Part shown: positions 1-64,000 of the stretch, piece after piece
How positions within the stretch are numbered: the first letter of the stretch is position 1
Layout of the letters: every line of letters begins with the position of its first letter
DNA from: a virus
Lineage: Duplodnaviria; Caudoviricetes
Reading direction: 5' to 3' (one strand)
Length of the DNA: 64,000 nucleotides
Virus record (IMG/VR): IMGVR_UViG_3300032319_000846
Coordinates: 1 to 64,000 of that record
The notes under the pieces: model-generated
What the model was told of the DNA's origin: nothing
What the model saw: only the letters and a program-made list of their open reading frames with translations
Database searches by the model: none
Translations under genes and position numbers: made by a program

Positions 1-85
1 AATATAAGTCTCATTTTTATCATTAAAATATCTATGAGCAATTGGTTCAAAAAATATCTGACTCATGTTTTGTGTTTGTTTGTTG

Positions 86-158
86 TTTCTCCAGAAGTAC
101 TCGAAACTTCAACCTACAAATTAGAAATTTGTTGCTCTTCCAATTGAGCTATGGAGAA
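86..158 (-). tRNA. tRNA-Arg (anticodon UCU)
   Basis: The reverse complement folds as a cloverleaf: acceptor TTCTCCA/TGGAGAA, D-arm TAGCTCAATTGGAAGAGC, anticodon arm ACAAA-TT TCT AA-TTTGT, T-arm GAAGT-TTCGAGT-ACTTC. No encoded CCA. Confidence 0.9.
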
Positions 159-169
159 TTACTTAATTA

Positions 170-322
170 CTATTTTTGCACTTCTTCTACTACTTCTTCA
201 TTTTGAGCTTTTACTTGTTTTTGAATTTCGATAATCAATTGATTACGAATTTGAAAATCTTGTGTAGCAATCAGTTGAATAATAGCTTCTACTGCTTGTG
301 GGGTTAATTCTAACTTAATCAT
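170..322 (-). CDS. small hypothetical protein (50 aa, not in ORF track)
   Basis: Manual translation MIKLELTPQAVEAIIQLIATQDFQIRNQ...; A-rich leader, same strand as neighbours. Confidence 0.55.
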   Translation of the reverse strand: MIKLELTPQAVEAIIQLIATQDFQIRNQLIIEIQKQVKAQNEEVVEEVQK

Positions 323-339
323 TGTTTTTTGTTTTTGGT

Positions 340-738
340 TTATTTAATTTGGTAAATTTCATCATACACTTCTTTATATATATTGAATTCTTCAGGAGTG
401 GTGAGGATACCATAGTTTTCTATATACCCTTCTTCATCTGCTGAAAATCCTGAATGTTTTCCTGTTATAATTTTCTCATATCTATCTTTGTAAAATCCTT
501 CTTTTTGATTCTTCCAAACATGGACATTCACAATTTTATTAAAAATTTGGAGTTCATAAATGCATCCTGCAATTAAAAGATTTTTCGTCTCTTCATTTTC
601 TTCATTTTCTGTTTCTAGCATTCTTTCAGGAATCAGAAGCATCTGCTCTACATCTACGTAGTAAAAATTCTTGACAGCATTTAATATTTCTTCTTTAGTG
701 TTCATATTAATGTTTATTTTCAAATTCTCACACTCCAT
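340..738 (-). CDS. hypothetical phage protein
   Basis: ORF track; part of a tightly packed leftward operon. Confidence 0.6.
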   Translation of the reverse strand: MECENLKININMNTKEEILNAVKNFYYVDVEQMLLIPERMLETENEENEETKNLLIAGCIYELQIFNKIVNVHVWKNQKEGFYKDRYEKIITGKHSGFSADEEGYIENYGILTTPEEFNIYKEVYDEIYQIK

Positions 739-1078
739 CTAAATTATCCATCACACTTAAATCTCTTGTAAGAAGAACACGATATTCATGAGAAATTTCT
801 TCTCCTTCCACTACAGCATCTTTAAACATTACTATTTCTTCTTCCCACTGTATGTTGTCAATTTGAATTAATAGTTTTAATAATTCCTCAGACTTATCTT
901 TACTTTCTACAAGAGCATTCAATATAACCTGTCTTAAATTATTTACAGCAGTTCTTTTTTGTTTTCCCTCTCCAAAAAATCTTCCAAGTATGCTAATGTA
1001 CTTATCTCTACCTCCACTTGTAGAAGGTTTATCTGCTCCTTCAAGAGATTTATAAAACTCAATTCCATTTACATTCAT
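728..1078 (-). CDS. hypothetical phage protein
   Basis: ORF track; overlapping start/stop with neighbours. Confidence 0.65.
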   Translation of the reverse strand: MNVNGIEFYKSLEGADKPSTSGGRDKYISILGRFFGEGKQKRTAVNNLRQVILNALVESKDKSEELLKLLIQIDNIQWEEEIVMFKDAVVEGEEISHEYRVLLTRDLSVMDNLDGV

Positions 1079-1305
1079 TTTAAAGAAGGTTTAATTGATG
1101 TTCTACTGAATCTTTGAGCATACACTGCTTTTCTGAATTTCCTATTGGTGTTAAAAAGCCGATTGTATTTTTGAAACTCTTCCAGTTTCTCTTGTGTTAT
1201 TTCTTCTTTCTGTTCAGGAATAAGAGCAGGGATTTCGAGAAGAGCATCAGCTTTTAAAGCTTCCATAGGATTATTTTTGTAGAATTCATCCAGTTCACTA
1301 TTCAT
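1075..1305 (-). CDS. hypothetical phage protein
   Basis: ORF track; ATGA overlap with the next gene. Confidence 0.6.
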   Translation of the reverse strand: MNSELDEFYKNNPMEALKADALLEIPALIPEQKEEITQEKLEEFQKYNRLFNTNRKFRKAVYAQRFSRTSIKPSLK

Positions 1306-1465
1306 AACTTATTTTTATGTTAATGTGTTTATACTCTTTCCAAATCTTTTCTTTAATTTGATATGAGATTTCCGCATCTTTATTAGCAAGGGTGATATAG
1401 AGAGTGTTATTATCTTCCACATACTTACCTTCTACTATTGGAAACTGTGATAAAAAATCATTCAT
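1298..1465 (-). CDS. small hypothetical protein (not in ORF track)
   Basis: Manual translation MNDFLSQFPIVEGKYVEDNNTLYITLANKDAEISYQIKEKIWKEYKHINIKISYE; directly downstream of the promoter at 1493-1522. Confidence 0.55.
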   Translation of the reverse strand: MNDFLSQFPIVEGKYVEDNNTLYITLANKDAEISYQIKEKIWKEYKHINIKISYE

Positions 1466-1492
1466 TGTCTAACTGGTTTTGATTAGGATGTG

Positions 1493-1522
1493 CAAATATA
1501 CAACATTTAAAATAAATGTCAA
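1493..1522 (-). promoter_or_regulatory. Bacteroidota sigma70-type promoter
   Basis: Minus strand reads TTG-N19-TATATTTG, matching the -33/-7 consensus. Confidence 0.75.
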
Positions 1523-1547
1523 GAATTATTTTATTTATTTTCAATAA

Positions 1548-2507
1548 TTAATTTATGTAAGCTTTCCATCCTTTATAAGAAGGTTTGTTTCCTTTTACCA
1601 CTTCATACAATTTGTTGCTCTTTAATCCTAATTGTTCTTCTGCTTTCTTATAGGAAGTAAAGACGTAAATTTCACCTGTTTCTATATTGATGATGGATTT
1701 GGATGGACAATCTCTTTCTTTTGGTGCTGGTTTAGTAAAATAGTCTTTTGTAGCATCAAAGTATTTTTCTCTAATAACAAGAGTGTTATTAATAAATCTA
1801 CCTTCTGATAACCTATTATTCATTTGGTCTTTAGAAAGATTGAAATGTATAGCTGCTTCTGTGGTGTTTTCAAATCTTTGTAATATGTAGTTCTCATTGT
1901 TTACTACTAATATAGCTCCTGCTGTGTCTGGATAATCAGTTCTTTCCTTTCTTTTTACTTTTCCCTCCTCTGAAAAATAATCTTTTCCCTCTTCAAAGTT
2001 TTCAGACCACATATAAATGTTTCCTTTATAACTCAATCTGATTTTTCCGTTTCCACTATTACTTCCATACATTATAGCATACATTCTTTTAATATCTATA
2101 TCTAAATCTTTTGCAGCTAAATAAATACTTTCCCAAGTTTGAACAATCTGATTTGTACTATCAATTTTACAAACTTGTTTTCTACTCTTATTTTTTCCTT
2201 CTTCAATAAGTGTGGCTTTATTTTCATCTACTAAGTTATATCCTTTATCTGTGTAAAGACATTGATAAAAGTTAATCCAATAGATTTCTTTTTCTTGAAG
2301 CTGTTCTAATGAACATTCTTCTAACACTTCAAACACAAAATTTTCTTCTTTGTACTTATTCCAAGCATGTTGTAAATAAGTGTTTACATGTTCATTTCTT
2401 CTTAAATGTGTTTTGTGTTGATAAAATTTATTGTGAATAGATATAGATTTTCCCACATATTTTTTGTTGTTTACTAAATTTGTAATAGAATAAATACCTG
2501 TTTTCAT
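1548..2507 (-). CDS. free-standing GIY-YIG homing endonuclease with NUMOD1-like C-terminal repeats
   Basis: MKTGIYSITN...YVGKS...F.FEVLE...E.YWI...GYN. The likely start is ATG 2507, since the ORF-track start at 2543 lies inside the promoter. Confidence 0.88.
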   Translation of the reverse strand: MKTGIYSITNLVNNKKYVGKSISIHNKFYQHKTHLRRNEHVNTYLQHAWNKYKEENFVFEVLEECSLEQLQEKEIYWINFYQCLYTDKGYNLVDENKATLIEEGKNKSRKQVCKIDSTNQIVQTWESIYLAAKDLDIDIKRMYAIMYGSNSGNGKIRLSYKGNIYMWSENFEEGKDYFSEEGKVKRKERTDYPDTAGAILVVNNENYILQRFENTTEAAIHFNLSKDQMNNRLSEGRFINNTLVIREKYFDATKDYFTKPAPKERDCPSKSIINIETGEIYVFTSYKKAEEQLGLKSNKLYEVVKGNKPSYKGWKAYIN

Positions 2508-2529
2508 TTTGTTTTGATTTAATTGAATA

Positions 2530-2561
2530 CAAATATAATACATATATCACATAAATCCAAA
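2530..2561 (-). promoter_or_regulatory. Bacteroidota-type promoter for the GIY-YIG gene
   Basis: TTTG-N20-TATATTTG on the minus strand. Confidence 0.7.
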
Positions 2562-2563
2562 TT

Positions 2564-2604
2564 TACCCCCTACTTTTTTATAAAAATTTTTAATACCCCC
2601 TACT
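2564..2604. repeat. direct repeat TACCCCCTACT x2 at the divergence point
   Basis: Identical 11-mers at 2564-2574 and 2594-2604 in an otherwise AT-rich spacer. Confidence 0.8.
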
Positions 2605-2726
2605 CTTTATAACTAATTGATTTTATGGTAGTTAAACTAGTGAATAGGGATGTGTTTATCACATAGATGGAAGACAATCCCCTCCTTACTGAAGTGCAGC
2701 TTGATAACCCCCTGCAAACAACTCAC

Positions 2727-3044
2727 ATGTCTTTGTTATCTTCACTTTCTTCTTCTACTTCTACTTCTACTTCTGCTTCAATAACTGAATCAATAGAAGT
2801 AGTTATTAGTTCATTATCTGCTCCTATTTCAGGAAAATACGGGAATTTCCGCCAATTCACAATGAATGGAACAAGTTATAATGTAGATGATTCTCGTGTG
2901 TTCAATGTTAATGTATTCAAGCCTAACTCTAAAGCTACATTGACATTGCAACAATACACTAATAAGGAGGGAGTAGAAAAGACTGTAATTGCAGGTCTTA
3001 ACATCCACCTTCCAGAAGGGTCTGGTTTGTTTATAATGAAATAA
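2727..3044 (+). CDS. first early protein, Ser/Thr-rich N-terminus
   Basis: ORF track gives 2667-3044; the likely start is ATG 2727 (MSLLSSLSSSTSTSTSAS), followed by a (TCTACT)n tract; a terminator follows. Confidence 0.6.
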   Translation: MSLLSSLSSSTSTSTSASITESIEVVISSLSAPISGKYGNFRQFTMNGTSYNVDDSRVFNVNVFKPNSKATLTLQQYTNKEGVEKTVIAGLNIHLPEGSGLFIMK

Positions 3045-3076
3045 GGAGTTAGGGGCTATGCCTCTACTCCTTTTTA
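3043..3076 (+). terminator. rho-independent terminator
   Basis: AAGGAGT-TAGGGGC-TAT-GCCTCTA-CTCCTT followed by a T-tract. Confidence 0.7.
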
Positions 3077-3413
3077 TTGTTTCACCTTTAAACATTGTTG
3101 TTATGGAACAATTAGAAAAAAAAACAAAACAAGTAATTGAAGATGTAAGACATCTGTTCGCTTTATGCGATACATATGAAAAACTATTATTTGTTTCCAA
3201 TCTAATTAATCCAGCAATGGATGAATTGATGGAACAAATAGATGTAGCTTCTTAACAGGAGCTACATTTTTCTTAAAACCTCATTCTGCTTTCACAAGGA
3301 GCAGCTATAGAAATATAGAAGGTTGAGTGAGAAAGTGAAAGTGACCTACTTAGTGGTTGCAAGGTAAATGTTCTTCCTTAGAATAGAACTACTATTTTTA
3401 ATGTAACTCAAAA

Positions 3414-3737
3414 ATGGAAAACATTATTAACATGACACCGCATCCAGTAACTATTTTAGATGCTGATAATAACGTAATTCACGTGTTTCCAAAAGGAAAT
3501 ACTATGATACGATTATCAGTATCCACAGTAGAGGCTGGTTCAGTAGGCAATGTAAAACTTACCAAAACTGTATTTGGAGAACCTGTTGGTTTACCAGATT
3601 TCAGAGAAGGAATTTTTTACATTGTAAGTCAGCTTGTTAAGAACGCTTGTTCTGACAGAACTGATTTATTAGTTCCTGCTGAAGTGGTTAGAGACGCTAA
3701 TGGTAACATCTTAGGATGTAAATCATTAGGTATCTAA
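3414..3737 (+). CDS. conserved phage hypothetical protein
   Basis: NxTPH...YIVS.LV...R.DLLVP...VRD..G.I.GC pattern seen in many phage proteins of unknown function. Confidence 0.75.
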   Translation: MENIINMTPHPVTILDADNNVIHVFPKGNTMIRLSVSTVEAGSVGNVKLTKTVFGEPVGLPDFREGIFYIVSQLVKNACSDRTDLLVPAEVVRDANGNILGCKSLGI

Positions 3738-3832
3738 TTACTTGTGGTATCAGAGTTATTGTAGGTGATTCTTGGTAACAGAATAGAACCTTCTACTCAA
3801 ATCAACAGAGTATAAGTTGTTGATATTTTTTA

Positions 3833-4201
3833 TTGTTAATTTTTGTTGTTAAAATGTTTGGAATAACCATCATTGAAACACAAGGATTTGACATTGCAGG
3901 AAATGAAATGCCTGAAGGAGGAATTTACGCTACTTATGGAAATAAGCGTGTTGTCCTTATTCAAGCAAATCAAGGAAATGCATACACATTTCAAAGAGTT
4001 TTGGAAGAAACTGTACATAACCCTTATGATTTAAGGATTTTGTTACAACAGTTGTTTTCTCCTAAAGCTATTGATAGTGTAATGGAACAATTATCCAGTG
4101 CTTTTTCTGAATCAACATGTTCATGTTGTGGAGGAGGTAAAGGTGATGGATTTCCATTTTACGCATCAAGATGTGTAGGGTCAGAATCTTGTGACAATTG
4201 A
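3833..4201 (+). CDS. hypothetical protein with Cys-rich C-terminus
   Basis: ORF track; start probably ATG 3854; CSCC...C....C tail. Confidence 0.5.
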   Translation: MLIFVVKMFGITIIETQGFDIAGNEMPEGGIYATYGNKRVVLIQANQGNAYTFQRVLEETVHNPYDLRILLQQLFSPKAIDSVMEQLSSAFSESTCSCCGGGKGDGFPFYASRCVGSESCDN

Positions 4202-4307
4202 GATTTTTCTGTTAAAATAGCAGATTAAGACTCTGAGGTAGTTGCATACTTGGAAACAGAAGCAACAATTAACAAATAAATGTAGCTTCTTAGGAGGCTG
4301 CATCTAT

Positions 4308-4856
4308 TTATCCTTTTGGATGATACGAGTATTCTGTATTGTTAAAAGCTTTAGCACAATGAGTTTTAGAGAATAGTCTTGCTATATCAGAACTAATGAT
4401 TCTACCATTAAAAGAAAGATATGGATTAAATATCCAATACTTAGTGTATGGTTTATCAGCTTCTTTTATATCAAATTTTCCATAAACTCCTAAATCCCAA
4501 AGCTTATTGAGAATAGGCTTTACTATATTTTTTGATACATCTAATAGTTCCATTAATTCAGGAATAGTTGTATCATCATTTAGTGGTTCTAATGAATTAG
4601 TGTGTGCTTTAGCCATTAATGCTAAAGTGTATGCTGCTTTAAACTCAATAGGTTTTAATACTCTCTTTAAATAATTCCAAGAGTTAGTATAATCCTTTCT
4701 GAATAAAGCATTAGGTTCAAAGATTTCTTTTCCTTCTGGAATGTTGTTAAATCTTTTCTTTACAGTTCTTACTTCTCCTGTATTTAAATCAACTATTGCT
4801 GCTGATTCATGGTGTTTCAGTTCCATTGTTGTTTTATAATCGTAATCTTTTCTCAT
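4308..4856 (-). CDS. RepL-like plasmid-type replication protein (wHTH)
   Basis: VDLNTGEV N-terminal motif, HTH-like IPELMELLDVSKNIVKPILNKL and C-terminal Y.FNPY are typical of RepL-like proteins; has its own promoter; antisense to the early block. Confidence 0.65.
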   Translation of the reverse strand: MRKDYDYKTTMELKHHESAAIVDLNTGEVRTVKKRFNNIPEGKEIFEPNALFRKDYTNSWNYLKRVLKPIEFKAAYTLALMAKAHTNSLEPLNDDTTIPELMELLDVSKNIVKPILNKLWDLGVYGKFDIKEADKPYTKYWIFNPYLSFNGRIISSDIARLFSKTHCAKAFNNTEYSYHPKG

Positions 4857-4873
4857 AATAGTAGTTTTTTATG

Positions 4874-4905
4874 TAAATATAATACATTTTTAAGCTGTTT
4901 CCAAA
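4874..4905 (-). promoter_or_regulatory. near-consensus Bacteroidota promoter for the repL-like gene
   Basis: TTTG-N20-TATATTTA on the minus strand. Confidence 0.55.
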
Positions 4906-5597
4906 TATTCAACCCAATATTTGGGTAAAATCATCCCATTTTGTGGGAATAAAAAGTGGATAACTTACTGATAATTATATAGTTACAAAAAGCTCTCTCT
5001 TTATCTTATAATAATTATTTTTACTGTATATTTACAGCAATTTACTTCTTCAATTAATTATTCTAAAACTCCATTCTATCTTCCAAAGGGATAGCTACAT
5101 TGTGTAGAGAGTTGATGGGAATAACTATTAAACACTTCTTCATTATGATAAATGTTGCACTTCTGGAAAAAGCTTTGAATTTTGATTCGCGGCCATTATT
5201 AACTAACGTTCTTCTCATAGAAGCCTTTGGAGAAAAAGTTCTTAATACCAAATGGTATAAGAAAAGAGGAATAGATATTTCAGAGTATCTTCTTCTTTCT
5301 AACTCTATTGTAACTATTAGAGAAATACGTGGTAAGCAAAAAGTAACTATATGTAATGCTTCTTAGAATAATGCAATTTTAGAAGGATTTCTTGAATTTC
5401 CAAAGTGTTTTCTCGGAAATATTTGAGACATTCTTCTGTAAGTGTTTGATTTACAGGTAGATGAGTGTTACACAGATACTATCCACTCATTTACTTTGTA
5501 TTTCAGAATGCTTTGTAAATCAAATTCTTTCTTTAAACAATATTACTTAACCTGATTCTATTTCTCTATATACAAATCACAATTAAAACAAAACAAA

Positions 5598-8500
5598 ATG
5601 ACACAATTAATTGGCTCTAATTATAATGAGCAAACAGAAGTATTTACTTTCTTTTTTCATAACACTGATACTAATTGGTATTATGAAATGAGTTGTAGAA
5701 ATTCATTTGGAACCAAGGATATGAATTCAAGAACTCCTACAATGTCAAGAGAACAGTTTGTAAAAATAGCAGGGGATAGACTTGCTTAAACAATTTTGAG
5801 TTCACCTGAGATTATATCAAAAGTGAGCTTTTTACTCACGTAGATATATATAAAACTACTTATTATATTAATAGAAACTCTGGTCAGGATTATCCTAATA
5901 CAGCAAGTATATTAATATAATAGTGTAGTTTAACTTTTACAACACAGAAATAATTGTTTCATTTTAAACTTTAAATTATGATTATTATTAATTTAAAATC
6001 AAAAATAATTGCGGATGTTTCTAAAAAGAATCTTACTAGAGAATTTTTAGAAAATCTAAATCAGGTTCTAATAATCAATGATTGCTACGCAGAAAAAGAA
6101 ACAGAGTTTAATTTTCGCGCTGGGTCTATATTAGACCAAATACATGAAGTTTTAAAAATTTGTATTCTAAATAAAACAAATTTTTTAATGGTAGATTTAG
6201 AATCTTCTATATTTAATTTATGAAAAGCAAACCAAAACAATACATCTCCATTAATGGATGTATCACTCCTTATTCTGATTGGGATAAGAAGTGATACATC
6301 TGGGAGATGTGGAAAAAAGATAACAGGATGTTGTCGAGTATTCTGAAGCATCTATGTTGAGAAACAGAAAATAGAATATTAACAGTTACATCTAACTGAT
6401 TTTTTCTTACATTTGATTACAATAAATGTGATTATAGAAATATAATAAACAGACAGTCCATGTAGTCATTGGATATTTATTGTAATTTAAAGTGTAAAAG
6501 AGAAAATTAAAAGATGATGATGTAATTGAATAGTTGCAACTATTCATGTGGCAGCAATAATAAAAAATAGCATAACAAAATGCTTAAATTTTTTATTATT
6601 GCGTTTGTATTAGAAATAATACATCCTAGTTATAATTTAACTAATTATAACATTGTGCAGAGCTATAGTAATATAGCTAACATTCATTTAAAAATTTAAA
6701 AACATGAAACTTTTAAAACTCACGTTTGTATTCATTCTACTATGGTTTGGAATTTATTTTCTTACAGCACTACTAATTGTGTTAGTATTTCAACAAAAAT
6801 ACACAGATGTAGTAATAAATCCTTTATTTCTAATAGTAGGAGGACTTTTTAATTGCTGTATCTGTGGAATCATTGTAGATAATTTATATAGAACAATTAA
6901 TTAATTCACTAAAACAAAAATGAAAATTACATTTAATCGAACTAAGACTAAGAAATTGAAAATTCCAGCAATTACTGTTAGTATAAACAGTAATGCTTTT
7001 ATTTTTAACGTGTATGCACATAAATGTACAGAAAATTGTACAGATGTGCATTTTGAAGAAAGTAACGGTGAACTCTTTATGGAGTTAAGCAAGAAAAAAG
7101 GAAATAAGATTGTAAGAAATTTTGAATTCAAACAATTCTCCTTTTCTGCTTCTGGTTTGAAACAACGGCTATTTGAGAAAAATAACAAAAAACCTATTTA
7201 CAGGTTTGAAATGGAATTAGTATCAAGACCAAGTAAATCAAAAAAGATTTACAGATTAGTAGAAATTACAGAATAATAAATTAAACACAAAACAAAACAC
7301 AAAACATGAAAGTGACAATCACAAGAGTAATGAGCACAAACCGTGCTACAGTATGTACAACACAAGCGGAAGTAGATGCATTTATCAATTCACTTACAAC
7401 TGACCAGTTTGCAGTGGTTGAATTGAAGCAGGAGGTTCCCAATGAAAATCTCACAGATGATGGAAGTGATATTTTTTCTGTGTCCTACAGATTGCAGGGT
7501 CACTCTGCTGCAATTCCTCAAAAAGCAACCAGAACCCTCATGGGTTGGTTTAATTTCAGCAAGCAGGCTTTTGAAAAAGCTGCATTTAAATTGAATGCGG
7601 AAGTTGTTGGTTACACTTTAAAAGAGAGTTATGTTCCCATCACTAAACTTGATGTAAAGTGGGGATTAGATACTAAGGGAAACGTAACTCAAGAGCCAAT
7701 CATTAATCCATCTAAGCAATCTCTTTTGCTTTATTCTGTAAAAACTCAAGGAGGTGATGTGGATATGCCAATGTTCCGCAAAGTGGATATTGCTAAAGGA
7801 GAATACACTCCCACTTTTAAACCTACTTATGTAGATATAGAAGATGATTTTGAGGGGAATAAGCGTGTGAATGGCAAGAAAACTGCTGGGTATCAACATT
7901 GGTTGAACGAGTTACATAGTCAGTATGTAGGAGATTTCAATAACATTGTTACAGCAGAAAATGCTACAATGCAAACAGCTTAATATGCTGTAGAATAATA
8001 TAAGAGAGCAGGATTTCTGTTCTCTTATATATTTATTAAATGTATTTTATCAAACTTATAAAAATTTCTCAAAATGAAAACTAATCAAATCTTTGTTCAG
8101 AAATTGTCAGATAATGCATTAAAAATTAATAACACTGTTTACAATCTTCTCACTATGAGTGAAAAAGAATTGTTACATTTGTCTCAAGAGCTTGATAGCT
8201 TGAGAGCACAACAATTGAAAAAAATTGCAACAGCAGAGAATATTTTTGCAAATACCACTGCAAAGAAACCTGTAATGCAGGAAGCTGCTTCTCAATTAGA
8301 ATTTAAATTTAAAAAGAAGCTATTTGAGAAGGAATTAGTGGCTTATGGAGAAGCTGTAGGTGTAGCACATACTAATTTAACAAATGCAAGAAAGAAGAAG
8401 GAAACTCTACAAGATTTAATTATGTGTGTAGGATTTGCATTCATTACTGCTGAATCTCAAGAAGAACCTACAATTCTTATGGTAAATTTATTTACAGATG

Positions 8501-10899
8501 AAAGAAAATATGTAGGAGAAAGAGAAGCTTCTAAATTAGAAGAAAGTAAAAGTGAAAAAGAAAATTGGGTGTATGCATCTGAAATAGATGTAGAATACCA
8601 CGAAAAATCATAAGAAGATTGATTTTAAACAGTGCTATTATATGATGGCACTGTTTTTTCTTAATTTGAATTTTCACATTTAACATATAATAACATGAAA
8701 AAAACACAACTTAATAATGATGCTGAGTGGATTTTAAAATTCTACCACAATACACATTGCACACAAACAATGACTCTCAAAGGTGAAGCTGCAAAAAACC
8801 CACAAAAACTTGCATCAGAACTCGCAAATGATGCTGGAGTAAAACACTACACCCTAACTAAAATAGTTTAACAGAATGTAAATAAGAGAGATTTAACAGT
8901 CTCTCTTATTTAATATAGATGTAAAAAAAATGAAAAATTTTAACAACAAATTTCACAATTTTACAATGGAATGGGTACTTCCAATTCTAATTTGGATTGT
9001 CTTGCTCAAAATTGGGTGGGATGTGGTAAAATTTATACAAACATTAATTTAATCACAATAAAAGATAAAAATAAATAATATGGAAAAATTCACTGTAGAA
9101 GAATTTAAGAATTATGTGCTTTCTAAACAAAGCATAGGTGATGTATGTTATCATCTATCTGCTGAAAACATAAAAAAAGCTAATAATTTTCCTGAAATAA
9201 ACCAAGAAGCAAATGCTTGGTGGAGAGAGTTTACATTATCAGAAAAACTCAATATTATTAAAGAATGGAAAAGCAAAACTCATTCCAAAGCTCAACATTG
9301 GGATAAAAGTGACATCATAAAAGATGAACAAATAATTAGTTTGATTTACAATGAATATGAATTACAACTATAGTATGAAATCAAAAGAAAAAATTCAAAT
9401 ATTATTGTGGGAGATAATATTTAATTTTCCTGCTCATTTTTGTTATTTTATGGGATTAAAAATATTTTTTACAGAAAATCAAGCTTTAATTTTAGCACTA
9501 ACATTATTTTTCAACACATCATTAAAAGATGCTCAATTTGAAGAATTAAAACAAAGAATTAAAAAATTAGAAGAAAATCTTTAATACTATGAATCTAATC
9601 AATTGGTTTAAAGCTCTACCTTCAAGCATTTTATTCTCTTTACAGAAAAAGAAGAGATTTGTAGAAAATGCTATAGATAGTAAAAACGAAATATATTACA
9701 CAAAACTCCCTGTTATAGAAGAAATAGCAGGGTTCAGAGTAAATCAGGAATTAATCTCTAAAGTGTTGAGAATTAAATACGAACAAAAATATCTACAGAA
9801 ATGACACCATTAATACTTTCAGAGGAGCAGAAATTAAAATTGTTAAAAATGTGTAAAGTTTTGTTCTCTGAGTATGATAAAACATATAGTGAACAAGATT
9901 TTGAAAAGTTACCCAGAAATAGTTATTCTACATATAAACCACAAAAACCAGAATGGAGTGTTGGAGATGATGGGGTAGTCTATCTTCAATTATACTATAT
10001 ATTATATGAAGATATGACTTATGAATTAGTTGAAATTCATTGGTTTCAATTGTGTTGGGAAATTCTTGCTAAATTAATGAAAAGTAAAACTCCATTACAA
10101 GTGACAAGAGAAATTCAATTGTTTGGACTAATATATTTTAATAAGCAAAATCCTGTAGATTATTTGTATAACATTTTTAAAGAACAAAACAAATGATAAA
10201 ACTTAAACATACTCCATTAACACTTTCGGAAAATCAGAAAAAGAATTTATTAGAAATGTGTTCAATAATGTTTCCAGGATATGTCTTAATCATCTTTAAT
10301 GATGATTATAAAATGTTTGAGGGAAATGGAGAAGCAAACAATCCTAATTTATTATTATTTTTTAAACAAGGAAAAAATGCAATTGAAATTCATTGGTTTG
10401 AGTTTGTTCTTAATCAAATTGTAGATGAATTAGCTTGGAAATACACATCTGATATACGTGCTGATGTAGAGTTTGAGCAGTTTAGAATGAATCTCATCAC
10501 TGACATCTTTAAAGGTAAATCAGTTGGGGAAGAATTTCATGTAATAGATTATTTGTATTATAAACACTTTAAAAAACTTTATTAATGTTATACATTGTAA
10601 AAGCTTACTTTGGAGATTATTATGGGAATTGGAATAAGACAATATATTCGACATCTAATAAAGAAGATGCTGAATATATTGTCTCTATTCTAAATCCTAC
10701 ATATAAGAAATGCGCTCAATTACATCAGCAGATAACAGATGAGATTTCAGACCTTTGTTATTTAAAAAATTTGAAAGATAGAGATTATTATTGGGAAGCT
10801 CTGTATAGATTACAGGAAAAACTAAAAGAATTTGACCATTTTCAATCATTAGATATAAAAGAAATAAAAATTGGTAAATTTAATCCATTAGTGATGTAG
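5598..10899 (+). other. block of small early hypothetical genes (5598, 5978, 6704, 6920, 7306, 8074, 9080, 9351, 9589, 9801, 10193, 10585)
   Basis: Co-oriented ORFs with A-rich leaders, hairpin terminators (~8001-8028, ~8629-8660, ~8883-8909) and structured spacers. 7306-7983 could be a nucleic-acid-binding protein (weak). Confidence 0.7.
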
Positions 10900-11055
10900 A
10901 ACTAATTAGAATTCAATATTGTTAGGAATTTAAAACTCTTAACAATATGAATTTAAAACAAATCAAAGAGAATCTTCCTAAAATAGAATTAGTGAAGAAA
11001 CAAATTCGTGAACAGAATGCAGCATTATTGAAAAAATTATTTAAAAAAGTGTAGA

Positions 11056-13101
11056 GTGAATTATATAGTAACAAAAAATAAAGAATTTTTCTCTAAAATA
11101 GGGAACTATAATTATTGTGATTTAGAGGATATGTTACTTCCTGATACACTTGCTTATGATAGTGAAACTTTAGGACTTAATGCTCTTACAGATGTAGTGT
11201 TTTCTATTCAATTAGGAACAGGAAGTAACAATTATCTAATTGATTTACAAGCTTATGATACACCATTATCAAAAGGAAAACAGATTTATATTGAAGAAGT
11301 GATTCCTTATATTAAAACTAAAACATTAGTATTTCATAATGCTGCTTTTGATTTAGGATTTTTATATGTAAAAAGATTTTTTCCTGATAATATAAGAGAT
11401 ACAATGCTTGCATCTAAAATCCTTCATAATGGAGAGCCTCCTCACATTACACATGGATTTGGGGCAGTGATGGAAAGAGAGCTTGGATTGGAATATGACA
11501 AAAGTGAGCAAAAAAATATACATAAAACAAAACTGTCAAATGTTAAATCAATACAGTATTGTTTTAATGATGTAGATAGATTGTTAGAGCTGCATAATAA
11601 TTTATATAAAAAGCTTGAAGATTATAAGGCTGTAGATACCTATCTATTGAATTGTAATTTTATTAAAGCTATGGTGTATATGGAATTATGTGGACTTCCT
11701 ATTAGTGAATCAATGTGGAGAGAGAAAATGGAAGAAGACCAAAAGCTTTCTAAACTATATTCTAAAGAAATAACAGAATATATTTATAAACATCTTCCTA
11801 AGTACAGGAAAGCTCAATTATCTTTATTTGATAATCATGCTGATATAACACCATTATTAAGCTCTCCTTCTCAAATGCTTCCTGTGTTTAAAGATTTAAA
11901 AATCAACACAACAGATGATAAAGGAAAAGATAGTATTAATGAGAAAGTAATCAACAAAACCAAACATGAGTTTGTTGATTTATGGTTGAAATTTAAAGAA
12001 TCTGAACAAAGAATTTCCACATTTGGAGAGAATGTATTGAAACAGATTGTAAACGAAAGAATATATAGTAGATTTAATCCTATTGTAGATACTAATAGAA
12101 TATCAGCAAGAGGAGGAGTTATTAATTTCTTGAACTTTCCGAGAGATGAAGAAACAAGAAGTTGTTTTCAAGCAAGAGAAGGATTTGTAATAATTGGGTG
12201 TGATTATGACTCACAAGAGGGGGTTACAACTACGTTTCTTACTAAAGATAGAGAGATGTTAGATAATGTAGCAAATAAAAGAGATACTCACTCTAAGCTA
12301 TGTAGATACATCTATCCTGAACTAAAAGAGTTGAGTGATAAAGAAATTAAAAATAATCATGGAGAAAAAAGACAAATATCAAAGGTGGTGGGATTAGCTA
12401 TTAACTATGGTGGAAATGCTACAACAATAGCTAAGAACTTAAATATGGAAGAATCTGAAGCACAAAAAATATATGAAGTGTATATGAATTTATATGCTGA
12501 TGTATTTGTGTGGGGTAAAAAAAAATTAGAAGAATCTTTAAAACAAGGATGGATTGAATCTACTGATGGATTTAAACTAAAACTTCCTTTTTACAAAGAA
12601 TATCTTCAAAGTGAAAGAATGTTGAAAGAAATTGATTGGGAAATATATAGAGAAGGAAAACAAGAATACCAACTCTACAAAGATATAGAAAAGAAAAGAA
12701 AAGAAGATAAAACAATTTCTTCTTATATAATACAAAAAAGAGAAGCATATAGTTATTTCTTAAAAAACAAACCTATTGTATCTGAATATTTCCAAAGAAA
12801 ATCTTCTTATCAAAGATTGTGTCTTAATAATCCTTCTCAAGGATTAGCAGCGCATCAAAGTAAAAGAGCTATGTGGAAATTATTTGAATACATAAAACAA
12901 CATAATCATTTAGGAAAAGCAAGAATAGCTAATTTTATATATGATGAAATTGTAATGGAAGTAAAAGAAGAATTAGCTGATGAGTATAGAATTGTTCTTG
13001 AAACAACAATGAGGGATGCAGCAAATCATTATTTAAATGATGGATTTGTTCATCAAACTTGTACAGCAAACATAGCAAAAGATTGGTACAGTTCAAAATG
13101 A
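11056..13101 (+). CDS. polA: family A DNA polymerase with 3'-5' exonuclease, no 5'-3' exonuclease
   Basis: ExoI AYDSET, ExoII FHNAAFD, ExoIII YCFNDV; motif A GCDYDSQE, motif B RQISKVVGLAINYG, motif C FIYDEIV. Confidence 0.95.
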   Translation: MNYIVTKNKEFFSKIGNYNYCDLEDMLLPDTLAYDSETLGLNALTDVVFSIQLGTGSNNYLIDLQAYDTPLSKGKQIYIEEVIPYIKTKTLVFHNAAFDLGFLYVKRFFPDNIRDTMLASKILHNGEPPHITHGFGAVMERELGLEYDKSEQKNIHKTKLSNVKSIQYCFNDVDRLLELHNNLYKKLEDYKAVDTYLLNCNFIKAMVYMELCGLPISESMWREKMEEDQKLSKLYSKEITEYIYKHLPKYRKAQLSLFDNHADITPLLSSPSQMLPVFKDLKINTTDDKGKDSINEKVINKTKHEFVDLWLKFKESEQRISTFGENVLKQIVNERIYSRFNPIVDTNRISARGGVINFLNFPRDEETRSCFQAREGFVIIGCDYDSQEGVTTTFLTKDREMLDNVANKRDTHSKLCRYIYPELKELSDKEIKNNHGEKRQISKVVGLAINYGGNATTIAKNLNMEESEAQKIYEVYMNLYADVFVWGKKKLEESLKQGWIESTDGFKLKLPFYKEYLQSERMLKEIDWEIYREGKQEYQLYKDIEKKRKEDKTISSYIIQKREAYSYFLKNKPIVSEYFQRKSSYQRLCLNNPSQGLAAHQSKRAMWKLFEYIKQHNHLGKARIANFIYDEIVMEVKEELADEYRIVLETTMRDAANHYLNDGFVHQTCTANIAKDWYSSK

Positions 13102-13136
13102 TAAAACAACTTACTTTATTTTAAACATTTATTAAA

Positions 13137-15319
13137 ATGAATTTAGAACAATATAATGAATATAGAAACTTAAACGTAGAAGAATTTCCTATACATAGTT
13201 TTATGCCTATCGAACCTACTAATAAAAAACAACAAAAAGAATTAGAAATTAATAGGATTAGATTAGGTATTAAAAACAAAGAAGAAGATTTTGTTTTAAA
13301 ATGTCTACTTAGTTTTGATTGGAGAAGAGAAGTAATTCTTTATGAAGTTGAAAAAGTGTCTTTTACAGGCAATATGATAGACTTTAGAGTTAGAGTAAAA
13401 GCTCCTCATACAACAGTATATTATTGTTGTTCTAATCCTTTTAAAGAAACAGGTTGGCATTTAAATCCAAATACTTTTAATAATAGAGCTTGGGAGGTAT
13501 GGTCACAATTAAAGGGTTATATAAATAAATAAATAAATTTATGATACAACTAAATTTGTATTACGGATATATTAGTGAAAATAGCATTGATGCAAATAAG
13601 CATCCTGATGAACAAATTAATGAATTAATTACATTAATCAAAAATTGTAAAGAAAATGAATTAAATATTTATTCAAACTCTCCTTATGTAATGTTTAGAA
13701 TTACATTATTATTTGGATATAGTAAAAAAAATATCCCTGTTGATAAAAAATTACATGGTGATATTACAATTACAAATAAACATTTTGAAGTTTTAAAAGA
13801 TGGTTCTATTATCGAAGGTAAATATTATAAAGGAATGATGAGTGATGAATGTTTATTAAATGATAAATTAGCTGAAAGTAATGAGTTATATTCTAATTTA
13901 TTAAGTTTATAAGACAAAATCACAAACAAAAGAATTAATATAAAAACTGTAATAGTAAAAGAAGCTGTAGAAGCAAGAAATACTTATATTATTACTAATA
14001 AATTAAACCATAAAATTCAAATACTCAATGAATAAAGAAAAACTACTAAGCATTATCAACAAATATGTTGGGTATGCTGAACAAGAAATATATGATGCTG
14101 TTGCAGAATATGAAGAAGAAAAAATAAGTTTTGCAAAAAAACATTGTGAAGCTGCATTGAAAGCTGCAAGTGAAAAAGCTGAAATCAAAATCAAAGATAA
14201 CTATAGTGAATCATATTTCTTAGTAAAATCTGAAACAGTTAATTATAACTCATGTGGTGTTTATAATGTATATGCAGAAGAATGTACAAAACATAATATT
14301 GAGGTATTTGATGAATCAATCCTAAACGCTTATCCTTTAACTAATATAACATGAAAAACATTCACGTATTACCAACAGAAGTATCTACTTTATTATCTAA
14401 TATGGAAGATTGTTATGTATTAGTACAATGGCCTGAATCTCAAGATTTAATGGAAGAAGAATGGTTTGATGAAGAAGCTATTCTTGCTTTAGGTTCAGAA
14501 GATAAAACAGGAAGTAGTGCTTATTTCGTACCTATAAAAAGAATAATATGAAAACAGAATTAGAAGAAGCTGCTGAAAAATATCTACAAGAATGGAGACT
14601 AGTAAATAATATACATTTATCTAATGTAATTCATGCAGAAAGATGTAAAAATGATTTCATAGCAGGTGCTAAATGGCAAGCAAAAAAAATGTATAGTGAG
14701 GAAGATTTAAAAGAAGCATTTAAAGATGGTGGTAAAATGTCTTGGACAGATATTAATCAAGAAACACAAGAACCTTACTACTATGACTTTAATGAATGGT
14801 TTAAACAATTTAAAAAATGAAATTCTTAAACAAACTACTTATAACATTTGAGGAACATCTATATGATGTTCCTAAACAATTTATTGTTGCAAACAAAGAA
14901 GACTTATTAGACTTCTTAGAATCTAAGGGGTACGATTTGCTTCTTATTGAAGACGAATATTTTAAAATTCATAAAAATGGAATTGTAGAAAAAGGAAAAA
15001 TTGAAAAAATAAAACATTTAAGTTAATGGATGTAATTTGTATAAACGGACATTTCTCTTATGAAGTGCTGGTGTTTTATAAGCAGTATGGTGTTCAAGTG
15101 CCTATTCAAGATAAAATATATTATATAAGAGGTGTGGAACATGTAAGAGGAAAAGTAGGAATATTTTTAGAAGAAATAAAGAATCCTGATGTCCCTATTC
15201 AAAGTGTATTATCAGGGATAATTTATAAGGAGCCATCTTTTAATTCAAGTAGATTTACAACATTACTTGGAGGACCAATTAAATTAAAAGAATTAGAAAC
15301 AATATTAGAAAGTGATTAA
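13137..15319 (+). other. cluster of small hypothetical phage genes
   Basis: Seven co-oriented, mostly overlapping ORFs in the track; no recognisable catalytic motifs. Confidence 0.65.
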
Positions 15320-15437
15320 TAATTTAATCTGGAGAAAACAAGATGCTACAAGAAATTCTATATCATCTGTAGTTCAATCTTTATATTCTCTACATCTGAA
15401 AAAAAGTTATTAAGAAACATTATACTACCATTAAAAC

Positions 15438-16580
15438 ATGAATAACACTATAGTACAAAAAGTAACAATAAAAGCAAAACATCAACTTTATAAAGGAGAA
15501 GCACCTGCTAATTCTATTGAATTGTTAGAATTTCTTGAATTAGGATTTCCTATTGTTTCTGGAAAAGACTTATATCAAATTGGAGAAATTGTGTATTTAA
15601 TAGAACCTGATTATTGTCTTCCTGATAGCCCTTTATTTGAAAATTATATCAGACCTAATGGAGATGCTTCTAAATCTAAATTAGGAAAGAACAATAGAAT
15701 CAAAGCTATTAAATTTAATCTTCACAATGGAGATGGAAATCCTACATTTAGTTATGGTATTATTCTTCCAAGATTATTTGCTAATAAAAATGAAGATAAT
15801 TTAGCAGAAGAATTAGGTATCACTAAATATGAAGCTCCTGATGATAGTAAAGGAAATGTAATTGGAGGAGCTTCTAAACCCTTTCCAACAGGAATGTATA
15901 AAACAGATGAATTGAATTGGAATAAAGTGTGCAATTATATTGAATTCCCTATTAATTTAGTAGGAAATATCAAGCAAGATGGTTCTTCTGTGAGTATATT
16001 CTATAAAAACAGTAGGAATTATGGGATATGTTCTCGTAATTTACTTAAACCACTTACAATATCAAAAGTTGTAGGGAGAAAAACTCCTTCTTTTATAGAT
16101 GCAGTAAAAGGTTTTTTTGGAATTGATGTAGACTTACTAATTAGAGAAGAAGTAGAATCAGATAGTGATTTTGTTAAATATGGTTTACCAATTCTTGAAA
16201 AACTAAAAATTTATTGTGAGCAAAATTCTCTGAGCTTGGCTGTAAGGGCAGAACTCATCGGAACTTCATCTAGAGGAAGTGGAAACAAAAACAATCCTTC
16301 TGCAAAGCTTCCTAATCAACTTTTAGTGTTTGGAATAGATGATTATACTAATGATGCTCTAAAACTTCCTTACAATGAATATAAACAGCATTTAACAGCT
16401 ATGAAATTAAATAGTTGCAAAGAAGTATTTAATAAAGTGTTTAACAGTAAAGAAGAAGTGATAAAAGAGTGTGAAGATTATTTTAAAACAAATTTATGTG
16501 AAGGATTAATTTTACGTAGTTTGGATAGTAAATTTTCAGCAAAATATCTCTCACTTGCATACGATTCTAAAAAAGAATAA
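15438..16580 (+). CDS. ATP-dependent RNA ligase (DRB0094/Rnl5-like)
   Basis: Motif I KQDGSS, ICSRN, motif III RAELIG, motif IV EGLILR, motif V AKYLS; N-terminal OB-like region. Confidence 0.85.
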   Translation: MNNTIVQKVTIKAKHQLYKGEAPANSIELLEFLELGFPIVSGKDLYQIGEIVYLIEPDYCLPDSPLFENYIRPNGDASKSKLGKNNRIKAIKFNLHNGDGNPTFSYGIILPRLFANKNEDNLAEELGITKYEAPDDSKGNVIGGASKPFPTGMYKTDELNWNKVCNYIEFPINLVGNIKQDGSSVSIFYKNSRNYGICSRNLLKPLTISKVVGRKTPSFIDAVKGFFGIDVDLLIREEVESDSDFVKYGLPILEKLKIYCEQNSLSLAVRAELIGTSSRGSGNKNNPSAKLPNQLLVFGIDDYTNDALKLPYNEYKQHLTAMKLNSCKEVFNKVFNSKEEVIKECEDYFKTNLCEGLILRSLDSKFSAKYLSLAYDSKKE

Positions 16581-16673
16581 TTATGAAAAGGATTATACTA
16601 AATACATTTGTTAAATTTTTACAATTTACAATACGACAGGAGCAAAAATTAATAACTTTACTTACGATGTAAT

Positions 16674-17234
16674 ATGAACATACTATTCTTAATTTCACCA
16701 AGCGGAGGTGGAAAATCCACATTTACTTCATCTTATTGTAAAGAACATCCTAACACTATTGTAGTGAATAGAGATAGTATAAGAATTTCTTTGTTTTCTA
16801 CATTAGAAGGATATTATCAATCTGCTGATGTTAAAATAAGAGAAGAAATTGTGTCCCAAATATGTGAAACAATATTTCTTAAAGCTTTGTTTAATGGATA
16901 TGATGTTATTGTAGATAATACAAATCTCAATTATAAGTATGTAGAAAATTTCATTAAAAGCTACGAAAGAAATTTCTATTTCTATACAAAGAAAGTATAT
17001 CAAATTCAATTTAAATTGTTTGATATAGAATTAAATACAGCTAAACAAAGGGTGTTATGTAGAGATTATGGGTATTATGTCCCTTCTGATAATTCTAAAG
17101 AATACATTGCAAAAGGTGAATGGGAATACACTATTGCTGAATGTGAAGAGGTGAATTACATAGAAAAGCAATTCATCCAATATCAACAAATGAAAGATTA
17201 TTTATTAGAGCATCACAAACATCAAATTACATGA
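16674..17234 (+). CDS. polynucleotide kinase (P-loop, kinase domain only)
   Basis: SPSGGGKST Walker A, NRDSIR and VIVDNTNL as in the T4 Pnk kinase domain; adjacent to the RNA ligase. Confidence 0.85.
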   Translation: MNILFLISPSGGGKSTFTSSYCKEHPNTIVVNRDSIRISLFSTLEGYYQSADVKIREEIVSQICETIFLKALFNGYDVIVDNTNLNYKYVENFIKSYERNFYFYTKKVYQIQFKLFDIELNTAKQRVLCRDYGYYVPSDNSKEYIAKGEWEYTIAECEEVNYIEKQFIQYQQMKDYLLEHHKHQIT

Positions 17235-17745
17235 ATGAAGCTATAGAATTTTCTGTATATTTGTATTTAAATTGGTGGAAAATTATTAGCTTTGATACAG
17301 CAAGAAATCTTGATACACAGGAAATAAAAGCATTAACAGAAATTTATGAAGAATTCAATATACGTAACAAGTTGGAATGTACAACTTCTTCCTAATGGGA
17401 TATATGAGTTATTGTTCAATACCGCAGAAAGATGGATAATCTATCATAAAATGAATAATGGGTTGTATATTTTTGGAGATGATATTTATGACCAAAATCA
17501 AGAAGATTATAAAAATAGAATGCAGGAAATTCCTGAATTTCTTCCTAAAACAAAAGGGGTTGTGTGGATGAATAGTTGTACACAGGAAAAAGACCAGATT
17601 ATTTATTATTTCATTCCATTTAAAGTGAGTTGGTTAAAAGAAGGAAAAATTAAAACAATATTAGATTCAAAATCATGAGTGTTTTATTAACAAAACATCT
17701 TATTGATGTTAATTATCCTTTAGTAATTAATTCAGCTATAAAGGA

Positions 17746-19101
17746 TTGTCATTTGATGGTTGTGTAATGAAGGGAAAAAATTTTGAAATTTCTTTTAGAA
17801 GAAAAATATTAAAAGAAAAATTCTTTATGACAGAAAGAAGATTATCTGAAGAGGAAGAAATTTATATTAATAAATTTTCACAATTAAACGAAAAAAGAGA
17901 TTTTATACAAAATCTTGTTGTAACAGAATTTGCTAAACATAAAAAGTATATAGCAAATTTATTTACTTCATCAGGGAAAAGTAGAATTGTATATTATGCA
18001 ATTAAGCGTATGCAAAAAAAGTTTGGAAACTCTCTTCCTTATGTTGTTATAGTTCCAACCACTCTTTTAAAAGAAGATTTTGAGAAACTTTTGAAAGAGT
18101 TTGAAAATGTTCATGTATTTGTTGTAAATACATATATTAAAAACAAACCTTTTAATGAAATTAGAGCTTTGTTTGTAGATGAATCTCATGTAGTTTTAGG
18201 AGAAAATTCACAATTTTTTAATAAAACTATTGAGTTAATTCCTTGTGAATATATTTTACTTCTTTCAGCAACTCTTGATAAAAATCAAGAAGCTTTTGCT
18301 TCTAATTTAGGATTTAAAAACAAATTTGTAATTGATTCTGCTACAGGATTAAAGCTTAGATTAATACCTCCATATAAAACTTATAATTTATTAATTTCTT
18401 TATCTAAAAAAGAACAACTATCTTATGATAAGATTGAAAATGAATACAAGGATTATATGAAAATGTTTTCTCAAGTTAGAGAATATGGTACAGGATATTT
18501 TATAAGTAATTGTTTACAAGATAATCAATATTCAAGAGAGGCAGCCAGAGTATTAAATAAAGAAGTAGGTGTAATAATTTATTGTGCAAAGAGGTGGTGG
18601 AAACAAGTTAATGCTCGTAAAAATCTTTTATATAAAGCAGCTTCTAAAAAAGAAATACTTGAACAACTTCTTCAATTAACAAAAGATAAACAAAGTATTA
18701 CTTATGTTTATACAAAACAAGAAGCTTTAGATATTGCTGCAAAAGATAAGCAATGTAGAAAATCTTATGTAGGAACTACATCTTCATCTGTGATACAGGA
18801 ATTTGATAAAAAAGAAATCTCTCAATTAATTTCTTGTAACAAACTTGTAGTGGGACAAGTAACAGATAATGTAGAGTTTATCTTTAGATTGGTATTTAAT
18901 ACTAAAGAAAGAATTTATGAACAATCTAAAGGACGTAGCTTGAGATTTGATAAACAAAATCCAAATAAACAATCTGTTATTATAAATCTAATAGCTAAAG
19001 ATACACAAGATATAGAATGGGTGGTTAAACAAACTAAGAATGAACGCTTTTTACAGTATGTGGAATCAATTGAAGAAATAGAAGAACTTTATGAATATTG
19101 A
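17746..19101 (+). CDS. superfamily 2 (DExH) helicase
   Basis: TSSGKS (I), VIVPT (Ia), VDESH (II), LSAT (III), QSKGRSLR (VI); the true start may be a downstream ATG. Confidence 0.85.
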   Translation: MSFDGCVMKGKNFEISFRRKILKEKFFMTERRLSEEEEIYINKFSQLNEKRDFIQNLVVTEFAKHKKYIANLFTSSGKSRIVYYAIKRMQKKFGNSLPYVVIVPTTLLKEDFEKLLKEFENVHVFVVNTYIKNKPFNEIRALFVDESHVVLGENSQFFNKTIELIPCEYILLLSATLDKNQEAFASNLGFKNKFVIDSATGLKLRLIPPYKTYNLLISLSKKEQLSYDKIENEYKDYMKMFSQVREYGTGYFISNCLQDNQYSREAARVLNKEVGVIIYCAKRWWKQVNARKNLLYKAASKKEILEQLLQLTKDKQSITYVYTKQEALDIAAKDKQCRKSYVGTTSSSVIQEFDKKEISQLISCNKLVVGQVTDNVEFIFRLVFNTKERIYEQSKGRSLRFDKQNPNKQSVIINLIAKDTQDIEWVVKQTKNERFLQYVESIEEIEELYEY

Positions 19102-19727
19102 ACAAATTATACAAATTGTAAATTCTGATGCAAAAGAAGAAATTAAAGAACATTTAATTATTAGAACATTAGCATTAGATAAAAAAGTAATTCCTAATAT
19201 TTTAAAAATATTAGACGAAGAAAGAGATAATAAAACTAAACTCATTGCAGATTTAAATGTAGAAGTTAGTAGATATAATATTCATATAAATAATAATGTA
19301 CTACTAAAAGAAAACAGAGTGTTTCTAAATAAAAGAACAAAAGAATTATATGAAAAATGGAAAGGATTTATTTCTCCTTTATTTAATAACAAATTTTTAT
19401 GAAAAACTCTGAAAAATTCTGGTTAACTATAGGTGGAATTATCCTTATTATATTTTGTATAATGCTGTGGCAAGTGTTATTATTATTTATAGGAATTGCT
19501 GTATTAGGAGCTATTCTTGTAGTGTTTTTTGGAGGATTTTGGTTTGGATTATTTTATCCTTGGTATGAATTTGAAGAAGGAGAAGAAATATTTAAACTCT
19601 CTCCTTTATATTGGATTTGTGTAGGAATTATCAAATTCAATATGTGCTTAGACAATAAGAAATAGGTGTAATACTTAAAATGTAGAATAAAATATGAATA
19701 TAAAAGATTTAAAATATAAAGTAAATT

Positions 19728-20399
19728 ATGCATTTAGGAGATACATTAGTATTACTAAAAAGAGTTAGTGAAGCTTGTGAAGAACGAGTTTTGATGGTAG
19801 AAGATTTATTTCTTTTACTTGCGATAAATTCTCGCACAGAAAACCCTCATGATATAGAATTGAATAAGTCATTAGGATGGTATTTTAAATCTCTAATGTT
19901 TTATGATGTAAATGGAAAAAATGAAGTGTTAATTCCTTGGGCTACAAGAGTGGAGTATCTAATTGAGCTTGGACTTCTATCTGCTCCTTATGGAGAATAT
20001 GTAAAAATAAATAAACAAGGGAGAAAAGAAATTCAAATCTTGAAGCTGGAAGTAACAGAGAAGTTTCGTAAAGGAATTCTTACAGGAAAATCTTCTAAAG
20101 ATAAATTGTGGGAATATCTTCTTTCTGATGTGTGGGGAGAAGAATTATATGTAGAAGGAAAAGAGTTTAGTAACAGGCTTCCTGCTAAAGAATATCACAA
20201 ACTTGGATTTAGAACAGAAGAAGATGTTATGAATTTATTTTGGAAATTATGTGATAATGGAAATACATTAGCTGTTTCTCAATTTTTTAATAATACATTA
20301 CAATATAAAGAAGAATTTGGAACTGATAGAATATTAGTTCGTTATTTATTGGAATATAAAAGTTTACAGAAAAGATTGGAAGCTAAAAAGAAAAATTAA
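19728..20399 (+). CDS. hypothetical protein in the replication module
   Basis: 223-aa ORF between the SF2 and DnaB-like helicase genes; no clear motif. Confidence 0.6.
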   Translation: MHLGDTLVLLKRVSEACEERVLMVEDLFLLLAINSRTENPHDIELNKSLGWYFKSLMFYDVNGKNEVLIPWATRVEYLIELGLLSAPYGEYVKINKQGRKEIQILKLEVTEKFRKGILTGKSSKDKLWEYLLSDVWGEELYVEGKEFSNRLPAKEYHKLGFRTEEDVMNLFWKLCDNGNTLAVSQFFNNTLQYKEEFGTDRILVRYLLEYKSLQKRLEAKKKN

Positions 20400-21123
20400 G
20401 AAATAATGACAAAATTAGAAAAAATCATATTAGGACTTCCTATTTTAGGGCTGATATTAAAATATCAGAGTCCTGTATATTATAAAACATCTAAGAAATG
20501 GGATGTTTATCAGCTATTAGTAACTTCGCTATTCTTGTTGTATTGTTTTGTTAAATTCATTGGATATAATATTAATTTCTGATGAATATAGAAGAAATCG
20601 AAGCTAATTATTATAGAGAATTAGATACAAGAAGAGAAACAGCTAAGAATTTTACAGGACAGATTGCAGGAAGACATCCTGATTATTTTGGAAATAGTGA
20701 AATTCATAATATGGTTAGAGGATATTTAGAAGGGTATCAAAAAGCTAAAGAAACTTTCATTTATACAGAGGAAGATATGATAGCATTTGCTGAATTTGTT
20801 GCAAAATATCCTGATAAAAATAGAAATGTTTATGGAAATATACTTCATGCTAAGTCTAAATATGATGGAGCAGAAACTACTATTTCATTATTAGAACTTT
20901 GGAAAAATGAATAAATGCATCATAATTAATCAAAAAGTTTTTCAGGAAAAGATAAAAAAATTAGTTAATGAATCTAATTTAGAAAAGAATATTCCTTCTG
21001 TAAATAGTCAATTAGCTGAATCATTATTAAAATTTGAAAAAGAAATGTTAAAACATTGTTATTATATTAGTGATAGTAATTTGAATTTATTATGAAACAT
21101 AAGATAAATTTGGAGGAAAATAA

Positions 21124-22239
21124 ATGACAAGTGAAGAATTTCTTGGATTTTTACAAAAAAGATGGAGGGAACCTACAGGTATCCCTTTACTATTAAATGC
21201 CCCCACACTAAAAAGAGCACTACCAGAATATCAAGATTCGGACAGGATACTCATTACAGGAAGTTCTGGAGGCTCCAAGACTACACTTACATTTAGGTTA
21301 ATTATAGATATGATTTCATATTGTATAAACAACCCTACAAAGAGTGATGTTATTGTCTTGTACAACTGCATTGAGATGCCTATAACAGAAATGTATTTAA
21401 AATTCCTACAATTCATATTCTCTAAAAAATTAGGAAAAACATATACAAGAGATAGAATTCTTAATAGAAATCAACAAGGAGAAGATAGAGAGCTTGAGGA
21501 AGATTTTAGAAAAGTACAAGGAACTATAGATGCTTTTAATACTAAAATTAGGTTTGTAAGATGTTTTACTCCTACAGAGTTTGGTAATTATTGTGTAAGT
21601 ATATTAGATGATTTACATAAAATTGAATATAAAGGAGGTAAAAAAATTATAGGAGAAAGAAAAAATCCTATACTTAAAGTAGTTTGTGTAGTAGATACAA
21701 GTGACAGCTTTGAAGCAGATGGAGTTCTTAAATTAAATAAACAAGATTCAGTTAAATATTGGCATAAACATTATACAAATAAATTATTAGGTAATACTTA
21801 TGGTTGTATTATGATTAATGTTATACAACAAGATGTTTCATCTCAAACTGCTGTGTTTCATCAAGGGAATCGTGTAGATAGTAAACACATACCTAGTTCT
21901 GAGTCAATAAGTACAGATAAGGAATCAGTTAGAGACCATTCTCTAGTGTTGGGGACTTTAAATCCATACAGATTTCATATAAAACAAATAGAAGGTTATA
22001 ATGTAGAATTGTTTAAAACACACTTAAATTTAATTTATGTACTAAAAAGTAACTTCTCTACAACAGGAGAGGTTACAGCACTCTACACTGATTATAATAC
22101 AGTTAGCTTTGTAGAAATTCCAAGTCCTACAGCTCATCCTAATCTCTATGATGCATTTTTAAAAAAACACGGAATTGCTAATACAAAATCAAAATTTACA
22201 TTTTCACCAGAAACACAACCAGATTTATTTTTAGAATAA
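21124..22239 (+). CDS. DnaB-like (SF4) replicative helicase
   Basis: TGIP N-terminus, Walker A variant GSSGGSKT, YNCIEM (catalytic Glu), VVD Walker B, VIQQ and VLKSN motifs. Confidence 0.75.
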   Translation: MTSEEFLGFLQKRWREPTGIPLLLNAPTLKRALPEYQDSDRILITGSSGGSKTTLTFRLIIDMISYCINNPTKSDVIVLYNCIEMPITEMYLKFLQFIFSKKLGKTYTRDRILNRNQQGEDRELEEDFRKVQGTIDAFNTKIRFVRCFTPTEFGNYCVSILDDLHKIEYKGGKKIIGERKNPILKVVCVVDTSDSFEADGVLKLNKQDSVKYWHKHYTNKLLGNTYGCIMINVIQQDVSSQTAVFHQGNRVDSKHIPSSESISTDKESVRDHSLVLGTLNPYRFHIKQIEGYNVELFKTHLNLIYVLKSNFSTTGEVTALYTDYNTVSFVEIPSPTAHPNLYDAFLKKHGIANTKSKFTFSPETQPDLFLE

Positions 22240-23095
22240 TATGATAGCAGATAAATTTTTTAATCAATATGGTGGATACACTAGAGAAGAAATGCTTAGA
22301 GAAGCTGTTAAATTTGCTAAAGCTTGTGTGCAAGAGGCTTTAATTATAGCAGCAGATAATGCTGTAGCAAAAGAGAATCCTTCTGATTATGGAACAGGAG
22401 AAATTTGGGTAGATAAAAAATCAATTTTAGAAGCATATTCTTTAAATAAAATTAAAGCTTATGAAATATAGAATTAAAGTATTAACAGAAGCTTCAGGAA
22501 CTAAATGGTTTATTCCGCAATATCAAGTGTTTTGGTTTATTTGGTTAAGTTGGGATAAACTAGTAGGCTATGAAACAAGTGAAATTATTAGATTTCCTAC
22601 ATCTATAGAAGCAAGGGAATATTTAAATCAAGAGGTGGAAAAATTAAATAGAAAATTAAGTAAACAGATAATTAAAAAAGAAATAATTGATTATGCTTAA
22701 AACTAAAAAACTTACAACTCTTGTAAAACAGGAATTAGATGGGTTAAAATACACAATTCCTCTTATTGTATTAAAATCGTTGCGTATTCCTACAGTTCCT
22801 TATTTTGAATTATTTGGAAGTTTAGATGCTGCATACGCTCTGTATATTAAAAATAAAATTACCACACCTTATAGTTATTCTACAACCAATTATATAAGAT
22901 GTAGAGCAAAGATATTTAAGGGTTATAATTTTTCTGCTTTGGAATATTATATTAATAATTCCTCAGTAGAAAAAGTAAATGAAATTATTGATTATTTAAA
23001 GGGAAATATTGATAAAATATCTCTTTAAATTCATTATATTATAGGCTTTTATAGCTATATTTGTAGTAGAAAAATAAACAATTATACATAATTTT

Positions 23096-23776
23096 ATGGC
23101 AACAGGTATTTTAATTTTGGGAAAATCAGGTAGCGGTAAATCTACGAGCTTGAGAAATTTAGACCCTACAAAAACATTTATTATCAATGTGGTGAATAAA
23201 CCACTTCCTTTTAAAGGATGGAAAAATAACTATACTAAGTATAGTAAAGATAATCCATCAGGAAATATGGTTTCTACAGATAATACAACACAAATTATGA
23301 AAGCTCTTTCTTATATTGATAAAGAAAGGCCAGAAATTAAGCATATTATCATAGATGATAGTCAGTATACGATGGGAAATGAATATATGCGTAGAGCTAA
23401 AGAGAGTGGATATAATAAATTTACAGATATTGGACAAAATATGTTTAATCTTGTAAATTTAATTCCTAATTTAAGAGAAGATTTATATGTTGTATTTTTA
23501 CATCATGTAGAAATTGATAAAGATGAATTAGGAAATCAACAAGTGCAGAGTAAGTCAATTGGCAAGATGTTCACGCAATATATAACTCTAGAGGGTTTGT
23601 TCAGTATTGTATTATATACAAATGTAACTAAAGATGAAAAAGGAATGCATTATGGATTTCTTACACAATCAGATGGAACAAATACTGCTAAATCACCAAT
23701 GGAATTATTCCCCACTTTGATTATTCCAAATGATTTGAATTATGTAATTGAACAAGTTGAAGATTATAATAATTAA
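23096..23776 (+). CDS. AAA_24/Sak4-like P-loop ATPase (recombination)
   Basis: GKSGSGKSTS, IIIDDSQY, LEGLFSIVL, TAKSP..LF...IPNDL. Confidence 0.85.
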   Translation: MATGILILGKSGSGKSTSLRNLDPTKTFIINVVNKPLPFKGWKNNYTKYSKDNPSGNMVSTDNTTQIMKALSYIDKERPEIKHIIIDDSQYTMGNEYMRRAKESGYNKFTDIGQNMFNLVNLIPNLREDLYVVFLHHVEIDKDELGNQQVQSKSIGKMFTQYITLEGLFSIVLYTNVTKDEKGMHYGFLTQSDGTNTAKSPMELFPTLIIPNDLNYVIEQVEDYNN

Positions 23777-23793
23777 TTGAAAAATAATTGAGA

Positions 23794-23861
23794 TTTCATT
23801 TGGATATGTATGTATAGGTGTTGTATATTTGCAACTCACTAACAAATATATCCAAATGAAA
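23794..23861 (+). promoter_or_regulatory. promoter inside a start-codon-sequestering hairpin
   Basis: Perfect 14-bp inverted repeat TTTCATTTGGATAT / ATATCCAAATGAAA containing ATG 23856; TTG-N21-TATATTTG with the -7 element at 23824-23831. Confidence 0.8.
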
Positions 23862-24758
23862 AATCTAATTAATGTTGAAGAAGTATTAGAGCAGCTTGAT
23901 AAAACTTCTATTCTTTACAATTATTTAAGTACAAACCCATCATTAAAAATATTTTCATTATTTCCTTCTACTGAAAACAAAAAATCAGGAATTTATTGTA
24001 TTTTTACTTTACATAATAGTAAGGTGTATATAGGAAGTGCTAAAAACTTTCAATATAGATTTAGAAAGCATAGATATTTGTTAGTAAACAATAAACATCA
24101 CAGTAAATATTTACAGAATTCTTATAATAAATATAAAAAAGATGATTTTTTGGTTTTTATTATAGAAGAAACACTGGAGTTGGAAAATAAAGAATTTTTG
24201 TATATAAAAATGTTTAATGCTGTTAAAGAAGGTTATAATGCAACTGAAGACACACAAAGAAATTTTTATGATGAAACACTTATTTCTAATAATAAAATGA
24301 GAAGGTCTATACCTGTAATAGCACTTGATTTAAAGGGTAATTTTATAAAAAGATTTGCTTCTGTTTCTGATGCAGCAAAAGCTTATAACGACCAAAGCAC
24401 TAACATTTCTAAATGTTGTAATGGAAAATCAAGACTTGTTAAAAACACTATGTTTATATATGAGAAAGATTATAATCCTGAACAGCAATATTTTTTAAAA
24501 GAACGCTCTTTTACTCATCAAAAATCTGATAGAATGAGGAAATTAACTTCTGAAAGAATGAAAGGAAAGGTTATTTCTTTAGAACAAAGATTACTTTCTT
24601 CTATTCAACAAGGAATAAAAATTCTTTGTGAAACGGATGGTTTATCATTTAGAAGTTTAAAACATGCTGGAAAATATTACAATATTAATCCTACATCTAT
24701 TAAAAGTAGTATTGAACAAAACAGATTATGCAAAAATTTAAAATTTATTTATCAATAA
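23856..24758 (+). CDS. free-standing GIY-YIG homing endonuclease with NUMOD1
   Basis: SGIYCI...YIGSA...R...H...GYN and NUMOD1-like F.SVSDAA.......ISKCC; ATG 23856 preferred over TTG 23829. Confidence 0.88.
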   Translation: MKNLINVEEVLEQLDKTSILYNYLSTNPSLKIFSLFPSTENKKSGIYCIFTLHNSKVYIGSAKNFQYRFRKHRYLLVNNKHHSKYLQNSYNKYKKDDFLVFIIEETLELENKEFLYIKMFNAVKEGYNATEDTQRNFYDETLISNNKMRRSIPVIALDLKGNFIKRFASVSDAAKAYNDQSTNISKCCNGKSRLVKNTMFIYEKDYNPEQQYFLKERSFTHQKSDRMRKLTSERMKGKVISLEQRLLSSIQQGIKILCETDGLSFRSLKHAGKYYNINPTSIKSSIEQNRLCKNLKFIYQ

Positions 24759-25040
24759 TTACACATTGGGAACAGATTTTTCCATCAATTAACTAACTAA
24801 TATGAAAAAATACACAATTCTTCTCATTACAAACATTTTCTTTTTTCTTTGTTTACTTCTAACAACAATATTTGGAAGTGATACAAAAGATGTATTATCT
24901 GCAATTTGGATTTTAGGAATGTTTCTTTTTTCCTATGTAGAACTTAAACTCTGCAAAAAAGAATGAAAACATTTTCTTTTTTAATAGGGTGCTTTTTGTA
25001 GCATCATTTTTTAACACAGTAATTAAAAAAACAAACAACA

Positions 25041-25556
25041 ATGTTTAATTTACACAAAGCAAGCTTTATTCCACAGGCAAATTCTCAAAAGAAAGAACCT
25101 GAACTTTCAGATTTAGTAGTAGTAAAAGAAGAGAAAAAAATTGAGTGGGATTTAATGTTTCTACCAGAACAAAATCGTTGGAAAATTAAACCCTCTTTTC
25201 TTGTTAATGATTTAGGTTATACAGCAGCATTACAAGATGGGTATTTATTTTTACTTCAAACAGGAGAAGATGCAGTAGAGATTTTAAAACCTAAATTTCT
25301 TAAAGGACTTGGAAACCTCTTTACATCAAACTATTTCAATCTACTTGCTGTACAAGCTGGATTTTCTATCACCGAAAAATGTTACTTGTTTCTTACAGAG
25401 CAGGAAACAGGGATTGAAAATGTAAAAGCATATCTTATAACAAAAGAAATTCCTAATGTTGTACTTCCATCTGTAGAAGAACTTCCTGTTTTATCTATTG
25501 TATTTGAAGAAAAAACTTTGGAAGAAGATTCTATTAACAAAACAGATTTATTTTAG
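25041..25556 (+). CDS. hypothetical protein with C-terminal TDLF
   Basis: ORF track; followed by a GAAA-loop terminator at 25578-25599. Confidence 0.7.
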   Translation: MFNLHKASFIPQANSQKKEPELSDLVVVKEEKKIEWDLMFLPEQNRWKIKPSFLVNDLGYTAALQDGYLFLLQTGEDAVEILKPKFLKGLGNLFTSNYFNLLAVQAGFSITEKCYLFLTEQETGIENVKAYLITKEIPNVVLPSVEELPVLSIVFEEKTLEEDSINKTDLF

Positions 25557-25625
25557 CCCATAATTTATTGACTTTTGGAGGGAGAAATCCCTCTTTTTTA
25601 CACACTTTTAAAATTTTATATTATT

Positions 25626-26282
25626 ATGTTTTCATTTGATGAAGCAACAACAGCAGCAGAAACTACCTCTTCTAATGCTAAAACACGTTTTCCTTTTCCT
25701 ACAAATCCTTCTTATGGTGTTGTTGCTAAATTAGTAAGCTACACTTATCCAGATAACAAAGATGGAGGAGATTTAGTGTTTGAAGCTCCTAATGGCGGCA
25801 CTACTGTTCGTACTCTTTGGAATCCCTCATTTAATAAAGGTGTTCCTAATCCTCCAGAAGTTATTAGTGGTGCATCTAAGGGTGTAGCAGGTCTTGTTAA
25901 AGCTTTAGGAATTACAAAAAAACCTACAGGTACGGTAAGTACATGGAAAGAATTCCTTGATGGATATTTTGGAAATGTAGATTTTACCACACTTAAAGCT
26001 ATTCGTGTTAAAGCGGGATATGCTAAAGATAAACAAGAGTTTGACCCTTCTAAATTTGAAGGAAAAACCGAAGAAGAAATTAAAGCAATTTATCACCCAT
26101 TTGTCAATATTTCTAAATCTAATTATTGGTATTTTGATGCTAATGATAAACGTGATTTTAGTGAATTCACCGCTTATGATAAAGTTTATACAGAGTTTGA
26201 GTTAACAGAGAATAACGCAACCCCATCAAGAGATGATGATTTACCATTTGGCCCTTCATCTAATGATGGAGATTTGTTTTAA
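25626..26282 (+). CDS. putative single-stranded DNA-binding protein
   Basis: Acidic tail DDDLPF...DGDLF; located between the Sak4-like ATPase and primase; the ORF-track start 25575 lies in the upstream terminator. Confidence 0.6.
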   Translation: MFSFDEATTAAETTSSNAKTRFPFPTNPSYGVVAKLVSYTYPDNKDGGDLVFEAPNGGTTVRTLWNPSFNKGVPNPPEVISGASKGVAGLVKALGITKKPTGTVSTWKEFLDGYFGNVDFTTLKAIRVKAGYAKDKQEFDPSKFEGKTEEEIKAIYHPFVNISKSNYWYFDANDKRDFSEFTAYDKVYTEFELTENNATPSRDDDLPFGPSSNDGDLF

Positions 26283-26316
26283 GAATTTTGATTTTGTTTC
26301 ATAGTTATAAAATAGT

Positions 26317-26349
26317 AAAGAGGGAGAGATATTCTTTCCCTCTTTTTTT
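26317..26349 (+). terminator. rho-independent terminator
   Basis: AAAGAGGGAGAGA-TAT-TCTTTCCCTCTTT + T-tract. Confidence 0.8.
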
Positions 26350-26555
26350 GTATCTTTAAATTTTAGAAAATGAACACATTAATTATAATTGGAAGCATTG
26401 GATTTAAAAGATGCTATTTTAACATATCTGAACAAGAAGCAATAGCAAGATATATTAAAGATGAAGATAGTAATTTGGAGTTTGTATTAGAACATATTGA
26501 TAGTTTTACATTTAATGATGAATTTTGTGCTTATGATGCTTGGAACTATTAATCT

Positions 26556-27545
26556 ATGTTTACTTATGATATTCCATTAACAAAACAAGAAATACTCGAA
26601 AGAATTTCACAGGAATCTATTTTTGAGAAGTATTTAGGAATATATCCTCAAACAGATGGTAGAAGATATATTAATCCTTTAAGAGAAAATAAAACACCTA
26701 ATACAGAATTTCTTTATATAAGAAATACATTGTATATGAGAGATTGGGGAGGAAATGATAAAAATTTGAATTGTTTTTCTATTGTTCAACTTCTATACAA
26801 CTGTTCTTATAATGAAGCTCTTAAACACATTGAAAATGATTTTGGGTTGGGCTCTCAACCAATCAATACAAATATTCCCACAATTCAAAGAAACAGCAAT
26901 TACAATCATGTGGAAGTACCTGTAAAGAAACTTACATCTATTCAAATAAGAAAAAAAGAATTTACAGAGAAAGAATTAAATTTTTGGAATTGTAATAATA
27001 ACTTCAACTTTACAACAGAAGAATTAGAAAAACATCAAATATATTCTACAGAATATGTTTGGTATAATGAAAATAAAATCAAGAGTAAAGAAGGAGTATT
27101 TGCTTATCAATTAAAACCTCAGATATTTCAAATATATTCTCCATTTTGTGAAGATAGAAAATACAGATTTAGAAGCACAGATTTAAAAGGAATATTGGTA
27201 AATGCTCATTTATTAAAACCTTCTAAAACTGTATTACTTACTAAGAGTTTTAAAGATGAATTTTACAGTAGGGTGTTAAGAGCAAATTCTACAGCATTAT
27301 TAAATGAAGGAATTATTCCTACAAGACAACAAATTGATTTTCTTAAAACAAAAGGAAGAATTGTATTGCTGTATGATAATGATGAGAAAGGAATTGCTGT
27401 AGCTAATAGAATTTGTGATGAATACAAGGAAGTTAGTAAAATCTTTTTACCTGTAGATTATGGTAAAGATGTAGATGAATCTATAAGAAATGTTGGGAAA
27501 AAAAAAGTACTATATTGGATGGATAAAAACGGATTATTAGAATGA
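26556..27545 (+). CDS. DNA primase (TOPRIM), Bacteroidota-phage type
   Basis: NPLRE.KTP and RDWGG N-domain; LTKSFKD; LYDNDEKG (DxD); KDVDE. Confidence 0.85.
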   Translation: MFTYDIPLTKQEILERISQESIFEKYLGIYPQTDGRRYINPLRENKTPNTEFLYIRNTLYMRDWGGNDKNLNCFSIVQLLYNCSYNEALKHIENDFGLGSQPINTNIPTIQRNSNYNHVEVPVKKLTSIQIRKKEFTEKELNFWNCNNNFNFTTEELEKHQIYSTEYVWYNENKIKSKEGVFAYQLKPQIFQIYSPFCEDRKYRFRSTDLKGILVNAHLLKPSKTVLLTKSFKDEFYSRVLRANSTALLNEGIIPTRQQIDFLKTKGRIVLLYDNDEKGIAVANRICDEYKEVSKIFLPVDYGKDVDESIRNVGKKKVLYWMDKNGLLE

Positions 27546-28884
27546 AAGAAATGAGCTATAGTTTTAAACATGAATGGGTTTTATATACTGATTTACAAAA
27601 ACAATTAGTACAAACTCGAAAAAAATTAAATCAAAATCATTTTAAAGAATTTTTAGAATTTTCTTTAAAAGGAGTAGTAAATGATTTAAAAGATAAATAT
27701 TTTCAAAAAGAAAATGGAAAGATTTTTAAGATTTGTAGTGTAACACATGAAGTACTTAATAGAGGTTATAATATTTATCTACATACAGCAGAGATAGGTG
27801 TATTAACTATTTATTTTAGAGATTCTTTTGTTCCAGAGAATTTATACAAAAGTTTAGTTGGCAACTACATTTCTCTTTCTGAAATAGAATTTAAAAAAGT
27901 AGAAAAACAAAGAATTCTAAAAGAAATTGAAATCTTACAAAAACAATTAAAAGAATTGTAATGAAAACTATAAAAAGAACAATTGTTGGAGAAGGAATTT
28001 CTAAACTATTTGGAGGATTTCCTAAAGATTTAGAAATCGGTAAACAATACGAGTTAAAATGGGATTTTGAATTACGACAGTATATGGTGTTAGATAAATA
28101 TAAAGCTATGAGTTTTAAATGGGATAAAAATTTACCACAATGAAAATAACTAAACAATTATCAGATGATGAGTTTGTTGTAAAACTTGAAGAACAGGATA
28201 AACAACGACATTTTGGATGTAAAATAGATGTAGTGCATGACTATGTAGCATTTTCTTCAAAAGGACAATTGTACAGCGAAGGAGCATTTAGTTTAGTAGA
28301 AAATGGTAGAGCTTCAGGAAATACATTAAGTGTATTTAAATGTGTACAAATTCCTATTAAAAGTATGTTTAAAATTGTATTACCTCTTCTTAATTCTCAT
28401 CCTTATTTACAAGAAGAACACTTTAAAGATAGAATTTATGATGTAGATGATACATACTTTAAAGACCATGGACAAAATAAACCAAGATATTTGAAAGGAG
28501 ATAAATATCCAGCTTATTCATATTCTAATAGTATAGTAAGGTATTGGAAAGAAAATACTCCTATGATTGCTTTTTCTATGAAAGGAGAAAAGGAATACAA
28601 TCATGTAACACTAAAATTCTTTAATGAGTTTGTACTTCCTACATTAAATAAATGAAAACATTTACATTTAGAATTACACAGAATGCTGTAGGATACTTTG
28701 AAGGTAAAATAGATATAGAAGCTTTTTCTGAAAATGCTGCTATTAATAAATTAAAAAAACTACAGGAAGAAGAACTAGAAGGATTGGTATATGGTTGGAC
28801 TACATCAGAGTTAATAAGTGATGGAAGAATAGAAGTTTGGAATAATGGAAAATTAGTTAATTAAAATTTATGAAATAATTTAGA

Positions 28885-29472
28885 ATGAAGTTTTTTAATA
28901 CAATTGGTTCAGACCCAGAGTTTGTAGTGATAGGTAAAGCTCCTGTTTCTATGGTAGGAATTGTAGGAGGAACAAAAGAACATCCACAACCAATTCAAAT
29001 TGATGGATGCTGTTGTTTAACAGATAATGTGTTGGTAGAATTTACAATTCCAGCATGTAATAATTTTAGTTCTGTTAAGAGTTACATTGACAGATGTGTT
29101 ACATTAACACAAACAGAATTACAAAAAATCAATCCTGAATGGGAACTACATGCAATTAGCAGTGTAGAATTTCCTGAATCAGAATTACAATCAGAGCAAG
29201 CTCAAACTTTTGGATGCGAGCGTAGTAATAACATCTATGCTTCTAATGGATTGAGTGATTTGATTACACCACAAGAAGTAGGTAATTTCAGGAGTTTAGG
29301 ACTACATACCCATCACGGATGGATTGATATTCCAAGTGAAGAAGAGTTAAAAGACTTCATATTTTTATGTGATTTATTCTTAGGAATTCCTTCATATATT
29401 TATGATAAAGATAGATTTAGGAGAGGCTTTTACGGGAAAATTGGTGAGCACAGAATAAAAAAAGAGTATGGT
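28885..29472 (+). CDS. phiEco32-like COOH-NH2 ligase type 2, exon 1
   Basis: TIGSDPEF, DNVLVEF, FGC, RSLGLHTHHG, RR.FYGK.G..R.K.YG; interrupted after GGT at 29472. Confidence 0.9.
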
Positions 29473-30516
29473 AAACTAACTAAAAACACTATATAATTAA
29501 TTAGTATTTTTTGTAAAATGTGTGTATTTTTGTATATAACTAAATATACAAAAAATGGAATTAGAACAGCAAGTAATTGAATGTCTTTTAAGAAAAGAAA
29601 CTATTTATTCTATAGCTAAAAAATTTAACAAAAGTCAAGAATTTGTTAGAAAAAGAGCTAAAGATAATAACATAGAAACTCTATCTTTTAAAGATATGGT
29701 AAAAAATAGAAGAATTGTCAGTGTTAATCCTTTTCTTGATTTAGATAATGAGCAGGTTCAATATTGGTTGGGTTTTTTAGCAGCAGATAGAGCAATCCAT
29801 GAAGGGAAGATTTCATTAGGTTTACAAGAACAAGATGAAATTCATATTGATAAATTCATAAAATTTATCAATCCTAAACTAAAAAAGACAAAACTTTTAG
29901 AACATAAGAAATATATTTCTTATAGGACTTCTTTTAGAAATCAAGAAATTTGTGATTATCTAAATCAATTAGGTATAACTTCTAAAAAGAGTTTTACACT
30001 TTTCTATAATCATTCTTTTAATAAACACTTTCTTAGAGGCGTAATTGATGGAGATGGTTATATAAGAAAATCTCACGGAGAAGTAAGTATAGCTACAGGT
30101 TCTATTTTATTTGCTGAACAAATTCAAAAATTTATTATAGATAATTACAGTGTAAATTGTACAATTAGAAAAGATAATTCTAACATATACACTGTAGGAG
30201 TTTATGGTAAAACACAGGTTACAAAAATATTAAATGATTTATATATTGATGCAGAAATTTATCTGGAAAGAAAATTTCTTAATGCCATGTCTCATAGAAA
30301 TATGGGAGCACAAACACCTTAAATTCAGGGAAACAGCATCAGCAATCCTGAGCAAAACTCATATTAAAAAGGAGAATTACTAAAGAAAAAATGTGGTTAG
30401 TAATTTGTTGATTTTTTAAGTTAGAGGATGTGCAACGACTATAATAGGTGCATCTTAACAGTATGTTTATATAGCTGAAGATGAAGGGATAGTCTGAACA
30501 GGAGAGAACCTGTTTG
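29473..30516 (+). mobile_element. group I self-splicing intron (IA-like) with a homing endonuclease ORF in L1
   Basis: The 5' exon TATGGT pairs with IGS GCCATG (30284-30289, U.G at the splice site). P2 CTCATA-GAAA-TATGGG; P3 CACCT/AGGTG; P4 TTCAGG/CCTGAG; P7 GACTA (30437)/TAGTC (30490); P9 AACAGG/CCTGTT; terminal G 30516. Splicing restores EYG|VEYRSL in frame. Confidence 0.92.
29555..30322 (+). CDS. intron-encoded LAGLIDADG homing endonuclease
   Basis: N-terminal HTH; YWLGFLAADRAI and FLRGVIDGDGYI motifs; YLERK end; the 3' end overlaps the IGS/P2/P3. Confidence 0.9.
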   Translation: MELEQQVIECLLRKETIYSIAKKFNKSQEFVRKRAKDNNIETLSFKDMVKNRRIVSVNPFLDLDNEQVQYWLGFLAADRAIHEGKISLGLQEQDEIHIDKFIKFINPKLKKTKLLEHKKYISYRTSFRNQEICDYLNQLGITSKKSFTLFYNHSFNKHFLRGVIDGDGYIRKSHGEVSIATGSILFAEQIQKFIIDNYSVNCTIRKDNSNIYTVGVYGKTQVTKILNDLYIDAEIYLERKFLNAMSHRNMGAQTP

Positions 30517-30732
30517 GTAGAATATAGGAGTTTAGGAGCAGGTATGTATCATTTTCCTAAAATAATTCAACAAGGGCTTAATAATATTAAACTTGCAATT
30601 GAATCTAATAAAATAGAAGAATTGAAAACGCTTTATTTTGAAACAATGAAACATATTTCGTTTACAAATAATTTATCTGTAGCACACGCAAAAAAATTAA
30701 ACAAAGAAATTATAAAAGATTTAACCAATTAA
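30517..30732 (+). CDS. COOH-NH2 ligase type 2, exon 2
   Basis: Begins VEYRSLG, the conserved (G)VEYR(T/S)L motif; spliced product 267 aa. Confidence 0.88.
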   Translation, partial: VEYRSLGAGMYHFPKIIQQGLNNIKLAIESNKIEELKTLYFETMKHISFTNNLSVAHAKKLNKEIIKDLTN

Positions 30733-30734
30733 TT

Positions 30735-31115
30735 ATGAATAACTTAGAAAAATCTCCTATTTACGTTTCGTGCTATGGTACATTACGCAAAGGCTTTGGT
30801 AATAATAGGTTGATGAGAGTGGAAGGAAATTCTTACATAGGAGCAGGTGTTACAAAGGAAAAATATGCAATGTATAAAAGTGGTATTCCTTATGTTATTA
30901 AGGAACCCCTTACACCTATTGTTGTAGATGTATATGAAGTTGCTCCTGAAAATCTTCCAAGAATTGATAGTTTAGAAGGACATCCTAATTGGTATAAAAG
31001 AGAAATTATTCCTGTAGTGTTGGAAGATGGAAAAGAATTAGATTGTTGGTTGTATTTTATGACCAGAACAGAAGTTAAAAATTATCAATTTGTAAAAACA
31101 GGAAATTATCAATAA
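30735..31115 (+). CDS. gamma-glutamylcyclotransferase (AIG2-like)
   Basis: YGTLRKG, VYEV, IDSLEGHP.WY.R, CWLYF. Confidence 0.9.
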   Translation: MNNLEKSPIYVSCYGTLRKGFGNNRLMRVEGNSYIGAGVTKEKYAMYKSGIPYVIKEPLTPIVVDVYEVAPENLPRIDSLEGHPNWYKREIIPVVLEDGKELDCWLYFMTRTEVKNYQFVKTGNYQ

Positions 31116-31120
31116 CCTTT

Positions 31121-32752
31121 ATGAAAAAATTTAAAAGCATTGATGAAAATAATTATAATGCAAATAATAGTTGTAGAACTTATTATGGTGTCAATAAAGA
31201 AAACGCTACAAACAAATTTTTTAAAAATGGTTGTTGTCAAGCTATTATAAGTATTATGCAGGAAGAAGAGGATTCTTCCTATTGGTGGAAAATTCTTGTT
31301 AGCAAATCAAAAGCTATTTCTACACTTTCTTGTATTGGAATTTCATTAGATGAATATTTAAATGAATTTACATCTTTAGGATTTCCCGCTATTGCAGAAT
31401 TAGAAGAAATTGATGGTGATTATGTATTTCATATAAACAACAATCCTAAAAACAAACATAGTTATTATTTGTTTTGCTGGTTGAGACATTTGTATTATAT
31501 GCAAAATATTGTAATTAATTATTTTCATTATAAGAAAGAGTGGGAATTATCCACAAATTTGCAAAAATATAATTTGTTAGGATTTTTACATTATAATTTA
31601 GGAGGATATAGTATATTTTACAAAAGGTCTGGTAATTTCTTAAAAGAAAATGTTGTAAAAGAGTTACAAAGCTTTAAGGTTACAAATCAAAATAATGTAC
31701 ACACAGAACATTATACTGAACATCTTAAAAATTATCAAAATTTAATATTAAATCATAGTTATTATTTTGAAAATTTTGCAGATTTAGATGAATATTTAAA
31801 ATCCAGTTTGCAAAATATCCCTAAAGTTAGAAAAACAAATGCTTATACAGATATTCAATTAAATGGTAAGTGTTATGTATTTGATGATTTAAATGGACAA
31901 ATTCCCAAGTTTCCTATTCGTAAGTATTATAATGGAAAAACAGGTATTACAATTGATTTAATAGAACCATTTTTAATCAAACAATCTATTTCTATGACTC
32001 CTTTAAAAGTGCTAAGTAGACACCCTTCTCATGAGGTGTTTCGGAAAAATTCAAATCTCTTGTTTAGTAAAAATGTATTGCTACGTTTAGGTAGTATCAC
32101 TGTAGTAGATGAAACTAAATATCAAGTAAAGATTAATTCTATTCCTTCTATTCAACGGAGTAGTAATAAATTTTTAATGAAACAATGTTTTGATATTGCT
32201 AAAGTTCCAACTACTAAATGGACTGCTAACATTGAAGAAGCTAAAACATTTGAATTCCCTATTATTGCAAAACATATAAAAGGGTCACGTGGAACTGGAA
32301 ATTACAAACTTGATAGTGTAGAAGATTTGATTAAATGGAGTACTCGTAGAAATCTTGATAATTACATCTACGAAGTATTTTTTAACTCAAGTAAAGAATA
32401 TCGTATTCATGTTTCTACACATGGAGTGTTTTTAGCTTGGAGAAAATTACGTAGAAACGATACTCCTGATAATCAAAAATGGTTTTTCAATAATATCAAC
32501 TGTAATTGGATTAGTGAGCAGAATGAATTGTTTGACACACCTAAAAATTGGGATGCTATTTGTACTGCTTCTGTAGCTGCTTTAAATGCTGTAGGACTTA
32601 CTATTGGTGCTGTTGATGTACGAGTTCAATCTAATAAAAAGAAAGCTCCTGAGTTTTGTATTATTGAGATAAATTCAGCACCCTCAGCTTCAAGTGTAAT
32701 GGCTGAGAGATATGTAGCAGAAATTAACAAAATTGTTGAAAAATCAGTTTAA
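31121..32752 (+). CDS. ATP-grasp peptide ligase (RimK/YheCD-like) with a long N-terminal extension
   Basis: SNKFLMK, PIIAK..KGSRGTG, KEYRIHV, GAVDV, IEINSAP. Confidence 0.88.
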   Translation: MKKFKSIDENNYNANNSCRTYYGVNKENATNKFFKNGCCQAIISIMQEEEDSSYWWKILVSKSKAISTLSCIGISLDEYLNEFTSLGFPAIAELEEIDGDYVFHINNNPKNKHSYYLFCWLRHLYYMQNIVINYFHYKKEWELSTNLQKYNLLGFLHYNLGGYSIFYKRSGNFLKENVVKELQSFKVTNQNNVHTEHYTEHLKNYQNLILNHSYYFENFADLDEYLKSSLQNIPKVRKTNAYTDIQLNGKCYVFDDLNGQIPKFPIRKYYNGKTGITIDLIEPFLIKQSISMTPLKVLSRHPSHEVFRKNSNLLFSKNVLLRLGSITVVDETKYQVKINSIPSIQRSSNKFLMKQCFDIAKVPTTKWTANIEEAKTFEFPIIAKHIKGSRGTGNYKLDSVEDLIKWSTRRNLDNYIYEVFFNSSKEYRIHVSTHGVFLAWRKLRRNDTPDNQKWFFNNINCNWISEQNELFDTPKNWDAICTASVAALNAVGLTIGAVDVRVQSNKKKAPEFCIIEINSAPSASSVMAERYVAEINKIVEKSV

Positions 32753-32872
32753 AATCTAACTTTTTTAAAAACTACTTTTACAGCTTTGTGTGTATTAAAT
32801 TATACATAGTTGTGAAAGTAGTTTAAAATTTAATTTAATCAATCATTTATAAAACTACTTAATTAATATAAC

Positions 32873-34096
32873 ATGTGCGGAATTTCGGGGTTTTTGCCCA
32901 AAAAAGGAAAAAAAGCTGATTTAGATAGAATGTTTATGTTAGCAATTACAAATGAAGAAAGAGGTACTGATAGTTGTGGTGTAGCTATTGGTAATGATTA
33001 TTGTCAACATGGAGTGGCAAAACTATCAAAAGCACGGGATTTTATTCTTGAAAATAAAGAAGATATAAAAAAAGTGGATTTAATAAATAAACCTATTATT
33101 TTTCATACACGAAAATCTACTGTGGGTGCTTTTAGCAAACAAAATTCACACCCTATGCGATATTCTTGGAAGCATGAAGGAGAAGAAGAAGAATATCTTA
33201 CTTTAGCTCACAATGGAAGTGTAACAGAAACATGGGATATGTTTAATAAATTTGTAAAACCTTATAGCACAAAAGCTAAATGGGTTGATTACATTGATAC
33301 ACGGGTTTTTGCTCATGGATTTGCAAATGCTTTTTGTGCAAAAGATTATTCTCGTATTTTAGAAATGTTGAAAACATACAAAGGAGCAGCAGCTTTTTTA
33401 TTCTATACAAATACACATTTTTATGTATGGAAAGGTGCAGCAGGAAATGTAGAAGAGCGTCCTATGTATTATGTGGAAACAGAAGATGGATGGTATTTTC
33501 ATTCCATTAGCAGCGTGTTGGAAATTTCTTTTAATATAAAACCTACATGTGTAGGTAATAATACACTTTTAACTTTTGCACAAGTTGGAATTGTTGATAC
33601 GCTTGTTATTCCAAGAACTAAAACTGTTGTTACTACTTACAATAATACGGAAGAATATTATAAAGATGAAAAATATTATAAACCAACTGTTTCTAATAAA
33701 CATTCCACCGCTATTATTACCTCTTTAAAAATTAATCTTTTAGGATATTTTGTACACAATAACAAAATAGTAGAAAATTTTCTACCTTCTTATGGTACTT
33801 TTTGCAAAGGTTTTGCTGTATATTATGATAATGCAGATATGCAAAAAGTAATTGCTAAAGTAATAGCTTGTACAAGTAAGGAAGATTTTGATAAATTTCT
33901 TTTAGAAAATAAATTAAAAGGATTTGTAGGAAGAATTCCTATTGTAAACGCCAAAAATCAACTTGTAGCGTTATATGATGTTAATAAAAATGATTATATA
34001 AAAGAAGGAGAAATTTTTAAGGATACACGTACTTTTAAAGAATATATTTACAAAAATCAAAAAGTAGAAGAATATGTCACAAGTAGTAACCGTTAG
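32873..34096 (+). CDS. class II (Ntn) glutamine amidotransferase
   Basis: MCGISG (Cys1 nucleophile), RGTDSCG, HTRKST, NSHP, AHNGSV, DT. Confidence 0.92.
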   Translation: MCGISGFLPKKGKKADLDRMFMLAITNEERGTDSCGVAIGNDYCQHGVAKLSKARDFILENKEDIKKVDLINKPIIFHTRKSTVGAFSKQNSHPMRYSWKHEGEEEEYLTLAHNGSVTETWDMFNKFVKPYSTKAKWVDYIDTRVFAHGFANAFCAKDYSRILEMLKTYKGAAAFLFYTNTHFYVWKGAAGNVEERPMYYVETEDGWYFHSISSVLEISFNIKPTCVGNNTLLTFAQVGIVDTLVIPRTKTVVTTYNNTEEYYKDEKYYKPTVSNKHSTAIITSLKINLLGYFVHNNKIVENFLPSYGTFCKGFAVYYDNADMQKVIAKVIACTSKEDFDKFLLENKLKGFVGRIPIVNAKNQLVALYDVNKNDYIKEGEIFKDTRTFKEYIYKNQKVEEYVTSSNR

Positions 34097-35447
34097 AAAT
34101 GATGAACAAGCAAGAGAAGCTTGTAGAAAAATAGGACAGAACTACTATCTTATAAACAGAGATGTGTTTGAAATAGGTCAAAAATGGTATAGAGAACCTC
34201 TTACATTTTTAGATAATTATGATGGAGTTAGAAAACTTAAATCAGAACATTCATACAGCACTGTTTATGAAAACCACGATTCTAATAATGTAGTAACTAC
34301 TACACAGGCGATTATTTATTACTATGCGGGAGGCACAAAAGAAATTTGTGTATCAGCACTTAGTACAGGTAAATTAATTCCTTCTTGGTTTTTAGAAGGA
34401 GTTTATATTGATAAGAATTATAAAAAAATTTACCCTGTAAGAAGAACACATAAGCATTACAGTATGAATGAAAGTCCTGATACTGCTAAACTAATTCTTA
34501 GTAATAAAGAAATACATGCGGATTTTGATTGTATTAAAAAAGAATTAGCAGGATTAACATTTGGATTTGAGATTGAAACTTCTGAAGGAGAAATTTTGAA
34601 TAAAATTGTAAATGACTACAAATTTGTAAAACTTTATGATGGAAGTATTACAGGACATGAGTTTGTTTCTGTTCCTTTAGAAGTAGAAAATTTTGATTAT
34701 TTAAGACAATTTTGTAGTTTATTAAAGAAAGCATGTAATAAAAATATGTTTTGCTCTACACACGTTCATGTAGGAGGAATTCCATATAGTGAAGATAATT
34801 TTACAGCTATTTTTTCTTTATTTAAAAGATTGGAACATGAAATTCACTCTATTGTTCCTCCTTATAAAAAATCTTTGAATTATTTTGCTTCTAAAAGAAC
34901 AAGTGGATTAGGGGAAATGAAAGACCATTGTAAGTATTTACCTGACCATGTAAATCTTGCAGAAGGTGCTAAAAACCCTACTTTATTTACTAAACAAGTT
35001 GCTGTATATTTTGCTAATGGTAATAAAGTGAAGACAGAACATTTGGGTAGCGATTACTACAATACTATTCTTGATACAAGAAAATGGAATCTTAATCGTT
35101 ATTTTTTTGTCAATTTTGTAAATTATCTTTTTAAACAAAATGGAACTATTGAATTTAGACTATTAGAATCTACCTTTTGTTTTGAGCATATTCTTTATTG
35201 GACACTTCTTAATGTTGCTATTATTAAATATGCAATTAAAGAAAAGAAGAAAGTGTTTAAAAGAAAAGATAAAATTACTTTAGAAGATTGCGTTTATGGA
35301 ACATATTCTGAAGATGTAGCTGTAAAAATATTTGAATGGATTCAAATGCGTAGAAATAAATATTCTAATTATTTAAATTCAATGGATGATTTTGGTGGAG
35401 CACATCATTTTGATAACTTAACAGATGTATCAGCAGTAACATGGTAG
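34074..35447 (+). CDS. putative amidoligase (COOH-NH2 ligase, Amidoligase_2-like)
   Basis: TFGFEIE, YDGSI, EFVS, CSTHVHVG, RYFFVN, TIEFR. Confidence 0.88.
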   Translation: MSQVVTVRNDEQAREACRKIGQNYYLINRDVFEIGQKWYREPLTFLDNYDGVRKLKSEHSYSTVYENHDSNNVVTTTQAIIYYYAGGTKEICVSALSTGKLIPSWFLEGVYIDKNYKKIYPVRRTHKHYSMNESPDTAKLILSNKEIHADFDCIKKELAGLTFGFEIETSEGEILNKIVNDYKFVKLYDGSITGHEFVSVPLEVENFDYLRQFCSLLKKACNKNMFCSTHVHVGGIPYSEDNFTAIFSLFKRLEHEIHSIVPPYKKSLNYFASKRTSGLGEMKDHCKYLPDHVNLAEGAKNPTLFTKQVAVYFANGNKVKTEHLGSDYYNTILDTRKWNLNRYFFVNFVNYLFKQNGTIEFRLLESTFCFEHILYWTLLNVAIIKYAIKEKKKVFKRKDKITLEDCVYGTYSEDVAVKIFEWIQMRRNKYSNYLNSMDDFGGAHHFDNLTDVSAVTW

Positions 35448-36850
35448 AATTTAGATTGTCAGAAGAACAAGAAAAGAAAGCTGAAGCATGGAAAAGGGAG
35501 AAAATAAGTTCTCCTTTTTTTAATAAAGAGGTAACAGAAATTAATAGATTTTTTACTTATGAATTTATCAATACAGGAATTTGTACATTTGTAACAATAC
35601 GAGGAATAGATGGTGATTCATTAGATTTAACTGAATATAATAAAATATGAAAGTAAAAACAATACTTGCTCAGGAATACTCTAAATCTATTAGTAAAAAT
35701 GAGACTTATATAAAATTCCTATCACAAGCTTATATTGCAGGATTTGAACAAGCTGTAGAATACATAGCTAATTTTCCTGTATTTGATGGTGTATATACAA
35801 TAGCACAAGGCGCAGCAGAGGGAACAGAATTACTTGAAATGTTAAAAGAAGAAATATTAGATGCAAAAGAACATGAAATATAAAGAAAAATTGTTTAACG
35901 AATTTGTAAAAAAAATTTCTACTAACCCAGAATACTTCAAAAAATCAGAAGTAGATTTGTTAGAAGAAGCTTTTAATTGTGCATGGAAAAAAGCTTTAGA
36001 ATTTGCTGTTGAAGAATCTGGACAATTCAGTAGTGTAGATGAATTTTATGGACATATTATAAAATTAATATGAAAACATACGAAATTCCTATTATTTGGG
36101 AATCTTATAAGAGATATGTTGTAGAAGCAGAAAACTTACAAGAAGCTGTTACAGAAGCTTTAAAAATATTTTTAGCTGAATCTGATGATAATTATATTCA
36201 GGATAGTTTTGATATAGATGGTATTTTACAAAATGAAACATATGAAGAATATGATGTACACCAAGCAATAATTGCAATTAATAAACAATGAAACATTTTT
36301 TAGTAAAAGAGGATTCAAACTATGCTGATGAGTTTGATTTACAAGGATTTAAACTATTTGAAGCTGAATCTGAAGAAGATTTAAAATCGACAATATTATT
36401 ACGAGTATTAGATGGAGGTGAATTTCCATTAGATAAATATTTCGGAACTAATGAAGTTATTGAGATTGAGGATGAAGAAGCCTTATGGAACATGTTAGAT
36501 ATTACTGAAATATCTAAAACGGATTATGACATATTATTAAAATTATTTCGATTTATAAATAAATCCCCATTTGGATTAACAGGAATACTATGACATTACA
36601 GGAAAGAGCACAGCTACAACTCGCACAAAAAGCAATTGAAGAAAATCTTTTTAAACAAAAAAAAGAATTTCTGAACAGTGGACAATATTTAGAAGCTTCT
36701 TTTTTAGAGCAAGCTGAATTATTGGATGAATTTATGGAAAGTCATGCTATGGATTATGAAGAATTACGGCAGTTAAACACACAGCTTAGTGATTTTCTTG
36801 TTGAGAGTTATAATACAGAAGATGAAGACTGCCTCAACTGTGGTTCATAA
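35441..36850 (+). other. cluster of small hypothetical genes
   Basis: Six overlapping co-oriented ORFs. Confidence 0.65.
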
Positions 36851-37044
36851 TGACTTTGTACACAATACAAGGAAATTTGTTTATTATAGGGAATGATTAT
36901 AGAAAGAATACTTATAACTATAAAGTTTCTAATAGAGAAGGAATTACATATTCTATTGAATTTACTAAACTTTTATTTTCTATGGATAGTGTTGAACATT
37001 CTTTTAAACTAATTAAGCTATAAAATTATAAAATTTGTAATTTC

Positions 37045-37086
37045 TTGCTATATTTGTGTAAAATTAAATTTATACAAATATGGCAA
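37045..37086 (+). promoter_or_regulatory. promoter inside a start-codon-sequestering hairpin
   Basis: TTGCTATATTTGTGTAAA / TTTATACAAATATGGCAA forms an 18-bp stem (two G.U pairs) covering ATG 37080; TATATTTG at 37049-37056. Confidence 0.78.
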
Positions 37087-37460
37087 AATCCAGAGTAGAA
37101 AAAACAAGAAATGGAAATACTTGGACAGAAGCAAGATATTTTCAGCAAATTAGGAGTGCATTAAGAAATGCATTTCGTTATTATAAACCTTTTCAAGAAG
37201 CATTAGAAAAATCTAGTAGACCTTCTCAATCTTTAAATAAACGTTTAAAAAAAGAATATCAATGTGCTCATTGTTTGAAATGGTTTAAGCGTTCTGATAT
37301 AGAAATTGACCATATTCAAGAATGTGGTAGTTTAAATTCTTATGAAGACATTGTTCCTTTCATTAAAAGATTAGCTGTTGAAGATTCTTCATTATTGCAA
37401 ATTCTTTGTAAGGAAGACCATAAAATTAAAACTAAATCTTATTTACAAAGAAAAAAATGA
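37080..37460 (+). CDS. HNH-type endonuclease
   Basis: YQCAHC...EIDHIQECG...LQILCKEDH..KT. Confidence 0.8.
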   Translation: MAKSRVEKTRNGNTWTEARYFQQIRSALRNAFRYYKPFQEALEKSSRPSQSLNKRLKKEYQCAHCLKWFKRSDIEIDHIQECGSLNSYEDIVPFIKRLAVEDSSLLQILCKEDHKIKTKSYLQRKK

Positions 37461-37633
37461 AAAATAGTATTAGAAATATGGTAGATGGGAGAACTAAAAC
37501 TGCTGGAAGTTTTGTTTGGAAAATCTTTAAAAATACATCTTGCTACTCCTCTCTTCACTCTAAAAATAAAAAAGATGAATCTTGAAAAACTCCCTAAACT
37601 AAGCTTTAGAAAATACAAAAAAAGAGAAGAAAT

Positions 37634-40600
37634 ATGAACGTTTCAGATTTTAACAAAAAATACAGTAATTATTTAGAATTTGGTCATTATGGGGTATTTA
37701 TTGACAATGAGAGATTCTTGAAGTATTTAAATGAAATGTTTATGAACATTATATTACATCATCCTAAATTTAAATTTACACAGGTAAAAGCTAAATTTGG
37801 ACAAGTTAGATTTTATTCTAATTTAGAAATGGAAACAGGATTACAATTAGAATCTGAGTTAAACACTTATTACAAAACCCTAATAAATCAAAAAGATGGA
37901 CAATAATATTAAATGGCTTGAACCAGAAGAAATATTTGAACAATTGAATTATTTAGGAACATTATCTGATACGTCTGTAGATTCAGAAAACCCTCATGCA
38001 ATTGCGTTTTTTATAGAAAAACTAAGTGCAAATTTCGCAAATGCTTCTTATGTGTATGGTTCTGCAAGATATAGATATGATGAAAGAAAATCTCCATCTT
38101 CTATAGCTTTAAAAACATGGGCTGAAGAATTAGTAGATAAGCTAAACAAAAGATTGTCAGCATTGCAATCTGTGATGCATGTGGCAAGAGATGAAAAAAA
38201 CAATTCTAAATTTCAACCTTTTTAATTTTATAATGAAAACTTTCTTTAAAAACTTATTAAATATGACAAAATGGAGATTCTTAACTTCTCAAAAGTTAGT
38301 AGAAATGCCTGATAAATTTACAAAAATGCATAACGAGTTCTTAGAAAAGGAATCAAATAAAGTGATAGATAATATTCCTATTACAATTAATATTCCTAAA
38401 ACTAAGAAAATAAAAAAAAGAGAAAGAAAACGGATGTTTACTCCTACAAAAGAATTAGTTAAAACTTATAATAACACACCTAAGCCAATAAAAACAGTAA
38501 ATACATATATAGATTTAGTAGTAGAACAATTGGAAGTACTTCCAAAGGTGTCAATGCAAACACAATAAACAACTTAAAATTTTATCTAATGATTGTAGAA
38601 AAAAAGTGGTGGGAATTGGAATTTGCTTATACAATAGAGAAAGATGCAACAATCATCTGGTATAACGATTTATTTTTAGATAGGAATAAAATCCCAAATA
38701 GGGAGAACATTGTAGATTATCTACAAGAAAAATATCCTAATATTAAAGTTGTGGATATTGGTAAAATGTTTGAAGTGATAGAAGTTATAACACATACACA
38801 AATTGAATACTAATGGAAGATTCAAAACAGTTAATTGAATTATTACTTTTAAAAGGTTTTAAACAAAATGCAGATTTAACAAGTTATGCTCATTTTAGTA
38901 AAAATAATATATCAATCACTTTAGATATAAAACACATTACGTTGCTTGTAAACTCAACTCTTATTGATACCCCCACATTTAAAAGAATCCAAGATGATGT
39001 AGTGAAAGGATTTACAGATTGTAAAACCTATATAAATTTACTTATATGAATGCACTTGAAACAATTTTAAACAATAATAATTTTGATGAAATAAGCAGTT
39101 CTTTAATAAAAGGTAGAAAATGGAAAAAAGATGATTTTACTTTTGGACATAACGATATATATTCTTATGAGAGTTATATTCTTTCTTTTAAATCAAAAAA
39201 ATTTGGATTTGTTCATGAAAATTTTATTGTATGGGAGAAATATGAAAGATGTATAGAACAACTACAAGAAGCAATTGATTGGATGGAAAAATGTAAAAAC
39301 TTATAAATACGTATAAAATATTAATTATATAATTTGTGCCAAAAATAATGCAAATTATTATACATTACGCAATTACTATATATGAAAATCAATTACTTAC
39401 TGCTTCCTAATGGTGAGAAACTTATTCCTTATTACCATTATGATTTTAAAGCAGTCGAAATTAATGATGTGTATTATTTTATAGATGGCTTTCAAGATTA
39501 TACAAGAACGTCTCATCCTAATTTGGTAAAACAAGCATCTGTTAATGCTTTATTACCTGTAATTAGAGAAGAGTTTCAATGGACATCTATCTATAATAAA
39601 GATTTAACCAGAAGAGAAAAACCTGTTACAAGAATTCTAAAGGATTTAGAGGATGAACATTTAGATTCTATAATCACTTATCTTCAAAAACGTATTATTG
39701 ATGTGAAAGATGAAGAAGGAATGAACGGTGCTATACAACAAATGAAATTTACTATAAAGGTAATGAAAGCAGAAATTAGTTATCGAAAAAAGAATGCAAA
39801 AAAAGAAGAAACAAGAGAAGCTTGATGATAGAAGTTCTTATGATATTCCTCCTTTAAGTAAAAATGAACAATTTGTTGCTTTTATTACTTGGGGAGGAAT
39901 TCCTATTAATTTATCTGGTGTAAGAGAAACAATAATGTTTAAGGAAAATTATGCAAAATATTCAACAGGAATTTGGGATAGTCTCATTTGATACAGCTTT
40001 ACTTGCTAAAGAAAAAGGATATAAAAAAAGAAATGGTTGGATGGGGTGGGTTGATAAATTTTATCATCCAAAAACAAAAACTATTTTAGCTTATGGAAGA
40101 ATTGGTAAATGTAAGCAAAGTGATTTAATCTATGCTCCTCAGCAACACATTTTACAGAAATGGTTACGAGAAAAACATAAAATAAATATAGTTGTAGATG
40201 TAGTAGATAGTTTAAAAGGTTTTTATTATGATTATTATATTGTACTTCATAATGTTAGAGAGCGGGATAATACTCAAGCAAAAATAGAATACGATGGATG
40301 GGCAGTAAAAAAGGATACTTACGAAGAAGCTCTTGAAACTGGTATAATAGACGCATTGACAAAAATCAATAATGAGAACAACTAAAGAACTTCTAATTCT
40401 TTTAATAGAATATTATAAAGATGCTCCATATACAGGAATTTGCAATGCTGTAAATAGTATGGAAGATTCAGGAACTATTAGCTTTCAAGAATTTCAAGAA
40501 TTAAATGCTTATTTAAAAGATAATAAACCCTCTTCATCTTTACATGTGGAGTTTTACGATACATCTGAAAAACCTTTTGGATATTGGTGGCCTATTAAGA

Positions 40601-40671
40601 GTACATTAGAACAAGATGTTGTACAGATTAGAATGAATTATTTAGATTATTTAATAAATGAAACTTATTGA
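37634..40671 (+). other. cluster of small hypothetical genes
   Basis: Includes a QxKxKFGxxRFY-family protein (37634-37906) and other unannotated ORFs. Confidence 0.65.
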
Positions 40672-41515
40672 CCCCACTTTATTTTACATTGTAAAAGCTG
40701 AATTACAGCAAACATTATGGAGAATTTCTTTAGATGAGATTAAACTTGCTGCTAAATTAGGTAAATCTATTTATGTTGTAGATATATATCAAAATTTTGT
40801 ATCTTCCACCTATCCTTTATTTGAAATTGAAAAATATTTAACTATAGAGGATGTAGATGTGGTTTATTTAAGATATGAGCAAGAAGATGTAGTTGTGCTT
40901 CCAACAATTATATGTAATTTGTTATTTAAATTTCATAGTGGGTGGGTAAATTTAATGTATAATTATTTTTTATCTGAAGATTTTATTATACTTATACAAA
41001 CAATAAAAGATATTAGGAATAATTCAAATGAATGTTTTCCTATTATTACAGATATGTTTAATTGTTTTGTGGTAAATCCTACTAAATTAAAAGGAGCTAT
41101 TATAAGTGAGTACAGCTATAGAAATAAATTTAATTCTGGGTATGCTTTAGCTACATTTGAAAAGGAAAAACCTCCAACATTAAAAGCTATTGAAAATTCT
41201 ATAAAACCTAAGAAAAGCTTTAATTGGTATCTACAAAATGATATGCTTGATTCAGTAAGTCAGGGTTGCTTTTTGTTTAATGTGGAATTAATAAGTGAAT
41301 ATTCTAATAATAAATTTACTGAAGAAGTTTGTAAAATATTAAAACATTTAAATATTTGTACATTATTATTAGGAACAGGATTGTTTAAACTATCTAATTT
41401 ATTAGGAGAAAAAGTATTGATGTCTCCACATCCATTAGAAATTTTAAAAGATAAAAAAGAGTATAATACAGATATTTTTATTAAATTTGAAGAAATGTCA
41501 AAAATTAATTTCTAA
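40658..41515 (+). CDS. uracil-DNA glycosylase family 1-like protein, catalytically degenerate
   Basis: W..L, FP...DMFNCF, G.AL, PPTL..I, QGCFLFN, FT, LLG and SPHP occur in UNG order, but GQDPY is replaced by SEYSY. Confidence 0.75.
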   Translation: MKLIDPTLFYIVKAELQQTLWRISLDEIKLAAKLGKSIYVVDIYQNFVSSTYPLFEIEKYLTIEDVDVVYLRYEQEDVVVLPTIICNLLFKFHSGWVNLMYNYFLSEDFIILIQTIKDIRNNSNECFPIITDMFNCFVVNPTKLKGAIISEYSYRNKFNSGYALATFEKEKPPTLKAIENSIKPKKSFNWYLQNDMLDSVSQGCFLFNVELISEYSNNKFTEEVCKILKHLNICTLLLGTGLFKLSNLLGEKVLMSPHPLEILKDKKEYNTDIFIKFEEMSKINF

Positions 41516-41572
41516 TCAAATAAATTAGTTAATAATACTTGTAAATAGTTAAAATAAGTTGTATATTTGTTT

Positions 41573-41716
41573 ATGAAAAATAAACAGATACAAAGTTATG
41601 TTTCAGAGGAACTTTATCTTCAATTGAAACAGGTTGCACAGAGTCAAGGACTTTTAGTAGCAACACTAATCAGACAACTTATTATTAATCATTTAAAAAG
41701 TATTAAAAATGATTGA
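41573..41716 (+). CDS. ribbon-helix-helix (CopG-like) small DNA-binding protein, 47 aa (not in ORF track)
   Basis: MKNKQIQSYVSEELYLQLKQVAQSQGLLVATLIRQLIINHLKSIKND has the beta-alpha-alpha RHH pattern; overlaps the downstream nuclease start. Confidence 0.7.
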   Translation: MKNKQIQSYVSEELYLQLKQVAQSQGLLVATLIRQLIINHLKSIKND

Positions 41717-42497
41717 AGATGAAGGAAAATTCTACTTATATAGACATATAAGATTAGATACTAATGAGGTATTTTATGTTGGTATTGGAAGTAAACCTTT
41801 AGATGCAAAATCACATGAGTATATTTATACCAGAGCTTATAATCAAACCCAAAGAAGTGAATTTTGGAAAAGAATTGTTGATAAAACAGAATATAGAGTG
41901 GAGATAATTCTTGAATCTGATGATAAAGAGTTTATTGGAAATAAAGAAAAAGAATTTATTAGATTGTATGGTAGAAGATGTAATAATGAGGGTACTTTAG
42001 CAAATATTTGTACAGGAGGTATAAAAGATTGGAAATATACACATTCGAGTATTGCAAAAATTAAAATGTCTGAAACAAGAAAAGGAAGAAAAAGACCAAT
42101 TGAAGTGTGTGAAAAAATTAGAAAAACTTTAACAGGTAAACCAAGAGAGGATTTATTAGTATATTATGATATATATGATTTAGAAGGAATTTTAGTTTAT
42201 AAAGAAAAAACAGTAAAAGAGTTGTCTACTCTTTTAGGAGTTTGTTATTCTACAATTAGATATGCCACAATAAAAAAATATAAACTATTAAAGAAATATT
42301 ATAGTGTTGTTTCTGGTTCTTCTTTTGAATTAACAAATCATATTACTAAATACAGAGAAACCCATCCAACAGTTTGTACATCTAAAGATTGTGATAAAAA
42401 AACTTACGCTTTAGGTTATTGTATTTATCATTACTATCACGAAGCAGAAGGAGTCAAAGAAAGAATTCAAACTAATGTTAAAAAAAGAAAGTCTTAA
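41709..42497 (+). CDS. GIY-YIG-like endonuclease with NUMOD3
   Basis: FYLYRH...FYVGIG...RAY...E.EFI..YGR...G.LAN...GG; NUMOD3-like KMSETRKG/KIRKTLTG. Confidence 0.82.
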   Translation: MIEDEGKFYLYRHIRLDTNEVFYVGIGSKPLDAKSHEYIYTRAYNQTQRSEFWKRIVDKTEYRVEIILESDDKEFIGNKEKEFIRLYGRRCNNEGTLANICTGGIKDWKYTHSSIAKIKMSETRKGRKRPIEVCEKIRKTLTGKPREDLLVYYDIYDLEGILVYKEKTVKELSTLLGVCYSTIRYATIKKYKLLKKYYSVVSGSSFELTNHITKYRETHPTVCTSKDCDKKTYALGYCIYHYYHEAEGVKERIQTNVKKRKS

Positions 42498-43429
42498 TAA
42501 ATCTTTTAATCAAACTCAAATATCATGGTAATACAAATTTATGTGTGGAGTGTTTTTATATCTCTACTTATGCTACACCTCATCTTAAAAAAGGATAAAG
42601 GATTTTTGAAGACGGTAGAAGAAGAAAATAGATACACTCTTAAAGAAGCTATTATAGGACTTAATGTTATATCATTTTTTCCTATTGTAAATATTGTATT
42701 AATATTTGAAATTTTAAAAATAATGTATCATAGAAATGATTAGTTTTTTTATATATTTGTATTTAGGAACAATTGGATTATGGGGAATGTTATTTATAAT
42801 AAATATTATTCTTGATAGTTATTACTTTAAATTTATAAAAAAAACAATGCTTGATGTAGGAATAGTGTGGTATATATTATTACTAATTTTTCCTATAGCT
42901 AATTTGTTTCTTATATTTTTTGAATTACTTGAATTTATTGATAACATAAAATATCAACTATGGAAATTAAAAAATTTTAACAAATGAAAGAATGGTTTTT
43001 TAGTATTTTACAAAAAGCAGAAATTTACTATTCTTTTTTAAAAGAATTTTGGAAACAATATTATGAGCTATCCAAAATTTAGAATTAAGATGTTTAAAGT
43101 GTTTGCTTTACAAATCCCAGATGAGATAAAGCAAAACCTGTTAGATATTCAAAGAGTAGCTATAAGTTTAGGGTGGAGATTTTTAAGACTTAATCCTCAG
43201 AATTATGAATTAAGGATGTATAAAGAAGATGTAGATTGCAGATTAATTGTTTTTCTATCTACTCTAACAGTAAACAGCAAGCTTTATCATCCTAAACACA
43301 AGAAATACACCACATTAATACGTAAAAATTGTACAATTGGTGATGTACAGAGTTTATTATTGAATCCACGTACTCATTTAAGTAAAAAGGAATTCGTAAC
43401 TAATTATTCATCTAAATATAGAAAGAAAA

Positions 43430-44044
43430 ATGGAATTGTCTTTGTTCAAGAAGTCTTACCTGTCTAAATTAGGAACCAATAATGTTCCTTACAAAATCAT
43501 TAACTCTGCTGCTTTTAACAGTAAATTTGGAAATGTTCGTATTTACTCTGATGAGTATAAAGATGGATGGATACATTTAATTTATATTGATGAGAAAGTG
43601 TATGTTCTTCCAAGTGAATTATTTTTTCATGTTACAACAACTAAATTTCCTAAGAGTGCTGCTATTATTCCTTTTGCAACCCTCACTCCCTTCAATCCTT
43701 CATTTATAGGGAAGGTAGAAGCTTACAAAAAGAATGAATTTTCTACAGATAAAGTAACACAGGAAAATGTAAGTGGAGGAGAATTAATGGAAATTGCTAC
43801 AAATATTGGAGAGTTTTTAGAAGTAAAGAATAAATCCTATGGAGAATCTGCTTTAAAACCATTAAAAATATTTTCAAGAATTCATAGTTATGGAGCAAGA
43901 ATTGATGAGAAGATTGAGCGCATTAAAAATATTGATGTAGAAGATGAGAAAACAGTAAAAAACTGCGTTGTTGATATTATAGGAGGACTAATTCTCATTT
44001 GTAAAGATAAAGGGTGGAAGAATTTTAAAGACCAGTTAAATTAA
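43430..44044 (+). CDS. DUF1599/nucleotide-modification-associated-like protein
   Basis: C-terminal KNKSYGESA...RIDEKIERI...DIIG pattern. Confidence 0.6.
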   Translation: MELSLFKKSYLSKLGTNNVPYKIINSAAFNSKFGNVRIYSDEYKDGWIHLIYIDEKVYVLPSELFFHVTTTKFPKSAAIIPFATLTPFNPSFIGKVEAYKKNEFSTDKVTQENVSGGELMEIATNIGEFLEVKNKSYGESALKPLKIFSRIHSYGARIDEKIERIKNIDVEDEKTVKNCVVDIIGGLILICKDKGWKNFKDQLN

Positions 44045-44048
44045 AACT

Positions 44049-44070
44049 AAAGGGGAGAAATCCCCTTTTT
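44049..44070 (+). terminator. rho-independent terminator
   Basis: AAAGGGGA-GAAA-TCCCCTTT + T-tract. Confidence 0.8.
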
Positions 44071-44457
44071 ATTTATAAAAAATATGAAAGACTTAAAATT
44101 AAATGCTGCTGAATTAGTAGAAGAATATTTTAAAAATCTTCCAAGTGATTATTATACTTTGGAAGAAGCTTTAGCAGCAAAACTTGGGTACTTAGAAGGA
44201 TTTACAAAAGCATTATCACTTGTAGAAGAAGAAATAGAAATAACTAAGCAAAAGAATCAAAAAGAATACGAGTGGGAAAGATTTAATGACACTAGCTATT
44301 GTTTTAGAATTTATTAAAACTCAAAATGAAACATTAGAATTAAAGAGAATTGAAAAAGAAGGTTATCCAATGTTTCAATTTTATGAAAGAAATGATAAGA
44401 AAAGATATATTGGATATTTCGGTATGGATTATTTAATAATTAATTAAAAATATATAA

Positions 44458-45150
44458 ATGAAAAATAAAGTTGAATTAACAAACTGGATGAATGGGGATA
44501 AAGGAATTGCAAGGGCAGCTTGGACTTCCACTCAAATAAATATAGAAAATAAAACAGAAGAACAAATAGAAGATTTAATAGTAAATAAATTATGGAATAA
44601 TAAAAGTGGTAAACCTCACAAAACTCCTTTTGAAAGGGGGATTGTTGAGTTTAATATTACTTGTGACCAAGCTTCCCATATTCACTTAATTAAACATCGT
44701 TTAGCTAACATTAATGGAGAATCTGCCAGATATAAAGAATTGAAAGAGGATAAGTTTTATCTTCCTGATGATTGGAAAGGGGTTGAAGCTAAATTAAATC
44801 ATTTGTTTTACAATGAAAATGAATTTGTACAAGGGTTTGAAACATGGTATCAAATATTAGAGGGTTACACTCAACTTGGTAATAAATTATACCACCAATC
44901 TTTAGAAGAATTAACTCCTATTTTAGGAAGAAAAAGAGCTAAAGAATCTGCTAGATATTTTAAAACAATGAATAGTCAAATAACATTATCTGTAATGATG
45001 AATATGAGTTGTTTTTATAATTTTTACACATTAAGAGCAGATGATGGAGCACAGGATGAAATCCATGAAATAGCAGAACAAATGTTACAATGTATTAAGG
45101 AAATTGAAGGAAATCCTTTCCAGTACACCTTAGAAGCTTTTGGATTATGA
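44458..45150 (+). CDS. thyX: FAD-dependent thymidylate synthase
   Basis: H.TPFE, ThyX motif KHR.......SARY, ESARY, LR....AQ.EI. Confidence 0.92.
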   Translation: MKNKVELTNWMNGDKGIARAAWTSTQINIENKTEEQIEDLIVNKLWNNKSGKPHKTPFERGIVEFNITCDQASHIHLIKHRLANINGESARYKELKEDKFYLPDDWKGVEAKLNHLFYNENEFVQGFETWYQILEGYTQLGNKLYHQSLEELTPILGRKRAKESARYFKTMNSQITLSVMMNMSCFYNFYTLRADDGAQDEIHEIAEQMLQCIKEIEGNPFQYTLEAFGL

Positions 45151-46644
45151 ACAAAATAGATGTATTTATAAATAGATTAAAAAAACTTGGTATTATTGTT
45201 GAAATTTTTGCAAACTACCCTTGGATTTATATTAATACAATTAATGGAAAAAGAGTGACAGAAAAGTTTCAAGGAAATCATGGGTTTACAGCATTTTTTC
45301 TACAAATAAAAGGAGGAGTGAAAGTTACAGATACAAGAGAGATTTTTAAATTAATTAGAAAATATTTATGAAAATTATAAAAAGTAAATTTCCTAAAAAG
45401 TATATGATTGGTTTAGGAATTATCCATGTTTTAGAAGGATTGTTTATGATACTGACATTAGGAACTTATTCTACAAACTATAGTTTAGAATATGTATTAA
45501 CCCATCATAAAAAATTAAAACAAAACAATAAATTAGAAAATCATTAGAAAATTTAATAAAAATATGAATAAAAAACAATTTAGTGTTAGTGAAGAAAGAG
45601 CTTTAACAGCTTCTATAATTTCAGTGATTTTAATGCAACTTGCTGCTAAAGTATTAAAACAAGAAAATAAATTTTATCAACACAATGTAAGAAATTGGAT
45701 ATTTAAATGGGAACAAATTGTAGCTCCCACAATTTGGCAAATTGAAAAGTTAAAAAAACTGTTTATTCCTAAAAAAGAATTAGAATTAGTTAATCAAGAG
45801 TTAGGAACAGAATTAGAAGCTGAAGATTTAGAAAATGATTTAAATTGCGAAGTGGAATTATTTCAAAATTTTATTGCATTATATTTAAATAGTAACACTA
45901 CAGGAATTTATGAGTTAAATATGATAATAGAAAATCTTCTTGCTAAACAAAAAGTATATACAGAACAGGAAGTAGAAGATGTTGTTAATAGAACTCTCAA
46001 GACCATCACTCCTGCTGTAAAATATGATGTAAACACCTATAAACGTTTTATGATATGAGTAATTGGGTGAAATTCTATAAAAGAGAAAAAACAAATAGAC
46101 TCTTTTATTTATGTTCTTCAAACAAGTTCTTTAAAATAGGAGAAGAAATTATTACTAAAGTAACACAAGATTGTATTAGATTTACAAAACCATCTTTAAA
46201 CTATATAGGTAAAACTAATATAGTAACTATACAGCCTCTTTGGAAAGAAACACATAAACTTGGTTTTGTAAGTAATGTAGAGATTCCTCTTAATCAAAAA
46301 TTATATATTGATGAAGAAGAATCAAATGAAGATAGGGTTGTAGTGTATTTTAACAAAAATAACAATGGATAATCACAAAGAAGTTAAAAAAATTATTTCT
46401 AAGTTAAGTTTTAAAGAACTAATCATTTTATTAAAACAATGTGATTATACAAGTAGAACACGAAATAAAGAATTAAATAAAATAACAATTAAAAAAAATT
46501 ATACGCTTCTTTTAAGGTTAATGGATTTTTGTCCTTATTATACACACAAAGAAGAGTGGCTTAGTTTTATTTATAATCTTATTAAATTTTTAATTATTGA
46601 TAAACTTATTTATATAAAAACCTCAAATTTAAATAAATTAATTA

Positions 46645-47124
46645 ATGAATAGTCAAGGAATTTACAATGTAGTGGAAGCGGTGTATTTATGGTTACACAC
46701 AGCAGGATTTCAATTTGGAGATAAAACTAAACTACCTCTTGCTTTATCTTTAGTAGATGAAGAGGTGCAGGAAATGAAAGATGCTGTGAATAATAAAGAT
46801 GTAGAAGAACTTTGCGATTCATTAGGGGATATTTTTTTTGTGTGTCTCAATACTATGTATTTCTATGGAGTAAAGATGGAAGATGTGGGAAAGAAGTTTG
46901 AACAAATTGTTCAGAGTAATTATTCTAAATTCTGTCAAACAAAAGAAGAAGCTGTTTTATCTGCTGAAGCTTATATTAAAGGACAACACCCCACAAAGCT
47001 CAATCAAGAAATTCCTGCTAAATATGAATCTACAGGAAATTCTCAATATCCTTTTGTAATTAAACATGCTGTTAGTGGGAAGTTACTTAAAGGACTAAGT
47101 TTTAAACACCCTAATGAATTTTAA
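46645..47124 (+). CDS. MazG-like/PRA-PH NTP pyrophosphohydrolase
   Basis: EEVQE...ELCDSLGDIFFV...SNYSK...GKLLKG. Confidence 0.85.
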   Translation: MNSQGIYNVVEAVYLWLHTAGFQFGDKTKLPLALSLVDEEVQEMKDAVNNKDVEELCDSLGDIFFVCLNTMYFYGVKMEDVGKKFEQIVQSNYSKFCQTKEEAVLSAEAYIKGQHPTKLNQEIPAKYESTGNSQYPFVIKHAVSGKLLKGLSFKHPNEF

Positions 47125-48154
47125 ATATGTTAACTAAAGAACAAAAAAAGAAGAGAATTCAAAAGATTAAATTTGCTGCTGAGGAATTTTTGCAGGATGT
47201 AGGGAAATTTTCGGTGGAGTCGCTATATTTCTTCTTCTGGGGAATTGCAAAAAATAAGAAATATTCATATAAAGAAATTGAGAATATTATCAATTTTTTA
47301 ATAAAAACAAAAGGATTGAAAGTTAAACAAACAAATAACGAATATGCTTTATTTTAAAGTTTTTGTGTTTCTTGAATTATTAGCAATATTGTTTTATTTA
47401 ACAATATCTACTACAGAACTTATTAAAACTTACCAAAAACATAAGAAAAAAGGATGGAAAAAAGTTTGGGTATGGAGTGTGTATAATATTGATACAAATG
47501 CAATTGCTTTTTTAATTCTTCTTCCTTTAGTGGTTGCTATTCCTATTACAATAATTGGATATGCTTTTAATTTAGTAGATGTTATCATTAATTACTTAAA
47601 AACAAAATAAACATGTACACGCACACACTTACTGTTGGAGATGTTATTATATCTATTATTGCAAACACACCTAAACAAATTATTGATACTGCTAGTACTC
47701 TTGATGTAAAGCTTCATTATTCTTATTCTAAAAAAGAATTTGAAATATTATCTGATGTACAATACAATCACCTTTGTAACATTATTACAAATGAATTAGA
47801 TGCTATTACTAATTGTGAGCAACTCTATGAGTTTGTAAACAAAAATCCATATTACATAGAATTTTCTTCTAGAAAAGATGTAGAAGCAGAGTATGAAGAA
47901 CTTTTTGAAATTTGATATGAACTGGATTAATATTTTAATTATAATAGGAGCAGTTTTGCTCCTATTTTTATTTGATATTCATATAGTGGTAGAAAAAAAA
48001 CAGGTGTTTCTTTTTTACACTAATTTTATTACAAAGAAAAGAAATTATAAATACTTATTTACATGTAAATGACTGAAACTAAGCTCATTGTACTTGTATT
48101 ATTAGCTATTACTCTTTTGATTTTTGAAATTTTGTATCGAAAAATAAGAAAAGA

Positions 48155-48191
48155 GTAGTAACTTTGTATTTCACTAAATCAAATTACTATG
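48155..48191 (+). promoter_or_regulatory. promoter inside a start-codon-sequestering hairpin
   Basis: GTAGTAA(C)TTTG(T)ATTT / AAATCAAATTACTAT pairs over ATG 48189; TAACTTTG at 48159-48166. Confidence 0.65.
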
Positions 48192-48584
48192 AAAATATTT
48201 ATAACAATTACATTATTATTAGTAACTTTTAACATTTATGGAAACAACAATCTCTATTCAGGATTGCAATATGAGAGGGTAGGAAGAGCAATAAGTAGAC
48301 TTGAAACTGGAAACTACAAGTCTAAGTTATGTCGTAAATATAACAATTTATTTGGAATGAAAGTAGGGAGTAGAAAGTTTCATTACGGAAAAACTACAAG
48401 TAATTATGCTAAATATAAAAACAAGATGCTTTCTATAGCTGATTATGCTGCCTATGAGAAGAGATTGATTCGTAAATATCACATCACTACACAAAAGCAA
48501 TACATAGCTGTAATAAGTAGGAAATATGCTAAAAATCCTAATTATAAAAAATTATTACAAAAACAATTAAAAAACAGTTGTTAA
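48189..48584 (+). CDS. secreted glucosaminidase/GH73-like peptidoglycan hydrolase
   Basis: Hydrophobic N-terminal signal; LETG (catalytic Glu), NNLFGMK, YA.NPNY. Confidence 0.8.
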   Translation: MKIFITITLLLVTFNIYGNNNLYSGLQYERVGRAISRLETGNYKSKLCRKYNNLFGMKVGSRKFHYGKTTSNYAKYKNKMLSIADYAAYEKRLIRKYHITTQKQYIAVISRKYAKNPNYKKLLQKQLKNSC

Positions 48585-50250
48585 ATAAAAAATAAAATGG
48601 AAACTGAGAAAATTAAAAAAATAACAGAAGAGGATTACGTAGAAGAATATGAAATAAAAGAAGAATCTATTGGTAAAGTAATAGAAGTGTTTGAAGATAA
48701 AGTGTTGATGATTGTTAAACATCAAAATAATGCAGTAGAACAAAAATTATATTCTAAGAAAATTCCTTTTATTGAATATTTAGAAATAGGACAATTTGTT
48801 GCTATCACCACTTATTATAATTACGATATATTTACAGAAATTTATGAAGAATTAGAAGGAAATTGGGATGAAGCGTTTGAACAAAAAGAAGTTTCATTGG
48901 TAGACGTTGTAAAAGCTTGTGATTATTAATATGAAAATTTCTAAACAAGATAAAGAAAATATACAAAAAGTTATTGATGGAATTTTAATAGATTGTGTAT
49001 TACCAATGTACCCTCTTCGTGATTTAGAAGAATATTTTGAAAAATTAGGAATCGAATATATAGATGATAGTAGCTATAAACATTTATATACTATCAGATA
49101 TATTCAAAAAGATACAAAAGCTGTGTTTTATTTGAATGGAAAAGAGCAACAAAATATTCAAACATTTTATAAAGATGTATAAAATTACTTATCCAAATGG
49201 ATTTATACAATACAAACAGTTGATTGAACAAGAATATTATAATAAAGAATACATTCCTCTTAAAACTATTATTGGAATACATGAAGAACTTAAACCCAAC
49301 AAAAGTAAAGAAGATGAATTTAAAAAATGGAAAATGAAAATGAATCTTCTTAATAATAAAATGAAAGAATTATTTCCTCATGCATTCTTTACAACAAATT
49401 CACCTTTAGGTAAATCAATAAACACAGGAATTCTTACACTTCCTAAAACCCAAGGTGGATGTTTTATAGTGAAGGTAGAAAAACTATGAAAAATAAAAGT
49501 TTAACTTAAATATTTAAAACATTGATACATGTAGGATTACAATTTATAGCAGGAGAACCCGGAAATGGGGATGATGACACAATTTACACTGTTTTAAAAA
49601 TTAAAGATAAATACGTCACCTTTAGTTATGATGATAATAAAACTACTAATTATGTACTTGCTGAAGCAGAACATAATTTAGAAAGTAAAAAATGGACAGT
49701 TATTCAATCTAAAGACCCTTTAATTAACTTTCAATTAATAGATAAAACAGCTATGATTAACGAACTCTATCATATTCATATTATGGGAATGGGAGTGAAT
49801 TACTCAGGATTGGATAATAAAGTAAAAACAGAAATCAAAACAATAGGAAGAAAACTTACAGAGCTTCTTGAAACATTTAGAGCACTATGACAAGATACAA
49901 AACACTGTTTGATAAAACTAAACAGCAATGGTGTGAGATTAAAGGTAAGGAGCTTCGATATACAGAAGCTCCTGTATTAAAATTATATAGTACAGATTTT
50001 CCTTATGAAGGATTACCAAGATATATAAAAGAATACATTGTTGTACATTGTGAAGTGAAATATTTGAATATGTATGTTATTACTTCCACATCTCCTACTG
50101 TTTGGAAATCATCTTCTTCATATACAAGAGAGCAGATAGATTTAGTAAAGTCATGTTTAGCAGAAGGAATTAATTGGAGAGCTATTCATAAAAAATACTT
50201 TATAGAACGTTCTCCAAGAGCTATTCAAGAATTAATAAAAAGGATTAAAT

Positions 50251-50288
50251 AAAAAAGGAGGGAAATTGATTCCCTCCTTACATTTTTA
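50251..50288. terminator. bidirectional terminator between convergent gene blocks
   Basis: AAGGAGGGAA-ATTGA-TTCCCTCCTT flanked by A and T tracts. Confidence 0.85.
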
Positions 50289-50293
50289 ATTTA

Positions 50294-51547
50294 CTAATGA
50301 CAATTGCAATTTGGAACTGTTGGTGTTTTAGATGTACACTTGCATTGCTCTTTAAAAGAAAAGTATTGATAACAGGACAAAACACTCCATGTTCCATTAC
50401 AATTTATTTTAAATTGGTAATATCCAGAAAGAGATGTTCGATAAACTCCCTCTCCAAGCACATTAAGTTCTATTGTAGCCACTCTAATAGAATTTCTATA
50501 TAATTCCACACTACCTTCTGAGCATCCCTTAAAATCAAATCCTGTGAGTTTATGCACCATTTCATAAGATGTAGAAGCACAATCATTCACCACCACGGAT
50601 TTATTAAGTGATAATCCATTAAATTCTACACTTACATTATATGTAGCTCCTACATCAGGAAGATTCCATACAGCACTTGTTCCTAACAATCCAGAAGAAG
50701 GAATAATAGTTCCTCCTGTAGTGGTGTAAGTGATGAATTTATTAGCTTGGAATATCGTAACATTGTTTTTACTCACTGTATATCCTGAAACTGTAGAAGT
50801 AATAATAAAATCATCACTTGTAATATAAGTACTTAATACGGTAGAAATAGCAGTGAGGTAGTTAATAACACTTACATTAGTACCATTAAATACAAGTTCA
50901 ATATACCCAAGTCTTGTAGTAAAATAATTTAATGTAGAAGGTTCTATTAAAAGAGTGTTAGTAGGTGAATACAAGTTGTTACTCCAATATACACTATTTC
51001 CTGCTGCTGTAGTTTCAGTCCATACACCATTTGTAGAATTTACATTATTTGTATATCCTTCTTCTAAAAATACGTTGGTGCGATTAAAAAAACTGCCATT
51101 TAAAGAAAGTTTTACTATATTTGCACTTGCGGGAGAAGTAGGAGCAAAGAACAATCTTATTCTATCCTGTAAAGTAGGGAGGATAGTAAGCTGCTCATTA
51201 CAAGTAAGAACTTCGGAAGGAAGTCCTAAATTAAATCCTACAGGTAGTGCAGTTTTAGAATTTGAAACATCTGCATTACAATAAGACCTCACTTGCAAGA
51301 TTGTATTATCCTTACTGCTTGAATATCCTACACTGGAAGGAAGTGTAAAATAAAAATATCCATTTCCTAAACTGATTACATTTTCAGAGGGGATAGGGTG
51401 TTGAGCAGAATTTACAACTACAATTAGTTGTTTGTCTTTATATACACCATTACTATCTACCCAACAATGTGTATTTGGAGTATTCCCTACTCCTTGAACA
51501 GAAAAGAATTTATCTCCTTCCTGAAACTGTCTTAATATGAAGGCCAT
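50294..51547 (-). CDS. putative virion/tail-associated protein
   Basis: Beta-rich S/T/N composition; last gene of the structural block; Cys-rich C-terminus. Confidence 0.6.
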   Translation of the reverse strand: MAFILRQFQEGDKFFSVQGVGNTPNTHCWVDSNGVYKDKQLIVVVNSAQHPIPSENVISLGNGYFYFTLPSSVGYSSSKDNTILQVRSYCNADVSNSKTALPVGFNLGLPSEVLTCNEQLTILPTLQDRIRLFFAPTSPASANIVKLSLNGSFFNRTNVFLEEGYTNNVNSTNGVWTETTAAGNSVYWSNNLYSPTNTLLIEPSTLNYFTTRLGYIELVFNGTNVSVINYLTAISTVLSTYITSDDFIITSTVSGYTVSKNNVTIFQANKFITYTTTGGTIIPSSGLLGTSAVWNLPDVGATYNVSVEFNGLSLNKSVVVNDCASTSYEMVHKLTGFDFKGCSEGSVELYRNSIRVATIELNVLGEGVYRTSLSGYYQFKINCNGTWSVLSCYQYFSFKEQCKCTSKTPTVPNCNCH

Positions 51548-51550
51548 GTG

Positions 51551-52975
51551 TTATGCTGCTGAATTAATTACTGTTTTAAATACTTTAGTTCTTCTATCCT
51601 GCATTGAAAATATCCATTGATTTCCTGAATGACTCACTTTAATTTTTGTTGTAGATAGGTTGTCTGCTTTAGGGTCTGTGCAAATAAACAAAATGTTATT
51701 TCCATTTATAATTTTTGTAACAATAGGTCTTCCCCCCTGATAATCTGCAACAATTCCACTTCCATTTGAAGGTTTGGAAACACTCACCCAACTTCCTGCT
51801 CCTCTTTTATAAGAAAAGTCTGCATCTATTTTAGTTCCTCCACTTACAATATTTTCTATTTGAGAAAACACATGAGCAGATTTAAACACTTCTTCTACAG
51901 AAAGTCCATCTATATAATTATAACTTCTGTTAGGAGTGGGTCTGTTTCCATGACCTACACCAAAAGGAGTTGGAGGAGAAGGGCTTCCTGAAAATCCTGT
52001 TTTATTTAAATCAAATCCTGAATATAGAATATCTACACTATCATTTTTAGCATCACTAATTGCAATTCCCGGAGATTTCCAATACCATATTCCATCTCCT
52101 TCTAACATTCCATATAAAGCATAAGATTCCATTGTAGCAAGAGATTCTTCAGAAAGATAATCTTGATAAATATAACTTGTATTTGTATAAGGAGCATCTA
52201 AATAAACGCGATGTCTGAATATAGGAACATTTGCTCCAAAATTATCACAATATCCTGCTAAAAATCCTATTTGTTTTTGTACATGAGAAATAAGTCCTGC
52301 TTCTTTCATTTTTTTAATAGCTCTGAATCTGTGTATATAATTATACAAATTTACTTCAGGGTCAAAAGCAGCATTATTTCTACTTAAATCCACTCCATAA
52401 CCAATAACAATATTCATATTTATTTGGTCATTAAGTGTGCCTCCTAAAGAAGTTACAGATTGATTACCTATTCCTGAAACTATAGGAGTATTATAAAAAG
52501 TAGTTGCCCCTGCATCCCACACTTGAATACTGGTGAAATAAGACATAGCATCTACCCATTGACCAAAATAACTTCCTGCATCCTTTACCCCTTTTGCAAA
52601 ATTAGCTACTCTCTCTCTGGTAGTTGAGTTGTTTACATCTCCATAAACTCCTTCATAATCTCCAAAGATATATTTAAAAGAAGAAGCTGTCGATGCTCCA
52701 TAAGCTAATGCAAAAGCATTAGATGTAAAATTAGTTACAGCTTCAGAGTCATACATTGTATATCCTCTTTCATATATAGAACTATCTGTATTACTTAAAA
52801 GAGAAATTCCTTTATTATATCTTGTTGCTGCATTTACAATTCCCAATCCTGTTCTATAAAAAGGAACCTCAAACCCAAATTTTTTTGTAGTGAGAGTAAA
52901 TGTAGGGGCAGAATTAAACACATCTGCCACCATATTATCAGGAGTACTGTTACTTATATAAGGTGAAATATTCAT
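51551..52975 (-). CDS. putative virion protein, possible glycoside-hydrolase-like barrel
   Basis: 474 aa in the tail block; GDYEG and GDGIWYW aromatic/acidic motifs; assignment weak. Confidence 0.45.
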   Translation of the reverse strand: MNISPYISNSTPDNMVADVFNSAPTFTLTTKKFGFEVPFYRTGLGIVNAATRYNKGISLLSNTDSSIYERGYTMYDSEAVTNFTSNAFALAYGASTASSFKYIFGDYEGVYGDVNNSTTRERVANFAKGVKDAGSYFGQWVDAMSYFTSIQVWDAGATTFYNTPIVSGIGNQSVTSLGGTLNDQINMNIVIGYGVDLSRNNAAFDPEVNLYNYIHRFRAIKKMKEAGLISHVQKQIGFLAGYCDNFGANVPIFRHRVYLDAPYTNTSYIYQDYLSEESLATMESYALYGMLEGDGIWYWKSPGIAISDAKNDSVDILYSGFDLNKTGFSGSPSPPTPFGVGHGNRPTPNRSYNYIDGLSVEEVFKSAHVFSQIENIVSGGTKIDADFSYKRGAGSWVSVSKPSNGSGIVADYQGGRPIVTKIINGNNILFICTDPKADNLSTTKIKVSHSGNQWIFSMQDRRTKVFKTVINSAA

Positions 52976-52976
52976 A

Positions 52977-55682
52977 TTATAAATTATCTATTATTACTAC
53001 TTTTGGATAACCGTTTGTTCCACTTCCACAAGAAGCATAAGCACTGTTATATGTGTTGTTATATGCACTTTGGTATCCTCCACCTGTTCTTGCTACATCT
53101 GCTTCAAAAGTTAATGTTGCACAACTATTAGTTGGATAGAGTCTTCTTTTATGTAAAAAATTATTAGCGTTTAATAAAGCCAACACTTGACTTGCTACCT
53201 GATAATTAGGACTTCCTGTATCATGATAATTACTAAAAAAAGAAAAATTAGAAATTTTAATTCCTCCCGTTTTAGCTCTCCTTATAGAGTTATAAATTCT
53301 GTTTACATTGGTAGATACATTTTGAGAAGGGTTATATGTGTCTTCTAATATAGATAAATTGTTATTATATGTGTGACACAAACTTGCTTCCATTTCTATA
53401 TTATAGGTATCCCAATAATCAGGATTATCTTTTAATCCATCAATTTCAGGTCTTAAATCTGAAGTGGGAACAGCCCATACACCTCTTGTACCAATAGAAT
53501 CTGTTAAACTACCACAATCATAAACTGTATTAAATCCTTTTGCTTTAAAAATAGCTCCCCATCTTTTAGCAAATTTTTTCAGTTGGTATCCTTTAAATTT
53601 CAACCAACGTTTTCCTGCTGTTCCATTATAATCTAATGGTGCTGATAATACATTACCATATACAGAAGTTTGCCATGTATTCCAAGCAGCTATCTCTGTT
53701 GGATGATAATCACAATTTAAACCTCCGGGACTAGAAATGGGATATTGAAGTTCTTGATTTTCTTCTTGTGTAACAGCTACAATAACATTATTTGCATACC
53801 CACTGAACTCATTAGATACTAAATTCCAAAATCTATCCATATTGGTAATTTTTCCACTGCTTAATGTCATTGGAATAGATGTATTACTTCCTGAATACAT
53901 TGCTCCGTTAGACATTCTCATTCCATCATTAACAGGGTCATAAGTGTGAGCAGGAGCAGGATTTAATGTTCCAACACTCATTTGGAATTTTAAATAAGCT
54001 TTCATACCTTTTACATTAATGATATAATTTAAAAGAGCTTTCACCTTATTAAGGGTTAATACATCTAAAATATTTTCCACTTGTTCTAACTCAGCCCATT
54101 CTACAGTGAATAGTATCATGTTACCGCCATCTGCTCTCCAGTTATCTATAGCTGTTTTTTTATTTCCACCTACTAATACAGTACCTACATTTATTATATC
54201 ATTTAATCCCCCTAACCAAATACTTTCATAAGCATCTGTATCTGCACCTAAAGTAGGAGAAGCAGAAACAATTCTAAATGAAATTTGCTTTTTAGATTGT
54301 GCAGCACTATTATCTCCCCAATATGCTCCATTATAAGCATATTTAGTAATACTGTGATTTGTTAATGGTTCAAGTTTTAGTCCTGAAAGATTATTTCTCC
54401 ATTTACCATTTACGTTGTAATAGATGTTTGAAACTGAAGGTGAAGCACTATCTGTTATAAGAAACTCACCGTTAGGTTGTTGTGTGTACACAAGTTTCAT
54501 AAATCCATCATTTTCATTTACAGCTTTAGATTCCTTTACAGAAAAACTTGTAGTGAGTCTTAGTGGGAGATAGATGGAAGATTTGAAATTTCCATCTATG
54601 TATGCATCTACATATCCATATTGAGAAGATGTTACTGTCATAGTTGAAGAATATGCAGCAGTGAGAGTTCCTACAATTGAGCTTCCCTGTTTTAAATCAA
54701 TTGTGACAGTATCAAGCAAATTACCTCCTGAAAGAGAAAAACTTATTGTTTTTCCTATAGGAGCATCAACAATAAAATCTTCGATTGCAATAGCAGTTCC
54801 ACTTCCTCCCCCACAATTGAGAATAGGAACACAATTTCCTGAAATTAATTCAAAACATTGAGAACATGTTACAGGAGTAGTGACTACAAAAGTTTTAGCA
54901 GTTTGTCCTAAACACGCATTACTATCTAATTCAAATGTATAAGTTGCAGGAGCTAATGTTCCAAAATCTATTGTAAGAACACTACTTGTAGGAATAATTG
55001 TACCGCTTGTCATAATTGTTCCCGTAGAATTTTTCACTCTCCAATTACCTGATGTTAAAGAACAAGCATTAAATGCTATATTATAACTTGTAGTGGAGCC
55101 TATTTTTGTAATACTATCTACAGAAAAACTGCTTAAATTAGAACATCCACAATTAGGAAGACAGCTTCCTGTGGTGTAAGAAGTAAAAGTAATACATAAA
55201 GAAGGGTTTTCTGTATTTCTTACATATATGTAATAAGTGTTATTTTTTAATAACTGATTAAACTGATTAATAGATTGCCAAGAAGTAGGTGCAACTCCTA
55301 TTGTTGTACTAAGTCCATATTCCAATGTACCACTACCAGATGTATTCACTGCTACAACAATACTTGTTGTATTAGAAACACACGATTCTGAAACATTTGA
55401 AATAGCTACAGTACAAATTGTAGATGGACAATTCACTACTAAATTTGTAGTAATATCATCCTTACACATTGTATCAGAAACTGCTTCTAATCTAATGTTA
55501 ATATTATCAAGTGTGTATACGCCATTTCCAATAGCAATTGTAGCTGTTGAAGAGTTTAATAGATTTATCACTTGGTTTTGAGTGAGATAAGAAGATGTAA
55601 GGAGATTTCCTTCATCATTCCTAAAACTCACTCTATAATTTCCTGTTACAGGACTTCCTAAATTTAAAGTTAGATTTGCCAT
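52977..55682 (-). CDS. multi-domain virion protein: Ig-like/Cys-rich N-part plus glycoside-hydrolase-like C-domain
   Basis: Ig/SprB-like LEYGL...WQSINQF..L....Y.IYVR; GH-A-like VEWAELE, QEENQELQYP, W..W...YG. Confidence 0.55.
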   Translation of the reverse strand: MANLTLNLGSPVTGNYRVSFRNDEGNLLTSSYLTQNQVINLLNSSTATIAIGNGVYTLDNINIRLEAVSDTMCKDDITTNLVVNCPSTICTVAISNVSESCVSNTTSIVVAVNTSGSGTLEYGLSTTIGVAPTSWQSINQFNQLLKNNTYYIYVRNTENPSLCITFTSYTTGSCLPNCGCSNLSSFSVDSITKIGSTTSYNIAFNACSLTSGNWRVKNSTGTIMTSGTIIPTSSVLTIDFGTLAPATYTFELDSNACLGQTAKTFVVTTPVTCSQCFELISGNCVPILNCGGGSGTAIAIEDFIVDAPIGKTISFSLSGGNLLDTVTIDLKQGSSIVGTLTAAYSSTMTVTSSQYGYVDAYIDGNFKSSIYLPLRLTTSFSVKESKAVNENDGFMKLVYTQQPNGEFLITDSASPSVSNIYYNVNGKWRNNLSGLKLEPLTNHSITKYAYNGAYWGDNSAAQSKKQISFRIVSASPTLGADTDAYESIWLGGLNDIINVGTVLVGGNKKTAIDNWRADGGNMILFTVEWAELEQVENILDVLTLNKVKALLNYIINVKGMKAYLKFQMSVGTLNPAPAHTYDPVNDGMRMSNGAMYSGSNTSIPMTLSSGKITNMDRFWNLVSNEFSGYANNVIVAVTQEENQELQYPISSPGGLNCDYHPTEIAAWNTWQTSVYGNVLSAPLDYNGTAGKRWLKFKGYQLKKFAKRWGAIFKAKGFNTVYDCGSLTDSIGTRGVWAVPTSDLRPEIDGLKDNPDYWDTYNIEMEASLCHTYNNNLSILEDTYNPSQNVSTNVNRIYNSIRRAKTGGIKISNFSFFSNYHDTGSPNYQVASQVLALLNANNFLHKRRLYPTNSCATLTFEADVARTGGGYQSAYNNTYNSAYASCGSGTNGYPKVVIIDNL

Positions 55683-58000
55683 TATATTGCTCTTTCTCCG
55701 CTTAAAATTGATTCTTCGTAATTAGTTTTAGTTAAATTTACCAATGCTCTTTGAGCTGCTGTTTTAAATTTTGCACCTTCGCTGTGTACATTTGCTCCTC
55801 CTATTGCTGTAAATGTTACTTGTCCTGCCCCCATTTGAACAAATGTTGTCATTGTTCCAATTCTAATATTAGCTGTGGCATCAGCAGGAATTGTAACAGT
55901 CATTGCAGAAGAAGAATTCATGTAAAATATTTTTCCTGCATCTAATTTAGTTAATGTGAATCCTGCTGTTTTGGTAATTACAGGTCTAATTAGAGTAGGA
56001 GCTTCTGTAATTCCATTTGTATTAAAATCTAAAGCATTTAACAGATAATCAACTGTGGTTACATCTTGAAATCTATTATTTCTAATTGTACAATAATCCC
56101 AAGTTCCTGTAGGGCATTCAATCCAAAGTCCATTTACACATGTGTTGTCAGCTATATTTTCTGTAAAGTTAACTGCTTTTAACGCTAATGCGCTTGAAAT
56201 GCTTTGAATATAAATACACCACTTAGAAATATTAGAAAAACTGTTTGCGCTGATAATAGTATATTTTCCTCCCTGATACAATTTAATTCCATAATCAGAG
56301 TTTATAAAATTATTGTTTGAGATTATTCCAAAAGCATTTTGTAATTCACTATTTAGGTGAAAAACTCCACATCCATCTGTAGACACATCTCCTAAATAAT
56401 TTCTAAAAGTGTTTCCAATTATATTCAATCTTATAATGGAATTATATACTGCATAAACACCAAAAAAATAACTTGCTCCTGCTCCTACAAATTGATTATT
56501 TTTCACAGTAAAATCTTCAGCAAGTGTACCTATAGTTTCAAAAGACAACCCTGTAGTATCTGTAAAGATATTGTTTTCAAACAAAATATCTTTACAATCA
56601 AAACCAATCGTCACTTTCTTTTGAAATATGTTTCCAACAAATTTGCTTTGTTGTTGTCCTGTAATATTAAGGGTAGAGGCAAAAACACATCCTTCAACCA
56701 ATGTATTACAAACAATAATCATGTTAAAAAAAGGATTGATTGTTTTTCCTGTTGTTAAAAACTTACAATTTGAAATTGTATTATTTTCAGCAAATCTTGC
56801 CAATCCTAAATAAATATCATTAACAACACTGTTTGTTACAATAATATTTGACCAAGTGTTATAACCCCCACCTCCCCACGTTATACCATAATAACAACTT
56901 CTAATTCTTATGTTATTAAAATAATTATTATGAGATTCATTTCCTGTAGCAATTGCTGCTCTTAATCTATAAGTAGCTCCATAAGAAGGAATTGTAGAAG
57001 GGTCATAATAAGCTGTGTATGTTCCGCACCCTTGAAACTCGCTATCAATAAATTTAGAATGTTCCGCTTCTTCAAAATCTATTCCTGAAAGTGCAGAATT
57101 TCTTCCTGTGCAATTTTTGAATACAACATTAAATGCAGATGCTCCTCCTTCTCCTGCTGCTGTAAAACAATGTCTTCCAACATTTTCTACATAACAATTT
57201 TCTACAACAATATTTTCTGTAGTAATTAAAGGATTAGCATTAAATCCTTCAATGTAAACACCGTCTCCTACAATGTTTCCTCCACTTGCAATATTAGAAA
57301 TTCTGCAATTTCTAATCAAAACATTTTTTACCGCTCCATATCTTGCTCCTACAATAATCCCCATTCCTCCCCACAAGTTATCATCTATAATTGTAGCAGA
57401 TGTTCCACTTCTTGCAATACCACATTTATCAATGGTCAGATTTTCTATAGTGATGTTAGAAGAATTGTATACAGTAACACCAAAACAGTATTTGTATCCT
57501 GTAAAAACATTTGTTGTCTGCCCTCCACCATCAATTTTGAAATTAGAAACAGTTACATTGGTTTTACCATTAATTCCTACAAAATCTCTTAATCCATCTG
57601 CCCCTGCTTTTAACACACTTTCTGCTCCTTCTCCGTAAACCTGTTGATTAGAATTAAGTACAAGATTTGAAGTGATAATGTATGTTCCCATAGGAATAAA
57701 TACATTTTTATTTGTAGCAATAGCAGCAGCAACAGCAGTGGTGTCATTTGTTGTCCCATCTCCTTTTGCTCCAAATTGTTTCAAATTCACAATTAATGAA
57801 GTTGAAATCCATCTTCCTGTAGCTACACCTGTTACAGCAATGATTGTTCCTCCATTATCTGAAAGAACAGAAGAAGAGTTCCATTGATAAGTATTATTAC
57901 CTCCATCGGAAGCAGTGTAATATCCTAATGTTTCTACTAAAGAATTAGTAGTTCCTTTTCTTGTTCTTAATTGAGCTATGTTTGTTATTTTAGTTATCAT
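55682..58000 (-). CDS. tailspike with right-handed beta-helix (pectate-lyase-like depolymerase)
   Basis: GYY...DGG...Y.W head domain, VNLKQFGAKGDGTTNDTTA, repeated N/I beta-helix rungs. Confidence 0.85.
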   Translation of the reverse strand: MITKITNIAQLRTRKGTTNSLVETLGYYTASDGGNNTYQWNSSSVLSDNGGTIIAVTGVATGRWISTSLIVNLKQFGAKGDGTTNDTTAVAAAIATNKNVFIPMGTYIITSNLVLNSNQQVYGEGAESVLKAGADGLRDFVGINGKTNVTVSNFKIDGGGQTTNVFTGYKYCFGVTVYNSSNITIENLTIDKCGIARSGTSATIIDDNLWGGMGIIVGARYGAVKNVLIRNCRISNIASGGNIVGDGVYIEGFNANPLITTENIVVENCYVENVGRHCFTAAGEGGASAFNVVFKNCTGRNSALSGIDFEEAEHSKFIDSEFQGCGTYTAYYDPSTIPSYGATYRLRAAIATGNESHNNYFNNIRIRSCYYGITWGGGGYNTWSNIIVTNSVVNDIYLGLARFAENNTISNCKFLTTGKTINPFFNMIIVCNTLVEGCVFASTLNITGQQQSKFVGNIFQKKVTIGFDCKDILFENNIFTDTTGLSFETIGTLAEDFTVKNNQFVGAGASYFFGVYAVYNSIIRLNIIGNTFRNYLGDVSTDGCGVFHLNSELQNAFGIISNNNFINSDYGIKLYQGGKYTIISANSFSNISKWCIYIQSISSALALKAVNFTENIADNTCVNGLWIECPTGTWDYCTIRNNRFQDVTTVDYLLNALDFNTNGITEAPTLIRPVITKTAGFTLTKLDAGKIFYMNSSSAMTVTIPADATANIRIGTMTTFVQMGAGQVTFTAIGGANVHSEGAKFKTAAQRALVNLTKTNYEESILSGERAI

Positions 58001-58010
58001 TATTTTATTT

Positions 58011-58898
58011 TTAGGCTACAGTAATACCATAATAAGTTCCCATATTTCTTTCAATAGTTTGTCTTTCTATTGTAGATAAATTTCTCGTAAAAATTATAAT
58101 CTCAGAAAGGTTAGCATTGAGGAATTCACTTGCATCACCTGCCCTTCTTCCTATCGCCAATTCGTTTCCTGTTACAACACTATTTGCCATTATCCCATTT
58201 GCTGTAGTTCCTATGCTAATTCCATTTCTAAAACATTCAGAAGAGGCTCCTATATTTATAATAGATATAACTTGTTTATCTGATAAAGTATTTGTATTAC
58301 TTCCGTAATCATAGTCAGCATTTGAATTCCTCCATCTTAAAGTATTGTTCGGATTAGGACCAGTTGCTAATCCAAAATGAAAATATGCAGCATTTTTTCC
58401 TTGATTAACAATAGTAGCGTAAACCGAAGTAAACTTTTGATATACTAAAAATATAGACAAATTATTGTTATTAACAAGTCCTGATATTAGTGTGGAAGTT
58501 ACTAAACTACTGCTTGTTCCGTTATAATAATTTGTCACTTTGCTATTTATAACATCATTAGTTCCTGCATTTACTATTCTTGGCTGATTTGCATTTGTTG
58601 CCTGAGATAGAGTTCTTGAATTTCCACTTTGGTCATACCAAGCTGTTACAAATCCACTATTACTTGATACATGAGAACTCAAAGCATTTGTATTATAATC
58701 TCCACTGGAAAAACCAATATCTACTGTAGAATTATCACTATTTCTACGAATATTGTTTGCGTAAGTAATTCCGCTTTTTAATTGTCTCATTGACCACGCA
58801 CCTACTAAATTAGTATTAGAAACATTATCTAATATATAAGGAAGAATAGGTGTAGATGCTCCTATTTTTATAAGTAAAGATGGAAATCTATTATACAT
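58011..58898 (-). CDS. concanavalin A/LamG-like carbohydrate-binding tail protein
   Basis: AWSMRQL..IRRNSDN...DIGF...WYDQSGN...QPRIV; LSEIIIF.R.LS..ER. Confidence 0.75.
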   Translation of the reverse strand: MYNRFPSLLIKIGASTPILPYILDNVSNTNLVGAWSMRQLKSGITYANNIRRNSDNSTVDIGFSSGDYNTNALSSHVSSNSGFVTAWYDQSGNSRTLSQATNANQPRIVNAGTNDVINSKVTNYYNGTSSSLVTSTLISGLVNNNNLSIFLVYQKFTSVYATIVNQGKNAAYFHFGLATGPNPNNTLRWRNSNADYDYGSNTNTLSDKQVISIINIGASSECFRNGISIGTTANGIMANSVVTGNELAIGRRAGDASEFLNANLSEIIIFTRNLSTIERQTIERNMGTYYGITVA

Positions 58899-58901
58899 AT
58901 T

Positions 58902-61900
58902 TTACGCTTCTAATGCTATACCTAAAACATCCCATTTTGTATCTATTGAATTATACATCGTTGAAATATATAATATTTTACCTAAAGTAGTGGTAGTTGG
59001 AAGTGTAACACCGATTGTTCTAAAAATAGCATTAAATGTAATACTTCTTGCTGTTCCATTATCTTTAATTCTAAAAATTGCCGCTTGTCCTTGTACTGGT
59101 GTACCACTTGGAGAAGCTAATGTAAGCCCTACTGCTTGCGCTGTAATTACTACTAAATCATCTGTATCAGCATTTAATGTGACTGTAGCAGATGATGTTA
59201 TAGATTGTACTCTTGGATTAATTCTTTTATTAGTAAGAGTTTCTGTTCCTGCTAATGTAGAAAGTGTTCCTGTGGTAGGTAATGTAACATTTGTAGTAGC
59301 AGTTGATGTTAATGTAGTGGAAAATGCTCCTGCTGTAATTAAACTTCCGCCATCTACAATTGTAAGAGTTGCTCCTGTTGTAGGTGCTGTTATAGTAAGT
59401 TTATTAATACTTGTAGCTGTAGCTACCCCCAACACAGGTGTTACCAGTGTGGGAGAAGTAGCAAATACACTTGCCCCACTACCAGTTTCATCTGTTAAAG
59501 CCGTTGCTAATTGAGCAGAAGTAAAGCTACCAAGAGAGGTTGTATTCCCTACTGATGTTATAACTCCTGTTAAGTTTGCATTAGTTACTACTGTTGTGGC
59601 ATTGCCAACACTTGTAACCATTCCTGTTAAATTAGCATTAGTTGCATCATTAGCATTTAATTTTTGTATAGCTTGTATAATAGTATCTGTTGCTGCAACT
59701 GTACCTGCTCCTGAAACATATCCTGTAAGCACTTTACCAATTACAGCAGAGTTTGTTAATGTAGCTTCATTACCAATAGATGTAACTTCACCTGTGAGAT
59801 TAGCATTTGTAGTGACATTTCCTGCTGTTAATCCTGCTGCTGTACCAGTGATATTAGTTCCTACTAAAGTAGAAGGAGTTCCTAAATTTGGTGTTACTAA
59901 TGTAGGACTTGTAGCAAAAACTAAAGCACCATTTCCAGTTTCATCAGTGATAGCAGCAGCTAAATTTACACTTGAGGGTGTAGCTAAAAATGTTACAACA
60001 CCTGTACCTAATCCAGAAACACCAGTACTAATGGGTAATCCTGTGCCATTAGTTAATGTAACACTTGATGGAGTCCCTAAAACTCCTCCTGAATATAATA
60101 CAGTACCTCCTGCTTCAAATGCAATAGAACTATTATCTGTACCTGTAAAAGTTAATGTGTTACTAGCTGTTAATGTTTTTCCATCTGCAATAGTAAGAGT
60201 GCTTCCTGTAATAGGAGTTGTTATTGTCAACTTATTTATTGATGTAGCAGATGCTACACCTAAAATAGGTGTTGTTAATGTAGGAGAAGTAGCTCTAACT
60301 ACTGCTCCTGTACCTGTATTTGCTGTAACGGCTAATCCATTAATAGAAAAACTATTACCAATCCCTGCTGTATCAAATGTTTTATTTGTAAGTGTATGTG
60401 TAGAAACATCTGTCAATACACTACTATTAATAGCCACTGTAACTGCACCACTACCGTTATAAGAAGTTCCTGTTAATCCTGTACCAATAGTGAGAGTTGC
60501 TAAATTAGCTCCTAATGCAATTCCTGATATTGTACTATTAGTTAATTTTGCATTAGTAATACTTCCTGCTAACATTGTGTTAGTTACTGTAGCAGAATCT
60601 CCTGTTGTAACCACTGTTCCTGTTACAGCAGGTAATGTAATTGTAGTAGTTCCTGCAATTGCAGTGGGAATCAATACTGTTGTACCAGAAGTACTTCCTG
60701 CAAATGTAGTGCTAAGAATACCTGTTAATACTTGATTAGCAGAAGCTCTATTTAAAGCTATTGATGTAGTACCAATAAAAACAGCACTATTTCCTAATAC
60801 AGCACTTGGAATAGTTCCGCTTAAATTGCCTGCTGTTAATCCTGTTAAATTTGCACCTGACACTGCTCCAAAACTTCCACTCCAAGTACCTGATGTAATT
60901 GTACCCACTGATGTAAGAGAAGAAGTTGTAACACTTGCTGCTAATGTAGCTCCTGTTAATGTACCTGCTGCTGCTGTTACTGTAATTGCACTACTACCAT
61001 CAAAATTTACTCCATTAATTGCTCTTGCAGTGGTTAGTGTTGCAGCACTTGTTGCAGTTGAAGCATTACCTGTCAAAGCTCCTATAAAAGATGTAGATGT
61101 TAATGCTCCCGTACTTGGATTATATGTAAATCCTGTGTCAGTTCGAGGACTTAGATTACCTGTAGCAGCATTAACAAACAAAGGATAGTTTGTTGCGTTA
61201 GTAGTATTATCCGCAGTAAGTGTTACAGCAGCAGCAAACCCATCAATACTTGTAATTCCTGTTAATGCTTGTGAAGCAGATGCTCTGTTTAGTGCAATAG
61301 ATGTTGTACCTATGTTTAAAGTTGAAGCACCTAATACACCTGTAGGAATAATGCCTGATAATTGTGCAGCAGGAATTCCTGTAGCATTAGTTAAAACGAT
61401 TGCACTTGGGGTTCCTAAATTAGGAGTGATTAATGTAGGAGAAGTAGCAAATACCAAATTTCCTGTTCCTGTTTTATCTGTAACAGCAGTAATTAGATTT
61501 GCAGCCGTAGGTGTTGCTAAAAAAGCAGCAACACCTGCTCCCATTCCACTTACTCCTGTAGTAATAGGTAATCCTGTAGCATTTGTAAGTGTTACAGATG
61601 TAGGAGTTCCAAGTATAGGAGTGGTAAGAGTTACTACTGTTCCATTTGTAGTTGCTCCTGTTATTCCTGCAAAAGTTCCTGCGTTATTATATTGAAGTTG
61701 TGTTGTACTTCCTCCGGGAGAACCTCCACCTCCTGATGGAGTTCTATATGTTCCATCCTGACTCAAATACAAAGTAGGAGTTCCTCCACTAACTAATGTA
61801 ACACCATTTACAGATTTGTTTGTAAGTGCATCTGTAGTTGCTCTACCTACATAAGTGTCAGTTCCCTGAAAAGTAAGCGTTGCTCCATCAGTTCCCTGTA

Positions 61901-62276
61901 ATGTAAGTGTATTGTTTACAGTTAATGTTTTTCCTCCTGCAAGTGTAAAATCTATATCAAAATCAATGGTTTTTGCACTAATGGTGTGCCAATCAATTCC
62001 ATCAGATATATACTCCACACATCTATAAAAAGAAGTAAGTAAAACAGTAGTTTGTAACTGATTTGTGGAAGGTTCTTGAATATTACCTCCTGCTGAAACA
62101 AGTGTAATATTAGCTAAATCTGTATTTGAAAATCTTGCAATAGATATTTCTCTATTTTTATATGCTGTTGCATCAGGCAGTGTTAAAGTGATTGGTGTAT
62201 TAGTGTTATACACCAAAACATTCTTCACATTTTGAGAAATAGTGTAAGAAACAGAAGTAGTTATTTGTTTGTACAT
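58902..62276 (-). CDS. long repetitive tail fibre protein
   Basis: Thr/Gly/Ala-rich with recurring TG.G..V.ATSPTL.TP.LG, IGTTSIALNRASA and TNANLTG.VTS.GN modules. Confidence 0.8.
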   Translation of the reverse strand: MYKQITTSVSYTISQNVKNVLVYNTNTPITLTLPDATAYKNREISIARFSNTDLANITLVSAGGNIQEPSTNQLQTTVLLTSFYRCVEYISDGIDWHTISAKTIDFDIDFTLAGGKTLTVNNTLTLQGTDGATLTFQGTDTYVGRATTDALTNKSVNGVTLVSGGTPTLYLSQDGTYRTPSGGGGSPGGSTTQLQYNNAGTFAGITGATTNGTVVTLTTPILGTPTSVTLTNATGLPITTGVSGMGAGVAAFLATPTAANLITAVTDKTGTGNLVFATSPTLITPNLGTPSAIVLTNATGIPAAQLSGIIPTGVLGASTLNIGTTSIALNRASASQALTGITSIDGFAAAVTLTADNTTNATNYPLFVNAATGNLSPRTDTGFTYNPSTGALTSTSFIGALTGNASTATSAATLTTARAINGVNFDGSSAITVTAAAGTLTGATLAASVTTSSLTSVGTITSGTWSGSFGAVSGANLTGLTAGNLSGTIPSAVLGNSAVFIGTTSIALNRASANQVLTGILSTTFAGSTSGTTVLIPTAIAGTTTITLPAVTGTVVTTGDSATVTNTMLAGSITNAKLTNSTISGIALGANLATLTIGTGLTGTSYNGSGAVTVAINSSVLTDVSTHTLTNKTFDTAGIGNSFSINGLAVTANTGTGAVVRATSPTLTTPILGVASATSINKLTITTPITGSTLTIADGKTLTASNTLTFTGTDNSSIAFEAGGTVLYSGGVLGTPSSVTLTNGTGLPISTGVSGLGTGVVTFLATPSSVNLAAAITDETGNGALVFATSPTLVTPNLGTPSTLVGTNITGTAAGLTAGNVTTNANLTGEVTSIGNEATLTNSAVIGKVLTGYVSGAGTVAATDTIIQAIQKLNANDATNANLTGMVTSVGNATTVVTNANLTGVITSVGNTTSLGSFTSAQLATALTDETGSGASVFATSPTLVTPVLGVATATSINKLTITAPTTGATLTIVDGGSLITAGAFSTTLTSTATTNVTLPTTGTLSTLAGTETLTNKRINPRVQSITSSATVTLNADTDDLVVITAQAVGLTLASPSGTPVQGQAAIFRIKDNGTARSITFNAIFRTIGVTLPTTTTLGKILYISTMYNSIDTKWDVLGIALEA

Positions 62277-62279
62277 ATG

Positions 62280-62828
62280 TTATATTGCTAACCAATTGAA
62301 TATTAAATTACCGCTTCCTGATGGTGGTGCTACATCGTAGTTAATGGTAATGTTTGTTCCATCATAAGAAACACTCTTAATTAAAGAAGCATCATCAGAT
62401 AAAGGAGTTACTGTAGCAAAAGTTGGAGTTGTTCCTACACCATGAGCTATCGTATAAGTTGTTGCTGTTCCTGTGGCAGATTGTGTTGATGTACCTTTAA
62501 ATAAAGTTGTAGAAGCCGTAATATTACTGCTAATTATATGCCATGCAATACTGTCAGAAATATATGTTAAGCTTTTAATAGCATTTCCAAAAGCAAAACT
62601 AGTTACAAGAGTATTGTTAGCAGGATTTTCAACATTTCCTGTCACTGTATTTACTGTTACATTTGCAGTGTCGGAAGAAGAAAATCTTGTTAAAGTAATT
62701 TCTCTATTCCTATATTTAGCGGGGTCAGGAAGAGTTACAGTGATAGCTGTAGATGCATTTGCTATTAAAACAACTTTGATGTTATTCAATACACTGTAAG
62801 ACCCTGTAATTGTTGTTGTAAAATACAT
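62280..62828 (-). CDS. short tail protein sharing its N-terminal domain with the tail fibre
   Basis: ITVTLPDPAKYRNREITLTRFS...YISD.I.WH.IS matches the N-terminus of 58902-62276; likely start ATG 62828 (MYFTT). Confidence 0.7.
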   Translation of the reverse strand: MYFTTTITGSYSVLNNIKVVLIANASTAITVTLPDPAKYRNREITLTRFSSSDTANVTVNTVTGNVENPANNTLVTSFAFGNAIKSLTYISDSIAWHIISSNITASTTLFKGTSTQSATGTATTYTIAHGVGTTPTFATVTPLSDDASLIKSVSYDGTNITINYDVAPPSGSGNLIFNWLAI

Positions 62829-62830
62829 AA

Positions 62831-64000
62831 TTATGATACTGCTATAGATGATGTTCCTGACCAATTAACTTCAATATCCATTGTAGCCGCTAATGCTACA
62901 TTAGAATGTGTTATAGCTACTGTAAATCCGCTTCCACTATAAAAACTATCTATAAGAGGTATCACTGTTGCTCCTGTTATTAGTTGGTCTACTACAGCAT
63001 AATTTTGATTTACCGTTCCTCCTGCACTTACGGTTGCTGTAAAAAATATTTTTTGCATTACAGAAACAGTATTATCATTACTTCTGTAATAAATATTTAT
63101 ATCAGCACTTACAGCATTTGAAGCTCCTCCTAAAGAAAACAAAAGAACATCCTGATTTTGAGAACTTGTAGCAGTAATAGTTTTAACAAATTTTTTAATT
63201 TGGTCTGTTGCTCCAAAAGATATTCTTGGCTCTTGAAATTTAAGATAGTTGTTATATCCTGCTTTAAATATAGTACCAATTGCCTCACTCCATTTGATAA
63301 TATCAATCCATGTATTTGTTCCCCCTTTTGCCTGCAAAAATAAACTTCCTAAATAACTGAAGACACTTGAAAGTCTTGCTCTAAAATTATCTGAATTTAG
63401 ATTACTTCCCTGAAGAGTGAGAGAATTAGGAATAAATCCTAATGTATCTAAATTACTTGTAAAATCTGTTACTCTTTTTGCAAGAATACATATATTTTTA
63501 TTACAGTTTGCAGTTTCATTTAATGTATAAAACCCACTACCCGGAGTTGCTTCATTTGTTTCAATTGCAAAGTTTGAAGCATAATCCAAATCAAAAACGT
63601 GTCCTGACATTGAATCTGCTGTAATTCTATGAATATTGAAATCTTCAGCATGAAACGCTTTAATGTAACTTACTCCTCCTGTTGCCCAACAGAAATTAAA
63701 TGTGATGTTTGTAATGTAAGAAGCCCCTGAAGTCATTCCATCAGCTTTGCATACATACCTACCTCCTGCTGTTTTCATATTATTGAATACAACAAAGTAA
63801 GTACCCCATACATCTCCTGAATTTCCGGGAAGCAATTGGATAATATCTATTGCAGAATTTCCTGAAATATCAAACACACAACTGTTAAAAGAAGCATTCC
63901 AAAGTCCATCAATTTTAACAATAGTGTTTCCTAACGTAGCATTACTGCTTGTCCAGTTTAACCCATCTCCAATAAAGTTTTTCTTTCTTGTCCACAAGAA
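62831..64000 (-). CDS. tailspike/tail fibre protein, partial (5' end beyond window)
   Basis: Open frame runs to the window edge; beta-helix-like composition. Confidence 0.65.
   Translation of the reverse strand, partial: FLWTRKKNFIGDGLNWTSSNATLGNTIVKIDGLWNASFNSCVFDISGNSAIDIIQLLPGNSGDVWGTYFVVFNNMKTAGGRYVCKADGMTSGASYITNITFNFCWATGGVSYIKAFHAEDFNIHRITADSMSGHVFDLDYASNFAIETNEATPGSGFYTLNETANCNKNICILAKRVTDFTSNLDTLGFIPNSLTLQGSNLNSDNFRARLSSVFSYLGSLFLQAKGGTNTWIDIIKWSEAIGTIFKAGYNNYLKFQEPRISFGATDQIKKFVKTITATSSQNQDVLLFSLGGASNAVSADINIYYRSNDNTVSVMQKIFFTATVSAGGTVNQNYAVVDQLITGATVIPLIDSFYSGSGFTVAITHSNVALAATMDIEVNWSGTSSIAVS

Follow-up and report, generated by a model that had tools for sequence, protein, structure and literature searches.

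Promoter-bearing hairpins at the start codons of three homing endonuclease genes suggest a translational gate in a distant crAss-like phage

Three homing endonuclease genes of the phage studied, encoding a GIY-YIG protein (start codon at 23856), a LAGLIDADG protein (29555), and an HNH protein (37080), each carry a −7 box of the form TAnnTTTG located 22–24 nt ahead of the ATG and enclosed in a hairpin burying the start region. As deduced from modelled RNA folding, these hairpins may act as promoter-in-hairpin translational gates, a reading to which we assign a probability of about 0.6. It draws on the sequences and their predicted energetics, on the enrichment relative to other genes and the asymmetry between strands, and on the recurrence of the design in further phages. 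The source phage is distantly crAss-like in its affinities, and its genome comprises 138 kb with 29% GC; the window, i.e., the whole stretch of DNA analyzed, represents the first 64 kb.

In the preliminary description, five genes located between positions 23794 and 48191 were placed in one long rightward operon, each of them featuring an inverted repeat with a TAnnTTTG box and a 3′ arm covering or abutting the start codon. The identities proposed for these genes hold (Pfam and phrog profile matches), and all five repeats and boxes were recovered at the same coordinates, but their strength is very uneven between the sites, and the placement of the 3′ arm does not hold for site 4. Canonical G+C-rich, U-tailed terminators are present inside the block, which is therefore not a single operon.

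Start-hiding hairpins at the three homing endonuclease genes

The degree of start-codon locking was measured as the predicted cost of opening positions −12 to +6 in read-through RNA versus RNA started after the box, a measure defined independently of hairpins. Values were ranked among 184 genes of the whole genome, which carries six endonuclease genes. All features described below are encoded on the plus strand unless stated otherwise.

The strongest case, site 1 (23794–23861), precedes a free-standing GIY-YIG/NUMOD1 homing endonuclease gene (23856–24758; PF01541, PF07453; phrog_314). Its 5′ arm (23794–23809) pairs with a 3′ arm (23846–23861) covering the ATG at 23856, and this 16-bp core is part of an extended helix (23790–23866) of 31 pairs with a predicted stability of −32 kcal/mol (z −7.7; 0 out of 200 shuffles equally stable). 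The −7 box TATATTTG (23824–23831) resides in the loop region, 24 nt before the ATG, so that the main 5′ arm precedes the box and is not part of it. Opening of the start region was predicted to cost 23.0 kcal/mol on read-through and 0.4 kcal/mol on box-started RNA (rank 1 of 184), and the sense RNA is more stable than its antisense counterpart (−31.8 vs. −23.0 kcal/mol). An inverted copy of the −7 box is found on the minus strand at 23843–23850. Read-through into site 1 likely originates from another TATATTTG box (23056–23063), located 32 nt before an AAA_24 ATPase gene; no terminator was predicted between this box and site 1.

Site 3 (37045–37086) belongs to a free-standing HNH endonuclease gene (37080–37460; phrog_1985, E 7e-25). 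In this case, the box TATATTTG (37049–37056) is contained in the 5′ arm (37045–37062), and the 3′ arm (37069–37086) includes the ATG at 37080. The stem of 18 bp, two of them being G.U pairs, was not matched in stability by any of 200 shuffles (z −5.6), and the opening energy decreases from 15.0 kcal/mol on read-through RNA to 2.0 kcal/mol on box-started RNA (rank 2 of 184). That the G.U pairs point to the RNA level, as had been proposed, agrees with the higher predicted stability of the sense RNA (−20.0 vs. −14.0 kcal/mol for the antisense RNA).

Site 2 (29525–29554) is a weak, marginal case of predicted start-region sequestration. Its box TATTTTTG (29525–29532) overlaps the 5′ arm (29527–29537), which is followed by a loop (29538–29543) and a 3′ arm (29544–29554) abutting the ATG at 29555. 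The perfect 11-bp A-U stem ends at position −1 and reaches a z value of only −0.7; the opening energy amounts to 6.7 kcal/mol on read-through RNA (7.4–8.1 kcal/mol across read-through contexts of 60–250 nt) and 0.4 kcal/mol on box-started RNA (rank 6 of 184). The LAGLIDADG endonuclease gene (29555–30322; PF14528; phrog_4645, E 2e-38) is located within a 1044-nt insertion (29473–30516), which splits a COOH-NH2 ligase gene into exons at 28885–29472 and 30517–30732 and is probably a group I intron, as its boundaries suggest. The exon junction is precise and in-frame (...KEYG|VEYRSLG, matching ...KDYG|VECRSLG in g039 of phi14:2), and the upstream exon ends with T (U in the RNA) and the insertion with G, as in group I introns. 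A search of the insertion for a group I ribozyme core with Rfam gave no match at the gathering score or at E values up to 10, and a core split by a 768-nt ORF may escape the model.

Genome-wide enrichment and promoter assignment

At sites 1 to 3, the opening energy drops to 2.0 kcal/mol or less on box-started RNA, a contrast robust to assumed starts 4–8 nt after the box and to 60–250 nt of upstream context; according to the predicted geometry, RNAs with such starts retain no more than a few nucleotides of the 5′ arm, and opening energies of 0.5 kcal/mol or less were calculated for them. Considering the whole genome, the six endonuclease genes rank 1, 2, 5, 6, 51, and 57 out of 184 (Mann–Whitney p 8e-5), the chance of at least four such genes among the top six being 5e-6; restricted to genes with a box 15–30 nt upstream, the p value is 0.005. 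Enrichment among both nuclease and hydrolase genes had been anticipated, and it was obtained for the endonucleases but not for the glucosaminidase gene (rank 84 of 184).

The −7 boxes look like real promoters in terms of their distribution. The density of TATATTTG is 14-fold higher in intergenic than in coding DNA, and five genes feature a box exactly 22–24 nt before the ATG, with about 0.5 expected from base composition. In Flavobacterium, the −7 box occupies positions −12 to −5 and the median leader length is 24 nt (PMC9723704), and leaders in Bacteroides most often measure 23 nt (PMC7366714). The TAnnTTTG box matches the host primary-sigma consensus (PMC9723704, PMC7366714) and not a temporally restricted class. 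No Shine-Dalgarno motif was found within 25 nt before any of the 99 plus-strand gene starts, and translation initiation in Bacteroidetes was reported to be tuned by mRNA structure without Shine-Dalgarno pairing (PMC6847099). As read from the coordinates, the 5′ arms start 18–31 nt past the upstream stop codon, so that terminating ribosomes would not be expected to reach them.

Genes featuring other arrangements

The palindrome of site 4 (41559–41593) precedes a small RHH/Arc-like gene (41573–41716; RHH_5 and NikA-like matches, both under the curated cut-off; phrog_3180). Its 3′ arm had been thought to hide the start codon; instead, the ATG at 41573 is located in the 5′ arm and loop, 3 nt past the −7 box (41562–41569), which represents a different geometry. 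There is no switch when a −17 leader is used, and leaderless initiation yields values of 4.2 vs. 0.6 kcal/mol. By its layout, site 4 is possibly a leaderless promoter/start, an RHH operator, or both.

The subsequent GIY-YIG-type homing endonuclease gene (41709–42497; phrog_314, E 2.5e-10) overlaps the RHH stop codon, and its ATG is buried by a 10-bp hairpin (41685–41694 pairing with 41707–41716; opening energy 7.8 vs. 0.5 kcal/mol; rank 5 of 184). Start-occluding hairpins opened by upstream ribosomes are a general mechanism of translational coupling in bacteria and phages. Because its 5′ arm falls within the RHH coding sequence, the hairpin at this gene suggests that its translation is coupled to that of the RHH gene. 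The cassette thus uses other devices, namely a box abutting the ATG and then a putative coupling hairpin. A lock as strong as those of the three gated endonuclease genes, which speaks against the gate reading, was found at a non-nuclease gene, the primase gene at 26556 (14.3 kcal/mol, rank 4 of 184), where the 5′ arm is likewise located within the preceding reading frame. Both of these hairpins resemble coupling hairpins and, having no embedded promoter, represent a device different from that of sites 1 to 3.

At site 5 (48155–48190), the box TAACTTTG (48159–48166) precedes the ATG of the glucosaminidase gene (48189–48584) by 22 nt. The stem of this site is weak and bulged (7+4 bp, z −0.1), with opening energies of 2.4–4.7 kcal/mol on read-through and 2.6 kcal/mol on box-started RNA, which corresponds to background. 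The extension of the switch to a lysis-type enzyme, and with it a general timing system, is accordingly not upheld; this gene simply carries its own predicted promoter.

A counter-example is the minus-strand GIY-YIG endonuclease gene annotated at 1548–2537, with its true start at 2507. It possesses a TATATTTG box (2537–2530) 22 nt upstream, but no occluding hairpin, its ATG being unpaired (rank 51 of 184 despite the same promoter spacing). Among the six endonuclease genes folded, a start-hiding hairpin was missing from this gene and from the one starting at 103343, also on the minus strand. A second LAGLIDADG gene features neither the −7 box spacing nor the hairpin.

Recurrence in other phages

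Cultured Crassvirales show the same design at GIY-YIG genes within their DnaB insertion; it is further found in a Flavobacterium phage, and also at an HNH homologue (L001), where the opening energy decreases from 12.9 to 0.7 kcal/mol. In Kolpuevirus, the stem at the GIY-YIG gene of the DnaB insertion measures 14 bp and includes the box in its 5′ arm (11.5 to 0.3 kcal/mol), and the two Kehishuvirus copies show decreases from 8.2 to 1.1 kcal/mol (PhiCrAssBcn18, rank 2 of 113 genes) and from 9.9 to 0.6 kcal/mol (cr112_1). Comparing these two sequences by eye, three stem substitutions were noticed, all of them pairing-preserving G.U/A-U exchanges. In contrast, several other endonuclease genes of PhiCrAssBcn18 are without the design (ranks 31, 33, 69, and 91 of 113). 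For crAss001 and most sibling isolates, the match to the query is confined to its initial 39 nt, i.e., the helicase exon, and these phages therefore appear to lack the insertion. The hairpin–promoter module would thus travel with the mobile element, as far as these alignments indicate.

Proposed mechanism and alternative explanations

According to the proposed mechanism, the three cassettes would carry their own Bacteroidota sigma-A-type promoter, with the −7 box 22–24 nt before the ATG, and RNA polymerase would start about 5 nt past the box, yielding an A-rich, unstructured leader of 18–20 nt which Shine-Dalgarno-independent Bacteroidia ribosomes could load. Read-through transcripts, for which no canonical terminator was predicted just upstream of these sites, would also contain the 5′ arm, being the box itself or the sequence just before it, which would pair with leader and start codon, so that the nuclease would not be translated from polycistronic RNA. 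The amount of nuclease made would then depend on the cassette's own promoter and no longer on the invaded operon; in the case of the LAGLIDADG gene within the intron, the hairpin may also keep ribosomes off unspliced RNA. Promoter activity, start sites, read-through RNA, the translation block, and timing are what we infer here.

The hairpins could alternatively be a compositional by-product: in a genome of 29% GC, the consensus of the −7 box, TATATTTGT, complements that of the A-rich Bacteroidota leader, ACAAATATA...ATG, and a promoter about 20 nt before the ATG would fold onto the start without selection. Indeed, non-cognate promoter modules still give 3–11 kcal/mol at these starts, which means that part of the locking signal comes free, any −7 box being partly complementary to A-rich leaders. 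At site 2, such modules pair as well as the cognate one, site 5 does not exceed background, and stems of at least 10 bp occur near the start codons of about a dozen other genes. On the other hand, sites 1 and 3 lie above the 99th percentile and outperform all their shuffles, and their cognate 5′ modules are far superior to swapped ones (23.0 vs. ≤8.2 kcal/mol at site 1; 15.0 vs. ≤10.3 kcal/mol at site 3). Moreover, the main 5′ arm of site 1 is located outside the box, the GIY-YIG gene with its start at 2507 shares box and spacing but is not locked, and the Kehishuvirus substitutions preserve pairing, as read from the sequences; a purely compositional origin is thus considered improbable. The same complementarity bears on the proposal that the arms share only the promoter and that the design arose repeatedly. 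Since sites 2, 3, and 5 use the −7 box as their 5′ arm, their 3′ arms share its complement, and a repeated origin, plausible as it is, would be easier than implied.

It seems similarly improbable that the hairpins act on the read-through RNA and not on translation, namely as terminators or pause sites without U tail or as RNase III-type processing sites, with the embedded promoter restarting transcription. Stems of at least 16–18 bp are long enough for double-strand-specific RNases, and in four HNH homologues (L004, L005, L006, and L008) a G+C-rich hairpin covers the box or immediately precedes it, leaving the ATG uncovered, with a U tail at L004 and none at the other three. However, no U tract follows sites 1 to 3, which differ in this respect from the G+C-rich, U-tailed terminators predicted for this phage, and the precise position of the 3′ arm over ATG and leader is unneeded for termination or cleavage alone. 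Control at the DNA or antisense level is unlikely as well, the palindromes then being operators for the nuclease itself or, at site 4, the RHH protein, or facing promoters causing antisense transcription or polymerase collision. Proteins of the RHH family autoregulate through repeats at their own promoter, and site 4 precedes an RHH gene. I-TevI binds an operator overlapping its own late promoter (PMC2988022), and minus-strand −7 boxes are present at site 1, site 4, and the Kehishuvirus copies. No antisense box is found at sites 2 and 3, in Kolpuevirus, or at L001, and at site 3 the ATG itself breaks the would-be box. Furthermore, G.U pairs render the sense RNA 6–9 kcal/mol more stable than the antisense RNA, and the distance of 6–36 nt between the arms is considered unusual for a simple operator.

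Comparison with known systems

By analogy, the device follows the logic known from T4 I-TevI, segB, and mobE, in a version suited to a host not using Shine-Dalgarno sequences. In T-even phages, I-TevI, I-TevII, I-TevIII, T4 segB, and Aeh1 mobE are controlled by an RBS-sequestering hairpin and an embedded late or middle promoter (PMC2988022). Common to both are the position of the nuclease gene within a longer transcription unit, the hiding of the translation start by a stable hairpin on long RNAs, and a promoter located within the 5′ arm or directly behind it, giving short RNAs unable to form the hairpin (the latter two being predicted here), as well as the occurrence at intron-borne and free-standing genes of the GIY-YIG and HNH families. 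In contrast to the T-even systems, the AUG and an A-rich leader are hidden here in place of a Shine-Dalgarno sequence, the promoter box doubles as the 5′ arm at three sites, a LAGLIDADG gene is included, and host phylum and phage lineage are unrelated. The RBS hairpins which repress translation of the T4 late genes e (lysozyme), soc, 39, 25, and 26 on early polycistronic RNA (PMC2988022) are a precedent for a lysis enzyme using the device, whereas the glucosaminidase gene shows no lock above background. The I-TevI-like logic proposed for the entire block is retained for the three homing endonuclease genes and not for the lysis enzyme, the RHH site, or the endonuclease genes starting at 2507 and 103343.

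Differences also concern timing. The T4 late promoter TATAAATA is gp55-dependent, whereas TAnnTTTG is a host primary-sigma box, so that temporal control is not built in. The nearest promoter upstream of site 1 (23056) is of the same TATATTTG type, and neither a distinction between early and late promoter classes nor a temporal logic is thus evident.

With respect to I-TevI autorepression (PMC2988022), the palindrome of site 4 and the −7 box of a nuclease cassette overlap in the way that operator and promoter do. A separate RHH gene precedes the nuclease gene here, and binding by the RHH protein or the nuclease is a candidate function. The inverted −7 boxes also leave room for an antisense or promoter-interference role.

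Start-Codon Hairpins in the Rightward Gene Block

The genome studied, that of an uncultured phage, is a single 138,178-bp contig with a G+C content of 29%, of which the window represents the first 64 kb. Its rightward block (6704–50252) comprises 97 small genes, before the starts of which no Shine-Dalgarno motifs were seen, and the leftward block features giant reading frames (3231, 2693, and 1526 aa). A Bacteroidota host is suggested by base composition, missing Shine-Dalgarno motifs, and the presence of the promoter element TAnnTTTG (the −7 box). The capsid protein was found to be distantly related to those of the Cellulophaga phages phi4:1 and phi17:2 and of an epsilon crAss-like phage, and the best cultured relative of the ligase gene is that of the Crassvirales phage phi14:2; a megablast search of the phage collection with 20 kb of the window yielded zero matches.

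Five inverted repeats combined with −7 boxes had been described at the starts of a GIY-YIG gene (23856, site 1), a LAGLIDADG gene (29555, site 2), an HNH gene (37080, site 3), an RHH gene (41573, site 4), and a glucosaminidase gene (48189, site 5). All five were recovered in place, and the gene identities were confirmed. However, the proposal of five switches, each hiding the start codon on read-through RNA and freeing it on RNA begun at the embedded box, agrees with the predicted structures of sites 1 and 3 and probably of site 2, but not with that of site 4, which has another geometry, nor with that of site 5, which lies in the background.

The sites differ when folded against shuffle controls. 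Site 1 folds with −32 kcal/mol (z −7.7 relative to shuffles) and site 3 reaches a z of −5.6, the ATG being buried in both cases, and site 2 forms a perfect 11-bp A-U stem extending up to position −1, with a z of only −0.7. The 5′ arms at sites 1–3 start 18–31 nt past the upstream stop codon. At site 4, the ATG is situated 3 nt past the box, in the loop and 5′ arm, and occlusion by the 3′ arm was excluded on geometry; modelled as leaderless, this site gave only 4.2 versus 0.6 kcal/mol. The RHH cassette is thus a different arrangement from sites 1–3. Site 5 was discarded as a switch, with a z of −0.1, rank 84 of 184 in the genome-wide test, and no difference between long and short RNA, and the device is accordingly absent from the wall hydrolase for which it had been claimed. 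At two genes, the device is real rather than a product of chance, and a third gene probably has it as well.

A peptide scan of IMG/VR recovered no relatives of the GIY-YIG (site 1) and LAGLIDADG (site 2) proteins. Since relatives of the AAA_24 ATPase flanking site 1 are only 37–47% identical and non-syntenic, an empty site is unreadable there.

Genome-Wide Opening Energies

To evaluate start-codon accessibility independently of having seen the hairpins, all 184 genes called in the whole genome were scored for the free-energy cost of opening positions −12 to +6, once within an 80-nt upstream context and once for a transcript with its 5′ end at about the position expected from a −7 box. Mean pairing probability was dropped in favor of this metric, as it was saturated and over-rated chimeras, i.e., promoter modules swapped between sites. 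The GIY-YIG start at 23856 ranked first (23.0 kcal/mol on read-through versus 0.4 kcal/mol on promoter-started RNA), followed by the HNH start at 37080 (15.0 versus 2.0 kcal/mol; rank 2), a GIY-YIG-type gene at 41709 (7.8 versus 0.5 kcal/mol; rank 5), and the LAGLIDADG start at 29555 (6.7 versus 0.4 kcal/mol; rank 6), with the glucosaminidase at 48189 (3.2 versus 1.9 kcal/mol) and the RHH gene at 41573 (9.8 versus 9.5 kcal/mol; rank 139) far behind. The background difference had a median of 1.1 kcal/mol and a 95th percentile of 5.2 kcal/mol. The six endonuclease genes occupied ranks 1, 2, 5, 6, 51, and 57 (Mann-Whitney p 8e-5). Genes picked solely by a box 15–30 nt upstream also deviated (p 0.005), and the opening-energy result was robust to start sites 4–8 nt past the box and to 60–250 nt of upstream RNA.

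Possible Promoter Function and Origin of the Stems

Regarding the boxes as putative promoters, the density of TATATTTG is 14-fold higher in intergenic than in coding DNA, and five genes carry a box exactly 22–24 nt before the ATG, compared to ~0.5 expected from base composition. In Flavobacterium psychrophilum, where leaders have a median length of 24 nt, the box is located between −12 and −5 (PMC9723704), and the commonest leader in Bacteroides thetaiotaomicron is 23 nt (PMC7366714); leaders predicted for the phage are 18–20 nt long. Opposite-strand −7 boxes in inverted orientation face those of the sense strand at site 1 (23843–23850) and site 4 (41591–41598) and also occur ~15 nt before the ATG in two Crassvirales insertions (L029 and L031), so that antisense starts or polymerase collision are possible there; none was found at sites 2, 3, and 5.

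The stems might also arise by chance or serve in transcription termination. Swapping promoter modules revealed partial pairing of any −7 box with the A-rich leaders of this phage (3–11 kcal/mol), and some complementarity consequently comes free. Site 2 is not better than its chimeras, whereas sites 1 and 3 greatly exceed theirs; at these two sites, G.U pairs give the sense RNA a stability advantage of 6–9 kcal/mol over the antisense RNA. Termination at sites 1–3 was set aside, since their stems lack a U tract and the predicted terminators of this phage look different, featuring G+C-rich stems and U tails. One hairpin with 21-nt arms (86% complementary) at 32769–32824, located 3′ of an ATP-grasp-like gene and followed by TTTAAAATTT, resembles a terminator; it was not called by a simple terminator scan.

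Further Endonuclease Genes and Buried Starts

The paralogue search uncovered two endonuclease genes absent from the preliminary description. The first, a GIY-YIG gene on the minus strand (1548–2507), had its longest-ORF start wrongly placed at 2543; the start belongs at 2507, as indicated by the conserved N-terminal sequence MKTGIYSITN... and by a TATATTTG box lying 22 nt ahead of it. A second box at 1493 may restart the small genes and the tRNA-Arg downstream of this gene. The other is a second LAGLIDADG gene in the structural block (minus strand, 102489–103343, corresponding to 690–1544 of locus L026), the ATG of which overlaps the upstream stop codon (ATGA), with neither a −7 box nor an unusual hairpin at its start.

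Two further starts are buried by other means. In the stretch 26466–26580, the DNA primase start at 26556 is covered by a 13-bp stem (opening cost 14.3 kcal/mol, fourth of 184 genes), the 5′ arm of which lies within the preceding 60-aa reading frame, and no promoter is embedded. Similarly, a 10-bp stem (41685–41716) buries the GIY-YIG-type start at 41709, its 5′ arm being the end of the RHH reading frame, so that this nuclease is probably made only along with RHH translation. Judged by layout, both look like translational coupling.

The gene at site 2 resides in the ligase gene, which is broken exactly after ...KEYG and resumes with VEYRSLG; g039 of phi14:2 is uninterrupted at the same point (...KDYG-VECRSLG). 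The insertion (29473–30516; 1044 nt) is preceded by T and ends in G, borders that would correspond to those of a group I intron, and a group I ribozyme core gave no Rfam match in it, either at the gathering score or at E up to 10.

Recurrence in Other Phages

HNH homologues in other phage contigs of 28–32% G+C carry a box at most 27 nt from the ATG in seven out of nine cases. One of them (L001) shows the full lock (12.9 to 0.7 kcal/mol), and in four others, a G+C-rich hairpin precedes or overlaps the box instead.

An insertion with a GIY-YIG gene splits the gene for the replicative DnaB helicase in several Crassvirales (Kolpuevirus, PhiCrAssBcn18, cr111_1, and cr112_1; L028–L031, locus positions ~1100–2100), and the same design was detected at such GIY-YIG genes of cultured or curated phages. 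Opening energies drop from 11.5 to 0.3 kcal/mol in Kolpuevirus (14-bp stem, box in the 5′ arm), from 8.2 to 1.1 kcal/mol in PhiCrAssBcn18, and from 9.9 to 0.6 kcal/mol in cr112_1. Read by eye, the latter two copies differ at three stem positions, all G.U/A-U exchanges that keep the pairing, and at a fourth in the loop. In PhiCrAssBcn18, this gene ranked second out of 113, and the other annotated endonuclease genes ranked 5, 31, 33, 69, and 91. Among cultured Bacteroides phages, the module is present in the DnaB insertion of PhiCrAssBcn14, 15, 16, and 18, which grow on Bacteroides intestinalis. For crAss001 and most sibling PhiCrAssBcn isolates, the match is limited to the first 39 nt of the query (helicase exon); these phages thus appear to have an uninterrupted DnaB gene, suggesting that the module is part of a mobile element. 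If so, split and apparently whole DnaB genes represent a natural plus/minus pair among cultured phages.

Flavobacterium phage Fpv1, which grows on Flavobacterium psychrophilum, contains one gene with a 19-bp lock (6.7 to 2.4 kcal/mol). Another Fpv1 gene (L034, 870–890), encoding a homing endonuclease and splitting the DNA polymerase gene, has a TATCTTTG box that ends 4 nt upstream of the ATG. Transcription is predicted to begin with the A of this start codon, and the message may therefore be leaderless, a layout similar to one possible at site 4.

Relation to Known Systems

RBS-sequestering hairpins with embedded late or middle promoters have been described for T4 I-TevI, I-TevII, I-TevIII, and segB and for Aeh1 mobE, and T4 e, soc, 39, 25, and 26 are translationally repressed on early RNA by RBS sequestration (PMC2988022). 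The gate predicted for the phage studied follows the same logic as that of these endonuclease genes, but without a Shine-Dalgarno sequence and with a host primary-sigma box, often itself forming the 5′ arm, in place of the late or middle promoter. The promoter preceding site 1 is of the same type, so that no temporal promoter class is visible here. The device is a variant of a known mechanism with new parts; in the literature searched on crAss-like phages, homing endonucleases, and promoters/introns, such control was undescribed for Bacteroidota phages. As initiation in Bacteroidetes is tuned by structure (PMC6847099), a lock in the start region is plausible.

In phi14:2, the virion polymerase accounts for early transcription, with no consensus promoter, and the host polymerase for that of middle and late genes (bioRxiv 10.1101/2020.03.07.982082); rifampicin served there to tell the transcripts of the two polymerases apart. 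By analogy, this division makes it possible that the gate separates two polymerases in the phage studied. Early read-through RNA from the injected virion RNA polymerase would leave the nuclease silent, only host-polymerase transcripts begun at the embedded −7 box would be translated, and nuclease expression would thereby be linked to the middle and late phase. That the gate is a portable, Shine-Dalgarno-independent module of endonuclease cassettes and introns in Bacteroidota phages, including cultured Crassvirales, and discriminates two polymerases in crAss-like phages is a tentative reading, to which we assign a probability of about one in four.

If the gate works as predicted, selfish nuclease genes would have converged on the same way of living in phage operons in two unrelated phage–host systems, one using Shine-Dalgarno pairing and phage late promoters and the other having neither. 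For gene finding in Bacteroidota phages, a −7 box that sits ~22 nt ahead of an ATG, within a stem occluding the start, flags mobile cassettes and corrects start codons, as for 2507. The device is testable in cultured crAss-like phages and may provide a compact part making expression dependent on the promoter of origin in Bacteroides/Flavobacterium.

Structured Intergenic Region

An exceptionally structured intergenic stretch was observed at the divergence point of the leftward and rightward gene blocks (6380–6730; folding energy −85.9 kcal/mol for 351 nt). Its features are a perfect 15-bp hairpin (6554–6602) and a pair of 19-nt repeats (6409–6427 and 6475–6493), the start of which is offset by one base into a TACATTTG box. 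Long intergenic RNAs are highly transcribed in phi14:2 (bioRxiv 10.1101/2020.03.07.982082), and the stretch might act as an origin or regulatory hub or encode a non-coding RNA.

Follow-up and report, generated by a model that had tools for sequence, protein, structure and literature searches.

The window, that is, the whole 64,000-nucleotide stretch analyzed here, forms the initial 64 kb of a 138-kb marine crAss-like phage and carries, at positions 28885-35447 (+), an amidoligase cassette of five co-directional genes in which the family-conserved catalytic residues are all present. We propose, with a probability of roughly 0.7, that this is a phiEco32/LUZ24-type cassette within a replication-module operon, whose products work as ligase-plus-amide-cleaver modules acting in the cytoplasm on one shared low-molecular-weight acceptor. 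The five proteins are soluble, their active-site residues are intact, and their genes are co-inherited. The cassette is a further copy of a gene set that has been recorded in hundreds of phages since 2009; the literature searched contained no paper identifying its product and no substrate or phenotype for any member. The preliminary description of this DNA, which had called the product uncharacterised and the cell-wall role only proposed, stands: PMC10580990, PMC11945000 and PMC5498523 still treat cell-wall modification or superinfection exclusion as hypothetical.

Genomic setting of the cassette

The cassette is flanked by a primase gene and a UDG-like gene, the same arrangement as in Cellulophaga phage phi14:2 and in cr108_1. 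Its genes are closely packed: the stop of the GATase gene and the start of the amidoligase gene overlap by 23 nt, and the sole sizeable intergenic gap, between the ATP-grasp and Ntn-GATase genes (32753..32872, +), contains a long hairpin at about 32768-32824, read directly from the sequence, with no terminator-like site found within the gap. Beyond the strong terminator at 26317-26345, no other was found onward to position 37000, and the cassette appears to be co-transcribed with the primase gene as part of a replication-module operon. None of the five proteins has a signal peptide or a hydrophobic or membrane segment.

This setting bears on whether DNA or a nucleotide might be the acceptor, with the amidoligase and GATase decorating a modified base as is suspected for thymidine hypermodification clusters. 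Lee et al. associated amidoligase and amidotransferase genes with thymidine-hypermodification genes (PMC8989533), GATases are listed in the T-hypermodification machinery (PMC13229309), and in crAss-like loci the cassette lies directly 3' of the primase gene in most cases, with about 30 of 81 having a UDG-like gene close by. The UDG is, however, a general crAss-like replication gene, found in cr108_1 and phi14:2 alike; a PHROG scan of 20 neighboring ORFs returned genes for replication, for homing endonucleases and for a protein of the thymidylate synthase type but no annotation of the 5-hmU DNA kinase, amino-acid:DNA transferase or hydroxymethylase type; and searches of the cassette proteins turned up no domain for DNA binding or base flipping. 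We regard such an acceptor as improbable.

The five enzymes and the interrupted ligase gene

The first gene encodes a COOH-NH2 ligase (a GCS2/YbdK-like carboxylate-amine ligase) that is predicted to be split by a group-I-like intron and restored by splicing. Exon 1 (28885..29472, +; residues 1-196) lies in an ORF, 28885-29496, that matches phrog_3815 'COOH.NH2 ligase' (3.2e-32), while the Pfam model PF14395 gives no match to the ligase. A tblastn search with exon 1 matched 302 records of cassette-bearing phages, at least 80% of the exon being covered in 301 of them; phiEco32-like and PaP3/LUZ24-like phages are represented, and NJ01, PaP3 and CVT22 are among the 302. Exon 1 keeps the conserved residues D10, E12, D47, N48, E52, R136, H141, H143, R179 and R190. 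Exon 2 (30517..30732, +; residues 197-267) was placed by alignment to phi14:2 g039 and cr108_1 gp032, and its frame is matched by the ligase-family HMM (5e-05). The joined exons encode 267 aa, and across the junction, KEYG|VEYRSLG, the protein aligns gap-free with its intron-less phi14:2 and cr108_1 counterparts; the join restores E198 and R200, both 100% conserved, at the start of exon 2. The intron had been correctly recognised by the earlier reader.

The intervening 1044 nt (29473..30516, +) were assigned from the junction alignment, the pairings and a fold of 30275-30520. The last nucleotide of the 5' exon is U and that of the intron is G; the final ~200 nt of the intron hold a core with P7, P8 and P9, and a GACUAU/AUAGUC pairing with a terminal hairpin is seen both in the sequence and in the fold (z -2.36). 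Inside lies an ORF for a LAGLIDADG homing endonuclease of 255 aa (29555..30322, +; PF14528 1.1e-06; phrog_4645 2.3e-38). It could be argued that the cassette is decaying, a mobile insertion having turned the ligase into a pseudogene and the other genes being relics: 1044 nt interrupt the reading frame, the insert has no Rfam match as a group I intron (RF00028), the cassette lacks a C26 GATase, and its Ntn-GATase is short. We consider this highly improbable, given that every invariant residue is kept in both exons with the junction exactly in frame, that the insert has a homing endonuclease and P7/P8/P9-like pairings, that the remaining four genes are unbroken and retain their conserved catalytic residues, and that the C26 gene is also missing from 17 of 57 related loci.

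The second gene (30735..31115, +) encodes a 126-aa gamma-glutamyl(amine) cyclotransferase of the AIG2/GGACT type (GGCT; PF06094 5.6e-22, 79 bits; phrog_2520 1.1e-27), with a YGTL motif and Glu81. Of 67 homologues, 95-98% share its residues Y14, G15, L17 and E81; it also matches the PDB chains of PH0828 and human GGACT.

The third gene (31121-32752) encodes an ATP-grasp protein whose RimK/MptN-like ligase domain occupies residues 296-543 (31991..32752, +; phrog_2599 8.2e-30) and keeps K384, E426, R428, H430, K442, D499, E516 and N518. The profile matches PurD, PurK and Ddl chains in the PDB, and the classical pre-ATP-grasp domain is absent. The amino-acid substrate is a guess, because the NCBIfam scores (MptN 9e-10, RimK family 2.8e-06) and the LysX score all fall far below their cut-offs. 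Ahead of the ligase domain lies the N-terminal extension of ~290 aa (31121..31990, +) that the preliminary description had pointed out. It is real, and is a rare conserved domain: about 20 metagenomic protein clusters share it, and one other cassette (L044) contains it as an ORF of its own, P0040 being another free-standing case. An alignment of 19 full-length relatives separates a conserved core (residues 1-165), with C38, Y115, C119 and R122 invariant, from a variable linker (166-295), and the AlphaFold model reaches a pLDDT of about 90 at residues 20-160. The extension has no Pfam, PHROG or PDB assignment; its weak BFVD fold matches are cassette partner proteins, and through these and shared motifs it weakly resembles the unnamed partners whose genes precede that of the ligase in GAP52, PaP4 and LAh_8.

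The fourth gene (32873..34096, +) encodes a class II (Ntn) glutamine amidotransferase of 407 aa, which begins with MCGISG and gives NCBIfam GlmS/PurF N-terminal matches from residue 1-2, although its score against PF13230 (22.4 bits) is slightly short of the cut-off of 23. It keeps C2, R30, H78, R80, N114, G115 and D142. The glutaminase domain spans about residues 1-230 and is followed by a poorly conserved C-terminal part; the protein is the shortest in its family (median 624 aa), missing ~200 C-terminal residues of most relatives.

The fifth gene (34074..35447, +) encodes an Amidoligase_2 protein, a predicted GS/GCL-fold carboxylate-amine ligase (PF12224 6e-09, 36.6 bits against a cut-off of 22; phrog_2443 1.9e-12) that keeps E166, E168, D189, E196, H230, H232, R342, E360 and R362. 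Its structural model has a GS/GCL/YbdK-like fold; the best Foldseek matches, with probabilities up to 1.00, are YbdK, GshF, plant GCL and glutamine synthetases, and the fold matches also include PafA, Dop and GmaS. In the model, a beta mini-domain of ~40 aa at the N-terminus precedes low-confidence residues 42-126. The ~160-aa region ahead of the core had been singled out as an extension, but it is not special to this protein: it is present across the crAss-type family (median 525 aa), and cr108_1 gp034 aligns from residue 2. The ORFs are found at the positions given earlier and fall into the families predicted for them and not into unrelated folds, and the earlier claim of five contiguous, co-oriented genes with intact catalytic motifs is borne out.

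Several of these matches would also suit a protein acceptor, tagged or glutamylated at its C-terminus by an ATP-grasp enzyme like RimK/LysX or on lysine by GS-fold ligases like PafA, with the ATP-grasp N-terminal domain recognising the substrate. Among named ATP-grasp families the closest are RimK and LysX, whose members act on proteins or carriers; PafA and Dop are among the amidoligase-model fold matches; and the N-terminal domain, in which catalytic acidic residues are missing, could be a binding module. We nevertheless judge protein tagging unlikely, as 80 loci show no conserved companion gene that could encode a small substrate or carrier, none of the neighboring small ORFs here has a Glu-rich tail, and GGACT-type enzymes act only where the alpha-amino group of the gamma-glutamyl unit is free.

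Co-inheritance and proposed mechanism

Co-occurrence was analyzed in 57 related IMG/VR loci with enough flanking sequence. The same families are neighbors in all 57, so the cassette is clustered more than expected by chance, and the co-occurrence in related phages that had been put forward as a check is found. The amidoligase is present in 57 loci, the Ntn-GATase in 56, the ligase in 51, a C26/class-I GATase in 40 and the GGCT in 39. Because HMMs built from the crAss-like loci match all five counterparts in the phiEco32-like phage NJ01 (ligase 2.2e-68, GATase 2e-32, GGCT 3.1e-25, ATP-grasp 9.9e-15, amidoligase 2.9e-07), the cassette is, judged by sequence, the form that the known phiEco32/LUZ24-type "peptidoglycan-modification" cassette takes in crAss-like phages, a match that the preliminary description had proposed and that holds family by family. 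Its "complete" cluster holds for the five enzymes but not strictly for completeness, since the commonest form has a sixth, a Peptidase_C26/class-I GATase, which was not found anywhere in the whole 138-kb genome.

A pairing rule emerges from the gene orders: each ligase adjoins a glutamine- or gamma-glutamyl amide-cleaving enzyme. The Ntn-GATase and amidoligase genes are adjacent in every listed gene order holding both, and usually overlap; the other usual pairs are C26 GATase with ligase and GGCT with ATP-grasp. The reversible "write/erase" idea raised earlier would fit this measured rule.

The solved enzymes matched by the amidoligase model (GS, GCL/YbdK, GmaS, PafA) and the related PuuA all activate the gamma-carboxylate of glutamate, and gamma-glutamyl derivatives are cleaved by GGCT-superfamily enzymes. 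By gene adjacency and by analogy with such enzymes, we infer that the cassette enzymes would make and trim glutamine-type or gamma-glutamyl-type amide bonds inside the infected cell's cytoplasm. The Ntn-GATase and Amidoligase_2 may form a two-subunit glutamine-dependent amidoligase, in which the former would hydrolyse glutamine and pass ammonia or a gamma-glutamyl-bound amine to an acyl-phosphate made by the latter. The COOH-NH2 ligase, which in most relatives adjoins the C26 gamma-glutamyl hydrolase-like GATase that is missing here, would form a second amide. The ATP-grasp enzyme, guided by its fused N-terminal domain, would join a carboxylate to an amino acid, for which glutamate is the likeliest candidate, and the adjacent cyclotransferase would remove a gamma-glutamyl group as 5-oxoproline, a protect/deprotect or editing step like that of BtrG in butirosin synthesis, which strips a protective gamma-glutamyl group (bioRxiv 10.1101/2025.01.15.633182).

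As for the shared acceptor, a small metabolite with an amine or carboxylate, for instance a polyamine, an amino acid or a cofactor, can be put forward tentatively. Somewhat more doubtful is a cell-wall nucleotide or lipid-linked stem-peptide precursor, whereby the stem peptide of cytoplasmic wall precursors would be amidated or extended and the wall would resist later phages or lysins. The cassette enzymes would be cytoplasmic, like MurT/GatD, a pair that modifies cell-wall precursors, and the pairing of a GATase with an ATP-dependent ligase resembles known wall amidation enzymes. This role is proposed in papers citing Iyer 2009 and Hardies 2013 (PMC10580990, PMC11945000, PMC5498523). It sits less easily with the location of the cassette within replication/nucleotide modules, rather than lysis or envelope modules, in crAss-like, LUZ24-like and RIO-1-like phages; with reports of the GATase-amidoligase pair from mycobacteriophages and from predicted archaeal viruses (PMC10580990, PMC11706807); and with the cassette proteins, in which no cell-wall-binding, Mur-ligase or membrane-associated domain was found. 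A lytic phage would, moreover, have little time to remodel the existing sacculus.

Comparison with known systems

Cellulophaga phage phi14:2 (Crassvirales, Steigviridae) carries the same five families, co-directional, in g037-g041 between the primase and UDG genes, with amino acid identities to the window of 41% (ATP-grasp), 33% (ligase), 28% (GATase) and 25% (amidoligase). Its order is GGCT-grasp-ligase, whereas the window has ligase-GGCT-grasp; its ligase has no intron, its 289-aa ATP-grasp protein lacks the N-terminal domain, and its GATase has 638 aa against 407 aa here. The crAss-like phage cr108_1 (gp028-gp034) encodes the ATP-grasp, COOH-NH2 ligase, class II GATase and amidoligase, likewise between primase and UDG, the amidoligases aligning over residues 2 to 442. 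It differs from the window in encoding a C26/class-I GATase (gp031) and a pair of unnamed paralogues (gp029, gp030), and the GGCT present in the window was not detected in it.

The cassette of phiEco32/7-11/GAP52 and LUZ24/PaP3/PaP4, named for "amidoligase" or "peptidoglycan modification" in Iyer et al. 2009 and Hardies et al. 2013, as cited in PMC5498523, comprises five homologous families according to HMM cross-matches to NJ01, PaP4 and LAh_8. As in the window, these podophages have co-directional early or middle cassette genes adjoining replication genes, but their amidoligase precedes the GATase, the opposite of the order seen here. They also have two unnamed partner genes of 270-400 aa upstream of the ligase, whereas the window has no free partner gene and its 290-aa ATP-grasp extension weakly resembles the podophage partners. 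Among characterised systems, MurT/GatD, PuuA/PuuD and GmaS with N-methylglutamate synthase each pair an ATP-dependent, carboxylate-activating ligase with a glutamine or gamma-glutamyl-amide enzyme; together with BtrJ/BtrG, they share with the cassette the logic of a ligase plus a GATase-type or cyclotransferase-type enzyme that supplies ammonia or takes off a gamma-glutamyl group, a likeness of superfamily and pathway logic only.

Five enzyme families and an interrupted ligase gene

The preliminary description had presented the plus-strand cluster at 28885-35447 as five peptide-ligation genes with intact catalytic motifs, and our analysis bears this out: the cluster is real, intact and correctly identified, and it comprises five families with conserved catalytic residues. 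The GGCT matches PF06094 at 79 bits and has both the YGTL motif and Glu81. In the ATP-grasp protein, the ligase domain occupies residues 296-543 (phrog_2599, 8.2e-30) and keeps the Lys/Glu/Arg plus Asp-Glu-x-Asn set of Mg/ATP residues that is conserved in 77 homologues; the closest models to it are RimK, MptN and LysX, at scores far under their cut-offs. The Ntn-GATase, which starts with MCGISG and retains the class II glutaminase-site residues R80, N114-G115 and D142, scores 0.6 bits under the cut-off of PF13230 and is the shortest member of its family, with 407 aa against a median of 624. The amidoligase reaches 36.6 bits with PF12224 against a cut-off of 22. A search of the PDB with its sequence gave no match, and its predicted structure (pTM 0.70) yielded Foldseek matches to YbdK and GshF (probability 1.00), plant GCL, glutamine synthetases and gamma-glutamylmethylamide synthetase. 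Its first ~160 residues, noted earlier as an uncharacterised extension, are present across the crAss-type family and are not a peculiarity of this protein; the model gives them a small beta domain and then a stretch of low confidence.

The fifth gene, encoding the COOH-NH2 ligase, is read in two pieces. The ligase ORF at 28885-29496 (+; phrog_3815, 3.2e-32) stops early, and the missing C-terminus is provided by a 72-aa ORF at 30514-30732 (+), with an insert at 29473-30516 (+) that carries a LAGLIDADG endonuclease ORF (29555-30322, +). When 28885-29472 is joined to 30517-30732, the junction is in frame (KEYG, then VEYRSLG) and the resulting 267-aa ligase aligns end to end with the uninterrupted ligases of phi14:2 and cr108_1. 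Aligned with 65 homologues, the ligase is seen to be split between G196 and the invariant residues E198 and R200, within its most conserved motif, and all residues conserved in more than 85% of these homologues are kept except for a conservative Ile-to-Thr change at position 142. The Pfam PF14395 HMM had no match in the ligase exon, in the orthologue from the closest related locus (L003) or in the whole genome.

The insert is probably a group I intron with a LAGLIDADG endonuclease, and its splicing is predicted from sequence signatures. A U ends the 5' exon and a G ends the insert, whose last ~200 nt contain a P7-like GACUAU/AUAGUC pairing, an internal hairpin and a terminal hairpin; only inspection by eye and the MFE fold (z -2.36) revealed the P7-, P8- and P9-like pairings. 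A candidate internal guide sequence, GCCAU, lies at ~30285, past the endonuclease ORF and ~810 nt from the 5' splice site. The Rfam group I model RF00028 did not match the insert at the gathering threshold or at E <= 10, and it is because Rfam is blind to the insert and the support is at sequence level that we call the intron only probable. Among the contigs of four DNA sequencing runs, none bridged the intron and no intron-less form was seen; the ligase is uninterrupted in L003 and in all other loci with a full-length ligase.

Genomic setting, gene pairing and proposed chemistry

The source record has 138,178 bp and is estimated to be 93% complete; the window is its first 64 kb, and its beginning carries a tRNA-Arg (TCT) gene (85-158, -). 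The long plus-strand block of the window, with 26-28% G+C, is a replication module that encodes a PolA-size ORF, an RNA ligase, helicases, Sak4, a primase upstream of the cassette (26556-27545, +), a UDG-like gene downstream of it (40658-41515, +; weak match, 1e-4, to a PHROG without assigned function), several homing endonucleases and a thymidylate-synthase-type gene. Besides that of the intron, the endonucleases are found at 23829-24758, 37080-37460 and 41709-42497, two from the phrog_314 family, one of which also matches a GIY-YIG family, and one HNH. The mobile endonuclease load of the replication module is unusually high.

All cassette genes are on the plus strand, and there is no credible antisense ORF. 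The primase is closely preceded by a strong terminator-like hairpin (26317-26345; 13 pairs plus T-run), and no comparable site follows on the plus strand until beyond 37000; thus, the cassette is probably co-transcribed with the replication genes. This arrangement points to a single transcription unit that extends from the primase through the cassette to the small ORFs downstream. Within the cassette, the ATP-grasp and GATase genes are separated by the one intergenic gap of any size (32753-32872), which is filled by a long hairpin (~32768-32824); this is not a typical terminator because no T-run comes after it. As for promoters, sigma-70-like sites were less frequent than expected from shuffling, and a Bacteroidota-type motif did not exceed chance.

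Scanning IMG/VR with the ATP-grasp alignment revealed 144 stretches encoding a relative, and the 80 that were taken up are all syntenic crAss-like replication modules. Among the 57 loci with enough flank, the amidoligase is present in 57, the Ntn-GATase in 56, the ligase in 51 and the GGCT in 39, so that the co-occurrence in related phages expected by the preliminary description is confirmed. A further GATase, assigned by Pfam to Peptidase_C26/class I, is encoded in 40 of these loci. The cluster had also been called complete, which is accurate for the five named enzymes but not with regard to this frequent C26/class-I GATase, which is missing: a search of the whole 138-kb genome with the HMM of this family gave no match. 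As the window copy demonstrates, the C26 GATase is dispensable.

Despite a variable gene order, three pairs of neighbours recur: the class II GATase with the amidoligase, the C26 GATase with the COOH-NH2 ligase, and the GGCT with the ATP-grasp. The first pair is adjacent in 56/57 loci, and in the window the GATase gene overlaps the start of the amidoligase. A second class II GATase-like gene was observed directly 3' of the amidoligase in one related crAss-like locus (L005:15282-16799) and in 11 others (cluster c16; PF13230, 9e-4); the HMM of this cluster also matches the window GATase at 4.6e-06.

GATases of class II and of the C26 type hydrolyse glutamine or gamma-glutamyl amides, enzymes with the GGCT fold act on gamma-glutamyl derivatives with release of 5-oxoproline and, to our knowledge, all characterised ligases of the GS/GCL superfamily activate the gamma-carboxylate of glutamate. 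Together with this family chemistry, the ligase-plus-cleaver pairs suggest a pathway for writing and trimming glutamine-type or gamma-glutamyl-type amides. BtrG releases 5-oxoproline to take off a protecting gamma-glutamyl group (bioRxiv 10.1101/2025.01.15.633182). On this reading, which is our inference, the cassette enzymes would write and trim such amides on one acceptor, and the GATase and amidoligase, whose genes overlap, would be the two subunits of one amidotransferase. The five proteins are cytoplasmic, and neither a hydrophobic segment nor a signal peptide was found in any of them. A cell-wall precursor is a plausible candidate for the acceptor. The only pointers to a DNA role, as in thymidine hypermodification, are the position of the cassette and remarks in PMC8989533 and PMC13229309; when 20 neighbouring ORFs were scanned against PHROGs, none was annotated as a hypermodification kinase (5-HMUDK) or an amino-acid:DNA transferase.

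The N-terminal extension of the ATP-grasp ligase

The uncharacterised extension of ~290 aa that had been reported at the N-terminus of the ATP-grasp protein (31121-31990) is indeed present, and it has no match in Pfam, PHROGs, PDB or ESM Atlas. It is missing from phi14:2, cr108_1 and 76 of the 80 IMG/VR homologues, and is common to ~20 metagenomic protein clusters. C38, Y115, C119 and R122 are invariant in its conserved part, the first ~165 residues, after which comes a variable linker; the structural model is confident (pLDDT ~90 over residues 20-160), and Foldseek against the PDB returned nothing at E <= 0.001. Only two representatives were found by a sequence search of 1.84 billion proteins, and a profile search gave five matches, of which one protein (P0052) alone was previously unseen. 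A degenerate motif scan of viral contigs produced 7 loci with one true match, the contig of L003. The domain also occurs as a free-standing ORF, in the related protein P0040, for which a search of viral contigs gave no related locus, and in L044:15155-16036, where it belongs to another cassette and is flanked by the amidoligase and the C26 GATase.

Compared by Foldseek with the predicted viral structures of BFVD, the extension has weak matches, among them entries (probability 0.16-0.84, TM ~0.2-0.3) that correspond, by organism and protein length only, to GAP52 gp028 and gp029, PaP4_021 and the LAh_6 counterpart (266 aa) of LAh8_5. These are unnamed genes of podophage cassettes: gp028 and gp029 are directly upstream of the GAP52 COOH-NH2 ligase, PaP4_021 is directly upstream of the PaP4 ligase, and LAh8_5 is one gene upstream of the LAh_8 ligase, with LAh8_4 in between. 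Such partner proteins, usually paired, stand upstream of the ligase in phiEco32, 7-11, GAP52, LUZ24, PaP4 and LAh phages and possibly in cr108_1, and the window cassette has no free partner gene. They belong to no Pfam family, and each of the four with a PHROG match falls into a different PHROG of unknown function. In podophage cassettes they are adjacent pairs of unnamed genes (266-397 aa) upstream of the ligase, at L091:9177-11005, L092:6169-8109, L093:4174-5939 and L090:6812-8987, and they may all represent one unrecognised family.

In most partner proteins, 20-37 residues separate the N-terminus from a C-[FYW]-G motif, and an L-R-N-L helix motif occurs in several of them ~80-115 residues later; the window extension has G-C-C-Q at 37-40 and L-R-H-L at 121-124. 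Profile-profile comparison connected the extension neither with any family of the cassette nor with that of GAP52 gp028 (hhalign probability 0.05), although a permissive alignment sets Cys on Cys and Arg on Arg. We put the chance of a true relationship at roughly one in three to one in two. It may be, though this is less likely than not, that the extension is a strongly diverged version of the unnamed partners that became fused to the ATP-grasp. If so, partners and extension would constitute a single, so far unrecognised family marked by an Arg-containing helix and an invariant Cys close to the N-terminus, and the gene fusion would tie the unnamed partners of the cassette functionally to the ATP-grasp step, e.g. 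as an acceptor-binding or carrier subunit, which would be the first handle on the substrate of the cassette.

Relation to the phiEco32-type cassettes

HMMs built from the crAss-like genes recognise their counterparts in PaP4, LAh_8 and the phiEco32-like phage NJ01: the ligase HMM matches NJ01_102 at 2.2e-68 and PaP4_022 at 7.5e-73, and the ATP-grasp HMM matches NJ01_096 at 9.9e-15. In addition, tblastn with the ligase exon matched 302 sequenced phages under a COOH-NH2 ligase annotation, NJ01 and PaP3 among them. The window cluster is therefore the phiEco32-type amidoligase cassette of the literature, as the preliminary description had recognised; it is a new member of this already known 'peptidoglycan modification' cassette. 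The role given to the cassette in the literature is a proposal only (PMC10580990, PMC11945000, PMC5498523, PMC3890496), and our literature search found no paper giving a biochemical product or phenotype. Among named phages, the closest are two crAss-like Steigviridae, Cellulophaga phage phi14:2 and cr108_1. Contigs in three estuary metagenome runs of one study span most of the cassette at ~90-95% identity, and a fourth run may represent the sample from which the record came. A crAss-type ATP-grasp and amidoligase, with 34% and 25% identity to those of the window, were also observed at ~23258-28281 of Leptolyngbya phage Lbo-JY46 (PP438436.1, 125 kb); the crAss-type cassette therefore occurs in a phage of a cyanobacterium too.

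Among phage gene blocks whose enzymology is clear but for which no product is known, the cassette is one of the most widespread, and solving it would show to what end phages carry out three ATP-dependent amide ligations while they replicate. While the window copy gives no direct evidence on the product, it makes a modest addition to the known systems, namely the fused N-terminal domain and the quantified pairing rules by which each ligase adjoins an amide-cleaving enzyme, and phi14:2 on Cellulophaga baltica offers a culturable relative for experiments.

Follow-up and report, generated by a model that had tools for sequence, protein, structure and literature searches.

In a 64,000-nt stretch of a Caudoviricetes genome (IMG/VR record IMGVR_UViG_3300032319_000846, positions 1 to 64,000; hereafter, the window), the list of open reading frames (ORFs) for one region contains frames at 28885-29496 (203 aa), 29555-30322 (255 aa) and 30514-30732 (the VEYRSLG frame). 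Are these separate genes, or one enzyme gene interrupted by a mobile element? An earlier note on this sequence took the first and last frames to be a single gene for an amidoligase, split by a group I intron whose loop L1 holds a LAGLIDADG endonuclease gene. Here we ask whether the boundaries, the ribozyme and the interrupted gene support that interpretation, how the endonuclease might be expressed, and how unusual the arrangement is.

A ligase gene divided at an invariant motif

Read from the sequence, the insert occupies 29473-30516 (1044 nt), with U29472 as the last base of exon 1 and G30516 as its own last base; all features of the locus given here lie on the plus strand. The 5' boundary (29464-29480) reads GAG TAT GGT|AAACTAAC and the 3' boundary (30509-30528) reads CCTGTTTG|GTA GAA TAT AGG. 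Unspliced, the exon-1 frame would continue eight codons into the insert and end at a TAA stop codon (29494-29496), which closes the 203-aa product. Joined, the exons read GAGTATGGT|GTAGAATAT, that is, ...KKEYG|VEYRSLG..., in frame. Exon 1 (28885-29472; 196 codons, ending ...KKEYG) and exon 2 (30517-30732; 71 codons plus stop, beginning VEYRSLG) together encode a 267-aa COOH-NH2 ligase (PF14395/phrog_3815). Every coordinate that the earlier note derived for the splice sites and intron length was correct, and its merger of ORFs 28885-29496 and 30514-30732 into one gene is borne out by the in-frame join, which restores an invariant motif.

Exon 1 matched phrog_3815, "COOH.NH2 ligase" (E 4.3e-32, profile positions 7-196 of 268). 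Exon 2 searched alone against PHROG gave no match, and the equivalent exon of a related locus, L174, did match. Full-length homologues (261-309 aa) with PF14395 were retrieved from 5.8 billion proteins. To the closest of these, the intronless protein P0002 (265 aa), exon 1 is 82% identical over residues 1-192 and exon 2 is 78% identical over residues 196-264. In a multiple alignment, exon 1 closes in the YG column and exon 2 opens with VEYR in the adjacent column, and the joined exons are collinear over their full length with the PF14395/phrog_3815 family (phiEco32-like COOH-NH2 ligase type 2). A blastn search with the whole gene against cultured phages found no match; the ligase gene is present in 296 cultured-phage records.

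The earlier note called for a search for intronless alleles and held that the site would prove conserved and widespread. Seven intronless proteins (P0002, P0004, P0005, P0007 and P0009-P0011) align across the join without a gap. We also looked for an insert at the junction in 11 IMG/VR and 80 metagenome homologue loci, none of which carries one; 88 of these 91 loci span the junction uninterrupted, the other three being L023, L026 and L041. In all 88, G196, E198 and R200 are invariant and residue 195 is aromatic, and L202 is kept in 82; the motif at the insertion site is [YF]G|xE[YCF]R. A cultured example is the crAss-like Cellulophaga phage phi14:2, in which gene g039 is intact (272 aa) and reads ...KDYGVECRSLG.... 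Intronless alleles thus align across YG|VEYR in all three sets, and both parts of the expectation are supported: the site is conserved, and the gene is widespread, as the cultured-phage records attest. Within the ligase, [YF]G|xE[YCF]R is singled out by the intron as the stretch under the strongest constraint, which makes it a good target for mutagenesis.

The neighbourhood of g039 in phi14:2 comprises Sak4, primase, GGCT, ATP-grasp, COOH.NH2 ligase, amidotransferase and amidoligase genes. The window shares with it a GGCT and an ATP-grasp enzyme downstream of the ligase (PHROG matches), and an ORF upstream of the ligase is primase-like as read from its sequence. Where checked, the two ligase cassettes are therefore syntenic.

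The three remaining loci differ near the junction. L026 and L041 are frameshifted by the loss of exactly 20 nt across the insertion site. Apart from this deletion, L041 is the same as the intact L043, in which two TTTAGAAT repeats flank the lost segment. L023 stops before the junction, two codons past ...RFAG (GGT) and ahead of the contig end; this locus (protein P0006) is 79% identical to exon 1 of the window. Another close relative, P0003 (83% identical), ends ...FYGK followed by NLVNTYF. The endings of L023/P0006 and P0003 suggest that close relatives may carry insertions at further sites.

A compact group I ribozyme core

The 3' 240 nt of the insert form a group I core. Searched in isolation, the segment 30270-30530 gave a full-model match to Rfam RF00028 (Intron_gpI) at 30277-30514, with 40 bits and E 4e-9. 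The intron was not found by Rfam searches of the whole window at the gathering threshold, of 1.4 kb in E-value mode, or by an RF00028 search of the phage's own genome, presumably because the core is short and A+T-rich. The covariance-model search that the earlier note proposed therefore succeeds in part: the match is full-length and significant on the isolated core, and its score of 40.0 bits lies below the 50-bit gathering threshold of RF00028, which is a curation cut-off rather than a biological feature. For annotation, two ORF fragments are one 267-aa enzyme gene, which standard Rfam searches overlook.

The core begins with an internal guide sequence, GCCAUGU (30284-30290), which pairs with the exon end GUAUGGU (29466-29472) to form P1, a helix of 6-7 bp with the wobble pair U29472.G30284 at the splice site. 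This guide lies 811 nt from the 5' splice site, against the approximately 810 nt of the earlier note. P2 is a hairpin with a GAAA tetraloop (30290-30307; folding and family-model fit). The 5' strand of P3, CACCU (30315-30319), pairs with AGGUG (30446-30450), as placed in the hand-drawn structure and by covariation. P4 (30324-30330 with 30346-30352; Rfam match and alignments) encloses a very small P5, which is vestigial and almost absent. P6 (30358-30360 with 30424-30426) and the long hairpin P6a (30375-30383 with 30397-30405) fill 30358-30426. P7, the guanosine-binding helix, joins GACUA (30437-30441) to UAGUC (30490-30494) and makes a pseudoknot with P3; P8 is a hairpin at 30451-30483 (30451-30456 with 30478-30483). 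J8/7 (AAGGGA) and the 3' strand of P7 (UAGUC), together at 30484-30494, agree with the Rfam consensus GAUAUAGUC. The P9 hairpin, AACAGG/CCUGUU (30497-30514), was placed by folding and family-model fit and has its own self-complementary sequence in each relative. The terminal guanosine (omega G) is 30516, and the same rule held in seven relatives whose exons were joined in frame. The intron boundaries thus follow from the U.G pair, the terminal G and restoration of the reading frame. P10, read from the sequence, is weak (2 + 4 bp with an internal loop).

Only UAAU (30442-30445) separates P7 from the 3' strand of P3. We rejected subgroup IA2, which is usual in T-even phages, because there is no P7.1/P7.2 between P7 and the 3' strand of P3. 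The P7 region also resembles compact cores found beside tRNA-like sequence.

Covariation across a family of related introns

Relatives were gathered with a sequence pattern taken from P7, J7/3 and J8/7, which returned at least 114 IMG/VR stretches. About ten of these share the core, at no more than 82% identity, and carry a homologous LAGLIDADG ORF immediately upstream of it (BLAST). No relatives came from an IMG/VR scan that used only the endonuclease protein; the RNA sequence pattern was the sole route to them.

In an 11-sequence MAFFT alignment, 97% of the cells of our hand-drawn structure were paired, compared to 32-49% when the 3' partners were slid. Fifteen pairs change on both sides, and P3, P6, P6a and P8 all covary. 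No shuffle among 500 reached the observed value for four of five measures; for the fifth, the count of further pair types, 15 of 500 did. P3 is 100% paired with compensatory changes in all five of its pairs, P6 is 100% paired with three of three pairs covarying, and P6a covaries among the window and the relatives L174, L191 and L161. P8 is 91-94% paired with compensatory changes, and P4 is nearly invariant. Because the P7 and J8/7 columns were fixed by the search pattern, they are invariant and uninformative for covariation.

From this alignment we built a covariance model, R1. It scores the window at 170 bits, found no second copy within the window, and at E<=1e-10 detected 30 cores besides the window's among the first set of IMG/VR loci (31 matches with the window), with further matches beyond that set. 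In 26 distinct sequences fitted to R1, pairing extends to 86% of cells, and both sides are altered in 29 pairs; P2, P3, P4, P6 and P8 together hold 218 doubly changed cells against 72 expected. P3 is 99% paired in this larger set, and all seven pairs of P2 are altered on both sides. MAFFT had misaligned P2 and P9; P9 is 47% paired even after the model fit and so rests on the hairpin that each sequence forms for itself.

In 10 of 10 family members, covariation links the guide immediately 5' of P2 to the 5' exon end, which lies 369-993 nt upstream. All ten have a U.G pair at the splice site, and compensatory differences occur at positions -3 to -6: guides of the forms GCCAUGU, GCCG, GCUC, GCCA, GCCAC, GCCACU, GCUCUC and GCCAUA face exon ends of UGGU-, CGGU- and GAGU-type. 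P1 is only 4 bp in several relatives. Since guide and exon end covary in every member, the family inherits an architecture in which the ORF fills L1 and ends in the guide sequence, P2 and P3, and the placement of the endonuclease gene in L1, with its guide far from the 5' splice site, is upheld.

A local P1 could be drawn instead. The exon end GUAUGGU can pair with ACUAUAU (29488-29494), 16 nt into the intron, in a 7-bp hairpin that is the minimum-energy fold of 29460-29500; the intron would then be real, with the ORF between P1 and P2. This hairpin would place an A-U pair at the splice site instead of the canonical U.G, folds weakly (-3 kcal/mol, z -0.88; 31 of 200 shuffles fold equally well), and has no equivalent in L174 when that sequence is read, whereas the distal guide covaries with the exon end throughout the family. 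We rejected the hairpin at 29466-29494 for its weak fold and its absence from L174, and consider a local P1 extremely unlikely.

The same evidence bears on whether there is an intron at all. Free-standing homing endonuclease genes are common in phages, and a possible TTG start at 30514 could serve the downstream piece, so that one might picture an endonuclease gene that simply inserted itself and left the ligase to be made as two polypeptides. That account, however, is hardly credible in the face of a 240-nt covarying group I core lying exactly between the ORF and exon 2, and of boundaries, set by the U.G pair and terminal G, that bring back an invariant motif without losing or adding a residue. 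The Rfam match on the isolated core, covariation in homologous cores and exact restoration of the motif exclude chance. On this evidence, and on that of the homologous introns, the assignment to group I made in the earlier note stands. We consider it highly probable that 29473-30516 is a functional group I intron with exactly these boundaries; it is predicted to splice.

The endonuclease gene and its expression

The 255-aa LAGLIDADG homing endonuclease gene in L1 (29555-30322) matches PF14528 at 29.2 bits (cut-off 22.5) and phrog_4645 at E 2.3e-38. It is of the double-motif type: LGFLAADRA and LRGVIDGDGY each keep an acidic residue, and an intein endonuclease domain has two motifs that align with them. 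Catalytic residues were assigned by inspection only, and the product is predicted from its sequence to be an active endonuclease. The TAA stop codon (30320-30322) lies past the guide sequence, P2 and the 5' strand of P3, so that the last 13 codons double as these three elements; the coordinates agree with this overlap as described in the earlier note, and P2 and P3 both covary.

Upstream of the endonuclease ATG, by 22 nt, is TATTTTTG (29525-29532), a candidate Bacteroidota-type -7 promoter element (TAnnTTTG). A TAnnTTTG stands 17-24 nt ahead of the endonuclease ATG in 8 of the 10 members of the family; its background frequency is 0.00085 per position. Over the entire window the element is not enriched (93 found, 119 expected), and only its positional conservation therefore counts as evidence that it may act as a promoter. 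The TTTG is part of the 5' arm of a hairpin (29527-29554) whose 3' arm reaches to just short of the ATG; its energy is -8.1 kcal/mol (z -2.6), matched by 2 of 200 shuffles. Similar short hairpins are visible in the sequences of relatives.

Host genes and sites of related introns

When the exons of seven relatives were joined in frame, all yielded long open exons, whose identities were assigned with PHROG. L174 interrupts a COOH.NH2 ligase gene at the window's site (HG|VEYR), L191 interrupts a COOH.NH2 ligase gene at a second site (GE|FNIPP), L150 another amidoligase gene (phrog_2443), and L161 a gene for a Sak4-like protein. L107, L137 and L205 lie in PolA motif A (PHROG for L107 and L205, exon sequence for L137). 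A second search pattern, J8/7-P7 joined to GTNGARTAYMG, gave five more IMG/VR stretches (L221-L225), all of which R1 scores at 113-162 bits. The window's ligase site is thus also occupied in at least three other lineages: L174 with L221, which resembles it; L222, L224 and L225, one lineage whose endonuclease is 47% identical to that of the window; and L223, in which the endonuclease is reduced to a remnant. L223 is on the same contig as L150, so this phage has introns in both of its ligase genes. The ligase exons of the same-site relatives L221-L225 are only ~29-35% identical to those of the window, and the intron at this site has either been resident for a long time or moved between distant alleles.

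The remnant in L223 raises the thought that the window's intron, too, could be a decayed element that no longer splices, leaving the ligase an effective pseudogene or a 203-aa truncated protein while the endonuclease persists as selfish DNA. An Rfam score below threshold and a minimal P5 would fit such decay. Yet every core helix is intact and the family model fits at 170 bits, the endonuclease ORF retains both motifs, and both exons are open and 78-82% identical to their intronless homologue; an exon 2 that was never expressed would not remain open and conserved. We regard decay as very unlikely and retain the reading of a functional intron.

In the phage's own genome, a second LAGLIDADG paralogue lies at 102540-103124 on the minus strand. 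No second intron was established: neither this paralogue nor a weak partial R1 match (135915-135989) gave an Rfam match.

The earlier note regarded a COOH-NH2 ligase as an unusual intron host. Our literature search returned no report of such a host, but the ligase is not a one-off host, given the other lineages at the window's site and the second ligase site.

Proposed mechanism and significance

We take 29473-30516 to be a mobile group I intron that lies in the ligase gene of a ~138-kb phage whose host is probably a member of the Bacteroidota. In our model, the exon end GUAUGGU of the ligase pre-mRNA would pair with the guide GCCAUGU 811 nt downstream to form P1, and the compact core from P2 to P9 (30290-30514) would fold. 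An external guanosine would then attack after U29472, and the freed exon 1 would attack after G30516, yielding an mRNA for the 267-aa ligase (...EYG-VEYRSL...). The endonuclease presumably cuts intronless ligase alleles at [YF]G|xE[YCF]R in co-infecting phages, and repair of the cut allele would copy the intron in.

A ribosome translating the end of the endonuclease ORF would unfold P1-P3. For this reason we propose that most of the endonuclease comes from a transcript of its own, initiated at the intron-internal TAnnTTTG. Such a transcript, having no 5' exon, would have neither the need nor the ability to splice. In the full read-through pre-mRNA, the hairpin would mask the start region of the endonuclease. 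Controlled expression of the ORF has been stated as a principle for bacterial introns whose ORFs reach into the core (PMC3984707). The further suggestion in the earlier note, that splicing could gate the whole ligase pathway, is speculation; the genes downstream of the ligase have their own start codons.

More broadly, and tentatively, these introns may belong to an undescribed radiation of Bacteroidota-phage group I introns in which the L1-filling LAGLIDADG gene always ends inside the guide sequence, P2 and P3, translation and P1-P3 folding exclude each other, and two transcripts arise through a hairpin-set TAnnTTTG promoter. Such a radiation would have colonized the amide-ligase cassette repeatedly (the COOH-NH2 ligase at no fewer than two sites, probably three or four, and a second amidoligase), as well as Sak4 and PolA. 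If this possibility proves true, an accessory biosynthetic cassette is an intron hot-spot.

The finding leaves the known principles of group I intron mobility unchanged. It adds an accessory-metabolism gene to those known to host introns in phages, a short list made up chiefly of polymerase, ribonucleotide reductase, terminase and structural genes, and the covarying R1 family, with an L1 endonuclease gene overlapping the guide sequence, offers a natural system for studying translation versus ribozyme folding.

Comparison with known systems

One counterpart is the T4 td intron with its endonuclease I-TevI. I-TevI belongs to the GIY-YIG enzymes and is encoded within P6a of its intron, a subgroup IA2 ribozyme that has P7.1/P7.2. 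Both introns interrupt a phage protein-coding gene at a conserved motif and carry a homing endonuclease gene. The T4 td ORF is expressed apart from the pre-mRNA, sparing folding from translation, as would likewise be the case in the window under our model. In contrast to td, the window encodes a LAGLIDADG enzyme, its ORF fills L1 and extends across the guide sequence, P2 and P3, and P7 is just 4 nt away from the 3' strand of P3; its host gene encodes an amide ligase, whereas the td host is a nucleotide-metabolism gene. It is textbook knowledge that conserved phage genes can harbour group I introns with homing endonucleases, and intron ORFs that extend into core sequences are already known (PMC3984707).

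Compared by endonuclease protein, the window's enzyme belongs to the same family as I-MsaII of the Staphylococcus phage MSA6 (rec gene), at 27% identity over ~88% of the protein. I-MsaII-type proteins are annotated as intron-encoded in large Staphylococcus phages, where a phage gene is interrupted as in the window, although both the host phylum and the interrupted gene differ.

Among Bastillevirinae group I introns, the available passages of one study describe cores interrupted by a long nuclease-encoding loop, with conserved ribozyme elements that overlap nuclease genes and a ribozyme signature at only one flank of that loop (PMC11878797). According to the same passages, these introns differ from the window's in having Bacillus hosts, mostly IA-like structures and mostly HNH nucleases, and the interrupted genes include DNA polymerase (phrog_17) (PMC11878797).

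Group I introns also occur in the crAss-like phages (Crassvirales), which are phages of Bacteroidota, as the window's phage probably is. The best cultured or reference match to the window's endonuclease, at 31% identity, is gp43 of cr6_1, an "intron-encoded endonuclease" flanked by gp44 and gp42, which are halves of a gene. Its layout is as in the window, the ORF end overlapping GCCG and a GAAA-capped P2, and R1 matches it weakly (22 bits, E 1e-4). LAGLIDADG-bearing group I introns are known from crAss-like phages (Yutin et al. 2021, PMC7886860). The passages of that paper available to us name MCP, PolB, primase, ATP_43b and RNAP genes as hosts, with ligases not among them, and there the introns were found by protein domains, RNA structures not being given. 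Our literature search found no paper that joins "group I intron" with "COOH-NH2 ligase", and the sole one with "amidoligase" treats the two separately. The window thus holds a known kind of mobile group I intron in a host gene unreported in the literature searched, with an L1 architecture that is moderately unusual but heritable.

Related introns and the insertion site in the ligase genes

Introns of the same family as the window intron also interrupt other sites in the ligase cassette. One occupies a second site of the COOH-NH2 ligase gene, DGVAGE|FNIPP, in locus L191 (L191:3456-5622, minus strand), and another interrupts the cassette's other amidoligase gene (phrog_2443) in locus L150 (L150:2449-4972). 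Locus L223 lies on the same contig as L150, that of IMG/VR phage UViG_3300009692_000028, in which both ligase genes bear introns and the endonuclease of one of the two introns is reduced to a remnant. Two near relatives of the window ligase (79–83% identity), P0006 and P0003, both stop early. P0006 (L023:1750-1773) ends in ...RFAG+E* after GGT, at a position where other family members have G[FY]H[LI]H, and P0003 ends in ...FYGK+NLVNTYF*. These early stops suggest introns or frameshifts at further sites in the same ligase gene.

Two divergent metagenomic ligase alleles (L026:1640-1670 and L041:570-600) lack exactly 20 nt across the intron insertion site, FR[xxxYGx]EYR. The deletion causes a +1 frame shift in both, and the frame downstream is still open. 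Allele L041 is identical to the intact allele L043 (L043:3158-3320) apart from this deletion, and in L043 the 20-nt segment absent from L041 is flanked by two 8-nt TTTAGAAT repeats. The deletion may have arisen by slippage, by cleavage with subsequent loss of the endonuclease site, or as an artefact of assembly.

Candidate second intron in the phage genome

The genome of the window phage encodes, outside the window, a second LAGLIDADG paralogue with 33% identity (G000:C1:102540-103124, minus strand) and also contains a weak partial match (20 bits) to the family covariance model, restricted to the P4-P6 region (G000:C1:135915-135989, minus strand). Because no Rfam group I match was found near either candidate, a second intron in this genome is not established.

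Ribozyme core and promoter motif

The P6a loop, (A)GAAAAAAUGUGG, is conserved between the window (30384-30396) and the equivalent loops of the related introns in L174, L191, L222 and L223, although the P6a stem covaries completely. Conservation of the loop on a covarying stem suggests that it is held by a tertiary interaction, whose partner may be the GAAA loop of P2. The candidate -7 promoter element TAnnTTTG occurs 93 times in the window (1-64000), compared with 119 expected from shuffles. Since the phage overall thus shows no excess of the motif, a promoter role can be argued only from where the motif lies.

Comparison with other phage introns

A P4 pattern search also retrieved compact group I cores in six loci (L012-L014, L018, L019 and L022). 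GGTTCGA(A/G)TCC-like sequence follows these cores, which suggests that they could belong to introns in phage tRNA genes. A 2014 review described introns of phages as known only from protein-coding genes (PMC3984707).

In crAss-like phage cr6_1 (L215; NC_055894.1, 59159-61118), the ‘intron-encoded endonuclease’ gp43 is flanked by gp44 and gp42, which share one annotation note, and its end overlaps GCCG, a GAAA-capped hairpin and a weak family-model match. This published genome probably contains the same L1 architecture as the window intron, with the two gene halves entered in its annotation as separate genes.
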